Assembly: GCA_904063045.1 (NCBI GenBank)
Contig: CAJFCJ010000058.1
Location: forward strand, 15,973 to 79,972
From: Dimorphilus gyrociliatus
Lineage: Eukaryota; Animalia; Annelida
Direction of reading: 5' to 3'
Length of the DNA: 64,000 nucleotides
Made by a program: the position numbers and the translations under genes. Below the pieces are notes generated by a model that was not told where the DNA came from, made no database searches, and saw only the letters and a program-made list of their open reading frames with translations. This document shows, piece by piece, positions 1-64,000 of this stretch. Positions within the stretch are counted from its first letter, which is position 1; the number at the start of each line of letters is the position of its first letter.

Positions 1-851
1 GCGTATAACTCTGGACAGCAAGAATACTTTTTCTCTGTACGAACAACATTACTACTAACAACTTCAAAGTCGTTAGTTTCGTAATATTCCAGATCGAGAC
101 TATCACTGCCCAATAAAACGTTTATCTCATTTTTATTATAAGTCCAAGATCCAAAGCTTATAGAACAGACATATTCACCATTTTTATCTTTGGGACAGCG
201 GACCTGTTAATGGTGTTTTTTCTTTTTAGCATTTCATTATTTCTTATAGAATGTTACACTTACAGCATATTTCTTTGAAGGTATTACAAGAACCTGACCA
301 TTTGGGTATAGACAAGCCAAAGGTTTGATTACATACTGTTCAGGATCCAGTCTATATTTGAACATGCAAGCAGTTGTACAAAGCTAGAAAAAAAAATTAG
401 ACTGGTTACTTACACATTGTAGGCAACTAAATCAGGCGTCCAAATAATATCGAGTGGAAGGTGAAATTCATGAAATTTATTAGATTTCCATGTTAATCCA
501 GGATCTGTCCAATTCCTTTTGGAATAATAATATTTTTTAATGTAATTAGGTCAAATGTATTTAAATAAAAAATACCATTTTTGGCCAGGCAACAAGATGA
601 AATATGCCGTTATTCTCCGAAGCAATATTTACAAGAGATAATGCAAAACTAATATTCAATCCATCAGTCTCCGGTTTTGATTTTAGATCTACATCCTTCA
701 AAACTGTATTTAAAGATTCACGATAGCAATTTCTAAAATGACGCTTTAAAATTATTAATATGACATACATAATAGAAAAAACTTACTCAGCTTTTGCATA
801 AGCAAAGAAGATAAGAAGAGAAATAAGAGCAATCTGACAGGAGAAATTCAT
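1..851 (-). CDS. Cys-loop receptor ligand-binding domain, acetylcholine-binding protein (AChBP) / nAChR alpha-like; 3' end beyond the window start
   Basis: Exons joined by hand: 851-787 (signal peptide MNFSCQIALISLLIFFAYAKA), 732-576, ~515-414, 351-264, 203-<1. The product has WTDPGLTW, IWTPDLVAYN, RC-PKDKNGEYV-C, FGSWTY and YSCCPELY (loop C vicinal cysteines). The 575/515 junction is 1 nt out of frame as written. Confidence 0.8.
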
Positions 852-2064
852 TCTTTCCTTTTCCGAGAGCTAGTGGTGCAATAAGGAAAGTATTCCCTGC
901 TTATATATACATACACACACATACACTGTGGACAAAAATTAGTTCTATGTTTAAACTAGCAAATATGCCTTTCCTACTCTCTTTCTCTTTTTATTTGGGT
1001 TTCAGTCTACAGACAATATGACTTGGAGGTGGACAGATAATTTGTATAGTAGGCCTATTTATGTTATAGTTGGATTTTGAAGGTCAATTGAAAATAGTTA
1101 ATATATTACTAATATACTATATTATACGAGGAGTGAGCTGGGTGGTAGAATAAGGTGTTCAAAAGATTCTTAGTAATGATTAATCAGTACGGATAACTTT
1201 TCAAAAATTCCTTATTTTTTAATAAATGTATTGATTGATTGAAAATATAGAACTTGACGGAAAGGGGGAAATTTATAATCTGTCTACAATATATTATATA
1301 ATTTACCAAGTATACTACAATCTTATAGCAAGTATACTTGAACACTTCAAGCCAAAATAAGATGTTTTGAATATTATATTCAATACGCGACCTATGGTTA
1401 TTATCAAGTAGGAGCAATAGATTCGATTGGCCATTTCTAGGTGATTTTGACAAAGCCTTATTAGTACAGAAACGCAATTGCATGGACCAATCTAATTTGG
1501 TCTTCTATTCTTTATGATCAACGATATAAACGAAAGTTGTACATTAAGAATAATATAAATGTATTCTAAAATAACACTAGACCTGTTCACAAAGAGGATT
1601 TATTCAGGACTACCTACTCCCTGCTTTTTATATAATTCTCTATCAGTTGTTTATGCATTAGGTGTCAACAACAAATGCCTAATTCCTATATAAGGATTCT
1701 TGACAAGAAGTAGGGTCCAGGGTTTTCCAAGTAAAATATCAGTGATGAAACAACAACAGGTTTGTGTTGGTAAACCCTTAAATGCTAATTGCTACAATAT
1801 GTTTTTGTTTCAAAATGACGTCGAATTGGGCAACACAGAAGGAATTTCCCTGGTTGGGTGTAAAATTTTATGTATATAAAAAATTTAACAGATTTGGAAG
1901 TACTGGAACAATTAATTCAAATTTTTAATCATTATGGACCTAAAAATGGAATTTGCAGCAAGTCATGGACATCAAAGAAAGGTTGAGAAAATCAACAAAA
2001 ATGTGTCCATTTTTGGTTTCATTTTATAGATGAACCTGTCAATCCAAAAAGATGCTGTCTAAAC

Positions 2065-2413
2065 TTGAATAAAAATGTGGTTCTTATTCAACAACGGCAG
2101 TTGAATGTTAGTTGTTGTTATCTAAATGAAAAGTGTTTCTATCACAATACAGCAATGACTGGATTTTTACGAATAAAAAAGAATTCAAATTTTCAAACAT
2201 TCTATGATATTTTTATTTCTATAAATGTTAAAGAATGTACAAGACACTGTCTATCATCTTCTCAATGTAGATACTCTAAATACGATTTTAATGGAACTTT
2301 GTACTCTTAACAAAGATATTTTCAATGCTCAAACTGATTCAGAAACCATATCTTCATATGATATGATGAAATTGGTTCTTCTCCATGTAATTCCTTTAAT
2401 ACAGACTGTTTAG
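2065..2413 (+). pseudogene. Frameshifted PAN/apple-like fragment
   Basis: ECTRHCLSSSQCRYSKY in one frame continues as CTLNKD in an overlapping frame. Weak Cys-spacing resemblance only. Confidence 0.25.
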
Positions 2414-3560
2414 CAATAGTCAATGGCCATCTGTTTCTACAATTAGTTTAAACTTTAAGCTAAGAATTTTTGGTGAAAATCTTCATAAATGTATTGATTT
2501 AAAGAATAGTCTTCCACCCGTTGGAGTTTTAGCCTATGTTCCATTGGATTATCAGAATAATCCTATTTTTATAGGAACTTTTGCAGTTGTCAAATGGACT
2601 ATTGCCAATCAGTCCATATTGAAGGAATTGCATTCGTGAAACATAGTTTACCAGTATATGTTTTTTCTATAAACGTATAAAATTTTTGCCGTGGGTTATA
2701 AGGAAAATATTTTATAATTATTATTACCAATATACCGGTTTTGGACATCAAGAATACCTGATTTTTGTTCTCTTTCAATCAGATAATTTCAATGAAGATT
2801 ATTTACCAGTTCCGTTTGAGTCAAATGGGAAAATATAGAGAGAAAAAGTTGAAAATTTGTTCATAGTCTTAGGAAATACTTTAAATAGATTACGAATTGG
2901 TGGTATAAAATTTCATATTCAAATCAGTTATATTTTTCTGTAATAGCTGTCTATCTGAGTGCTTGTTGCATTCTTATCTTTAGAAAGCATACGAATATTT
3001 AAAGGCAACTTTGAATAGTCATTAAACTCTCCAATACAATTATGAATGTGTGAATGGGCACAAAGCAGTAATTGGGTGAAATCATACCTGATTGAAACTG
3101 TGCTTAAGCATTTAGTAAGAGAAAAGAAAAAAATATGTAGGGTACAAGGCAGTTGAAGATAGATATGGTATGTTTATAATAGTTTGTGTCAAAAACAGCT
3201 TAATAATGTCAAGGTAAAAACAAATTTAATTTTTACAAAAAAACTACAAGGGCCACCGGTAACTCTAGTCAATTTCCTTAGGCCTATTGAATTTGTCGTT
3301 TTTTTTGTCAAGTGTCACACATGACATTAATATTTCAAATGCTATTTCAACAATCGGACTCTTATGGCTGAGAGTTAAATCTCTCTTTCGGTAGATAAGA
3401 GTTGGACGATTCCTTTAGTAGTAGATCATTTTTATCCGGAGTATTCTGATGCAACATTTCAACAATCGAATAGAATTTAGGTTCTTTGTATTTCTTGACA
3501 GTTTTCTTCCAGATTTTACACTTAATTTTGCATCCAAAAACTTATGATAAAATATTTTTA

Positions 3561-4797
3561 TTATATTTTTGGTTGTTTATGAAAAGAATGTAATTTGTTG
3601 TTTGAAGACCTACCGCATTGAATGATGATACAGATCACAACAACACCTGGTATTGTCGCCGAGATTAGATAAGAATAATTGCAGTTTCTTATCATCTTCC
3701 TCGTATTTTCGCAAAAGTCAATGTAAATATTATAGAATAAAATATCAATTAAAAATTTTAATGGTATTAATGCCATAATTTGAATATATTCAAGTGCAAA
3801 TATCACGTGATGATATGATTGTGTGAGAGACATGTAAATCAAACAAATAGCTCCAAGTGCATTCTTGACCCAGTGGATAAAGATAACATTCATATTGAAA
3901 ATATTATCGTAGTGTCTGTGTTTTCAAAAATTCAAAGAGTAAATTAAAATAAAATACAAACCGAAATCTATCAATACAAACTTCCTGTTTCCCACCGGAA
4001 GCCAATAAGTTTGACACTTGGTATGAATTTATTTCTTCATTGGTCGCATTATTTACATATTTAACATAGTCTAATATCGGCTCCAACAGGTACATTGTTG
4101 TTGATACATACATCAGAATATACAAGAAATTGAAAAAAAAAACGAATAGGCCTAAACTATTGGATTTAATACTCAAAAATACATGAATTCGAAAGTAGAA
4201 ATACAAGAATATAGCCAAGGTGATAGGTTTGTACGACATTCGAATTTGCATATATTATGCAAATCTATGGTATTATATAATCCTCTTCCGTAAAATATCA
4301 ATACTGCAGCAAGAATAAAATAACAGAATGAATTGACTGCATAGCAAATTGATGATTCATTGATTACTTTGAATTCTTTCCTCTCTAGTCCGCTATTCTT
4401 TATATAAGTATTGATTTCGTATATGGTAAATAATGTAATTAAACTAAAATTTATAAATATCAGTACAATTTCCATCTTTTTGCTGAAAGAAATCATATTT
4501 TGAATGAATGAATACAAAAATTGAATATTAGACATTTTTCCCTCTCTCTCTCTTCACTTACTTTGAAATTTCACTTTCAACACAAATGTAATCATTTGAT
4601 GATATATTTTCAAAATTATGAATATTCTTTAAATTTACAACTGACGAACCATTGTAAACTTTAAAACCAATTGATTTTGGGAAAGATTTCAAATAGAATT
4701 GTATAAAACAAATGTTAATTATAATAAAGGTCATTGCGCAATAACTCAATACTAAGTTGTTTATTTTCTGATTCAAAAATCTTTTTAAAATAGTCAT
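3561..4797 (-). pseudogene. Divergent multi-pass membrane protein, possibly otopetrin-like, broken into four ORF pieces
   Basis: Four consecutive hydrophobic ORFs. Motifs YSFIQNMISFSKK, ECRTNLSPWLYSCI and NSLGLF fall in the same order as otopetrin F-x-Q-M, SPYLYPC and GLF motifs. The pieces do not join cleanly. Confidence 0.35.
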
Positions 4798-5588
4798 TTT
4801 TTCATTTCGTCTATCCGTTTACTCTTTGAATGGTGGATATCAAATATTCTCTTTTCAATTTTATTTTATATATATAGATATATAGACATGTTAGTTGTCA
4901 TTCTAAAGGAATATAGAATTAGCCTACTTGCTAATTTAAGTCGTACCTTTAAAAACCAAAAGTTGGTTTTTCTGTTTACTCTTTCTTACAGTAGAAACTG
5001 TTCAGTAACTAAATTCATTTATTTTACTGTTCAAACATTCTGTTTAATGAATTGACGATTTTTACCCTTAGAAAGTCAGAAATACATTCCAAACATTTTT
5101 CTAAATCTAACTAACTAGGCATCTCTTCAGGCAAATTCTTTCATTATTCCTGTTTCATAATCCCCTAGAGGTAAGCTTGCATCCTATCCTTATCTGTTGT
5201 AAAAACAGTTGTGATGGGCCTAAGGATGAGATAAATAGAGCCAGTTTTCCGGCTGTATTATTAAAAAATAAATTCTAATAAAAATTCTACTTAATAAAAT
5301 TTTAAAAGTTGAATTGTGTACCAGTTTATTTTTAACTGTTAAACATGTATTGTAAAGACTTTTTAGATAGTTTTTTAAAGTTATATAATGAAAGACCAAG
5401 AAATTCGTTCACAGCGCCATCTGGTAGTATAGGATAAAAATTTAGGAACTAAATTAGTAATAAAGGCAATTACAATTTTTGAGGATATTAGCCATAGTAT
5501 CAAAATAATCTGGATTATGATTGTCCTGTAGCTCGCTCTTTCTGTTGGATTATCCCTAATCCTCCTTTGAAAAACCATTGTTTAAAAA

Positions 5589-6692
5589 TTAATAAAGAAA
5601 CCTTTGATTCGGTTTTTCTTGCGATATCTTCTTTTGCCAAGATAGCCAGATTGTTCTAAAGAGTTGATGTTCAGTTAGAGGATTTGTATTAAGAGCAATA
5701 ATCCTGAAAATAAAAACTCCATCTCTACCTAAATATCGTTGAAATTTCTTTATTTTATCTTCGTCCTCCAGTTTAATATGCTTATTAATATAATCATATG
5801 AGTTAGTTAATGATTTAATTAACCATTTAGCTGTTGAAATTGCCTGCAAAATTAATAAAAAAACAATCCAAAACCATAGAAAAATGAACATTTTTTCATT
5901 GAATAAATTAATAGAAAGAACACATTGAACAGTATAAGGATGAACGTTCCCTAATCTTCTTATCTTTAAATCGCACAGCGTAACTTTTGGAAATCTTGGA
6001 GAATTCGGTTCGTTACCATTCCACAATTGTCTTATAATTTCAAATCCGTATAGATTGTATTTATAACCCAGAAAAAGGTTCATAAGGAACATTTGCCCTA
6101 AACCATCAATAAAGTACAATATCTTAACAATGATATAGAGAACAGTTAGATAACTTTTACTCTTCTCTTTGCACAAACAGCAGAATGAAAAAACTCTATT
6201 ACAGGAAATTGCCTTTTTCCTGATCAATAATTCTTCTTGAGCATCAAGATATCTTTTCAATTGTTCAGCTTGTAATTCATTATCATTCTCTTGAACTAAA
6301 GATTGAATATCTATACCGGATTTAGAATTCATCATCCTCCAAACGATAACTGGTAAATAGAATATTAGAGCTGAGAGTAAAAATATAATAGGTATCCACT
6401 GATAATAGGATATTTCGTTTGTCTTCTCCGCCGGTAATCTTTTATCAAAGTCAATATAATACGTATTTTTTACCCAACAATAGCTATTTGTATATTCTAA
6501 CCAACCGTCGGAAAAATGAGCGGGAACCCAGCAATGTATTGGATCACCAACAAATTGGGACGTTGATACAACAATGGCAAAAGCGGCTAGCATCGTTGTT
6601 GTATATTTATGGAAGAGTCTATCGATTGAATCGTCATCGTAATGACTCTTAAGGTTTGGTATTGAACCAAAAACTGACAAGATTTTATCCAT
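5589..6692 (-). CDS. Innexin (invertebrate gap-junction protein), intronless ORF, 367 aa
   Basis: DDDSIDRL, QFVGDPIHCW, YTNSYCW, YYQWIP, FPKVTLCD, QCVLSINLFNEKMFIFLWFW; four TM segments and paired extracellular Cys. Confidence 0.97.
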   Translation of the reverse strand: MDKILSVFGSIPNLKSHYDDDSIDRLFHKYTTTMLAAFAIVVSTSQFVGDPIHCWVPAHFSDGWLEYTNSYCWVKNTYYIDFDKRLPAEKTNEISYYQWIPIIFLLSALIFYLPVIVWRMMNSKSGIDIQSLVQENDNELQAEQLKRYLDAQEELLIRKKAISCNRVFSFCCLCKEKSKSYLTVLYIIVKILYFIDGLGQMFLMNLFLGYKYNLYGFEIIRQLWNGNEPNSPRFPKVTLCDLKIRRLGNVHPYTVQCVLSINLFNEKMFIFLWFWIVFLLILQAISTAKWLIKSLTNSYDYINKHIKLEDEDKIKKFQRYLGRDGVFIFRIIALNTNPLTEHQLFRTIWLSWQKKISQEKPNQRFLY

Positions 6693-7249
6693 TGCACAGG
6701 AATTCTAACAAATTGAGGCTAGATTGTTCAAACCTTCCCAAAACACCAAAATTTACAGCCAAATGGGGAATAAGCAATAGTCCTGCCGGAAGTGCATCAA
6801 GTAAACTAATTGGTTTGGTATTTTCTCAAAATCTTTATTGTTGGCGATAAATCTGTCAATATTAATAATTTTGCATATTTGAATAAACTCTTCATAGCGT
6901 CGTAAACAATTGAATCATTATTCAAAAAAATCATCAGTTTTTAACTCGTAACATCAAACTTCATCAATTGACAAATAAATTTCCATTTGAAGTTGTGTAT
7001 CTCACTTCTCCGTTTGAAAATTGATCGTATTTAAAAATGTTTCTAACGTGTGAAAATCCCCTTAGTATAGGCCGGAAGTTGGATATTTTCTCCTCCACTC
7101 AAATAGTTATGATATACTATATAATTCAAACACGAACTATTTATGATGAAGAAGCGTTTTATCTTATCATCAAGATATCCTTATCAATTCATAAATACTC
7201 AATGAGACAAAAGTCTACTTTATTCGACTGTTAGGAATTTCGTGTCTTG

Positions 7250-7379
7250 TCCCCACTTGTGATAGTTCCGGAGTTGCTATCTAATTTGTGCTTAGGAAGC
7301 TCTCATCTGAGGGTTGTGGGAAAGGAAAAAGGTTAGGCAGAAACACGAGCTGGGTTATTGGACATTTTCTGTCGCATCT
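7250..7379. mobile_element. Partial, degenerate copy of the telomere-repeat MITE family
   Basis: Ends in GGACATTTTCTGTC plus 6 nt like other copies and contains AAAAAGGTTAGG. Left end and TSD not found. Confidence 0.35.
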
Positions 7380-7743
7380 CAGTAGTAACTACTATTATAT
7401 AAACAACATCTTATTATATCTTACAATAGATTGTCTTTAGCGCCATCTTGTGTCTGAAAATTTAACTATTCTTCAAAAATACATATTGTAGATTATCATA
7501 GTCATATTATTCTTATCAGTGGAAACATAATATGATTGAATAGTCTTAACTTAAAACTCAATTAATGATTATCTAGTGAAATTTGTATTAAGGAATTTTC
7601 TCTACTAGTATGGTATGTAGAGGGCGTTGCTGTTAATCATAAGTAAGAAGATTTCATCAACAAAACATCTCACCGCATTCAAAAATTAATCACATGATCA
7701 ACTGATATGATATTTATTCTAAAACTAAAGAGATATTAACATC

Positions 7744-9354
7744 TCACAAAACATCGAACATTTCGTATATAACCGATACGGAATTCGAAAGTCCGCTGCA
7801 AATGTGCAAATCATTTTCAATTTTATCATTAAATGACAAATCAATTGTTTCTAGTTTGTCAAATTTCATCAAAATAGTTTTAATTTTTTTCCAATTTTTT
7901 TCAGTTAAATTACAATTCGAAATTAAAATTTTCTTTAAAGTTTTAGATGATTTTTCCAAAGATTTAATTACAGCTGACAAACCTTTTCCCATCCCAGTAT
8001 TATATGAAAGGTCAATTATTTCAAGATTAGAACATGACCCCAAAAAAGTCTCCAAAGAGGGGCAGGCAGTTTTAGCTATATTACAATTGGATAGATTAAT
8101 TTCCTTCAAAGTTGTCGCTGAGCTGGAAAAACCATTCAAAAAACTAAATAATCCGTTTGCAATATTTTTATTTTTCTTTAAATTTATTACTTCAAGATTA
8201 CCGAATTTTATGGTTTGAATTTCAAAAAATTCCCAATTTTTCCATTTCAAACCACAGTTAGAAAAATTCAAATCCCTTAGCGTATCTGATGCTTTTTCCA
8301 GTCCATTGCAGATTCTTTGAATTCCATTACCTAGTCTATTATTATTAGATATGTCAAATAATTCAATATGGCAACATTTGTGTAATAATTTTTCAATAGG
8401 TTTACAGAGTTTCTCCGTTAAATCACAATTTGAAAAATTAACTTCTTTCAGCGGGTATGATGATTGTTCAAGTTGTTGACAAACAATTGACCAATCACCT
8501 TTCTTCAAAATATTATATGATAAATCAATTTTCTCCATATTTGTTCTCTTTCGTAGAAATGTAATAATATAGCTTGGATCACCTGTATCTTTAGTGTTAT
8601 TTGTGAAAGGTTTCAAAGTCAACGATTGTTCATTGTTAGTATGGTTTGCATAATCTATTTCTTGTAGTTGATAGTCAACTTTGGGATTTTGAAGTATGGT
8701 TAGCTGTAGTTTGTTTTTCGAAAAATTTTCTAAATATTCCAATAAATTCTGCTGTTTGGTGTTATCTTTTAAAAGATTCATTAAAGAATCCTTTCTCTGC
8801 TTGCTTAAATTTTCAGAAACTTGTCTAATCATTTGGAAATCATTTTGAATTTTCAACAAATAACCTTTTTCAGTTCCTTCAATTTCACTTAAAAGTTCTT
8901 TTTGATTATTCTCTTCAATTTTTAAATAAGAAATTATCAATTCCTTGTTTTTCAATTGTTTTTTCATAGTTGAAATTTGACATTGCGAATGATCTTCGTC
9001 AAAGCATATATTGCATAGATTTTCAATATTGTGACTTGCACAAAACAATGTAGAAAGTTGTTTATGTTTTTCACAAAATTTTCCATCCAAAGGTAATCTA
9101 TTAAGAGATTTGGAGAGATAATTTTTAGGTAATTTTACTACACTCTCCTTGGATACTGCATGAAATACTTTGCAATTAGGACATGTTAATCCTATTCTAG
9201 AAATTAATTTTATATTATAGTTTAGTTTCAGCAAACACTGCAGGCAGAATGTATGTTGACAAGGAAGTACTCTATGGTCTTTATCTACCCAAGAATCCGA
9301 GCACAAGGAACATTTAAGACTTTGTTCGTCAATAAAATATCCACCAGTAGCCAT
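7744..9354 (-). CDS. TRIM-like protein: RING + B-box + coiled coil + ribonuclease-inhibitor-type LRRs
   Basis: C3HC4 RING (CSLC...CQHTFCLQC...CPNC), B-box-like CEKH-x7-CASH...CNIC...HSQC, K/E/Q-rich coiled coil, then about four 57-aa LRR units. Likely start is MATGG at 9354, just after an AG acceptor. Confidence 0.85.
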   Translation of the reverse strand: MATGGYFIDEQSLKCSLCSDSWVDKDHRVLPCQHTFCLQCLLKLNYNIKLISRIGLTCPNCKVFHAVSKESVVKLPKNYLSKSLNRLPLDGKFCEKHKQLSTLFCASHNIENLCNICFDEDHSQCQISTMKKQLKNKELIISYLKIEENNQKELLSEIEGTEKGYLLKIQNDFQMIRQVSENLSKQRKDSLMNLLKDNTKQQNLLEYLENFSKNKLQLTILQNPKVDYQLQEIDYANHTNNEQSLTLKPFTNNTKDTGDPSYIITFLRKRTNMEKIDLSYNILKKGDWSIVCQQLEQSSYPLKEVNFSNCDLTEKLCKPIEKLLHKCCHIELFDISNNNRLGNGIQRICNGLEKASDTLRDLNFSNCGLKWKNWEFFEIQTIKFGNLEVINLKKNKNIANGLFSFLNGFSSSATTLKEINLSNCNIAKTACPSLETFLGSCSNLEIIDLSYNTGMGKGLSAVIKSLEKSSKTLKKILISNCNLTEKNWKKIKTILMKFDKLETIDLSFNDKIENDLHICSGLSNSVSVIYEMFDVL

Positions 9355-9868
9355 TTTGTCTTTAGTGAAGCTGATATAATAAAATATCAATATTAATAAA
9401 TATTTGATAAAATGTTGTAGGCAAGATGATAAGTATTGAATATTTACTACCGCCTCCTAGTATTGAAAACCTTTCATCCAACTAAAATAAAACTAAAGAT
9501 AACACAATAGAAAGATCAGTAAGGAATTGAGTCAGATATTCAAAAGAGATTCTGTTCAATTTCGATTATCTTTGTATTTGCAAACAGATGTCTAGTTTCT
9601 TTTTACAGTTTGTTTGACGCCTATCTCAAATGAATGTAAAAATATTGACACATTTTTTTAAAATCATTTTAAAAATTTACGCCTTTTTAATTGTTTCGCT
9701 GAAAACCATATTTTTGGAGTATGTAAAGTATAGATTTTTTACAATGTCAATTATACAGGCCAAGTAATTGAAAATTTGAAAGAAATTTCCACCATAAACA
9801 TCCTTTGAGAAGCAAGTATTGTCAAGGCAAAGAAAATGGTATTTGTCCTGATTGTTATAGAAATTAAC

Positions 9869-10825
9869 GAATACGACAGAAGTCGCCCAGGGCAGAAGTC
9901 GCCCAGGACAGAAGTCGCCCAGACATTGATAGAAGTCGCCCAGAGCTGTGACAGAAGTCGCCCAGAAGTGTGATAGAAGTCACCCAGGACTATGACAGAA
10001 GTCGCCCAGAAGTGTACTAGAAGTTTACAGTATGCTTAATAAAATGCAAAATATATGAAAATAATTTATGAAGTAGTTTGTATTTATTATTTGTAATCTC
10101 TGAGTGATAATGAAAGAAATTGTTTTACCAGTTTTTTTTGTAGAGTAATGTTTTACCACTTGATTTGTTGTGAAAATTGAATTGTTAGCTATTCGAATTA
10201 AGTGATTTTCTGCATTGTAATCCTTCAAAAGTAACAATTGTTTTGATAAAAATATTAGTCTCTTTAAAATCATGTATATATCTTACAATTTTTTTTTAAT
10301 TCTCATGATCTTTGACATAACAGGTATTTGAAAGAAATTTATCAACATGGCAAAATTCTGCTTTGAATGTAGAAACAAATTTAATAAATTAAATGAAATG
10401 CATAAGATTTTTAGTTTAAAACTCAATACTGTACTTTGTATTGTGATTGTGGGAATTTTCTGCTGTACTGATCCAAATAGAACCTCAAGTTTGTGCACAA
10501 GTTTAAGCAAATAAATGATATTTATGTGAAACCTTCAACAGAATGCCAGTATTTTATTATTTAATTCATTCACTATTTAGTTATTATTAAATGATGCATT
10601 CTATATTTATTAATACTTATTATATATTTCAATTGTCAGAAATCAATAGAAACAAAGAACAAACACATTATGTCTTCTACAGTTCTAGGCGACTTCTGTC
10701 ATAGTCCTGGGCGACTTCTATCACAGTTCTGGGCGACTTCTGTCACAGCTCTGGGCGACTTCTATCAATTTCTGGGCGACTTCTGTCCTGGGCGACTTCT
10801 GCCCTGGGCGACTTCTGTTGTTCCC
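9869..10825. mobile_element. Non-autonomous foldback-type Mutator (Phantom-like) element
   Basis: Left arm has about 7 tandem AGAAGTCGCCCAG units and the right arm is the mirror-image array. Flanked by a 9-bp TSD with one mismatch: GAAATTAAC (9860-9868) / GAAATGAAC (10826-10834). Confidence 0.85.
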
Positions 10826-11567
10826 GAAATGAACACATATTTTGGGTTTTTGTTAGTAATTTCTTTTTTAAATTAAACAAAATACACACTTAAGTTCCTT
10901 TCATCTGCACATCGGATTATACCAGTTTTCATCACAAATGAAAGTGTTGAAGGACTGTTACTGCAAAAAAATGAAAATAGAATTTAGATAATGAGAAAAA
11001 ACTCATTTCTTATGGATGTATTAACTATTTAAGATAAAATTTACTAATTGGAACAACATGACAGTTATTTATATTTTCACTTCCGTTGCAAACAATCTCT
11101 TCTCCTTTTATTAAACGTACATTATTATCCTTGAATAATTGAAATTCGGCTCTCAGCGAATAATCCAAATGACCACCCAAATGCCAAAATATTTACAAAG
11201 TAAAACTGGAATGCCATGTTCCATGCCAGCTAGAGCTATATTTCTCAATCCCTTCTCCATGAATACTTGAGGATATCCTGAAATTTCCATTTTTGACAAA
11301 CTATCCTTTCTATCATAGTAATTTTCGGTTTCTGTGAATAGTCTAAACTGGTTATCTAGTTTCTCTTTAAAATTTAACTTTTTTTTGCAACCTATATATA
11401 AAAACCGGAAGTCTTTTTTTATCAGTTTACATCCTAGTATGCTAGTACCCGACCCCTTGCATGAGGTTAAAGTAAAACCCTAGATAAAAAATATGCAATG
11501 TATAGTTGGTTAGTCTTTCAAATAGAACACTTATATTCATACATAAAATAGTTGATTGCAGATTATC

Positions 11568-11810
11568 GGTTATTGATTTACTATCCCAAAGCAAGAAAAT
11601 AAAAAAAATTTCTATAATTGATATTGATCATTTTGCCAGATATTTCCACATGAAACGTGGAAAAATACGTCTAAAAACTGTAGAATAATAAGAACTATTT
11701 GAAATAATTTGTGTTATAAATAGATTCGGAGTGTTTGTTTCTATCAACTGTATAAAAAACTTAAAAATCCCCTATTATCGTTCAAATCCATCCAACTCTT
11801 ACAAGTCTTA
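11568..11810. repeat. Local direct repeat, copy 1 (copy 2 at 16157-16622)
   Basis: Shared blocks TATTGATTTACTATCC, CTAAAAACTG, TAGATTC-GAGTGTT-GTTTCTATCAA and CAAATCCATCCAACTCTTACA. Confidence 0.75.
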
Positions 11811-12546
11811 CTTTTGAAAAATGTAATAAAGACTCTGTCTAATTAATCAAGTAAATGGCAGAGGGAAAATTTAATTGATTCAACAAATGGATTGCACTTT
11901 GTAAAACATCTTATTTATCCTCCTAATGAAACATTATACAGAATATATTTATTATTTTTAAATTATTAATCAACAATAAAATCAAAATATGATATAAAAA
12001 AGAGGATAATTTAATTAGTTTTCAATATTTTTGGTGTGAAGATAATAATTTTTTAAATATGAATAAAGTTTTAATTATTCTACTTATACTGAAACAAATT
12101 CAAGTTTTTGAGGCAAAAGGTTTTTTTAGCTAAAGAAATATTTTTTTTTCAATATCAGTTTTTTATTAGCCTGTTTTTTCAGGTTGTGAATATGAATTAT
12201 TGGCTAATAAATCTTTAATCACGTCTGAATTTACTAAATATTTCATTGTATATATGAAATTTGATTTGCAAGAATGTATTAGAGCTTGTAATCACGTGAC
12301 AAATTGCAAGTAAATAAACAGTTTTGTTTTAAAATAAAATTATTAAAATTACCCTTCTCCGAATTAAAAAGGTCAATTCTAATTTCAAAATTTAATGATC
12401 ATTGCCAATTATTGAATTCAGTACTACAAAACAAATCAACTGAACTTAATAATTTTAAAGATATTTATACAAGGAATAACAATTGCGGTATGACCTACTT
12501 TCAAAAAACATAAGATATTTATAATAAATACTTTGTTTCTTTTCAG

Positions 12547-14080
12547 AATGTTTTTATAAAAAAATAGCATCAAAAAGATTGATTGGTCATGATATCAATC
12601 AAAAAACTAATTCAACAGTTGAAGATTGTTTGAACTCTTGTGATGAAAACAATTATTGCAAGTACTACACCTTACATGTTTATAAGATTATTGCTTTCAT
12701 CTTATAATAATATTCTTATTTAGAGCAGTAGAATACAATAATTTTTTTAAAATTTGCAAATTGAAGAGTGAATCGAGATTTTCCAAACCGGACAATTTTC
12801 AAACATTGCTACAGTCTGACTATTATGATAAGAAAGATAATTGCTGTAAGTAAGAATTTTCTCTTTCTTTCCCTCTTGCTTTACATATCATTAATATCAT
12901 TTTAAAGATTCTTAGCAACATAAATAATTTAGCCTATATTTTAAATGAATATTGATAGTTAAAGTAAGAAAAATTGATTGTATAAATAAAAAAGTAGAAA
13001 CAGAAAGGAATATCTAAGAATTTTGTTTAATTAGCTCTTTCACAGAATGGATCTTGAGATTGAGAATTTTGATTTTTTAATTCCAGTAATAGACTGTTCC
13101 TAGACCAATAAAGAGAAAAATATATAATCTCTTATTATCAATACTAATTGTTAGTTGTTTGGCAAGCAGGAATATTTTTAATGAAATCAGTCTACCCAAT
13201 AATGGTTATAACAACAAAAGTTTTTGATGACACAAATATCAAGTAAAACTTAAAACCTGGCTTAGAATAAACTGTTGTCAATGGTGAAGTGAATGAGGGT
13301 GATAATGTTGGAACTGTTACAAAAATTCAATATCCCAATTCACCTGATAATTTGATATACAAATTATAATTCTTTTGTGTAGAGGTTAGACAGCACCAGA
13401 GTTGAATAGCAAAGTTTTTCATAATACTGATCACTCTCATTTTTTAAGATATCTTTCAGATGAGCCAAATAGTCCTAATGCATAGTCACAAAGTCTCGCA
13501 ACCATGAATAGTGCAAATGAATGTCCCCAAGGTAGACTAAAACTTCTTATCTTTGTATAATTAATTGTGTTTTAATCATACATTTTAAAAAATATTAAAT
13601 TCAAATGGAGTTGGTGACCCACAGTTTGGGCAAAGAGTTTTCAATACAAGATCAAAAGAACTTGTAGATATTTGCTATTATATTACTGGAAAGAGTGGCC
13701 ATCTAATTTCCATTCTACACGGCAACTCCACTATGACTACTGTCAAAGAAGTTCTTAAAGATGATCACTATATGCATCAAATTATTATTAAAAACAAAGA
13801 TTACTCAATTCTGATTGATCGATCATCCATTTTGATCAACAATAAAAAATTTAATTGGATTGATTTGGCAGAATATAAATTTGAATATTGGCAGATTAAA
13901 ACGTCAATAAAGACAATTGTTGTTGACAGTTTCTATCAACAATACAAGTTAACCAGAACCATAACCATAATTGTGTTTATTAGAAGCTGTTACAATTCTT
14001 TTTTCAAGGTCATGTCTATTGTTGTAAAATATAATTCAAGGTTTGCTCAAAAAACAAGACTTCTTTTTGGAACTCTCTAA
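12547..14080 (+). pseudogene. PAN/apple exon(s) followed by a GDP-x-F domain resembling the ITIH heavy-chain C-terminal domain; interrupted
   Basis: TVEDCLNSCDENNYCKYY (PAN-like). GVGDPQFGQRVFNTRSKELVDICYYITGKSGHLISIL runs in frame into ORF 13733-14080. Stops in intervening exons. Confidence 0.4.
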
Positions 14081-16156
14081 AAAATAGACATTTTAAGATT
14101 GTAAGAAAGAATTGAATTATACAAAAAAAGATGCCACCAAAACATTTAAAGAAAGAAAAAAGCGATAGATAAATATCAGGAACTACTCACTCAAACTTTA
14201 AACTTTTAAATTATTGGTAATAGTAATTGTTAATATGTAGAAACTAATATCCTTTACAAAAAATTATCAAATAATTGTTTTTCTTTTATAAAATTCAGTT
14301 TTTGTAAGTATACCTCGAAAAAAGGGTTTAGTTAAAAGGGATTAAGTGAAAAGAATAAACATTAGAAATGATTAACTCATGGGTAGAATAAAGATTATAC
14401 TCGAAAACTTTGGTTTTGGTTCAATTAATTGAAAAAAAACTATTGAATACACAGCTCATCTATTATTCATTCCTTTTATTACTGAAATAACGTTAAGCAA
14501 ATATATAAGTTTTGCTTTTAGCATATAGATTTGTTTCATTGACCACCATTTTATTGTTGAAACTCTTCGACAGACAAGTTTTTTCCTTTCTTTTGGTGTA
14601 TCAAAATGAAATGTTATTCTCTCTATATACTCTCAATGACTTATACTCAAATATTTTACTTTTGACAAACAATTATTATTAATAATTTGTGGTATTTAAA
14701 AACAGCATTATGATGACCTCTGTCTATTTTTGTGTGTTGGAACCAATCCAACATTTACCAAAAATTGTTACATCTTATGCAATTTTCTGACCTACTGACA
14801 ACAGTTTTCCTTAACAAAGCAAAGTCAACAAATATGGAACCATATTTGAACTTTCCTTTTATCCATAATCATACATTTGTTTTGTGTAGATATTTTTATC
14901 TGTGAACTGTCAACTTTTGGAAAAGTATATAAAGCCTATGAATTGATCAGTAGGCAGTTCAGTTTTCTAACAGCTAACTTTGTGTTAAAACTTGCTTGTT
15001 TAGAACTAGAAACTCATTTACTCAATAAATACTCTTTTAACGAAATACTGGTGTTTTGTTGGTAAATTTCTTGTAAAGTTTCATTTGTTGAGACAACTTG
15101 TGGATAAACTTGAAAGGTTCTATTTGGACCAGTACTTTGATACATTGGTAAATGATTGGTGAGGACGAATTCGAATTTGATAAGCTCGAGATTCCTACAA
15201 TTACAATAGAACAAAGTACATTGTTCAAAACAGCTGTTGATAGTCAATCAATCTCTTGACAAGGTGACACGGATTTGAATTCCTCTAAAGGTCATCTACA
15301 TCACAGTTCGGTGCTGAGCAATGTCAAGCACTCAGATATGGGAGAAAGAAATAAAATAAAATGGAATATTTCAGTAGTAAATAAAGTCATTGAGTTTAAA
15401 TAAATTTGATGATGTATCGGATTGACAAGTCTTAAAATAGATGACACATAACAAGCTCGTCCTTGAGTCAACACTTCTATACATGCTAAAGTCTGTTATT
15501 CATGAAAATTGAAAGAAAAACATGTTAGGTTCACTCTGACTTAATGATATTAACATATTTATATATTTGAATACACTAACTGCTATTCAAGTTTCGTTGA
15601 CGAAAATCAATAACCTTTTACATTCCAATTCCCTTAACTTTATATGCTTTGTCTTTATATTTCAATTATTCATTTATATTGAAAATATTTTTTAGTATAA
15701 AAGACTTTTGATGGAAAATATATCTATAATCTCCATTGAGGATGACATTAAGAGCAACTGTTGCAGTATTTTGTTTATTAATATCACCATTTGAAATAGA
15801 TACCAATCAAATCTATGTTGATAAATCATGTAAAGAGAAACTAAAATTTGTTTTTAAAAAGAATTTCTATCAAACTTTTTTCAACTTTTTTTTTAGTATT
15901 TTCGTTGTTCTCAATAAAAACATTAATAATCGTCACGTGATTGCAATAGAAAACTAATGCATGGACTGTTTACTCTGTTTATTCACTGCTGAGAATCTAG
16001 CTTGCAAAACTCTTATTTTGTTATTTGCATCAAAACCTAATCTGAAAACAAAACATTTCAGAATTACCCCTGATATATGAAAGCCTAACGTCATCCCATT
16101 TAACTTACTAAATTTCTCTATAACATTGATGTGCTAGGTGATTTCAGATTTTCTTT

Positions 16157-16622
16157 TATTGATTTACTATCCAAGTGCAAAATATTTAAAAGAATTTCTA
16201 CGTTTCATACTGATAATTTTGCGAGATTTTTCCAAATGAAAAATGGAAAAATATATCTAAAAACTGCTAATTAATAAGAGATATTTGAATTATTTTAAAT
16301 AATTTGTTTAATTAATAGATTCAGAGTGTTGTTTCTATCAAATGTATAGGCCTATTCCCCCCCAAAAAAAATTCACTAAAGTGTATACTCTCTCTGACTG
16401 CTGGCTTCTCTATACTGTATACTTAAGAATTTTGCAGTTGAAAAATTATAATTAGATTTATGAATATTTTACTATATTTTCAAAAGCAAAGATGTTTTCT
16501 AGTCAACAACAGAAAAGAATATTTGCCTACTTGTTGATGATTTTTTTTATCCATAGTATTTTCTGATCAAAAACTTAACAATTTACCAATTATCGCTCAA
16601 ATCCATCCAACTCTTACAGTCT
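16157..16622. repeat. Local direct repeat, copy 2, split by an extra ~220-bp segment
   Basis: Matches 11568-11810 in two blocks (about 16157-16350 and 16568-16622). Confidence 0.7.
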
Positions 16623-17316
16623 TTGGGAGAATTGATTAAGCTTTTTAAACTCTGGGCGTCTTTTGCAACCTGGTAGATTTAAAACAAAAGATGTGCCTTA
16701 AATTCAACCTAATTGGCGACTTTATAAGGTTAGAATGGTTCCGTTTTGTCAAGGATTTGATGTACTAAGTTTCTGTCATTTAGGGAAGAATCGCTGTAAA
16801 TGTATTCTAGACTACGAGCAAGGTTTATAAAATTCTCTGGGTTGATTCTATTTTTGTCATTTTACGATACTCAAAATAGAACGTTTCATCTGCCATCCAT
16901 TGCTTTAGTATTTGGCATATTTCGCTGTTGTCGATTTTAGCTTCGGATAATGTGATGAAGAGATTCTTGTGAAAGTCACATTGGCACCATTAAACTTTTT
17001 AGACAGGGATTATCTTTTGTATCTTACATTATCGATTTTTTAATTCAGATATTGGTAATATTATCTCGTTATCTCATCCATCATCTCTGTCATTGTATCA
17101 TGGTATTCTGTCTGCTCATCTTTCCTGATGAGTTCAAAAATTTTGAATGTTCGAAATTTCGCCATCTTGTTCTTCGACCATTGGAAAATGTTCCATTTCT
17201 GAAATTTGGTCAAAAAACGACGGATTGCATTTCTTGTCAGAAGAGTTTGTTTGGGATGAACTCATCATTTCAATGAGACACACCACCTTATCATTCAATT
17301 CTTTGAACTTTTTCAA

Positions 17317-17800
17317 CTAATTTCCATTCTATATGGCAAATCCACTATGACTACTGCCAATAAAGTTCTTAAAGATGATTACTATTTGCATCAAATTGTT
17401 ATTAAAAACAAAGATTACTTAATTCTGATTGATCGATCATCCATTTTGATCAACAATAAAAAATTTAATTGGATTGATATATAAATTTGAAAATTGGCAG
17501 ATTAAAACGTCAATAAAGACAATTGTTGTTGACAGTTTCTATCAACAATACAAGTTAACCATAATTGTACAGAGAGAACTCAATGAATACATCTTAATGT
17601 CAAGTTCAAAAGTCTTGGTATTTCGTACAAAAGATTTAGTGGATTAATAGGTGATATTGGAAAAAAGATATATTTAATAAATCAAGGTATTCAAAGGGAT
17701 AGTACAACTGTTCAAGTTAATAACAAACATCTTAAAGGTAAATTGACCAAGACATTAACATATTACCAATCGATCAACTTATATTTCCAAAACTAAAGTC
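17317..17800 (+). pseudogene. 5'-truncated duplicate of the ITIH-C-like exon
   Basis: 17317-17570 is a near-identical copy of 13703-13975 with small indels. It continues with a GLIGDIGKK motif, frameshifts and stops. Confidence 0.5.
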
Positions 17801-18445
17801 TTATATGTTTATTAACAACTATTTTATTGACTTACAATTAATAAAAAAGTACTCAATAAACCTTATAGATGACTTTTTATATTTAGATATGATATTGTGT
17901 ATTTCTTATTCTCCTTCAACCAATGTTAAGGATACTCTACCATTATTTCTCAATAGTAATGTAATTCTCTTCATTGAGAGACCAAAAATGTGTGACTATG
18001 AACATGAATAATCAACTATTTTTCCTAGCCCTAGTATAGTCTGAAAATAGCCAAGCTTTGAGGTCAAGGATTGCATGATAAATTAAATACGCACCTATAA
18101 ACTGCTGGTAACATTGACAGATTTAAACATGTACTAAAATATTAAGCTTTCAATTGTCCTCGACAAGTAGTCAATACTATTTCGACATCTTTTCAATATA
18201 TGCAAATCCAAGCTTAAGAGTACAGCTTAATTTTTTTTTTAAATTAGGTCATCGTTTTCAATAGTAATAGAAGTTTAAAGGATAAAAATTTAAATGCCAT
18301 TGGAAAATATATTACTAGACCTATATTTAAATAAATAATTCCATCTGGAAAAGTATAAATAAAGCACATAGAATATGAATGGGAATATTATCATTTTGAA
18401 TTTTCAATCTCTAAAGTCAAGACTGTAAATTGTTTAAAATTAATC

Positions 18446-19090
18446 ATGTCTACTTTGCAGCCAATTTCGAGATTGCTCTTGTTTGTATTCCTTCTGATTT
18501 TTACCTGCAGTGATGTTTGTCAACCAAGGCCAATAACATCAAAAATTGAAATAATTCTATTATCAGATTCATCTACATTGGGTGTAATGGAAACTTTAAG
18601 AATATACGAACATTTACTCTCTCTGCTGATATCCGATTTTACACTTGCAGATAAGACTGAACAAGTATCTTTAATAAGATATAGCACAAAACCATTTTTA
18701 ATATACAAGATCATAATTTTGAAAAGATTTCAACAATTGAGGAAAAAATCTGATAAATCTGAAAAATTGAAATTTTCCTTTCAAAATAATAAAATTTTGA
18801 AGAATTTAAATAAAGAATTCCAGGTACAAAGCAACGGGAAAAAGTCATTATATCAAGTTTTTACTAAACAAACAAAAGTAAGAAAAAACCATTCTTTCTT
18901 TTTTCAAATCTATTTATAGATTTTTTATCTTTTTGAATTTTTACAGAGCAACACTTTAAATTATCTCATCAAAATAATATTGAACAGTGATGATAATAGT
19001 ACTCTAACAACTACAGAATTTAATGAACGTTACGTTAATCAATTTTTATACTTAAAGAAGTTTATCACAGACATAGACGAATATTCTTTG
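18446..19090 (+). pseudogene. von Willebrand factor A domain fragment
   Basis: IEIILLSDSSTL...FTLADKTEQVSLIRYST matches vWA beta-A/alpha-1/beta-B, with a degenerate MIDAS. The apparent signal peptide may be an intron pyrimidine tract (ends CCTGCAG). Confidence 0.5.
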
Positions 19091-19719
19091 GTTAAGTGAC
19101 AATGTCAAGGTCATTTAATGCTATTTTATAGAATGTTTATGTATTTTGATGGAAAATAAAACATTATTATGTGTTTGTTAAAAACTGCCATAGTTCTCAA
19201 TTATTTTTCTATTATTGCCTAGGGGAAAAAGTTATAAACAAGTAGGATCCATTGTACACTCCCAATATGAAGTCTCTGCCAGGGTTGTTCTTAGATTGGA
19301 AAAAGTGAATTATTTAACTAACAGGACTAGCTTAATTAAATCTTTTTGTTTAGAATGAACGATAAGACATCTATACAACCAAATTTATAGATAAAACTTG
19401 TTAAAACATTTTTCTAACATTACCAAATAGCTTATTGATTCTTTATCAAATAGCTTGTTGTGCTGTTTTATTAGAGATATTTTTACAATTGCTAAGAGAA
19501 AATTGAATAAAACTACAGGGTTACACAAAGAGAGGTTAATCTACGGATAAGTTTTAATTTTCAAAATGGGACGTTCTTTCCATAACCCAAAAAAGTATTT
19601 TAAAGTAAAAACTATGTCAAGTTATAAAGTGTGACAAACTATATTACAGATTTAAAAAATATTCCAATGTGACCTTGGCCTTGGAGATTCTTCATAAAAT
19701 TAGCACAATTTTCCATTAA

Positions 19720-22060
19720 TCAAGCATTGAAATATTGATGTATTATTATATATGTAGAAAAATTGTCAGAATAAAAATACAACAAAGTACAGAATTCATA
19801 AAAGCAGTTGAAATATAGGTGATCTACATCTACAAGTACGTTAATGTCAAGAGAGATAACAAGGATCTTTCGGTACAAATTTTTTTTCTTTTCACATAAT
19901 TTAAATAAAGAACAATTTGCAAAAGTAAACATCTCTGCTTTCTAGATAAATATCTAAAAGTATGTGAATTTTAACAACGTCAGTTACGTGGTTATTTAGA
20001 TTTTTACACTGAAAATAGAAATATAGAAATGAATTTTGTGGATTAAAATTTTCAAGATCGCATAAATTTATCATTTCATCTTCATATTCTTTTGTGCTAT
20101 AACTGATAAAAATATTGACATTTTTACCAGTAAACTCTCCATCTTCCTTTAAAATTAATACCAGTTTTGAATTATTCGTGAATAACTCCGTTCCATTGAA
20201 TATTTTATAGTCAAATGATGTTGCTGGAGATTTTATTCTTTTGCAGTTATCCACCATATTACCAGGATTTTCATAGTAACCATCATATTGAAAATTAATA
20301 TTTTGATCTAAAAAAGGATGAAATTGTATATGAAAACAAAATGTAAAAGGATGCTTTAAAAGTACCTATATCAATCATTTGAACTTGATTAATTATATCA
20401 GCAACTCCATTCTTGAATAGAATTTCATGAATATTCATTGATACTTTTGCCTTTACACTAACCAGTTTATTCAAATCATATATTTTACCTAAACCAAATG
20501 TTATTTCACATGGTGCTATTTTCAACCAAAAATCAGTCCACAGTTCGCAACTTATTAATGAAGTTGAATTACTAAATTCAACTATTCTGAATTCTGGTTC
20601 AAAAATTTCAATAGATGATTTTTCCACATTATTTGAAATTGTATCCAATTTTACTGAAAATTGCTTTGTTTTGTCATTCTTCATACTTATAATTAATGAT
20701 GAACAGTCTGAAGAGTTTCCAGAATTTTGACCTTGAACTCTTAACTTGAATATATTAAATATTGGTTGAAAGTGTATAGGCAGATGATAGACAACATCAT
20801 GAACAAATTGAATATCATAAATATTATAAATTCCTAGGAGAAAGAAAGAAAGGAAAAGAAAATAAATTTGAAAATTTTTATTATAAAGGAATAATTTACG
20901 TTTTGCAAAAACTTTAAAAAAAGTAAATCCAATGGAATTGGATCCATAAAATTCTTTAAGAATTACTTTAACTGAATATTCAATTGTTGGTTCATGCTCG
21001 TAATTGAAGCAGTTGCTTAGGTATCCTGATGGTAGATTTTCGAGAGTATCGACAAAACCAGAAGTTGTCCATTCAATTCTTAATTTCTTAACATAATTAT
21101 TCATTTCCAGTCTGCCGCATAAAACAAAAATATTGACAAATTAGAAAATATTAGGGTACATTTTGTTTCTAAAACCTGTTAATGTAGCAATAATGCAGAG
21201 GTCGAGCAGGTTCTGAAAAAGTAATAATTATATATTCATTCAAGCAGGTAGTGTGACCACCACAATTTGCTGTCCAACCAAATTGGAAATTTGTATCAAG
21301 TGCCGAACTACATTCATGGTTGATACGATTACTTGACTGTTGACAAGTTGCTCCCAATTCCAGAGAAGCTATATTAACTAAATTTTCGTCGTTATCATCA
21401 TCATCAGTCGAATCTAATGTTGAAGAAAAAAGGAAAAAAATCACCAATAACAAAATCATGGCAAACAATTAACTGATGACTTTACCTTTGTCAAATGCAT
21501 AGGCAATAATAGAATTGTAACCAGAATTTAAAAGTGATAAAGCAAACAATGTAGGCTTAAATTTTAAACTGGTGCAATTAATTCCACTGCCTACTTCAAG
21601 CAGAAGATAATTTTCATAATTTTTTATTTTATAAACTGGTGTTTTTTCACCAATTGTAATTTCAACGGATGAAATGTAATATTTAGCAGGAATATTCCTC
21701 TGAGTAATACCAATTTCAATAATATTGTATGGTTTGGAGAATTTAACAAGAATCCAACTATCATAACAAGGTGCTCCAGTACATCGAGGGGACCAGTCTA
21801 ATATATTAACTGACTTTGGTTGCAAAGCATTTTGGCAATGAAAAGTAAATGACGCTGTTGGAAATGTACTGCTCACTTCACAAGTTGCTCCATTTACCGT
21901 TGAAGCTACATTTTTCAATTTGGTGCCTAGGTACAAAAACATTCTTTTAAAGGCCTATATCTTGAAATACACTCCTTCTTACGACAAGAAAGAGAGAAAC
22001 AAAGAGGTAGAGAATGATACCAACTAGTTTTTATTGTAGACATTCGTCCAAAGTCTGCAG
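19720..22060 (-). CDS. Mosaic extracellular protein: two F5/8C (discoidin-like) domains + farnesoic-acid-O-methyltransferase-like domain + unassigned C-terminal exons
   Basis: NVASTVNGATCEVSS...DSWILVKFSKPYNIIEIGITQR and NIASLELGATCQQSS...EYIIITFSEP are joined in phase by intron 21485-21414. TDFWLKIAPCEITFGLG resembles the Methyltransf_FA domain. May be one gene with 22400-24423. Confidence 0.55.
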
Positions 22061-22399
22061 TTTCTAGTAGGATAAGAATAAAAGTTGAAAATGTATAGTG
22101 GAACATTGTCTTGTATCTTTCCATTCTCTGTTTATTGATCTTAAATGTATGTTCCTTAAAAGAAAAATATTAACAAAATGTTTTATTAATTCGTTTATGT
22201 TTATTTAATAGCAATTTTCAAAATTCATCAATAGAGTTTTGAGTATTATACGATCATGTGACTGAAGGAAAGTCTTATTAACCTTTGTTGCTATTTTCAA
22301 TGTAACTTATGTATTTTGTAATAAAAAATAAATTTTCCATTCGGCCTTGTATTGTCCACTAAATTTTAGTATTTTAGTATGTTTTTCAAAGATTCAAAA

Positions 22400-24423
22400 A
22401 ATTTTAAACTAAATCAGTTAAATATTTTTCTTTGTTAGAAAATCTATAATTTTCATCACTTTTATCAAAGCAATTAATTTCACTATCACCAAATTTATTC
22501 AATTGTATACACTGTCCATTTGAGCAAGGCCTAAAATTATAAATTCAAAAAGTTCTTTTATATTTCTTTTTGTTGCTAAAAAAAATGATATTTTCTAACT
22601 AATCACCTAGAATCTTTTAAGCAGTTCTTTGTCTCTGAAGGAACAGAAAAATTCTTGTGTTTTTGTTAACCAATTAAAAAATTAAATAAAAACTCACTAC
22701 AAAATATTTCATCAGATCCATCAAGGCAATCATTAAAAAGATTCATATAATGTTTTTCCTTTACATTCCTAAAAGAATGATTTGAATTTACTCTTGTTAT
22801 TTTAATCAAATTAAATATAATTGTTATATTTTTACATAGCGAGGATGATTTAATTTTTGTGATAGATATAAGAGAGGAAAGTTACTGGCTGTGGCAGCAA
22901 TAGGTTTATTTTTTCTCATGAATTTATGATATACTCCTAATGAAATTTATAATTATTATTCAAGTTTTGTATATTATCATTGTAATGTAAACAATACTAT
23001 TGTAATAAGCATATTTCGTAAAAGGGAATAAAATGGTCTCACTATGAGTTATATAGAAAAGTGAAAATGACATTTCATGACTGGGAATATCATTTAATGT
23101 TAAATTAGATTTTTCACATTTCTCTTCTATATCATCCAGGGAAAGAAATTTTGAATTTTTATACAGATAATAGCATACATCATGTATTGATAGAGCATTT
23201 TCTCCAGGGCATTGACTCTCTACAAAAGTATTATTCAATTACTTTAAACGAGATTTGAAATATTCAACTTGAATTTCTTGAACATGCAACGTAAAATAGA
23301 GTTGGCTGGAACCTGTATTTTTTTATTTATTACAATTTTTTAAGAATATTTTATTATCCAACTAACTTTTTTGATTGTTCTTTGTGTTGACATTCATTCA
23401 AGCTTGATTTGGAACCATTACAAGAAATGGTTTTGTATAATATAGATGTTGTGATAAGAGTACCGCCTGACTTCAAAAACCTAGGTTGCACTAAAGTTCC
23501 ACTAAGAAATCCGAAGCTTTTACAAATAATTTGAATCTCTTGATCTTTTATTATTTTAAAATTAGCTGGAGTTTTTCCACTTAAAACAAGAAAACTTCCA
23601 GAAAAGAAGGCATAGTTGTGCTTTTGTCCAGAATACAAAAATCCTCTCAAAAAATTAGTCAGTAAATATTTGTAGACTATTAAAATTTGAAAATATACTT
23701 ATTATTTCTTTCAAGTTGATTGCATAATACCTCTAATTATAAATATTCTGACTCACCTGTAGACTCTTTTGAGCAAATAGGATTTGCTCGGCAGAAAAAG
23801 CTACCCCAATAATGTTGGGGATAGCATCCTTGAATGAGCACTTTCCTTTATTATTCTATAATTTTGATTTTGGTGTCTAAAGTATATATAATATAGTTTT
23901 GAATTTTCTTTTGTGATTTTTGCCTCTTCAGCAAAAATATCTATAAAAAAATATATTAAAATAGAAATTAGATAATTATTTAAAAAAATCTAAACAAACA
24001 TTTCTTTTATAACATTTCAGTAAAGAAGCATAATATAATTTTCCCTGTTGAAGAAAACTGCAACAAAATGTTTATGAATAATTAGACTTCTAGGAACTAT
24101 TTTCTATACAAATGGCAGCAATATGGAGTTTTAAAGTTCATAGTTGCATGAACTAATTCTTTTGTATCGGTATTGATTTTGTAAGAACTAAACACTGAAT
24201 GAATTGAATCATATCCAGTCTGCTTGCACAGTTCATACTTGAACATAGTCAAACCATGATGATACTGCAGCCAAATATTATTTCTTCCTACATTTCCATC
24301 TTGTTGGATGACTATTAGACCAATTACAAAAAATTTACTCTCTTCTGTTACTTTTAAAACTGTTTTCTGATAAAATTTTAGAAATAACTCAGAAAGTAAA
24401 AGTATTAAATGAATAACTTTCAT
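22400..24423 (-). pseudogene. Secreted mosaic: SRCR-like + C-type-lectin-like + LDL-receptor class A repeats, probably decayed
   Basis: MKVIHLILLL start; IICKSFGF...ISCNGSKSSLNECQH (SRCR); CPGENALSIHDVCYYL (CTL N-terminus); DCLDGSDE and CSNGQCI...NCFDKSDE (LDLa). Some pieces are out of frame. Confidence 0.5.
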
Positions 24424-24996
24424 TTTTAATACTATTTCTAGATGATAATATTTATGTTTTTATATAAATTATCTGTAATTTAAAAAAGTAACCCAATCTT
24501 TTTAAAATAGCCTTTCATTATGAAATTTAAACTATTTTTTCATTCAATAACATTTCTCTTTTGGCCAACTACTCTAATATATTAGTCTAACTACCATTGA
24601 ATATTTTATATTAGATTCAAGGGAAGGGAAAATAAATCAAAAATTCATTAGAAAGATTGGTCATTTATAAAGGTAAAAGGTCACATCTATTGATAATGAA
24701 CTACAATTGTTTAAAATAGACAAAAGCCAAGTAATAATCAGAAATGTAGATTATTAGAATGGCATTTTTTGTTATTCTTAAAATTTAATCATTTATTTTT
24801 TTAATAAAATATGTTGTAAATTTATTACCAAACTTTAATAATTAATATTTAGCTATTGCATTAATATTTCATTGTGCTGTGGCCGAATTAATCAAATTTA
24901 ATATAAATTTCATAAGCTGCTGAAAAAAAGGTTGAATATTGACGTTTTTTCTTTTGTGTGTGTATGAGCCGAGTAGGAAAGATGGCGGTTTTTATC

Positions 24997-25203
24997 TTAA
25001 AACGGATGCGACGTCCACAAATCAGTGCTTTTACCCTAACCCTAACCTAGCTCTTAGTTGTATATAACATTTTCCATTACCCTTAAGTCTTAGAGGAGAC
25101 CCTCTTAAGTACAAATCAGTTGCTGTCTTCTTCTGCCTAACCATTTCTCAATCCAAATTTTTGTCTTGAAATTTCTCATTTGTGGACGTTTTCTGTCGAC
25201 CCC
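24997..25203. mobile_element. ~207-bp MITE with internal TAACCC repeats (older copy)
   Basis: Inverted ACGTCCACAAAT termini and ACCCTAACCCTAACCTAG inside. TSD degenerate (GTTTTTATC / GTTTCTTTT). Confidence 0.65.
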
Positions 25204-25348
25204 GTTTCTTTTAACCTCTTTAAAATTTAGTTGTTTTTAATATATCACTAGATATAGGACTACAAGAAACATGTCTATATGATACAACTATTGGACCTTA
25301 TTTGGATAAAAACAGCTACTAATATAAATGGCAGTCATACCTAAAATT

Positions 25349-25554
25349 GGATGTGGTAGAAAACGGCCATAAATCTATGGTTTTACCCTAACCCTAACCC
25401 AGCCCTTGTTTTTGCCTAACCTTTTTGAATACCCCTAACCCTTAGATGGGACTCTCCTAAGAACATATCAACAGTTATCTTATTCCTCCTAACCATTTCC
25501 CAGGCTGAAATCTAACTTTCAAATATTTCATTTATGGCCGTTTCGACCGGTCCC
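25349..25554. mobile_element. 206-bp MITE with internal TAACCC repeats
   Basis: Inverted AAACGGCCATAAAT termini; perfect 9-bp TSD CCTAAAATT at 25340-25348 and 25555-25563. Confidence 0.8.
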
Positions 25555-27249
25555 CCTAAAATTTTCTCATAGGATTTAAATTTCCACGAGACGGATATAT
25601 AAAAGCAGTAATTTTTGATACTGTGGGTAAAAATTATCCTTTACATATTGGAATCTGGGAGAGATTATGCACAGATCCATTAACCTTCGTATGTAAGAAT
25701 AAAATTGTAATTCCCGGATCAACAACTCCTGGAATTGGAGTATTTAATGTAACTGAAAAAAGTTTTGTTAAAACAAATTATTCAATTGAGTTTGATTTTT
25801 TCAATAGTCATCAGCGTAATATTAAAATAAGTGAGAATAAAAACGATCTTTTGGCAACTGTCTTTTATGAAGTAAATTTAAAATATCATTTCTATTATAA
25901 TCTAAAAGATTCTGAATTTGTCTATTCTAACTAGAAATTTCAGAGGCTTGCAATAAAATCATTAGTACATTTGGTTCACCAGTCATAGATAAGATGTATC
26001 GTGGAGCAAATTTTTTAAATATAGTTACTCATCCTAGCTTCGTTAGCAATGGGTTTATACTTGGCTTTAAAATGTTTAAATTATTCAGTGGAATATGTTT
26101 CGTAGGAATTTGGAGATCACTTCCAGATCAGATTTATCCCTTCAAATTAAAATTGATCCATATAATGCCTATAGAAAATTGACCAGCATCAACTGAACAA
26201 GCTATAACTCTTTTGCAGCCTATAGCTATAAAAAATGGTGATATTTTAACAATACTATTCATAAGAAAGATGATAAACATATAATAGCAAATGATGTTAA
26301 AGAAACCCACTATCCATAAGAGAATCATGATTATATTTCATATAATTTTAGTTTTATTAAATATATAAATTTTCAACTCTAATATCGACAGTTATGTGGA
26401 AGTGATGTCTTTTTTGAAGATTTTCACATTGGTTACATGTTCAATTGCGAAAACGCTCTTCACTCTTTCTTTAAACTGAGCCCACCTAGTTACATAGAAA
26501 ATATTTTAATAATTGTCCTAATCCAATTATCCAACTGTATTAAATAGTTAAAGTTTTTTTCCTTAACCTGTGCATATATGAACCAAAGAATAATCAACAC
26601 ATATAAAAAGAGTATATATTGCTTTTCAATTCTTGAGTTCGGAATGTGTTGGCTAATTTTTGTGATTGTAACAAGTACTTATGCTCCCATTGGAAATAGG
26701 CCTACCATATTAAAATATCAATAATTCAGAGATTTGAGATGAAAAATGTATTTTTTCTCTCTATAATGATAAGAAGAATATTATTAAATATACTAATATC
26801 CTTCATTTTCATTCTTTGAGTACGGAAAGAGAAAAAATCAAGAAAATATTATTTTTTTAAGGTGTAACAGTGACTTACCGCCGGTACTGTATTAGAACAT
26901 TTTTGTAGATTTTCAATCTCTATGCTTTGTTTTTCATTTAAATTATATGAATGCAAAAATATCTGCCTTAAAGTAGTTGAAGATTTTTGGAGCTCTTCAC
27001 AAATACTGAAAATTTCATTTTGCATCTGTCTATTCTCAGATAATTGAATTGTTTTTATATTAGAACATCTATTAAGGAAATATAACTATTTACTTAATAG
27101 AAATCTCTTTAAAGTTTTGCAGTACTAATTCCTATGAGAGGAATATTATATATAAAAAATATCAATATGATTTGATAAGAATCTCTAACAATAGAATTTC
27201 AGTCATGCAAAAAGAGAAATCTTTATTTTCATTAAAAGAATTAATATTT

Positions 27250-28236
27250 TCAATATTTTATGCCAATTTGTAAGAGAATTTCTTCCATTATTTCGGCAAT
27301 AGCAATCGAGTCATCCAATGAGACAAGATCGTGCTCGGTCTTGCCTTGGAGAAGTGCTTCCCGAACAGCTTGAGCTTGATAGCAAAATCCTTCACTGTTG
27401 GGGAAAATCATTGGCTTATTAACTTTTGGAAGATTAAAACTCTTCTTTCCACTTGGAGTTTCAATATTAGTAGGAGCATGGAAGTGGTCAACTTCAATTG
27501 AGCCTTCAGTGCCATAAATTCTTGCTACATTTTTCATTGGTGTCTTAAAAGTGCTTAGAAGGTTTGCAGCTCCACCATTTTTAAAGAGTAAGGTGAAACT
27601 GGTAAGAGAATCTACTCCATTCTCAAGTAGATGACCACAAGATGTAATTTTAATGGGTTTTTCACCAAAAACTAGAAGAGCCAATTGTACCAAGTAACAG
27701 CCCAAATCCAATACTGAACTTGCGCCCAAACTACGTTCTCTTAAACGAGGTGCAATTCGATCCGCAATTCCAAATGTGCCTGTTAGAACAACCGGTCTTC
27801 CAATACTTCCGGTTTTTAATTCATTTCTTAATTCATTGTAGACTGGAAAAAATCTACTCCAGTAACCTTCCATTAAGAAAACTTTATTCTTTCTAGCAGC
27901 TTCAACCAATTCTTTGGTTTGTTTCGTATTTACGCAAAGAGGTTTTTCGCATAGAACATTTTTTCCTTTATTAAGTAAATTCAAAGCTATTGGATGATGA
28001 GCTGTATTAATTGATCCAATGTAAAATATATCAATGTCATTATCATCAGCTAGCTCAGCATAGCTTCCATATGCTTTTGGTATATTAAACCTCTTTGCAA
28101 ATGCATTTGCATCATCCAACTTTCTAGCAGCCACTGCTTTAACAATATGTTCATTTTCTGGTAAATATTTTAGACACGACGTGAAATCCGAAGAAATGTT
28201 ACCAGTGCTAATAATTCCCCATTTTGTAGCCGCCAT
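27250..28236 (-). CDS. DHDH: Gfo/Idh/MocA-family trans-1,2-dihydrobenzene-1,2-diol dehydrogenase (D-xylose dehydrogenase), intronless ORF, 328 aa
   Basis: WGIISTGNIS Rossmann motif, AVAAR, AYGSYAEL, VLCEKP, FLMEGYWSRFFP, LDLGCY. Confidence 0.92.
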   Translation of the reverse strand: MAATKWGIISTGNISSDFTSCLKYLPENEHIVKAVAARKLDDANAFAKRFNIPKAYGSYAELADDNDIDIFYIGSINTAHHPIALNLLNKGKNVLCEKPLCVNTKQTKELVEAARKNKVFLMEGYWSRFFPVYNELRNELKTGSIGRPVVLTGTFGIADRIAPRLRERSLGASSVLDLGCYLVQLALLVFGEKPIKITSCGHLLENGVDSLTSFTLLFKNGGAANLLSTFKTPMKNVARIYGTEGSIEVDHFHAPTNIETPSGKKSFNLPKVNKPMIFPNSEGFCYQAQAVREALLQGKTEHDLVSLDDSIAIAEIMEEILLQIGIKY

Positions 28237-28689
28237 TTTTACGAACTTTATACTTAAACACTTGAATTATCAGTAAACACATTTATCAACAAGGACATTG
28301 CAAAACAGTCAATTAGAAATTTCGAATACTATTTGATTGTTGCTGTTGTAGTGTTTAAATAACTTATTTGATGTAGACAAAAGAATTTATAAGCAGTACT
28401 CTTCTGTTCATTGTCATATTTGATAAACTTTTAAAATAATTAATATCCAATTCATATTAGGGCTAAATGAACTTGAGATATCGAACTGAAAAGGGTACAG
28501 CAATGTCCTTTGCAGAGTTGTTATTAAATTTTTACACATCTTATAAAAAATTGAAGTAGATGGTGAATGTTTAAAAATTCATTAGAAACAGATAAACCAT
28601 TCAAAACAGTCTGTAGTCATTTGTTAAATGAAAGCTTATCAATATTCTGTTTTTATTGTTTGTCATGAAGAATCATTCAAAGATTATTT

Positions 28690-29388
28690 TCTTATAAATG
28701 GGAATGGATCTCAAATAGTCATTCTGTTGAAAATTGTTGGATACATATTAATTTTGAACAATTTTACAACATTTCCCATTTGGAAGTAATGTCAAGAATT
28801 TATTCTAAACCAAAGCCTAAACTATTAGAATTACATTTTTCAAATAATACAGTATCCTATCAATTACCCAATGTCAGCACTCTGCAAACTATCCTATTAG
28901 ACAGGAATTATTATTCAAATTACCTTAGAATATATGTTAAATCAATATATGTCACTTCCGGTCATATTGGATTTATGATCATTAGGGCTTACACCTTAAC
29001 TAAAGGTCTTAATGGATTAAAAGCTCTTAAAAAAGATAATTTACCATGTCTTTTACCGAGTAAGAACAATTATCCCTATGATTCCTTATTGTTTAATGAG
29101 AATGATGCTACATGTACATCAATAAATCTGCAGTTGTTGGGATATTCAAAATATATATCTTCAAAAGTCATCATAAAAACAAAAGATGGAGGAATAGATT
29201 CATGTAAAAATTTATCTGTATTTAAAACTTCCAATGAATGCATATATGAAAAATGTATTCTTGAAGATTACAATTCAGCTTGTCAATTTGTCTGTAAGGT
29301 ATGTTTGCAGAATACTGTTTGCAATTTTATCATTTTTCAAAATGTGAATAATGATAATCAATTGTGCGAAATTCAATTTCAACTATAA
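28690..29388 (+). CDS. F5/8C-like domain + C-terminal Cys-rich module ending LCEIQF; 5' end unresolved
   Basis: The frame upstream of the called ORF reads WEWISNSHSVENCWIHINFEQFYNISHLEVMSR (discoidin-like), then NENDATCTSI...CQFVCKVC...LCEIQFQL. Confidence 0.5.
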   Translation, partial: SYKWEWISNSHSVENCWIHINFEQFYNISHLEVMSRIYSKPKPKLLELHFSNNTVSYQLPNVSTLQTILLDRNYYSNYLRIYVKSIYVTSGHIGFMIIRAYTLTKGLNGLKALKKDNLPCLLPSKNNYPYDSLLFNENDATCTSINLQLLGYSKYISSKVIIKTKDGGIDSCKNLSVFKTSNECIYEKCILEDYNSACQFVCKVCLQNTVCNFIIFQNVNNDNQLCEIQFQL

Positions 29389-29542
29389 TCTTTTTGAAGA
29401 ATTTTAGCACTAATTTTTGTCTTCATCAAACTATTATCGTATTGAATATAAAAATCATTTCAATGCTAAACCATTACTTTTAAAGTTTTCAAGTTGTTTC
29501 TTATAATTTGAGGAGATTTTCCTACACACCACCGATATTAAT

Positions 29543-30262
29543 GGTGTCTGGAGATTTCGTCTCAAATATTGGTTGCTCAATTTCTAAACTTATTTATTAA
29601 AATTTTCTATGTAATTTGATAAAAAATTCTTGTTCAACTCTCAAATATTATATTATTTGATTGTATTTATCTCCCTTCCACAAACTGAAAAATTAATTTT
29701 TTAAAGCTGGAGATTTCGTCCACTTTTTGGAGATTGAATCTTCTAATTACTTTTGTTTTGATTTGGGAAATGGTTAGGAGGAAAAAAAGAAAACGTCCCC
29801 AAGTGAGATTTTTAAAAGCAACATTTCGGATTGAAAAATGGTTAGGATGAGTGAAGTAGCCATTGATTTGTAGTTAGGGGGGAGGGGTTCCATCTAGGGG
29901 TCATGGGTAATCAAAAAGGTTAAGGAGAGACTAGGTCTAGGTTAGGGTTAGGGTTAAACCATGCATTTGGGGACGTTTTCTGTGGTACCCGGAAAAAAAA
30001 CATCAATTGATTTGCAGTCAGGGGGGTCAGGGTTAGGGTTAGAGGTAATGAAATGGTTAGGCATACATAGAGAATGGTTTAGGATTAGGATATAACCATG
30101 CTTCTGGGTGCGGGTTAGTTTTCATATAAAAACATTGGCTGTTTCTTTTTATAAATCTACACCTGTTAAAAGGCCCATTTTAAACTTTTCACACAAACTA
30201 AAAATCCTATTCTGCAATAACTAGATGAAGTCTATAGAAATTGGACGAAATCCCCTGTAACC
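29543..30262. mobile_element. Composite non-autonomous TIR element holding nested telomere-repeat MITE sequence
   Basis: Left GGTGTCTGGAGATTTCGTC versus right reverse complement GGTTACAGGGGATTTCGTC; flanks ATATTAAT / AAATTAAT. Confidence 0.45.
29789..29990. mobile_element. Telomere-repeat MITE, inverted relative to the 59864 copy, nested in an older relative
   Basis: The reverse complement aligns closely with 59864-60070. Flanked by GGAAAAAAA at 29780-29788 and 29991-29999. About 10 nt of the left tip is missing. Confidence 0.75.
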
Positions 30263-30861
30263 AAATTAATTATCATTGATTTCAATATGCCTAATGTAAA
30301 GAATCCCAAAAATAATCTGAAGATTGTAAACATACATTTTGCCACTAGGTGGCATACTAGTACTAGTTACATAAATTGCATCAAAAAAATTTTTTGTACA
30401 AACTTAAACTTTCTGTTCAATGCGTCTCTTCTCACAAATTAAACTACATATGTCTATTTCCATAAATGTCAGAGGACACACCAATAGACATCAATATACA
30501 GGAATCTAACATGATAAAACAGTATATATAAAGATCATTCATCAGGAAATGGAAATGAAATTTATAATGTAAATTTTTTATCAATAAATGAGATCTAAAA
30601 ATATCATTTAACAATAGGGATTTTGCATGTTTTTAATTATTTTAAATCAATAACACGAGTATCTCACACCAATTTCATAATTGAAAACATTAATCATCGT
30701 ATTTTCTTCTCGTATGAATATACAACACTTTTTTAACGGAATTAATCCAACCAATGGTATTAACTCTTAATATTTATGATAAAGGTTGGTCTAAATTGAT
30801 TTTTTTGTCTATTTATTTTCCTTTTAGCTGAAATTTTTCCACATCACAATTCAATTAATGA

Positions 30862-31863
30862 ATGTCTGTCATGCTTAATACGTTGATTGTTATCATCTGC
30901 ATTATTTTACATAGTTTTTTCTGTTCTGCTACAGAATATGTTTCTTGTAGAGCTGCACTGTTTGAAACTGAAGAGAATGGTACATATTCTATAAAACCAA
31001 GATTAAATGGCCATAGTGCAAATGTAACTTGTAATAAGCTTAATTCAACTCATGGTATTGCTATGTTAGGTAACACTGCTGAAACGGAAATTCTTCTCTC
31101 AGATACTTACGAACATAATAATTATGAAAATCAAATCAAATATGGAGACTATGATGATGACGATATAAGAGAGTTTAAAAATACGAAGATCACTTGTTCT
31201 CAAGGAATCACATTCACTAATAAAGAATCAACGCCAGCAGCTCACAAATTTCTATTCAATGACAATACACTGTTTGAAAACATTAATGGCTTTACTGATG
31301 GAATATGCAAATGCTTCATAAGAACTGTATGTGACACTACTGATAATCCAGATTCTGAGTGTGTTATGATAGGTGGTCCTGAGGTTACTGAAGAAGGAGA
31401 TTTTAGTGTTTTTTCACACAGATTACCAATAAGAGAAATACATACAGGAGATGTTAGTGATCCACAGGAATTTGTTCGCTATTCAGTTCATAAATTAAAA
31501 TGTATTTTTGAACTTCAACTCAACTTTTATGTATTTACCAATCACAATACTACTTGCTTGAATAATAATACCTTTAATATACTCAATGATGGACATTCAA
31601 CAACTTGTACATCCCTTCCATCAGAAATTCCATTCCAACTGGAAAGTATTAAAGAAATTAATTCTGTCAAAATTATAACAAATGAATTAGAACCGTGTCA
31701 ATTAAATATAGAATTTTATCTTCAAGGGAACAATGATATGAAAATATTATGTTTAAAAGATGATAATTGCAATTTTAAATGTCCACCTTCAAATTCAATT
31801 AATTTTCAATTATTTGAAAGTGAAGAAAATATCAAACTATGTGAAATTGTATTAAATTTTTAA
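30862..31863 (+). CDS. CASPR/neurexin-IV-type fibrinogen-like domain + C-terminal Cys-rich module ending LCEIVL
   Basis: SC...GTYSIKP...VTC...IKY...CSQGITF...CKC...C...LPIREIHTGD...LKC follows the CASPR fibrinogen-like pattern. The N-terminus is either a signal peptide or a short intron. Confidence 0.7.
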   Translation: MSVMLNTLIVIICIILHSFFCSATEYVSCRAALFETEENGTYSIKPRLNGHSANVTCNKLNSTHGIAMLGNTAETEILLSDTYEHNNYENQIKYGDYDDDDIREFKNTKITCSQGITFTNKESTPAAHKFLFNDNTLFENINGFTDGICKCFIRTVCDTTDNPDSECVMIGGPEVTEEGDFSVFSHRLPIREIHTGDVSDPQEFVRYSVHKLKCIFELQLNFYVFTNHNTTCLNNNTFNILNDGHSTTCTSLPSEIPFQLESIKEINSVKIITNELEPCQLNIEFYLQGNNDMKILCLKDDNCNFKCPPSNSINFQLFESEENIKLCEIVLNF

Positions 31864-32988
31864 GCAGTTCTTTCCCTGTTTTTCTCATTTTTCAGGAAAA
31901 GTTTCTGATTAGAGTTAAAACTAAGATAAAATTTTCGTCCCAATATTTTTGTGTGATTAAAAGACTCAATTAATATTAATTATTTAAAATGTATTCCACT
32001 ACTCCTCCTTTGCCAATTTGTGTTTTTACAAGTTACAACAGTACTGGTTCTACTTGAACCTTTAACATAAATGTTTCATTTAAAGAGTTTATTTGAAATA
32101 AATTACTTACACAAGTAACAATATGCAAGTCCAATGGCAGAGTAGATAATTTGTAGTAGCAGGTTGCCAAATTATCTGAAATTGACACCTAACATCCAGT
32201 TGGTGTAATGGATAGTTACTGTTTATGTTTAGTAATAGGATGTTACAATAGTCTAACCTTTAGAAAGGCTAATTGAATTATAGCTTGGCTAAAACTAAAC
32301 CAGTAATGAAAGTTGGACCTTTTGGATGACTAATTGAAATGTAATTGGGCCAAACCTTATAGAATTTTTTACAGATTGGTATGAGTTGTGTATAGTAACA
32401 TATTTTAAGCGTAAAACAAAACGAAAGTTGTACAATCATAAAAAAATGTAAAATTCCTAATGAATTATTCTTTGATTGAAATTCTGGTATTGAGTAATAT
32501 TAAAAACAGTAACATCTCTAATAATTTATAGAAATAGATACTTAGGCAAGTAGTTAAAAGACTTTTTATTTATCTATTCATTTTCTATTTTTAACATTTC
32601 TCCAAGCTTTTACATTATCAATAATTTACGCATCAAAATTGATATTTTGATCAGTAAATTATAACCTAAACACGTATATTAGAGAAAAATAAGGGAAGGA
32701 AATACAAAATTTCTTAAATACCTATTCTACTCAAATTGTTTGGTAAACTGGTAGGGATTAGGGGTTGGGCTAAGATGACAATATTAGAGATATTTTTCAC
32801 CAGAATCCTTTGGTCTTGATTAAAGAAATTCTTTACATTATTAATGGAGAGGATTTTCTTTTATCTTAAAATGATGCTATATTATTGATAATTCTAGAAC
32901 ACGCACTTCTTCTATTATGCATCATAGAGATTAGTTTTATATCTATATATATTCATGTACATCAACAGAAGCAACTGTAGTTGGAGAG

Positions 32989-33900
32989 ATGGGCTTTGCA
33001 AGTGTATATATATCAATTATTTCTAGTTCAATTCAAGTTTTTGGCTTTCTTTTGAATATTAACCTTATTATTATTGGTGTAATTAATAAAGATTTATGGA
33101 AATTACACAACTTTGGTATTACAGCTTTAACTTTTACAGATATTTCTTATTCAATAATCTTCTTCCTTTTCATTTTTCTTCATGATTCTTATACAAATTC
33201 TTACAGTTGCCTTATTTCATTTCAATTCATTTTTATGATTGTTTCAGTATCATCTTTTACATTGACTTTAATTACATTTGAAAAGTTTATGGCAGTTGTA
33301 AAACCTTTTGTATTTTCTAAAATGTGGACAATGAAGCGAGCTCTTATCTTACTTTCTTTAATATGGTTTATTTGCTTTGCTATTTGTTCACTTCCGGTTA
33401 TGGGTTGGAATAAGTACGACGGGAATTCGCAACAAAATATTACTACAGATTGTCGTTCATTTAGTGTCTTTTCCTTTTCATACATGTTTTTTTGGTCCTT
33501 TACTACCATTATGCCAAATGCTGTTGCATCTTTAATATTATATATTCCAATAGTAAGAGCAATTAGAAAGCAAAGAAAAGCAATTTGCGATACATCTTAT
33601 ACCAATAATACCACCTCTGAAGGAAGCAGTATTCGAATTTTGACCAGTTTATTAATAATAAATTGCGTGTTTACAATTTTTCCACCTGCATTAACTGCTG
33701 CTGAGTATTACAGACTCAACGGAAAATATTATTTATCAGACTATCATTTTGAATTAGTTACTGACTCATTTACTGCAATTGTTGTTTCAAATCCAACAGT
33801 TAATGCCCTAGTTCATGGTTATACAAAATCCTCTATAAGAAATCATACTAAACAATTTTACATTGCACTCATTAAGAATTGTACTTTTAAAAAATTATAG
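32989..33900 (+). CDS. Class A (rhodopsin-like) GPCR, intronless ORF, 303 aa
   Basis: Seven hydrophobic segments; LTFTD in TM2, Cys atop TM3, TFEKFMAVVKPF, LPVMGWN, and TM7 NPTVNALVHGY. Confidence 0.85.
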   Translation: MGFASVYISIISSSIQVFGFLLNINLIIIGVINKDLWKLHNFGITALTFTDISYSIIFFLFIFLHDSYTNSYSCLISFQFIFMIVSVSSFTLTLITFEKFMAVVKPFVFSKMWTMKRALILLSLIWFICFAICSLPVMGWNKYDGNSQQNITTDCRSFSVFSFSYMFFWSFTTIMPNAVASLILYIPIVRAIRKQRKAICDTSYTNNTTSEGSSIRILTSLLIINCVFTIFPPALTAAEYYRLNGKYYLSDYHFELVTDSFTAIVVSNPTVNALVHGYTKSSIRNHTKQFYIALIKNCTFKKL

Positions 33901-33987
33901 GACTATACTCAATACGTTATAGTTAATGATTGAAGAGATACAAATCTGATTATTGGCTAGATAAGGATCATATCACTAAAATTCTCC

Positions 33988-34150
33988 AAAAGATGATTTT
34001 CTCGATATACATTCTTGTGTTTTGTCTAAAACATTTTGAGTTATGTTGTTACAGAATTAATCATAGTCTCATGCTTGGCAGTATGCCAAAAATATATTTT
34101 TAAAGTACTGATAGAATAACTTGATCAGGAAAGTTCATGTATTTGGTATT
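33988..34150. repeat. ~150-bp direct repeat, copy 1 (copy 2 at 37252-37400)
   Basis: Shared AAAAGATGATTTT...TATACATTCTTGTGTTTTGTCTA...TCTCATGCTTGGCAGTATGCCAAAAATATATTTT. Confidence 0.8.
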
Positions 34151-34379
34151 GATACATCTCTTTTTAGTTCAACCACAACTATATAAAATAATAAGTTTGA
34201 ACTTATATTTTTTTTCAAACTATGATGAAAACCCTCTAAGTCATTGTTTGTTCTGATTTTTTGGTCTCTGGAAGTCAAAAGCTACTTTTAATACAGTTGT
34301 CTTCAATATACTCCAAAAAATCACTAAGTTGATTTCTATCAGCTAAATCATTTTTTATATTGTTGAATTAATTTGCAAT

Positions 34380-36010
34380 CAAAGTATGAGGAAGCTGGGG
34401 TAAAGCCAAAATCATTTTGATTGATTTCCAATCTCCATTCTCCTTCTCTCTTTTAAAATTCTCTCGCAGGAAGATTGCAGAAATAAAATCACACAGGAGT
34501 ACCCATCAATGGAAAGATGTTCCAAGGAAATACAATCCTGCAGACTGGTTAACAAAAATGCCTTCCGAATTGAACAAACAACAGTTTGCAGAATGGGTGC
34601 ATCGACTCATTGAAACACAGGATCAAAAGGGCACCAAACAAATGGTGAAGCTGCTTGTATTAAGAACCCTGAAGGTGATGTCAACTCTGTAGATGAATTG
34701 ATAATGAGGAGATTAGGAAGGGAACCAATAAGTCCTCAGAAGGAACAAGAGATCAAACAAGCTATAGAGGAAGCGCCGCAGCAGATTGATCCGAAGAAGA
34801 TGGCGAAACTTACAAGTTACACTGTTCTTTCTATTCAAATATCAGCAGGAACATCTACTCTCCTTTCTAGTGGTATGACTTCCTTTGTGGATTCCTCAGT
34901 TGCACTACTGTTAGTAGCAATTTAGTCAAATGGAAGTAATTTCCGAGATCTTGTAAGACTTTATTCATCACTCGATGCAAGAACTAAGTCATCAATATAG
35001 AAGCACTGAACCCCTCATCAATCAATTCACTGGTCATGCAATGTGATTGAAAGCACCTTTCTCAAGGTTGGAGATGTAACATATGGGCAAGATGTGTCTT
35101 GTCATCTAGTACTCAATTATGTTTTTATCTTGTGTTGTCCCTGCCTTTGTACTGGAGTACAATAGACCAAAATAGGGCAGGTCATCTGTTTCTAAATTCA
35201 CTTGATGAAACATGGCCTTGATGCATGCTTTAAGAAAGAATCGACCATGCTTTCAATTTGAGATCATTCTAGGAGTACTGCCTACTAGGCGATCACGGAC
35301 GGTAATAACATTGTTCAAATTCATATTCTCGTAGGGGGCTACACGGTCATATACGATCTAAAGTTTCTTTTTCTTTGGATTCGCAATGTCGATTATGAGG
35401 TATAAACCATTTGATGCCTTTTCTCCAGTGTTCTCTCTGGCATCATCATTAGTTATGTAGTTATGAATTCCTTTATTGTATTCCCGCTGTATCCAGCATG
35501 ACAACTATTTCTCTATTGTTTACATCGCTATCAAAGAGGTGTCCTTCTCTCTGATGGTCCCAATTAAGACCTGTTTTACCTGCCTCTTTTCCTCGCAGCG
35601 ATGTAACCAAGAATGTTTACTCTATCCACAGCCTCCTTAAAGTGGTCGTAGACATCTCTCAGCCTGATGATTGCAAGTAGTCGAGCAATTCTCGCATAAT
35701 CCAACCTTTGTTACTAACTTCACTCTTTCTTACTAATTCGAGCGTCTGAATTATATGTATGACCTGAGTATATGGTTCTTTCTGCAGTTGAAGCATATTG
35801 TACCATTATTTACCTCTTTGTCTTGCTGTTGTGTATATCCTGGGATTTTGTTGAGAAGTGAATTTTGCGTTCCTTGTGGATTTGACGTATTCCTCGACAA
35901 AGGATGCAATTTTCTCAAGAGTGAATTGACCCCCTCCTCAACCGTTTTGCTGGTCCATTCGTCACGAAGACTCTGGCACATACAGAATCTCGCAGTGACC
36001 AACCCCAGTA
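34380..36010. mobile_element. Decayed BEL/Pao LTR retrotransposon fragments
   Basis: Minus strand: gag knuckle CFNCRKNH and RT remnants (IVYD, KAMFHQV, FYIDDL). Plus strand: RNase H end KIAEIK...WKDVPRKYNPADWL. Many stops; no LTRs found. Confidence 0.7.
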
Positions 36011-37251
36011 CATTTGTTCCTTTGTGCCCCCTCAGGCATAACTCGCGTTGAATTTTGATTGAATTTCCCCTAATAATTGGGCCATGATGCAGTAAATTTA
36101 ATTTTTGCGTTTATTCAAAGTGTTATATTTGATTTAGAATAATTATTTCCATCACTAACTCATATCAATTATTCACTGTTATATCTAAGACAGTAAAAAT
36201 AGAAAAAAAAATAAATGATATAATCTGACAAAAAGTATTTACTTAGATGTATTGACTTGTTTTTAAAATACAAAAGTAATGTTATTTACAGCTGTATTCG
36301 TATCTTGAAAAAAAGAGAAAAAATAAATTCTCCCCAAGGTGTACTTGACGTCGTAGTTCTAGGTATATCCGTAGTGCTTGTAGATAGGGAAGGCTCTGTG
36401 GTGATGTGTTCGATAGTTGTCGTTCTTGGAGCAGAAGATATCGTACTTAGAGAATCGGTTGTCTGATGAGAATCGAATGGTATGTTCCCACGTATTAATG
36501 CTGAAGTGACAAATTCCAAAAGAAATGGCATCATATACACACCAAGTAACCTCATCCTTTGTAATGTATCTACCATATACTCAGGATGCAAGCAAACTAT
36601 CTGTCTTGAAAACAATTAGAAGACTAATCAATGTCTTTTGTACAAAACGTCATTCTTACATGATCTCCTGCTTTATATATACTGTACTGATAAGCACTGA
36701 TAGTTATCTATGTTTTTTTGCTTTGCTTTGAAATAAATAAACCAATGAGCTCGCGTCTTTGTTTGGTCGTTAATTTGAATTTGCAATGCTTTTGAATATC
36801 TTTTAAATATTTATTATATATTTAAAATACCCAATCAAAACTATAAGAGATATTGCCTATGAAGAATATAAGTAAGCCTATATATGGCAATGCTGCAGAT
36901 AAAAGAAGAACAATATTCTGTTGAAAACACCTGTAAACTTTATTTGACTTTATACTGTTTACATCATACAATGCTACTTTGACCTTCAGAAGATATTTAT
37001 CTTTTTTACCGCAAGCTTATCTTCTGCTCCTAGACATTTTATTATCCTTTTTCATTACTAAAAGCAACATAAAAAACATATGTATTTCTAGATTCACTTC
37101 TTAACTTATTAATTTTCTGCTTTACAGTGCAATAGTAGGAATTTCTATAATTGGTAATTGAACATAGATAAGTTATGTTTATCTTGCAGTCTATCAAAAA
37201 TATCTGTTGTTCTTCAATTCTGCACTGTATATCTCTGTACACAAATTCTTC

Positions 37252-37400
37252 AAAAGATGATTTTGTCATTATACATTCTTGTGTTTTGTCTAGAACATTT
37301 TGAGTTGTGTTGTTAAAGAAATAATCATAATCTCATGCTTGGCAGTATGCCAAAAATATATTTTCTAAAGTATTAATAGAATATCATGTATTTGGTATGA
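37252..37400. repeat. ~150-bp direct repeat, copy 2
   Basis: Aligns with 33988-34150 with a short internal deletion. Confidence 0.8.
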
Positions 37401-37577
37401 TTAAGTACTCTGAAAAAAAGTTGTTAGTGTTTTGTGCAAACAATTGAGTAGTGATTGATTTTAAAGAAAACTACTGTCTCTGATAAAACATTATAGTCAT
37501 TTTTATAAGACTGCAAAACATTTCTCAATGGCATTTGGAAAGTTTTTGGAATATAAAGATTCCTGAACAAATTGTCT

Positions 37578-38828
37578 TTAATTTAGAGAGATTCCTTTTA
37601 ATGTTCTAAAATTTGGACAGCTTTTTATCAAGTTTATTATCGTAATCACCTGTTTATCATCTAAAGGACATTCTTTGATATTTATTTCCTTTAAAGTATT
37701 TGACAACTTAAAAAGTCCATGCAAAATAATATCCCAACCAGGATTTATTATTGTAGTTTTTTCTAGGTTGATTTCTTCAATACTTGGACAAACTGTCATC
37801 AAATTGCCTATTTCACTACATTGTTGATAATCAAAAGAGCAAAACCTAAAACTAATATGCTTTAAAGTATTGACTGATTTTATCAGACTATTACAAATTG
37901 CTGCCAATCCAAGGGTAGTAAATTTATTCCATCCAAGTTTTATTGTTTCAATTTTGTAACATTTACTCAACAAATATCCAATCCTTAAAAAATTCTCTTC
38001 CTCTAAACAGCAACCCTCAAAATTGATATATTTTAAACAACCTGCTGAATGAAGAAGCATTGAACAAATATTTGAAAAATGAACTGTCATTGAATGATTG
38101 AAACTTAAATCAATTTTCTCTATTTTAGAGCAGTATCTCAAAAGACTTTTTAGATGTACACATTTTTCTTCATTTAAATTACAAAATTTAAATTTTAGGA
38201 CTTTTAAACTACTGGCTGATAAATAGAGTTTTGAGCAAATAAATTGCATTTCATCTGCTTCAATACTAGTGAATGAGAGATTGAATTTGACCAAGTTTGA
38301 ACATTTATCTAATAAATTTCCAATATCTTTCCAATATCTTTTATTATTTTCATGAAAGTGACATTTTCCAAAATTAATATCCATTAAACTGTTGGATGAT
38401 TTCAATAGTCCTTTACAAATTTCAGATAATCCTTGTTGTATATACAAATTGAATTTTAAACTGACTTTTTCTATTCGTGAGCATTCATTTAAAAGATGTC
38501 CAAGAGATTTACAGTCATGTTCACAAATACTACACGATTCAAGGTTAATGTGCTTTAAAATATTTGAAAATCTATATAGATAAGGAAAAATAGATGATGT
38601 TATATTTTCAATCTTTCCAGATCCATTTAGATTAATACTTTCAATACTCCTACAACAGTTCAATAGCTCACAAATCAATGAAATTTGTTCTTTATTTAAA
38701 CTACAATCAATAAATTGAATTTGTTTCAAATGCTGTGATGATTGAGATAGTCCTTGACATATTTCTGTGATACAACAATTAGATGATTTTCTTCCAGATA
38801 GCTTACTACTTTTAATGAAAGAAATCAT
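37578..38828 (-). CDS. LRR-only protein (ribonuclease-inhibitor-type, about seven 57-58-aa units), 416 aa
   Basis: Repeated ICxGLxxSxxxLKxINFxxCxLxExxCxxLxxLLxxCxxIExIxLxxN pattern, the same style as the TRIM-LRR gene. Confidence 0.85.
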   Translation of the reverse strand: MISFIKSSKLSGRKSSNCCITEICQGLSQSSQHLKQIQFIDCSLNKEQISLICELLNCCRSIESINLNGSGKIENITSSIFPYLYRFSNILKHINLESCSICEHDCKSLGHLLNECSRIEKVSLKFNLYIQQGLSEICKGLLKSSNSLMDINFGKCHFHENNKRYWKDIGNLLDKCSNLVKFNLSFTSIEADEMQFICSKLYLSASSLKVLKFKFCNLNEEKCVHLKSLLRYCSKIEKIDLSFNHSMTVHFSNICSMLLHSAGCLKYINFEGCCLEEENFLRIGYLLSKCYKIETIKLGWNKFTTLGLAAICNSLIKSVNTLKHISFRFCSFDYQQCSEIGNLMTVCPSIEEINLEKTTIINPGWDIILHGLFKLSNTLKEINIKECPLDDKQVITIINLIKSCPNFRTLKGISLN

Positions 38829-40752
38829 TTTGTACTGTGACAGGCACTTGTTTATATTTTTATTGTTGTTTGTGATTTGGTCTCTTAGCGATTGGATTAA
38901 AAGCTAAAAGCTTTTTAAAATAGTTGCTATTATATCAAACTGTGTTCCAATTGTAGTGTCCATTAATTTCTTTTCTTTTGGTTAAAGGAAACATTCCACT
39001 TTCGTGTAGATAACACCTATCTATTGCAACTTGAGAGAAGAAGAGAATAGCAGTGAAGACACAGAATAGTCTGACATGTAAATTTTCTAATTCCAGTGAA
39101 AAACAAGATTAGAAGGTTTGGGCAAAGAATTTGGCCATTTACCAAATATCGTGGAACACAAATAAAGTACTTGATATCATATTGATCCAATTTTATGTTA
39201 CGGCATGATATATTAAAAAAGCTTTTTGCAAAGGTAGATAGATCAATATTGAAGTTATGACTTGATAACTAAAAAAAAGTATTTAAATATTTAAATAGTT
39301 TTCCAAAAGTTATTTAACAAATGAATGACATTTTTTCTGCGTCAAAAATGTTAAGCATAGAGAACGCTAGGATTCGCACAGAATCATGCATTTGGATAGT
39401 TTTTGTCCAATGACAAATCATGAGGAGATTTTTCCTCAGAAACAATTATGAAATTAAAAAATTTTCTTGAACAAAAAAAGACAATTGGGAATTGGTCTTT
39501 ATCTAGGGCACTGTTATATTTTTTTTATTAGAATCAATTGCATTATGCCTGATATACTTGTTGTAACAAAAAAAGGTCTGAAATCTTTTATAAGTACAAT
39601 ATGTATTCTTCACAAATAAATACTGTATGATCAGAATAAGGATATATACTTTTTCTCTTCCTTTCTCAATATTATTTTAAAATCAAATATGAATTTGATG
39701 TCGATTTTTAGGACCGGATTCAGCTTGTTTTCCCTCATAAGAAGATATGAAATATCATAGCCTATTTCCAAATGGATTATCAACACATCTCCTTTTAATA
39801 GGTAATGCTGGTTCTGTCACTGTTGTGTTGTTTCAAAATTACTAATTCATTAGCTATATATCTTTTTTGGCTATAAATGTCATTGATAACAATGTCTGCA
39901 AAACAACTTTGGTTACAATGTATCTATCAAAATGGGAGATTATATTTGTACATACAGTCTTAATAAAAAATAATTGTTACAGTGGTAATTGTAAAGGTTG
40001 ATTGCCAAAATTTGTTTATGATCTAGAATAATTCATAAGCTATCAGGTATTTGAACACCACCGCTACCACATTATAATTAAGAGTTGGGGTCTGGCAGAT
40101 TGAATACAGTAACAAAGAGAATGGAATTGTAAATTACAAGAATTTGCAGATTAATCCAAAGTGGACAAAATTTCTCAACATTTTGCATTCATAAAAATTT
40201 CTCCATAACTTGGGTTCACTTAGAAAGAGTCAATTATCAATTTCCAATATATTATTGTTAAATAAACATAATATTCATTATCAATTGTATTCACTTGTGG
40301 CCATATTCTATCATAAAAAACTCGATAGCTTCAGTTAACAATATAAATATTGGGGTCGAACAGGAACTAGATTGTTGAATTTTGACTACTTACTAGTGTA
40401 CATTTATAATTCGTAGAGGTAAGTAATACAGCACTAATTACCTATTTTTAGTGGCTCTATTTTCTATAATAAGTATGAATATCCTATTACAATTTTTGAT
40501 AGGTTTTTGGGTTCAAAAGGTCAGTCTTTAAAACATCTATTTCTATTTTATCTTTAAAAGCTTTAACTAGGTGACACTTGGCCTAAGTTTATTATAGGCA
40601 AGTAAAGGCTTTTCTTCTAATGCACTTTGACGCCTATCCATGTAGCCTTTATATTGGCTTTTGTTTCTCTTCATTCTCATTTTTGTTTATACATAGGTTA
40701 TTAAACATTAAAACTTAATACGTTGGTTACTAAGTTAAATATCTGTAATATA

Positions 40753-41400
40753 CAGTCCCAGACAAAAATATCCATGTATGAAAGAAAAACAAATGTTTTC
40801 GATAAAACAAATCCAACAGTTACTTATTAATCCTGTAGTCTTTGTTAATAAACTGCTAAACTCTTCCTACATACAAATGTTTTACATAATCTTTATTGTT
40901 AATATTAATTTTTTCTACTTCCTCCCATATTTTATCCCATAGATGATTAAGTGTTTGGGAATGATGAATTTCATACACTTTTTGTTTCAAATAACCCAAT
41001 AAATTTTCTACAGGGTTGTGGTCTGATGAGTAAGAAAGCCAACCGATCAAGGACAATTCCATTCGCCTCCAGAGTAACTGATGTTACTGGTGTTACACTG
41101 GCAGTGTGTGGTAGTGCATTATCCCGCTGCCAGATGAAGTCTTCACCAAATTATGCCTCAACATCTGAAAAATTGTTCTCTGAACATATTCAGAGTAATA
41201 TTCTCCAGATAAGTGTCCGAATACTATCATCCCTCCACCAAAAGGAAAGCTTATACCTAGAGAGTCTTGCTCTATCATCTAACTGCCATGTTAGCAGATC
41301 ACCCAGACTATCAAGAAAAAATTACTATAATAATAACTTGGTGCTGAATCCATCCACCTAGCACAGCTATTCTGGTACATCTTGAACATCTGTACCTGGA
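40753..41400 (-). mobile_element. Tc1/mariner transposase remnant
   Basis: FGGGMIVFG, GEDFIWQRDNALPHTA and DHNPVENLLGYLKQKV in shifted frames; TA-CAGTCCCAGACAAAA terminus at 40751-40767. Confidence 0.7.
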
Positions 41401-41422
41401 TGGAAATAAATTTGGTATAATT

Positions 41423-41710
41423 ATGTCGAAAGACATATTTGCTTATATAAAAATCCATTGCCCAAAATTAAAAGTACTCTCTTTTTATGACTGCCCATTG
41501 GATGAGCATTATGGCTTCAATGTTGTCGATGCAATTGGCAGTAATGTTAGCCTGAAAAATTTGAGTTCTTCGATAAAACCATTATGTATGAATAAATTTT
41601 CTGTTGAAACAGCTTCTGACTTACCTTTAAAGCTTCTTATTTTTGCTCCAAATGCCAGAAATTCGTTGTGCACAATCCCGGACGATCAGACCCTTGTTGT
41701 TGATACCTAA
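41423..41710 (+). pseudogene. Isolated fragment of the NLR-type LRR unit
   Basis: IFAYIKIHCPKLKVLSFYDCPLDEHYGFNVVDAIGSNVSLKNL matches the IF..IKENC.NI..LNF.NCGF...IG..IGDAIG repeat of the NLR. Confidence 0.45.
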
Positions 41711-42653
41711 AGCATAAACAACTGAAATTGTATAAAAACTAGGTCATAGGTAGTAACAGTCATTCAGTCCTGAATCAACCTTCTTAGAGAACTGGTCCAG
41801 TATCACTTTAGAACAAGATATTGGAGAAATGGCTGCTTTTTGGTGTTTTACCCTGAACCTAACCCAACAGTCGACGAGAGCAAACGTATGAAGAGATTAA
41901 AAAACACTTATTTCATAATTATTCTCCTCTTTATGGATTTCTGAAGCTTTTTATGATGCTATGTTCATGCTACATTATTTGCCGCTGCACCCATTATCAG
42001 ATTTCACCCTCACTAGATCAATAATGGTTGTTTAGGATGGGTCTGTTAGAAAAGGGCCCACTTTTTGATGTTTTAAAAACTATATGAACTGAAAAATATT
42101 AAAATGAATATTTTCTTAACCCTAGAAATGCCCAAAACCTTACCCTAAACTTTAGCCTATTGGGCCTACTCTCCCCCCAATCCCGTTTAGGATTCCCCAA
42201 TGATGTTAGAGTTATGGAATAGAGTGAAGCTAACAACCTTTCTAACAATATTACTGCTGCTATTCTCATTCTATTAAATGTTGAAACTGTGGATGGACAA
42301 GACTGTACAATTTATGGTCACCTAATTCATCTTAATTTATTTAGAGCATTAACTTTCAACAAATTTCCGATTTTTACTTTAAAAGAATGATTCTGACGGT
42401 CCATTGAATAGTCCCTATGGACTTAATTCAATGCAAGGTGTCACATCTTTGGATATCATCTTCTGTCGACCAAGCCGGCCAGCTAATAAAAATATAGAAA
42501 ACATTTTTATACTTGCCAAGTATTTAGCAGAATATACAATTGTTTTAGTAGTCATGGAAACAAGTATTCTTTTTTTTAGTTAGAAAATTAATTTCTTTGA
42601 TCTATGATATGTGCTTGTTTTGATGGAGAAAAGAGATTAGCGTTTTAATTCCG

Positions 42654-42659
42654 TCTCCC

Positions 42660-42696
<37 letters not shown>
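42654..42696. repeat. (CT)n microsatellite
   Basis: Near-perfect CT run. Confidence 0.95.
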
Positions 42697-42700
<4 letters not shown>

Positions 42701-42999
42701 CGCTCTTTCTTCTTTTATGGAATTGGACAGAAAATACAAAATTCATGTGGTGGCTTTTTTAGGTTAAAGTGTACTCTAGAAATAGTTCGTATATTCTATA
42801 TTTTTAAAAAAACTCATATTTCAATTAAGTAATCAATGATTATATCCTCTCAGGACAATCAATAATTTCTCTCCTTTTGCTTTTAGATTCCTTTTATTTC
42901 TGTCCAACTTGAACACTCTTTTCCTTCTTTCTCCCTTTCTCTTTCTCTCTCTGTCACAAGCATACAACTTGTAGATTGGTAAATGACATATGACATAAC

Positions 43000-44054
43000 A
43001 TGAACAATCAAACAACTATCAATCATACTTTTCATCATCCAATTTCTAATCCTCTACGGTCATTTATAGTTGGAATTCCATTATTTTTCACTTTTATTTC
43101 AACAATTTCAGCTCTAACATTTCTTCCTACTGTTAAAGGTATCCCTAAAGTATCAAAAATGCTGATAATAAATATATCAATAGCTGATTCTTTAACAAAT
43201 GTTTCATCTCTACTGACATCATTTATCACTTCTATAAATGAAAAATTTATCTTCGGATTTGTATATTGCCAAATTATTGGTGTAATCGTATCTACAAGTG
43301 CTTTAAGTTCACTATGGACAATAGCATTGATATCAATTGATCGCTACCTTGCTGTAAATATACCTGGCAGGTGAGTACTTGTATTAATAAAAACAAAAAA
43401 AAGGAAAATTTGTTCTTGTTTTATAGATATAAAAGTATTATAACTTTGAAAAGAATGAAAATTGCAGTTGGTTTTTGTTGGCTAATATTTTGCTGTCAAA
43501 GTTGTTTACCTTTTATAAAAATTGTTAACTTTTACTTTTACAGTTTTCTTGAAAATGAATTAATATGTTCACCACCAATTAAACCAACTATACAGACATT
43601 AATCTATATGATTATTGGGCCGATCTTATCAGCTGGAATTATTTTATTATCATCATTCAAAATTATTTTATGCCTAAGAAAACAAAATTTAAAGATAAAT
43701 TATTCAAATTCAAATTCAAATCAACAGAAAAATATTTCAAAAAGAAATATTAGAGTAATTAAACTTTTAATATTAACATTTACAACTTTTTATGTACTTT
43801 GGATGCCATTTAATGTTTGTGTTATTGGAGCAATTTTTAGTACAGAATTTAGAAAACACACTCAAATATTCAGTTTTATATTTTTGTGGATAGCATCTTT
43901 CAATGGTATGGCCAATACTTTAATATATACATATATATTTCCTGGGTTGAGGGCTAAATTTTTAAACATAATAAACACTATAACATTTAAAAAAGTTATT
44001 AATAGTTTTATAGAAGATGGAAATGAAACATCTACAGTTCATACTATACAATAA
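43000..44054 (+). CDS. Class A GPCR, two exons (43000-43370, 43427-44054)
   Basis: LIINISIADSL (TM2), FVYCQ, SIDRYLAV, YVLWMPF (TM6), NTLIY (TM7). A 56-nt GTGAGT...TATAG intron joins in phase. Confidence 0.87.
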
Positions 44055-45697
44055 AATCCAGATATTTCTTGTTGGCAAGATTCCAAGAATTAATTAACAA
44101 TATATCAATTATTACTATTTTTTTGCCATTATTGTATTGTAAAAGTATACTCTGTTTCAGTAATCCTTATACACAACAAATAAAACAGCTAAAGCTGGAT
44201 TTGCAAAAGAGATAGGATTAACAAAATCATATTATCAAGGTTTTTTTAAGAGACATAGAGAGAAAATTAATGGTCTTAGATCTTTTGATCTTTTTAGTAA
44301 GTTAAAAACTTTCATAATTTATAAAAGAAAGACTACCAAGAAAAGAGAAAAGTGGTAATCATCTTTAATATACTATTTTTATGTTGTATTATTTTTTATA
44401 AAGTAAAATATTTAAATGGTATGATCAATTATTTTGTTTAAAAATCACATGATATTTTGACAATTTACCTCAACATTTTTGCAAAATTTGCACTTTGATT
44501 TCAAGATTAGTTATAACATTTGTTCCACACGTGATTATATTGGTATGACTTATTAGTTAATTAGAATACAGCAACCGTTTGATACGGTTACATACAGTAA
44601 ATTAAATAGTTTTGTAATCGTAGAAGAACCGATCTTCAACACCTTGAACAAATTGAAATTCAATTGAAACTGATCTATATCCTGGATTGAATAGTCCTAA
44701 TTGTAATTCATCTCCAATTTCAATATCGTCTTTTGATAAATTTAAATTGTTGATGCTATTATTTCTATCAATTACTTGACTACCAAATCTTCTTTCTTTT
44801 AAATGTTTACATATTGAAAATAATTCACCTATTTAAAAATATAAGATATTGGTTTAAATTAATAATAAATTATTATTATTTTTAAACACATTTCATATCT
44901 TCGACTTGTAAATCTATCAGTTACAATTGGATGGTTGTGACCTTCATCAAAATCAAATCCTGGTTAATCATCATTTGTAAGCTCTACATACTTTCAGCAA
45001 AGCTGCTAAAGCTGTTTTAATTTCTTTGAGTAATAAAGATTACATCTAATGAACGTCTTATCATTAAATGCAACCCAATTTTTAATAAATTTAAAGAAAA
45101 ATTTATAAAAATTTTCTGTAACTTGCAATGTGACACAAATTTCTTATTTTTATGGTATCTTTTTATTGTTAAAGGCCACTGACTTATCTTGTTTGCTCAA
45201 TAGACTTGATACTAATATGTTTTAGGAAATTCTCGGGCTAAGCACATTTAGTGTTTGTTAAAGATTAAGTGATTAATCTTAAAAAAATTACAATTTTACT
45301 CATAATAATCGATATTCAGTTGTCAAAGAGTTATATGAAAAAAAAGATCATTATGAAATCATAAGCTCTAGAGAAAGAGAAGAGGGACACTGCAAAAAGT
45401 TGGACCAGATTTCTAAACAATGATTCACTATTTACACTCAAGCAGAAAAAATGCATACTTCAACGTTTTGATTGTGATACTGCTGTTTATCAGAAATAAT
45501 TTAATAATTTCTAAATATAAGGAAATTGTTTAATCCTGACAATCAATCATTCTATAACTCATGTGTTAACCAACCAAGACACTCAGTCTTTCAAACAATC
45601 TCTCTTTAAGTAAGTTAAATCATCAAGAAATGGATATAACTAAACTGTAACCTTGTTTTTTCAGCAATAATTTATAATTGTCTTAAATATAAAGATA

Positions 45698-48600
45698 ATG
45701 ATAAATTCTTTATTGAAATATTATGAAAAGAAGATAAAAGATGTTTTAGAAAATGATCAACTATTTAATAAGATATTACAAGAAAGCTTTAACTCAAATT
45801 TTTCTAATTATCATTTTGATGATACTCTACAATTTTTGAACATTTTAGAAAATTTAAAATGTCATGATAAAAAATATTCTGAACTTGGAAACTTGATTAA
45901 AAATACATGGTCGAATATTATTGATGAAAGAAAAATTTATGCTCAAATACATTGGGAAACTTGCCAAAAGTGTCCTCTTAGTTATAATAAAAGTTTTAAT
46001 ATCAGATTTAACGATACAACAACACCAGTTCAACTTTTATCTACAAAATGTGATAACAGTCAAAAAAATGTTGGTATTTATTTTCACATTGAGCAATTCT
46101 TAAGGTTTATAAGGTCCAATTGCCAAAAAATATTGATTTATGGTGATGAAGGTGTTGGTAAAACGTTCTACTCAATGCAGCTCCTCTCCTTATGGTGTCA
46201 TAGTAAAGAAATATTTTTACAAGATTATTTGATTCTATATATAAACCTTGATGAAATTGAAGACACGAACTCTTGTTCATTTCAAGAAATATTATTCAAG
46301 AAAAACTTTGGTAAACATTCAAAAATCTCTTTTGAATTATTTAAATATTTTTTATCTGATGAATGTAAAGAAAAAGAATCATTTGGAAAAATTCTATTAA
46401 TTCTTGATGGAGCTGATCAATTAAAGTGTAAAACATCATCTGAATTTTATAAAATGATATTTTTGGCTAAAACAAAACAACATTTTCCCATAATTGTTTC
46501 ATCAAGACTTTGGAAAGTTAAACATGTCCTGGATACTTACAATAGCACATTTGAATTAAAAGGATTTAATGAAGGACAAATCTTTTTGTTTTTCAAAAAA
46601 TGTCTTCTAGAATCTAATGTTTTCATTCAAAATACTGAAGATATTAACCTAAATTATTTATCACATGAAACTATAAAGCAAAAGGAAAAGGAAGAGTTCA
46701 ATCAACTATCAATTCTCTTAAATAATAGAAATAATCTCTTGTATTGTTGTAAAAATCCTTTAATTGCATATTTGGTATTTGTAATTTGGAAAGAACAGAA
46801 ATATTTTAATATGATTTTCAGTAAATTTGAAATATTTCAAATTATTACAACCCTATTTTTAAAAACTAAAAGGATAAGTAAGGGAAAGTTTTGTCATTAT
46901 TTCAACTATTTAACCCAATTAGCTTTCAATGATGTTTTTCAAATTAAATCAACAATGTGGATAAACTCTAAAGTGGATACTTTAAAAATCTATCAAAAAT
47001 TTCATTGGTTTCTTCTTCCTCCTTCCAATAATAAATCAGCTATGAACATTGAATTTTCTCATAGACAATTTAAGGAATATTTTGCAGCAAAGTTTATTGT
47101 TGATGCTTATCTTTACAATAATCATTCTATAAATTATAAAAAAATTCAACTCATTGAATCAACGATTGGCAATACGGAAAATTTGTTAATTTTTACAAAT
47201 GTTTTCTCATTTGTCCTTGGCATTGATTGTGATGTTTTTACAAAATTATTAGCCATTAGACACGATATTTTATCTACTGTTGACATAAATAAAAAGCTTT
47301 ATAACTATATAATGGATAACTCTACTACTGCAATTGAATTATCTGAAATGAGACTACCAATAGAAATTTGGAAGTTAATTCTATATTACTCGAAAAAAGA
47401 TATCAAAAAGATTAAGTTAACAGATGTAAAAGTCGATGTTTCAAGTTTTCTTGAAATTGCTGGACAATTTCTAACAAATTCTCTGTCAATACTGGAAATA
47501 TATGATTTTGATATTCATTCTTCATCAATAGAACAACTCTTTGAAACGATTATGGAAAAATTTACAAATTTACAAATTTTAAAGATAAAAAATAACAATT
47601 TTCAAAATTCAAAAAAACACATTCAATTGAATATTAAATCAAATAGTTTACAAGAGTTCTATCTAAAAAATTGCAATTTACAATTGACTAAACTGGCAAT
47701 TAATTGTTCAAATCTAAGAATATGTAAACTGGTAAAAGTTTGCACATTTTTGAATTCTTCTAATTTTAACTTTGTACAATTTATTGGAAATCATTTTTTA
47801 AAATTACAAGAATTAAATATTTCTGGAATTTCTTTAAAAAAAGATATTGGAAATTTTTTTTTTAAAATATTGAATACATTTTCAATATCATTAACATCAT
47901 TAAAATGTAATAATTGTGATATTATTGCACAGTCTCATCATGTAGCAATGTTTATGAGTAAATATGACAAGTTAATTACATTTGAAATGAAGGGAAATGA
48001 ATTAATTGGAATAAATCTAGATGACTTTTTCAAAAGTGTTATGTCTGCTAAGAATCTAAAACAATTAAAATTACCACTGTTCAACTACTCGAATCAAAAT
48101 GCTATAAATGTTTGTAAATCAAATAATACTAATAATGATCTCGAGAAGGTAAAGATTGATTTGATATTACTGGATATTGGTGGAAATTCTCTGGATAATA
48201 TCTTAACATATATTTTCATTAAAAAAGTAATTACAGCTTCGATTAGTTTAAATGAAATTATTCTGGATAATATAAATTCAAAATTCAATCAAATGCCATT
48301 TTTGATCACACTATTCAATGAAATCAATTTCTCAAAACACTCTAATCTGAATTTTCTATGCAAAACTTCTCTTGAATCTACTCATTCAATGTTTTTAAAT
48401 AGTTTTTCTAAAAAATTCTTAAAGAAAGAATTTAAATTTCACTGTTCAAATTATAATTTGAAAACAAAAGCCTTCAATGATATATTTTTCCAAAAAAAAG
48501 GAGGATTTCTATATGAAACTCAAGAGAGACTTTTAAAACATCTGAACAATCATAGTTATTCTAACCTATTTACAAATGTTTACCTTAAAAACTGTCAATT

Positions 48601-51589
48601 GATGGATGATTTTCTAATATTATTTACAAAATTTTGGTCAGATTTCACATCATTAAAAAAACTTGATATTAGTTTTAATGAATTTTCTATGGAAACAAGT
48701 ATACATTTTTTAAATAGGATAAAGAATGAACAAATTCAACACTTAAGCCATTTATATATGCATCACTGTAACTGGAAAAATAGTGATATATTTGAAATTT
48801 TAAATATAATTTTACAAATGGACTTTTTAAAAGTTTTCAATTCAAAATCAAAATGTCAAAATATGATAGAGAAAAATGAAAATGAAAATTTTGTAATTGA
48901 TATCAATCTACAATCATTTAATTTAACAAAGACGAAAGAATTAAATAGAATTTTAAAATATATTTGTGATGAAATGACTTTGGATATAGGAATTTTAACA
49001 AAATATGAAATGGATATTGTTCTATATTTATTGAATTTGAAAAATATTTCACTAAGTAGACTCATTTTTCAAAAGTATAATTATTTGTCAGAGTACAATT
49101 GCTTGAAATTGTTGATAAATCAATTAACTTATAATCAGGACAACATTCAACAATTGGACTTTAATAACAGTTTAGTTGGAGATGATAATGGAAAAATTTT
49201 ATTGCAATGTATTAAGGAAAATTGTAATAATATAGTCTTGTTAAACTTTACTAATTGTGGATTTTCATCTCAAATTGGCAATGTTATTGGTGAAGCTATC
49301 GGTAAACAACATCAGTTACAACAGCTATTTTTAAGGGATAATTGTTTGGAAAATGATGTAGGAATGTGTATATTTAAATATATTAAGGAAAACTGTCAAA
49401 ATATAATTATTCTAAATTTAGGAAATTGTGGATTTACATCCAAAATTGGCAATATTATTGGCGATGCCATTGGACAGCAGAGAAAACTAAGGGAATTATA
49501 TCTTTTTGATAATTTATTAGAGAATGATGTTGGAAAAAATATATTTGCCAATATTAAAGAAAATTGTACAAATATTTCCTATCTGAATTTTGAAGCTTGT
49601 GGATTTTCATATGAAATTGGAGATGTAATTGGAAATGCAATTGGCCAACAAAAGAAATTAACTACAATTTATGGATCAGATAATCAATTTGGAAATGATG
49701 CTGGGAAAAATATTTTCTTTAATATTCAACAAAACTGTAATGAACTTGTCCATCTTAAATTTTATAATTGTGAATTTACTTCAGATATTGGAAATTGTAT
49801 TGGAGATGCAGTTGGTCAACTAAAAAATCTTCGAACATTTTATCTTAATGAAAATGAGATTGGAAATGACGTTGGAAAAAATATATTTTTGAATATGAAA
49901 AATCATTGTTGTAATATTGTTTATCTTAGTTTATCAATTTGTGGATTTACGGATCAAATTGGCAACATTTTAAATGAAGCAATTGCCCAACAAGCTAATC
50001 TTCAAGAATTGTATATCTATGAAAATCAAATTGGTGATATTTTGATGCAGAACTTATTCAAGAATGTAAAAGAACATTGTAAAAATTTATTGGTGCTCAA
50101 TGCAGGAGATTGTGGATTTTCTTCGAAAATTGCAAAAAGTTTTGTAAATTTGAATTTTGATGAGAATTTTTTGGAAGAATTATGTATTTATACAGACACA
50201 CATAATTTTTATACTACAAAAGAGACATTTGAAAATGTCGATAAATACTTGAAGAGTTTTATTAGCATTTGTCTTGGAAATTGTGGATTTACTTCGGATC
50301 AAGCAAATATCATTGGTGATATAATTGTTCAACAAGACAAACTCAAAGAGATTTATCTATGGGATAATAAATTTGGTGATGAAGGCTGGAAATATATTTT
50401 ATTACTTTTGAAAAAAAATTGCCCAAATATATCATTTTTGGATTTAAGTAATTGTGGAANNNNNNNNNNACTTAAAAAATTATTTCTAAAAGGGAATTTA
50501 TTAGGAGATGATGTTGGGAAAAATATCTTTGATAGCATAATACAAAATTGCCAACATATTGAAATGATTAACATCTTAAATTGTGGGTTTAGAAAATATG
50601 TTGGACAATCAATTTGTAGCGCAATAGGCCAACTAAATAATCTTACACTTTTATGTATAAGAGATAATCTATTACAAGATTCCATTGGGAAAAATTTATT
50701 CCTAAACCTTAAGGAGACTTGCAAAAATATTTCAATATTCAATTTTAGTAATTGTGGATTCACTTCTGCACTGGGAAATTCTGTTGGAGATGCTATTGGT
50801 GAACAACACAATATGAATGAATTATATTTTTGGGATAATCAATTGGGTAATGATGTTGGAAAAAATATCTTTCAGAAAGTCAATCAAAATTGTTCCAAGA
50901 TTACAATTTTAAAATTTGAAAATTGCGGATTCACTTCTGATATTGGAGATATTTTAGGTGAAGCTATTGGTCAACAATGTAAACTTTCAGTTCTGGCCCT
51001 GAGTGATAATTTGATTGGTGACACTGTTGGGGCAAATGTCTTTCATAAAATTAAAGGAAATTGCCGAAATATTTGTATGCTTAGCTTCGAAAATTGCGGA
51101 TTTACATCCAATATTGGAAATATTTTAGGTGAAGCGATTGGTTTGCAGAGTAACCTTAGACAATTAATTTTTTCACATAATCAATTAGATGATAATGTTG
51201 GAGTATCTATATTTCAAAATGTCTATGAAAACTGTCAAAATATTTCAATTCTTCGCTTCCACAACTGCGGATTTACTGCTAATATTGGAAATATTATTGG
51301 TTATGCAATAGGTCAACAAAGGTCAATTAAAGAGTTGAACATCAGAAGTAATCTACTTGGGAATATTGTTGGAGCATCTATTTTCAAAATTATTAAGAAG
51401 AATTGTTCTGAAATTCAAAAAATGTTTTGTAGAAATTGCGGATTTACTTCAAAAATTGGAAATATTATTTATGATGCAATTTCTCAACAACAAAGGTTAC
51501 AAGTGTTCTCTATTTGGCAATACACATATAAGGGTAACATTAGAAGTAACATGGAAGAACATATTTGGGTTAGGAATAGACTTGGTTAG
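45698..51589 (+). CDS. NACHT-LRR (NLR-like) protein, single long ORF spanning an assembly gap
   Basis: Walker A GDEGVGKT, Walker B LLILDGADQL, IIVSSR, CKNPL, and winged-helix EFSHRQFKEYFAA; then degenerate LRRs and 14 visible 57-aa units. Confidence 0.9.
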   Translation: MINSLLKYYEKKIKDVLENDQLFNKILQESFNSNFSNYHFDDTLQFLNILENLKCHDKKYSELGNLIKNTWSNIIDERKIYAQIHWETCQKCPLSYNKSFNIRFNDTTTPVQLLSTKCDNSQKNVGIYFHIEQFLRFIRSNCQKILIYGDEGVGKTFYSMQLLSLWCHSKEIFLQDYLILYINLDEIEDTNSCSFQEILFKKNFGKHSKISFELFKYFLSDECKEKESFGKILLILDGADQLKCKTSSEFYKMIFLAKTKQHFPIIVSSRLWKVKHVLDTYNSTFELKGFNEGQIFLFFKKCLLESNVFIQNTEDINLNYLSHETIKQKEKEEFNQLSILLNNRNNLLYCCKNPLIAYLVFVIWKEQKYFNMIFSKFEIFQIITTLFLKTKRISKGKFCHYFNYLTQLAFNDVFQIKSTMWINSKVDTLKIYQKFHWFLLPPSNNKSAMNIEFSHRQFKEYFAAKFIVDAYLYNNHSINYKKIQLIESTIGNTENLLIFTNVFSFVLGIDCDVFTKLLAIRHDILSTVDINKKLYNYIMDNSTTAIELSEMRLPIEIWKLILYYSKKDIKKIKLTDVKVDVSSFLEIAGQFLTNSLSILEIYDFDIHSSSIEQLFETIMEKFTNLQILKIKNNNFQNSKKHIQLNIKSNSLQEFYLKNCNLQLTKLAINCSNLRICKLVKVCTFLNSSNFNFVQFIGNHFLKLQELNISGISLKKDIGNFFFKILNTFSISLTSLKCNNCDIIAQSHHVAMFMSKYDKLITFEMKGNELIGINLDDFFKSVMSAKNLKQLKLPLFNYSNQNAINVCKSNNTNNDLEKVKIDLILLDIGGNSLDNILTYIFIKKVITASISLNEIILDNINSKFNQMPFLITLFNEINFSKHSNLNFLCKTSLESTHSMFLNSFSKKFLKKEFKFHCSNYNLKTKAFNDIFFQKKGGFLYETQERLLKHLNNHSYSNLFTNVYLKNCQLMDDFLILFTKFWSDFTSLKKLDISFNEFSMETSIHFLNRIKNEQIQHLSHLYMHHCNWKNSDIFEILNIILQMDFLKVFNSKSKCQNMIEKNENENFVIDINLQSFNLTKTKELNRILKYICDEMTLDIGILTKYEMDIVLYLLNLKNISLSRLIFQKYNYLSEYNCLKLLINQLTYNQDNIQQLDFNNSLVGDDNGKILLQCIKENCNNIVLLNFTNCGFSSQIGNVIGEAIGKQHQLQQLFLRDNCLENDVGMCIFKYIKENCQNIIILNLGNCGFTSKIGNIIGDAIGQQRKLRELYLFDNLLENDVGKNIFANIKENCTNISYLNFEACGFSYEIGDVIGNAIGQQKKLTTIYGSDNQFGNDAGKNIFFNIQQNCNELVHLKFYNCEFTSDIGNCIGDAVGQLKNLRTFYLNENEIGNDVGKNIFLNMKNHCCNIVYLSLSICGFTDQIGNILNEAIAQQANLQELYIYENQIGDILMQNLFKNVKEHCKNLLVLNAGDCGFSSKIAKSFVNLNFDENFLEELCIYTDTHNFYTTKETFENVDKYLKSFISICLGNCGFTSDQANIIGDIIVQQDKLKEIYLWDNKFGDEGWKYILLLLKKNCPNISFLDLSNCGXXXXLKKLFLKGNLLGDDVGKNIFDSIIQNCQHIEMINILNCGFRKYVGQSICSAIGQLNNLTLLCIRDNLLQDSIGKNLFLNLKETCKNISIFNFSNCGFTSALGNSVGDAIGEQHNMNELYFWDNQLGNDVGKNIFQKVNQNCSKITILKFENCGFTSDIGDILGEAIGQQCKLSVLALSDNLIGDTVGANVFHKIKGNCRNICMLSFENCGFTSNIGNILGEAIGLQSNLRQLIFSHNQLDDNVGVSIFQNVYENCQNISILRFHNCGFTANIGNIIGYAIGQQRSIKELNIRSNLLGNIVGASIFKIIKKNCSEIQKMFCRNCGFTSKIGNIIYDAISQQQRLQVFSIWQYTYKGNIRSNMEEHIWVRNRLG
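50460..50469. other. Assembly gap (10 N) inside the NLR repeat array
   Basis: Run of N. Confidence 0.99.
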
Positions 51590-52199
51590 TTATTTTGTAG
51601 ACCCAAAAAGACATTTTTTGTGTGGAAATTATATTGAAATCCTGATGGAAACTTGTACATGTACCTCTTCAAACTTACACAAGAAAATGCTACAACATTG
51701 ACCAAACACAGGTCTGATTGGTCAACTTGCTCAATACTATAACAATATAATATTTCATCAGTGAATGATAATGTAACAGTTTGAGCACATGCTGTCAAAT
51801 GTGTTTGTACTTTGGCGAGAGTAGTGTTTATCAACTAAAATGTGTACAAAGACATCTATCATTTTTAAAGATTACACTTAAGTTAAGATAAAACAGCTTT
51901 TAAGTCTTTAAGCATATGATAAAGTTATCAATTATCATGATTTGATTAGATAATTCATATTTTATTGATGAGTACAAAATAAATATAAACATTGATTTAA
52001 TTTGCTAACTAGTGCTATTCTCCAATGTTTTGATTTCTACTCTTAGGACCTGTTACATCTTGCAGAGTTTTTCCCCAATGCTCTATTAATAAATCAAATA
52101 AATTTTGTCATTTTGGCTAGAAATCAATAAGATTGAAAATCTAAAGGGTTAAGTGTGTTTAATTGATGAAATCTGTTTTCATCTAATAAGGATACTGCA

Positions 52200-52890
52200 A
52201 TATTTTAGGATGCTTTATCAAGAAAAAATAATTGTTATAATTAAATCTTATCTGTTCTGATCAAGTAGAAAATGGAACCCTGCATTACAAGATATTTGCA
52301 AAGGGCTATACAACTCCTCGCAAACATTGAAAAGTATCAGCTTTATTGGATTGGAATTGGATGAAGAACATTGTAAATGTATTGGTGCACTGTTGAATAA
52401 TGATTAAACATTATTTGCAAAATACACTACAGATTGTCAACTTTAATAATTGTAAAGTAAATTTTCATCTATATTCTACCTTTTTTGAAATATTGAAAAG
52501 TTCTGCTTTAATAGAGATGATGAAACTATCAAGAAGCATTTGGAGCTTATTAAAAAATTGCGACTAAATGCAAATCAGCTCGAAGCATTAATTCCTTTGT
52601 TGAAACGACCTGAAGGGATAGAAAAACTTGATCTAAGTGAAAATTACTATCCTTTTTACATGAATCACACCATTTTGAAGATTAGATCATATAATGAATG
52701 GAAAGAAGTCAAGCTTAGTGGTTGTGATATTTTTGAAACTGAAACTACAAAAATAGATGATCACTCACAACATTTCAATGCCAACTTAACTAAAATAACT
52801 TTTTGTGACTACAATTATCATTCACCACTTTACTTTGCTGAAATTTCCTACTCATTGAAGCATATAAACTTAAGTTGCTGCAACTGTTAA
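52200..52890 (+). pseudogene. Decayed LRR gene
   Basis: LQDICKGLYNSSQTLKSISF...EEHCKCIGALL and IEKLDLSEN, interrupted by stops and frameshifts. Confidence 0.6.
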
Positions 52891-53479
52891 TTTCTTGTAT
52901 TCCACACCAATAAAATTGATAATATTTCTCGTCTTCTTTTGTACCAATTATTCCATCTTTAATCTTTCATCTTCTTATATTGAAAATAGCTAAGAAACGC
53001 CCGAAAATCTATGGAAACTTTCTAATACTAAAACATTTATGAAAATAGCATTGGGAAATTGGATATTTATAGGCCAATTAGCAAGTTGGAGATTGTTTTT
53101 TATTCTAAATACGAAAATACTTGTAAAAGTTACATTTTCAAATTTTAAAACAAAATTTCTGTATAGCGTAATGCTTTTGAAATTCTCATCAATTTTAAAT
53201 ATAGTTTGTAATTGAGCAGGTGTCAATTTACAAACAATTGAAAATGGATTTGGATATTTACAATTATTATTAGATTGTTGTTTAGGAAATGAGCAGAATA
53301 ATTTGTCAGTTCCTATAAAACAACCTCTTTTTAGGGTACAGGAGAAAATGTCCACTATAGAACTTCAATGTAAGATATAAGATATTCGATAGATGGAGTT
53401 TTTAGAGCAATTTTACAGGAAAAACTGAATAATAAGAATTACAAATATTTAAATATTAATATATTGATTAGGTAAAAAA

Positions 53480-55307
53480 AAGCATTATAACAATAGTGAT
53501 TGACAACAGTCTAACAACATTAAAGATATTTTAGACTGGGGAATAAATGTCAGAAGCCTTATTGCATAAATCCAGGGAGGTGATTGAGGCAATTTCAAAT
53601 TTCTCCCATAAGCTGAATATTTTGCTTTGAATTTTCTAACATGCTTTTCTTTGCTGTCTACAAATTTTCTTTTCACTAAGCAATTTTTTATATAGTTTTA
53701 TCAGATCAGCTTCTCTCTTCAGTTCATCTAAAAGAGAATAGAATGCAGTGTTAGAGCAAATATTCTTGTTAAGCCTGTGATGACAGCCTTCAAGATCATT
53801 ATTTGTCCTTATAGCCTCACCATATACAGACCATACCTCTGGTTTATAAAATCCATTTATCCTTTGTGTCTCAACATACTGCAATAGAGACTTCATTTCA
53901 ATGGAACTTATTAATTGCCATTAATTTCTTCATCATTCTATATTCAGCTTTTTTCTCCTTGTAAATCTTAGAAAATCCTAATTCCTGGAAATAAATATGT
54001 CAGTTCTATCTGAAGCTCAAATGCTAAATTAAAGTATTACTTGAATCTTTCTGTGTTTTGCCTGTGTCCAGTGAAAAACATACCCTCTAATGTTTGCTTC
54101 AGGATAAATGAATGATAGTGCTTACCAAATAGCTTTTTCAAAGTCTACAACAATTTTTTTGGGGCTCTGACCATTTGTTAAATCTTGTATTGCCTGTTAA
54201 TTCAACAAATTAGATTACTCAAGTTAAAATGAAAAATTATTGTACCTTAAATAATTTCTTGTAGGCTGTCTGTCTCTTGGATTCCATAAAAACAAAAGCC
54301 ACTGGAATTTGTTTTATAAAAAAAAAAGGAGAAATAAAACAAATTGTGAAAATATTAGTTTTCTATCACTCTCCATTTGTATATCCAATTGTAAAAAATC
54401 ATCAGGAATAAAAGCTTTAGCCAAATTAAAGTGAATGCTATGAGGTTCAGCTCATCTAAACTTTTTTTTGTCCAATTTGCCAGTCTTGTACAATTATCTA
54501 GAGAGGGAATAACTTCACTAGAACTGCAATATTTCACCAGAACATCTTCAGCTAAATGTTTTCCTGAACTACTGATATCTTTATTACAAGCATTTTTCAG
54601 TTCATTCCTAATCATTATTTCTTTTCAAGATCAGGTACTCTTTCATGAGAATGGGATAACTTTCCAGGATAAAAACTGTTCCCATGCTGACTAACTGTTG
54701 CTGAACATTTGTTTCTTTTGTTCCTAACACTGCATATCCAGAATGTTGTCTTGTTTCTTTTTTCTTTAATATTGTAGCAGAAATTGTTGAAAAGTAGCAA
54801 ATCTTTTCCTTTCTGGCTCATTCCCTTTAAGATTTTGAATGAATAACTTTCTTTCTCACAATCTGATTTTGGAGAAGCTATAAATGATACTTCCATCATA
54901 TTATTTTGTTGAGCTGGAAGATCTTCAACTAAAACATTGTTTAATTCCATAATGCTGCCATTAGTATCATTTCCACTAGAATTTCCACAATGACTTTCAC
55001 AAACAATAGTCTGCTCAATTCTATTATTTACTGTATGGAAATTTGGTGTTTGAGTTAATTCTTCATTAACAGATGTATCAGAAGGTAGCCTTTGCAGTGT
55101 AACAATGCATTTCTTCATTGATATGTTACAACAAATGTTACAATAAAATGATTGATCTGTGAAAAAACATAAAAACATATTTGTAAGGAAGGATAGTAAC
55201 AAAAACTCAAACAAAACCTTTATATTTCAAACATTTCTTGTGTATTTTAAATATCATGAACTTGTTCCATATATTCTCTCTTCACAAATGTAAAAAATTG
55301 GTGCCAT
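53480..55307 (-). mobile_element. Decayed Mutator/Phantom transposase (finger remnant + FLYWCH + MULE DDE)
   Basis: SQKGKDLLLFNNFCY...FWIC...C...HSH (FLYWCH); KIVVDFEKAIW*...FHW; WSVYGEAIRTNNDLEGCHHRLN. In-frame stops and deletions; no TIRs found. Confidence 0.85.
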
Positions 55308-55719
55308 ATTCTATTTAGAATCTCTGTTAATAACCAACAGTTAAAATTTAATATTTAGTCAATTAATAAATGTAAACAAAATGGCTGCAATAAAAATAGA
55401 GTTTAATTCATGAATAGATACTTTCAAGCCAATATTCTATAACTTACTGAAAATAGCTTTAAAGTATTTTGTTTTGTTGGATGGATCTCTCCTGAGGAAA
55501 TATATTTAAACTACCAACTTCTATATAATATAGTAATTCCAGATATGTAAAATAATTATTATAAAATTCAAAATATTTTCAGAATAATGGATACCAGTTT
55601 TCCTTATTTCTGAAGTATATTTTACATTGTTTTACAATTTCCTTTTCCTGTTTTGAGAAAAAGTAGAAAGCATATTTCTTTTCTTCATTTATCATAGAAG
55701 CTTCAATAGAAATTACAAC

Positions 55720-55990
55720 ATGAATTTGAAAATTGTTGGAAGTGTGGATTAAAGAAAATTCAGATGCAAGTTGTGCAGACATTTTTATCATACAAAGTGT
55801 TCAAAATGTAAGTAAACTCTCTAACTTTCTCAGGTATAATGCTATATCACCTATATATTAAGATGCAGATTATTGTCCTGATTGTCATGATGTCAGCAAA
55901 CAAGAAGACTTGCCAGAACTAGAATCATTAAGAAGAAAAGCTTCTAGATATAAAGAGAGTAAAAGACCAAAGCATCCAAGACAATTCAGT
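55720..55990 (+). mobile_element. Internally deleted remnant of the same transposase family
   Basis: MNLK/CWKC...KFRCKLCRHFYHTKCSK, intron, DADYCPDC, then directly LPELESLRRKASRYKESKRPKHP. Confidence 0.7.
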
Positions 55991-56349
55991 ATTTTAATCA
56001 CTTTTAATTTATCATTTTTCATTTGAATTTGGATGAATTATTGGATAGACTTGTTGATTTAAATATTTGTTAAAATTTGTTATTTCTTGTTCTGCATTTT
56101 AGTTATCAAACTTAACACTCCTTACTATTTGTAAATTGTTTTTTATATTAAAAAAATAAACATAATTGTTCTCAAAATAAAAATTATATTTGTCATATTT
56201 ATCAATTAATAAGTACTAAACCTGTCTTCAAGTGAGACACAATGCCTTTAGTATGACTGCCTTAGAGTGGGCCAAAATGTCCTGACCCCAAATTTTTCCA
56301 TACCCCAGCTCCCTAATCATCTTCCCAACAGCCTCTTGACCAACATCTA

Positions 56350-56984
56350 ATTTTTAGAGTTGACTTTTACAGCATCTTGCATTCTTGAAAAATTTGATCT
56401 TGGAGGTAATCCATTCTTATTGGATGGCTTGGACAGAAAGACATTAATGTATACTAATTTTGGAAATACGCTAAAGGTTATGAAACTTCCTTTTTATAAT
56501 TTAGATGAAATAAAAGTACATTTTTTAAAATGTTTCTTGAAAACTGTTTATCAATTGAAGAAATTTATCTAGCAGAAAATTTTAACATGAACAATTATCA
56601 GATAATTGACTGTCTTACAAAATTTCATTCCACTCTAAAAGTTCTAAACTTGAAAGACTGTAACTTGAATTAAGTAAACTGTAGATATCTTATAAATTTG
56701 CTCAGTCAATGTTCAAATATAGAAAAAAAAAATATAGATGATAATTCACAAATGGGAAATGGTTTAAATGAGATAATTACAGAACTCAAAAGTCATACAA
56801 TACACTGAAAATTATAAATTTGAAAAACATTGTAATTTCACTTTTGAAATGTTCAAAAATCTAGAATATTTGCTGAGTAGCTGTGAAAAACTTGAAGAAA
56901 TTAATTTGGGAAAAAATCCAAAAGTATGTGATGATTTGAAAAATATATCTTGTGAACTAGAAAAATTGAGGTATTCTTTAAAGC
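56350..56984 (+). pseudogene. Decayed LRR gene interrupted by the Phantom insertion
   Basis: LEKFDLGGN and LEYLLSSCEKLEEINLGKN...LRYSLK run up to the TSD; stops upstream. Confidence 0.65.
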
Positions 56985-59632
56985 GGGGTCGGGTCAGAAC
57001 GCCCCAGGTCAGTACGCCCCAGGTCAGAACGCCCCAATTTTGGGTCAGAACGCCCCATTCTTGATTTTGAACGCCCCACTCATGAGTCAGAACGCCCCAC
57101 TCTCTTTAGAGAATTATAGAAAACAATGCTGAGAGAAAAATATTCTTAAATACCAGTTATTATAAATATTTTTACCAGTTTTTTTTTTATCAGTTTATTC
57201 TCAGAAATTGTGTTGCTTAAATATAATTCATCTTAGAATAATTAATTTTTTTGCTGTTAATGTCTCACTGAAAAAAGGAGGATGAATTTAAAAACTTGTT
57301 GGAAATGTATGAAGAAGTTTCATTGGACTCAAAAGAAGTTTAGATGCAAATTATGTAGGCACTTTTACCATGCTAAATGTTCAAATAGTAAGATTTTATT
57401 CTTTAATATTTCTTTTCTATTTAACCATTTCCTCAGATGCAGATTATTGTATAGACTGTTTTAATATAAAAAACAAAAAGCTAATTGTTAAAATAAAAAA
57501 GCTGGAAAACAAAAAATCACCAACATGTTCAAAAGTATTTGGAAATGAAACTGTTAGTGAAAGTTCAAGTTTCGAACAGGTACAAAATATTTAACAAATA
57601 TCTGTTAAAAAAACTATTTAATGTTTTACTATAGCTGAGGTTATCTTTTGACTTTGAATCTAATTTCCCTGATGTTTCAAGTACTCCAGGGAATAATGGA
57701 ATGGAGAGTTGTGATAAAGATATTGATATTGATAATGATGGAATTTCAAGAGAAGATCAACATCAACCTGCTAAAATTGTTACAGAAAATAGTCCAGTTG
57801 TAAGAAGAATTGATATAAATAATGAATCTTCTTTTAATGATACAAGAGAGCTTTGTCTAAATGATAATTTAAAACATGATTTTGAAATATTTAAGAATGG
57901 GAGCAGAAAAGGAAAAGATATTCTTCTTCACAATAATTTTACTTATACTGTAAAAAGATCAAGTGAAACAACCATTACCTGGAAATGTAGTCAAAGAACT
58001 AAAAAATCACCATGTCTTGCATCTGTAATTCAAAAAGATTTAAAGTTCATTTTGAAAAATTCTAATCACATTCACAAAAGAGAGAAAAATGATATGAGAA
58101 AAATTATTGAAGCAAGGTTAAATTTAAAGGAAGCTGCAATTATTGATAAAGACAAATCTGGTAAAAGAATTGCAGAAGATATCAGTCTGAAGTTCCAAGC
58201 ATTGATGTCATGAAAAGATCTGCTAATAGATACAGAGAAGGTGCCAGACCAAAGCACCCAGAAAACATTATGTTTGAATTAAATTTAAATGAAATTCCAG
58301 ATAATTTTTTCTTAAAAGATATAAAAGGGAAGAAAAGCCGAAACATGATGTTTGCAACTGACCATCAAATTAAATTATTGAAACATTGTAAGATATGGTT
58401 TATTGATGCCACATTTAAAATTGTGAGAAAACCTTTTTACCAATTGTTTACAATTCATGGATTTATAAGAAAAGAAGGTGAATATAAACAAGTTCCTTTA
58501 ATGTTTGTCCTCATGACAGGAAAGAAGAAGAAACATTATTCATTGATATTTGAGGTTGGCTTTCTAAAGTAAATATTTGAGTAAAAATTCTAAAGATATA
58601 TTTTGCTTTACAAGGAGTTAAAAATCTTAATAGATGGAAAAAGCCCAAAAAAGTTTGTTCTTGATTTTGAAAAAGCTCTTTGGATATCTTTAAAAAATGC
58701 TTTTGTTGATTCTGATCTACAAGGATGTGCTTTTCATTTTAAACAAGCAATTCTTAAAAACATACAGGTAAATTAAAGTAATTATAACAATTCTGTTACA
58801 GATTTAATTTGTGAAATTAAGAAATTAACAAATACAAATTTTCTTTTTAGAAATTAGGACACATCAAGGACTATAAAATGAAAGGTTATAAAGGAAATGT
58901 GTTAAGAAAACTAATGTGTCTAGCATACTTACCAGCATCATTCATCAAACAAAAGTTTTATCAAATTAAAGAGGAACTTTTGGAACTGAATTTATATGCT
59001 GATCTTCTTGAGTATATGCAATCTACTTACATTGAAAGCAATATTTGGAAACCAGAAAATTGGTCAGTTTATAAATTAATAGTTCGTACAAATAATAATG
59101 TAGAGTCTTGGCACACAAGAATCAATCAAAATTTGAAAAGCAATGAAAACTTTTATACTCTTATCACTGAACTTCATAGAGAAAGCAGCCTTATTGAAGT
59201 TTATGAGGATATGTTGGTGGAAAATAAAATGAGACAGAATCAGAAGAATAAATATAAAGATTTGCAGGATATTATCTTTGAGTTGTGGAAGAAGTTTGAA
59301 GTAAGAGAATTAAGTTTAGATAATCTCTTAAAGGGTTTAATTGACTTGAACATTGCTTGAAAAATTATTTCTTTTTTTGTGATCACTTATTATATTTGTT
59401 TAAGCTTTTGTACTTTAAGACAAAAAATACATTATGCATATATATTTTTATATTCAATTGACTTTTTTTAATTTAATAAGTACAGCATTAAAAAATATTA
59501 TGTTCTTCAAAAATCAGTGGGGCGTTCTGACTCATGAGTGGGGCGTTCGAAATCAAGAATGGGGCGTTCTGACCCAAAATTGGGGCGTTCTGACCTGGGG
59601 CGTACTGACCAGGGGCGTTCTGACCCTAAGCC
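56985..59632 (+). mobile_element. Phantom-like Mutator element with foldback (tandem-repeat) TIRs
   Basis: Six (GGTCA)GAACGCCCC units at each end in mirror order with matching spacers. Perfect 9-bp TSD CTTTAAAGC at 56976-56984 and 59633-59641. Confidence 0.95.
57282..59360 (+). pseudogene. PHD/FYVE-like finger + FLYWCH + MULE DDE transposase, five exons, one frameshift
   Basis: Exons 57282-57387, 57437-57579, 57635-58554, 58615-58767 and 58851-59360 join in phase. Motifs WFIDATF, FVLDFE, GCAFH and TNNNVESWH. A frame break at about 58195. Confidence 0.88.
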
Positions 59633-59863
59633 CTTTAAAGCTGTGCATTTAGATTGGAAAGGACAATTACTGTTCTGAAGAAGCAGAAATTCCAAAATCA
59701 ATTGGGACTCAGGGTTAGGTGAGAATTCTGTTTCTCTTTTTTGATTTAGTCAAAAAAACCTTTACATATCATAACCCTAACCTAACCCTGTACCAAATTT
59801 CAAGAGAATCAGAGCACTTTGAAATTTCTGATGATTTTAGTGGTTGACTCACAAGTGGAGGAC

Positions 59864-60070
59864 AGTTACGACAGAAAATGTCCCCAAATGCATGATTTAA
59901 CCCTAACCCTAACCTAGCCCTTGTCGCTCCCTAACCTTTTTGATTACCCCTGACCCTTAGAAGGAACCCCCCTAACTACAAATCAATGGCTACTTCACTC
60001 GCCCTAACCATTTTGCAATCCGAAATGTTGCTTTCAAAAATCTCACTTGGGGACGTTTTCTGTCAGCCCC
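59864..60070. mobile_element. 207-bp MITE with internal TAACCC repeats
   Basis: TIR GACAGAAAA(T/C)GTCCCCAA starting 6 nt in from each end; perfect TSD GTGGAGGAC at 59855-59863 and 60071-60079. Confidence 0.88.
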
Positions 60071-60949
60071 GTGGAGGACACTTATATTCAACCTGTAGGT
60101 ACATCAAGCCTGTCAATAATCAGTCTGGTGGCGATTATACTGCGGCCTTTCATAACTAACTTGAAAAAGAGTCAATAGACCCAAAATATTGTGACTGCTT
60201 TTAATTGGAGATATTGTTATGTTATTGCAATACAGATTCTCTTCACCCTTGTTGAGAATTTGTATCTGGTGTTGGAGATACAGTAATAGCTTAGGCTAGG
60301 AAGAGCTACTTCAGATAGCAATTCCTAAACAGCCACACAAATCTTACCCTAACAAGGTTAGAAGTGTGAGTGCAATTAGGGGGTTACCAATCTGTACTGA
60401 TTGTGCTTATCCCTAACCCCAAGACCTATTCCCTTACCAAAAGGACTAGGTAGTGACTCTGTGCTTAGTAAGAATACCCAGTCTTCTAAAGCTCTTCTCA
60501 TTACTGAAAGAGGATTCCTGAAGTTCTTTCCTTTACTGGGGAAGATGTTGATGCAGATGATGAGGAAGATTATGGGGACATGGAAGATGGAGATAATGAA
60601 TACAAAAGTGTTCCAGAAAAAGACAGTAACCCTGACATAAATCATAGACTCCTAATTAAAAGGTCTGGTGGTAATTGGGAGGTGATGCCTTCTAAGAAAA
60701 AAAAAATTGAATAGATGGCGCCTGTGCAAGGGTGGACATTTTATATTTGTTGTATTTGTTCTATTGTTCAGTATTTTTTATAGACATATTTTTTATGGTG
60801 ATGGGTATATAAATTCATGTTTGTGTCCAGTTTACTTTACTTTACAGCCTGATTAAGACTTGATAAAGTTGAAATATTGTTGTTATTTATTTTAAATAAA
60901 AAGCCTTTTTAAAGAAACTATTGTATTGTTATTTCAACTTGATGAAGAG

Positions 60950-61200
60950 AAGATAGCCTTTACCACAAACAAAAACTCAAACAAAGAACTTGAGCCAGGA
61001 CTAAGAAAACTATGGACAGTACTAAGGTAATTCTTAACCTCTTGTATCAAACTTTGAAAGACCTAAAATATCAAAGGCAAATGACAATAACAAAACAGAA
61101 GAAAATTTTGACATATGGGATGAATATAAATTTGGTCAAATAACAGCATTTGATCTATTGGAAAAAACAGCAAGACCATTCCTGAATACAGTTATTAGCT
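60950..61200 (+). mobile_element. Possible C-terminal remnant of another MULE transposase
   Basis: FDIWDEYKFGQITAFDLLEKTA resembles the C-terminus of the intact copy (FELWKKFEVRELSLDNLLK). Confidence 0.3.
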
Positions 61201-61308
61201 GACGCTCTCTAACCCTTTAAACAACCACCTGATGGTTAAAGAACTGAACTGATAAGCTGGGGAAATACATTTCCTTTTATACATTTGCCAAAGCTTGGGT
61301 TCAAGTGG

Positions 61309-63084
61309 TCAAAGGATTACAAAGTTGAAATCTGATTGTCTCATAATTCTCATGTAACAAAAATATGAAAGACTTGTTATATCACACATATAAAATATTA
61401 TCCTAAGATTAGGGTCACATAATATAATATATAAAATAAAATAGTTACATTTTGCTATAATTTTTGAATTATTTACTAAAAATATTTCATTACCAGGTTT
61501 GTCAATGTAAAGGCCTACAATTTCAATTCTTTTCAATTTCATTACAGTTTGAGTACTACTGTAGGCTTTTAGCAGAACAAATTGTCCTATAACAGGCCTA
61601 TTGCATACAATTGAAGTAGTTGCTTTATTTAATTCTTGAAGAATTTGTGAACATTTTTCATTGGCTGTTAAAGTTTTATTCAGTAAGAAATGTTTATTGA
61701 GTATAAACACTTCTAATTGTTTTGTAAAGATTTTAAAGACAAATATTTCATATATTAGAAATTTTCTATGCAAATCAATTGAGAAATAATGATCTCTGTT
61801 TTGTCTAGAAATATAATATTTTGAAAGATGTGCCTCTTCTAGTGGATACTCTCCATAACTTTTGGCATCTTTGACAGACAGAACAAATACATTGGCATTC
61901 AACACTAAATTATCTATTTATTGATTGGTGTTAATAATGACTAAATATAAATTGTTCTTACTTGTATAAATTTCAATTTCACATATTACCACTTCTGGTT
62001 TTGTATCTATAAATGAAATGTTGACATATTGACTGGGTATCGTAGAATTTTGACACATAAATCTATTTATCTCTTTTGTTGTATTTAAAAAGATATTTGT
62101 AATGCAAGAATTGTTTGTAAAGAGAATATTTTTGGATTTTTGAACAGATATTTCAAGAATTCCAATTTCTAATCTCCTATTTGGTAAATAGATATCTATA
62201 TCTCTTATAGCATAGTCTGTAATTAGGTCAATAAATAGCCAAATTGAAAGAGAATTAATATCTATAGCATTCATTTTGAATAGTTTTGGACAACCGCCTA
62301 GCTGTTCATTTGAATTTTTAATACCATCTACTATATGATTTATATGATAGATCTCTTCTGGATTTGAAATTTCGCTATTATGTTTTATTTCTTTCCTATA
62401 AGCAATATTGTATTTTCCACTAGATTGAATGCCGTGACAATAATTATTATCATTTTTTATTTCATCAGTTGAACTGACACCATTTAAATATTTCTCATAC
62501 CATTTATTAAAATTTTTATCATACCAAAATCTTCCGGAAGAACAGTTTGAATATTTTCTCCAAAGAATGGTTAGACAGTGCTCAACAGTCATCTCTTTAA
62601 ACGAATCGTTATGACACAATTCATTTTCGAATAAATCTACAAAAAGAATATATGATATTTGTTTGAATGTTCTCTTGTTTTTTTTAGAACAAAACATTAT
62701 CTTACCTACAGGAATCATTGTTAAAAGTTCGTCAAAATAATTTCCCTTATATATTTGATAATTGCATTTTGTTTTCATATGGCATCTAGACTGTTTGGTG
62801 GGAAATTGTAGTCCTATTGTCAAACTACCACAGCCCACTGTGTTTTGACACAGTTTGAAACAATCTGAAATTTGTGTTGAAAGAGGTTTACTGTCATCCA
62901 TATCTTCATATTGTATATCATCTCCAAAACAATCAAATGTTGTAGATACGTAATCAACACATAGTGAAAATTGAAGAAAAATGATAAAAGAGAGTTGTTT
63001 TTCATAAATATCTCTTACCCAAACTACAAATCTCTTTGTAATAAGAATAATCGCATTGACAAACTCCATTAATACATTTTCCAT
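61309..63084 (-). CDS. Mosaic lectin-like protein: PAN/apple + WSC-like + two F-type-lectin/F5/8C-like domains; exon limits unresolved
   Basis: CFGDD...SDCFKLCQNTVGC...CHMK (PAN); EMTVEHC (WSC-like); NIAYRK...VDG...IWLFIDL...VICEIEIY and FSIDL...IVCNRPVIGQFV...IEIVG (FTLD-like). Confidence 0.6.
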
Positions 63085-63641
63085 TTGGATATAAACAATC
63101 TTTGTCGAGTTTACAACAAACTGTTAATTTATAAATGCTAAAAATATTCCCATTAGAATAGTTTCAATACCTCTTTTTACCTGTAAAATTTCAATGAAAT
63201 GATAGAATTGTTGTGAAAAAAAGATAGAAACTTTTGCTATTCATTTACAAAAGGTATAAGTAATTTTTGAACAGTCTCTTCAAAACATTACAAATTGCCA
63301 AATGCAATGGTTTATGAAATGTTCAACAATGTTTAATTCAAAAAAGGTGTTAACTTTTCATATCCATTGTTTTCTATTCAAATAGACAATTCATGTTTCA
63401 CAATCTCATACAACTTATAAGTACATATTTAAAATTGTAGAGGGCGCTCGCAGTCTATTCATCAAACTTGAGAATACCTTTTCAATTATACATTTTTTGA
63501 ATTAGAAGATAAAAAATTCAACAAAATAGAGACAGCTGATACTCTTTACTAAAAGTGTCTTTTATGAAATAATCTACAATGACATCCATCATTGAAACAG
63601 CTACATTTTTTACCTTACTTCAGTCCGATGTAAAATTGTAA

Positions 63642-64000
63642 TTACAATAACAAACACGTGGACGATTTTTTCGAATTCGAATTGTTCTGAGATCTGCCTT
63701 GTTCATGTTTCTGCTTCTCTCTATTAAAATATTCTCTTTCTTTTTCATGTCTTTCTTTTTCCAACTCGAATTGCCGTCTTTCATCTTCAATTCTCTTCCT
63801 TTCTTCTTCGATTTCTTTTAATTCTCGTTCTTTATGTCTCTTTTCATTAGACAACTCTTTCTCTGTTCTATCATTATCTTCTTGTGGAAGAATACACTGG
63901 CTTTTTTCGAAATTTATGGCATTTCTATCTGATAGAACTTTTACATCATCCTTCAGGTTAGAATCAAATGGAATACTTTCGGAATCCTCCTTAGAAGCTG
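63642..64000 (-). CDS. 3' end of a gene: E/K/R-rich coiled coil ending in a CaaX box (KKSSTCLLL*)
   Basis: The frame is open from the window end (ASKEDSESIPF...) to the stop at 63642. Confidence 0.6.
   Translation of the reverse strand, partial: ASKEDSESIPFDSNLKDDVKVLSDRNAINFEKSQCILPQEDNDRTEKELSNEKRHKERELKEIEEERKRIEDERRQFELEKERHEKEREYFNREKQKHEQGRSQNNSNSKKSSTCLLL

Follow-up and report, generated by a model that had tools for sequence, protein, structure and literature searches.

NLRs and TRIM proteins are among the main intracellular innate-immune families in animals, and genes of both types lie in a 64,000-nucleotide window of the Dimorphilus gyrociliatus genome (contig CAJFCJ010000058.1), the species from which the nearest named proteins come. 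In this window, leucine-rich repeats (LRRs) with the same 57-aa period occur behind a TRIM head, behind a NACHT domain and alone, and an initial annotation made from the letters only had proposed that a single sensor cassette is shuffled among effector heads. Our results indicate instead that the window probably samples two large lineage-specific, single-exon families of immune type, whose repeat arrays (A1 behind NACHT, A2 behind TRIM) are mostly head-specific and rarely exchanged. The features on which this reading is based are listed below.

Features of the window discussed in the text (positions are those of the window).
Feature	Position	Strand	Description
TRIM-LRR gene	7747..9354	-	536 aa; RING, B-box-like site, helix, linker, five A2 units
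Decayed A2-type fragment	26960..27082	-	HMM E = 5e-13, 46 bits; absent from the initial annotation
LRR-only ORF	37578..38828	-	416 aa; six to seven A2-type units
Decayed A1-type (NACHT-type) LRR fragment	41378..41485	+	~1.3 units; HMM E = 2e-6
NLR gene	45698..51589	+	At least 1963 aa; NACHT plus 14 A1-type units, array broken by assembly gap
Assembly gap	50460..50469		Within an A1 unit of the NLR gene
Decayed A2-type LRR fragment	52273..52344	+	Stop codon at end; HMM E = 5.5e-7
FLYWCH zinc-finger ORF and small ORFs beside it	53636..55214	-	Pfam FLYWCH E = 2e-10
Decayed A2-type array (pseudogene)	56381..56983	+	~Four units in differing frames; four HMM matches, E 0.02 to 4e-10
FLYWCH ORF, then weak MULE transposase match (decayed element)	57701..58572	+	FLYWCH E = 2e-10

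The period itself was readily recovered, 57 aa being the top self-similarity lag in the TRIM, NACHT and LRR-only ORFs; lags of 28 and 29 give weaker peaks. Each unit consists of alternating repeats of 28 and 29 residues with an LxxLxLxxN/C core, as in LRRs of the ribonuclease-inhibitor class, and in the PDB both repeat types best match ribonuclease inhibitor and NLRP proteins (ribonuclease inhibitor E = 1e-59 with the A2 profile and 4.5e-17 with the A1 profile). A1 and A2 have an identical period because both belong to this 28+29 class. Since a 57-aa unit is standard in ribonuclease inhibitor and NLR proteins, the period alone is no proof of a shared cassette and should be read with caution, as a trait of the repeat class and not as evidence of a common module.

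Comparison of the units themselves separates the arrays. An unrooted tree (56 columns), built from 518 units of the window and of 60 further loci in the same genome, contains one split, with support of 87-95, between all 220 TRIM-linked units (A2) and all 199 NACHT-linked units (A1); every one of the 419 units that belong to a gene with a recognisable head thus sorts by head type. The NACHT array of the window falls with A1, and its TRIM and LRR-only arrays with A2. On average, two TRIM-linked units have an identity of 0.365 and two NACHT-linked units one of 0.41; across types the mean falls to 0.16. Within the window, units are 41% identical inside the NACHT gene, 27.5% identical between the TRIM and LRR-only arrays, and 14% identical between the NACHT gene and either of these two. 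Profiles of the two types gave no cross-matches, and a profile-profile alignment pairs A1 and A2 in register at 14% identity with 90% probability. Two of the three TRIM-LRR proteins P0005-P0007 (P0005 and P0007) have no close match in this genome; the TRIM-LRR and NACHT-LRR proteins without such a match, which are probably from another species, sit on the matching sides of the split, and the split is therefore old. On these comparisons, A1 and A2 are two old lineages, each normally keeping its own head. Clustering of the repeats by head with deep divergence, which the initial annotation had named as the pattern that would speak against its proposal, is nearly what we observe. Its claim that the same unit lies behind NACHT and TRIM fails (14-16% identity, separate clades) except in two genes, L012 and P0014, and its single cassette with close relatives across heads survives for TRIM and LRR-only arrays, which share one clade, but not for NACHT and TRIM.

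These two cross-type genes were found among ~50-60 gene loci or proteins examined. In L012, on a 28-kb contig (C182), a RING is followed by four A2 units; a hybrid unit then forms the junction to at least 11 A1 units, which nest among NACHT-linked units in the tree. The register is kept within this one unit, where A2 gives way to A1, and the frame is open over 1121 codons. P0014, on a 4.5-Mb scaffold (C5), combines a NACHT domain with six A2-side units in one uninterrupted frame of 1062 codons. Shuffling of arrays among effector heads, as initially proposed, is thus real but rare, two genes standing against the complete sorting of headed units. The sample of NACHT loci was drawn from the closest heads and the top A1 matches, and ~60 more distant NACHT loci lie outside it; because one of the three distant annotated NACHT proteins obtained carries A2, exchange may be commoner than the sample suggests.

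Two alternatives bear on how often arrays move. That the families are fully independent, the chimeras being artefacts of assembly or annotation in repeat-rich small contigs, is unlikely: the L012 chimera could be such an artefact given the size of its contig, many of the family genes sit on small contigs, beside gaps or at contig ends, and the NLR array of the window is itself gapped, but a random mis-join would seldom give an in-register junction within a unit and an open frame, and P0014 joins both parts in a single frame on a multi-megabase scaffold. Frequent shuffling of one 57-aa sensor cassette among NACHT, TRIM and no head, with a recent common origin of the window arrays, is very unlikely. 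The common period and register of A1 and A2 and the existence of L012 and P0014 are compatible with it; the low identity of the window NACHT units to those of the TRIM and LRR-only arrays, the sorting of all headed units, the failure of the type profiles to cross-match and the age of the split argue against it. Two head-specific families with rare exchange therefore remain our preferred reading, and their members in the window are described below; matches for a RING finger, NACHT and LRRs are all present.

The product of the NLR gene starts with a bundle of helices (aa 1-88), followed by a NACHT domain (aa ~145-302; Pfam E = 4e-9, 36.9 bits against a cut-off of 26.7), an irregular LRR-like middle region (aa ~560-1130) and then the A1 units. 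Its translation shows a Walker A motif (GxxGxGKT) and a Walker B motif (hhhhDGxDQ), and the P-loop is present in 12 paralogues. The top PDB matches of the array are ribonuclease inhibitor, followed by NLRP14 and NLRP3. Both the NACHT domain and the C-terminal ribonuclease-inhibitor-class LRRs (14 units of 57 aa) place the gene among the NLR (NACHT-LRR) proteins. Pfam gave no match on the N-terminus or on the middle region. A structural model of aa 1-88 is a five-helix bundle with a short N-terminal helix (pLDDT >90), for which Foldseek returned no significant match; with VIA-align, about half of the 50 listed chains were CARD, DED, PYD or death-domain structures, and such death-fold types made up most of the top dozen, with Z of 3.6-5.5, under the reliable level of the tool. 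The modelled bundle is weakly suggested to be a candidate death-fold domain.

In the NLR gene, the gap of ten N and one flanking base on either side make up four codons, and in the assembled letters the frame is kept. Judged by the register of the repeats, positions 4-21 of a unit, at least 18 codons, are absent, so that the true gap would be at least 52 nt, or 52 + 171n nt, lengths that are compatible with the frame; the reading frame through the gap holds as assembled only. Units 1-7 and the final two pair position by position with those of the closest paralogues, and the pairing breaks at the gap. These paralogues have 24-25 units versus 14 in the window gene, and ~10 units may therefore be hidden or lost at this point.

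In the TRIM-LRR gene, a RING at aa ~15-61 precedes a B-box-like zinc site at aa ~94-125; a long helix (aa 130-213) and a linker then lead to five LRR double units of 57 aa (aa 252-536). The public gene model covers the last 407 aa only. The RING scores 22.5 bits against the Pfam zf-C3HC4 cut-off of 21, and its C3HC4 ligand columns are invariant or nearly so in 32 paralogues, as expected of a TRIM (RBCC) protein. As a single sequence the window protein falls under the Pfam B-box threshold; the ligands C94, H97, C105, H108, C114, C117, H122 and C125 are fully or at least 90% conserved in the same 32 paralogues, and positions 8-191 of the head profile align with the TRIM3 RING-B-box chain 8amr, which supports a B-box. 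The head profile matches RING structures of TRIM2/3/21/56 and RING-B-box structures of TRIM2/TRIM3, and the TRIM-LRR profile also matches ribonuclease inhibitor. An AlphaFold model (overall pLDDT 79.5) shows a long helix followed by a beta-alpha solenoid; its predicted helices at aa 130-196 and 198-213 (pLDDT ~75-89) are consistent with a coiled coil. The tail is an LRR solenoid and none of the known TRIM C-terminal domains (PRY-SPRY, NHL, COS-FN3, PHD-bromo and others), so that a TRIM-type head carries an atypical tail, outside every described TRIM class.

The LRR-only ORF begins mid-unit and has no recognisable head. In the unit tree its repeats fall with the TRIM-linked ones, the nearest units (44-55% identical) being in TRIM-LRR genes, and its closest named proteins are RING-LRR proteins with 34-38% identity. 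Searches with HMMs of 42 TRIM and 11 NACHT heads detected no head remnants elsewhere in the window, including upstream of this ORF, at E < 0.05. A recent truncation of a TRIM-LRR gene was ruled out by the 34-38% overall identity of its nearest relatives. The open frame of 441 codons in DNA of 29% GC, with a nearest relative at 38% identity, argues from base composition that the ORF is being maintained. The formation of LRR-only forms, to which the initial annotation had given a possible role as decoys or partners, is seen elsewhere in the genome, where the head-less L019:6528-9239 is a partial duplicate that matches the LRRs of the adjoining TRIM-LRR gene at 95% identity. Head-less A2 arrays, such as the LRR-only ORF, are by these affinities offshoots of the TRIM-LRR family.

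Decay is also visible in the window. The broken pieces that had been placed near 41423, 52200 and 56350 are real by HMM search (A1, A2 and A2, respectively), and a fourth lies on the reverse strand. Intact copies are intronless, as had been stated: each is one open frame, and five public paralogue models are contiguous substrings of single ORFs. The transposon setting was recovered in part. The FLYWCH ORF at 53636..55214 probably belongs to a decayed MULE-type transposase, with no MULE match found on this copy, and the MULE match of the second element (E = 0.0025) is below the Pfam cut-off; Tc1 and BEL remnants, also reported initially, were absent among the scanned ORFs of at least 95 aa. The LRR genes are separated by ordinary ones (innexin, oxidoreductase, GPCRs).

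In the 78-Mb genome, at least 98 NACHT matches exceed the Pfam cut-off and ~145 TRIM-head matches were found, and a first-look scan gave 540 A1 and 2690 A2 unit candidates. Broken copies are numerous, and array lengths vary among paralogues that are 90-94% identical. These numbers clearly indicate copy-number expansion and birth-and-death evolution, both of which had been anticipated. The predicted positive selection at the concave LRR face was likewise borne out, in one young TRIM-LRR clade on contigs other than that of the window, where concave-face dN/dS is ~5-9. In three pairs, each including L019, positions assigned a priori to the concave face carry 56 replacements and 0 synonymous changes, versus 91 replacements and 27 synonymous changes at other positions (Fisher 2e-5). 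For the L019-L042 pair, concave dN over dS of all codons is 5.3 (bootstrap interval 3.2-9.0), and of 20000 random position sets only 4 vary as much. The window's own genes show no excess dN/dS at concave positions relative to their nearest paralogues, dN/dS of the TRIM-LRR gene being 0.6-0.8 whichever class is taken; pairs of NACHT genes had diverged too far for this comparison or had mis-registered repeats.

An immune role of both families is suggested by analogy and by this selection signal. Least likely among the alternatives is that they are not immune receptors and are, for example, substrate adaptors in protein turnover or fast-evolving germline or self-recognition genes expanded by drift in repeat-rich, poorly constrained DNA: a dN/dS of 0.4-0.9 even in heads and scaffold positions and the many pseudogenes and fragments would agree with this, but replacements gather at predicted ligand-facing positions that lack synonymous changes, which fits selection on binding and not drift, the layout of NACHT, LRRs and a death-fold-like bundle is that of NLRs, and the few expanded families of D. 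gyrociliatus are mostly implicated in immunity (PMC7854359).

Animal NLRs show shuffling of N-terminal domains and lineage-specific expansions, as in Capitella teleta, Amphimedon and sea urchin, and some invertebrate clades have NACHT and LRRs on one exon (PMC3879445). The window family resembles animal NLRs in its NACHT with Walker A and B, C-terminal ribonuclease-inhibitor-type LRRs, small helical N-terminal domain and large expansion; it differs in a very long and homogeneous array (14 to ~25 double units) that follows a second, irregular LRR region, and in an N-terminal domain without Pfam match. TRIM5alpha, TRIM21 and the fish finTRIMs join a head of RING, B-box and coiled coil to a variable, positively selected C-terminal domain presumed to bind ligand, and the B30.2 domain of finTRIMs resembles that of fish NLR proteins. 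The TRIM-LRR family shares with them the RBCC head, multigene organization, local duplication and a sensor type common to TRIM and NLR; their sensor is PRY-SPRY, whereas here it is a ribonuclease-inhibitor-type LRR solenoid, and TRIM and NLR share a repeat class with direct exchange being rare. Ribonuclease inhibitor (RNH1) has the same 28/29 alternation and 57-residue period and is as head-less as the LRR-only ORF, but the window genes belong to large paralogous families that evolve fast and are linked to signalling heads. By analogy, FBXL and other LRR substrate receptors are functionally similar in that they use an LRR solenoid to offer a bound target to an E3 ligase; here RING and LRR lie in one chain, with a TRIM-type head, no F-box and a different LRR subclass.

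With two mostly head-specific families, the first would be an NLR in which a helical, candidate death-fold N-terminus and a NACHT ATPase precede irregular LRRs and a long homogeneous A1 array, and the second a TRIM-type E3 ligase (RING, B-box, coiled-coil helix) whose usual C-terminal sensor has been replaced by an A2 array. Both would grow and decay as genes duplicate, arrays gain or lose units and copies are truncated, and occasional in-register recombination between arrays would place A1 behind RING or A2 behind NACHT. In both, the concave LRR face would bind ligand; binding may release NACHT oligomerisation and signalling via the N-terminal bundle in the NLR, and in TRIM-LRR proteins the LRRs may direct the RING ligase to the target that they bind, as SPRY does in TRIM5alpha and TRIM21. 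LRR-only proteins could be competitors, partners or without function.

A genome studied for compaction and gene loss thus holds ~100 NACHT loci, many for its size, together with dozens of TRIM genes carrying an NLR-class LRR sensor. A literature search for TRIM-LRR, RING-LRR and RBCC-LRR found no paper with this layout, and a broader search returned reviews without it. The data provide a natural fusion of E3 ligase and LRR sensor with a clear footprint of diversifying selection on its predicted binding face, cassette exchange between receptor families at a low but measurable rate, including one in-register chimera, and head-less derivatives caught soon after birth. We tentatively raise the possibility that D. 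gyrociliatus, with its streamlined genome, keeps a diversified set of cytosolic LRR receptors, in which a TRIM ligase head on a hypervariable NLR-class LRR would be a sensor-effector class undescribed in animals, and specificities may arise by gain and loss of units, point changes on the concave face and occasional recombination between TRIM and NACHT arrays.

The three open reading frames (ORFs) that the initial annotation had described in the window, encoding a TRIM-LRR protein, an LRR-only protein and a NACHT-LRR protein (NLR), are all present, and a period of 57 aa is indeed the top self-similarity lag in each of them, followed by 114 aa, with 28 and 29 aa among the next peaks. The window, at C58:15973-79972, belongs to an assembly of 77.9 Mb in 349 contigs with about 29% GC. 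For all three ORFs the closest named proteins come from the annelid D. gyrociliatus itself, and the main text of its genome paper (PMC7854359) makes no reference to NACHT, NLR or leucine-rich repeats. Among solved structures, both arrays matched ribonuclease inhibitor (RI) best and NLRP proteins next (E = 1e-59 for RI and 1e-39 for NLRP5 with the TRIM-family profile; E = 4.5e-17 for RI and 1e-10 for NLRP14 with the NACHT array). The period thus corresponds to the classical 28+29 double repeat of RI/NLRP-class LRRs and would be expected in any two proteins of this class.

The view that the same unit stands behind all heads holds for the TRIM and LRR-only genes, whose units are of one type (27.5% identity between the two genes), but not for the NACHT gene, whose units are 14% identical to those of either (within genes: NACHT 41%, TRIM 30%, LRR-only 33%). 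Aligned with each other, the profiles of the NACHT-linked type (A1) and of the TRIM-linked and LRR-only type (A2) stay in register along the full 57 positions (14% identity, 90% probability). TRIM-linked units have a mean identity of 0.365 and NACHT-linked units one of 0.41; between the two groups the mean is 0.16 and the maximum 0.36. The decayed pieces reported earlier are real, each being assignable to one of the two types, and a further fragment was added to them.

LRR-related features of the window
Feature	Position	Strand	Basis
RING finger and LRRs	7744-9354	-	Pfam
LRR fragment, A2 type, absent from the initial annotation	26960-27082	-	46 bits
LRR, sole Pfam match	37578-38828	-	Pfam
Decayed LRR piece, NACHT-linked type (A1)	41378-41485	+	type profiles
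NACHT	45698-51589	+	Pfam
Decayed LRR piece, TRIM-linked type (A2)	52273-52344	+	type profiles
Decayed TRIM-linked (A2) array, about four units in shifting frames	56381-56983	+	type profiles

The surroundings of these genes had been described as remnants of MULE, Tc1 and BEL transposons. Two FLYWCH ORFs were detected, one of them followed by a sub-threshold MULE match, but neither Tc1 nor BEL was found in the window ORFs scanned, and ordinary genes are interspersed, including an innexin, a GFO/IDH/MocA oxidoreductase and two rhodopsin-type GPCRs. The FLYWCH-bearing remnants, at 53636-55214 (-) and 57701-59360 (+), flank the decayed array of about four units in opposite orientations and are probably MULE-type transposases. 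Directly after that array lies a short tandem DNA repeat (about 57000-57100, +) that translates as an RTPQ/RTPH-like repeating peptide. The additional A2 fragment is located directly downstream of the oxidoreductase gene (27250-28236), and one GPCR, at 43000-44054 (+), is divided over two overlapping frames (43000-43374 and 43371-44054), which could reflect a frameshift, a short intron or a sequencing error.

A genome scan gave first-look counts of 540 A1 and 2690 A2 unit candidates. Most A1 candidates fall within open frames 1000-2600 codons long, most A2 candidates within frames of 300-900 codons. The TRIM head was matched 145 times and the NACHT head of the window 83 times, and 98 NACHT matches exceeded the Pfam cut-off. 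In a sample of 60 loci, with NACHT genes drawn from the closest heads and the best A1 matches and with a minority of the head-less arrays, 32 of 32 LRR-bearing ORFs with a TRIM head carry A2 units only, and the arrays linked to the window's NACHT clade (about 17 loci) are all A1, save for a few weak A2-like matches in an irregular middle region. In a tree of 518 units, short and unrooted, a single state change parts 220 TRIM-linked from 199 NACHT-linked units with a support of 87, which rose to 95 once units of eight public database proteins were added. The TRIM-LRR proteins P0005-P0007 and the NACHT-LRR protein P0012, all from public assemblies, sort to the side expected from their heads (for P0012, 8 of 9 units), so the split between the two types is old; P0005 and P0007 have no close match in the D. 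gyrociliatus genome, and P0005 is probably from another species. The repeat phylogeny and the tabulation of heads therefore link repeat type to head, contrary to the proposal of a single cassette freely shuffled among heads, with cross-type genes amounting to two (locus L012 and database protein P0014) among the approximately 50-60 gene loci and proteins examined.

These two genes indicate real exchange of repeats between heads. L012, on contig C182, is an open frame of 1121 codons in which a RING (25.7 bits, slightly below the Pfam cut-off; E = 4e-14 with the TRIM-head HMM) is followed by four A2 units, a hybrid unit, near 12.5 kb of the contig, with an A2-like first half and an A1-like second half, and at least 11 A1 units. 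The latter are nested among NACHT-linked units (mean identity 0.39-0.46, maximum 0.68) and are as close to them as these are to each other. The annotated NACHT protein P0014 of D. gyrociliatus (1049 aa) is encoded on a 4.5-Mb scaffold within a single open frame of 1062 codons, and its six units are all on the TRIM side of the tree, nested and not basal. The distant NACHT proteins P0011 and P0013 carry weak A1-side units. A2-like units may also be present in a 3238-codon NACHT frame (C38:147879-154220), whose LRR part is the genome's best match (32% identity) to that of P0005. Locus L020 (C45:9000-17499) contains a NACHT ORF and an overlapping, frame-shifted ORF of the middle region; downstream of them, in the same orientation, a 967-codon ORF combines 11 A2 units with a weak TRIM-like head. 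These are either two adjacent genes or one broken fusion. A2 units also occur near the start of a 3245-codon open frame at L018 (C69:57473-61900 and beyond), the first 1476 aa of which gave no Pfam match.

Birth-and-death evolution, as initially proposed, is borne out by the many sampled loci that are truncated or broken across several frames, and by TRIM-LRR paralogues that are 90-94% identical yet 623, 1032 and 1256 aa long, differences that show gain and loss of units. Ten places on C98, C112, C198, C229 and C268 share an identical A2-unit score of 77.5 bits with one in-frame TAA each, and look like an LRR pseudogene amplified within a larger repeat or mobile element. At C5:2.52-2.60 Mb, about 25 TRIM-head genes of approximately 500-550 aa stand in tandem; they have a RING and no LRR, and the C-terminal half of the four sampled (L045-L048) gave no Pfam match.

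Selection was assessed at concave-face positions set beforehand from the LxxLxLxxN/C motif (unit positions 53, 55, 57, 1, 24, 26, 28 and 29). The expected excess was observed in the young clade L019/L040/L042, with dN/dS of 7-11 at these positions versus 0.4-0.9 elsewhere, and with 56 replacements and no synonymous change versus 91 and 27 elsewhere (Fisher 2e-5, counts pooled from three pairs that all include L019). For the L019-L042 pair, dN(concave)/dS(all codons) was 5.3 (bootstrap interval 3.2-9.0), 4 of 20000 random eight-position sets were equally variable, and the most variable unit positions were 29, 3, 26, 28, 6, 45, 37 and 53. No concave-position excess was found, however, between the window TRIM-LRR and its nearest paralogues (58-60% identical) or, by dN/dS, in NACHT pairs.

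The LRR-only ORF of the window begins mid-unit, and all its units are TRIM-side in the tree. Its nearest units, 44-55% identical, belong to various TRIM-LRR genes, its closest named proteins are RING-LRR proteins (34-38%), and a head HMM search found no head remnant upstream. That such an old ORF is open over 441 codons in DNA of 29% GC suggests to us that it is maintained. A route by which head-less forms originate is shown by a head-less 904-codon frame (L019:6528-9239) that shares 95% identity with the LRR region of an inverted, adjacent 1256-aa TRIM-LRR. Another head-less LRR protein of the A2 type, P0010 from a public assembly, is 468 aa long; Pfam matched nothing in its N-terminal 100 aa or so.

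The NLR array is interrupted by an assembly gap of ten N (50460-50469). As written, the frame is continuous because the gap and one base on each side make four codons. The repeat register stops at unit position 3 on the left and restarts at position 22 on the right, so that the missing stretch spans no fewer than 18 codons (52 nt, or 52 + 171n, in addition to the two bases present), a length with the same remainder modulo 3 as ten N; continuity across the gap cannot be established from the sequence. In the closest paralogue, L003, units 2-8 are the one-to-one counterparts of units 1-7 of the window NLR (49-72% identity); the correspondence of the latter with units 3-9 of L001 and L002 is less clean. 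The final two units of the window NLR match the final two of all three paralogues, and the units directly after the gap have no positional partner in them. Given that these paralogues have 24-25 units versus 14 in the window NLR, about ten units may lie concealed in the gap or have genuinely been lost. In the predicted structure, aa 1-88 form a high-confidence bundle of five helices plus a short N-terminal one; about half of the structural neighbours listed, and most of the top dozen, are CARD, DED, PYD or death domains (Z of at most 5.5), which is suggestive, though not proof, of a death fold.

Invertebrate NLRs are already known for lineage expansion, single-exon NACHT-LRR genes and shuffling of N-terminal domains (PMC3879445). 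The reading of intact copies as intronless is supported here by public models of five paralogues, which are contiguous substrings of single ORFs. The model P0002 (407 aa) equals the last 407 aa of 7747-9354 (-); starting from an internal Met, it lacks the RING and most of the B-box, although no stop interrupts the frame from the RING on. Comparison of 32 TRIM-LRR paralogues showed complete or nearly complete conservation of the RING C3HC4 ligands and of eight more Cys/His positions (aa 94-125). The profile matches N-terminal structures of TRIM3, TRIM2, TRIM56 and TRIM21, and the AlphaFold model of the window protein (pLDDT 79.5) places a long helix (aa 130-213, about 85 residues) before nine beta-alpha LRR turns. 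The head is thus a genuine RING/B-box/coiled-coil head. We found no paper describing a TRIM head joined to an LRR tail of the RI class; ESM Atlas clusters pairing a B-box with LRR_4/LRR_8-type repeats (scores below 0.9) are leads only. The LRR tail of the TRIM-LRR proteins falls outside all described TRIM classes.
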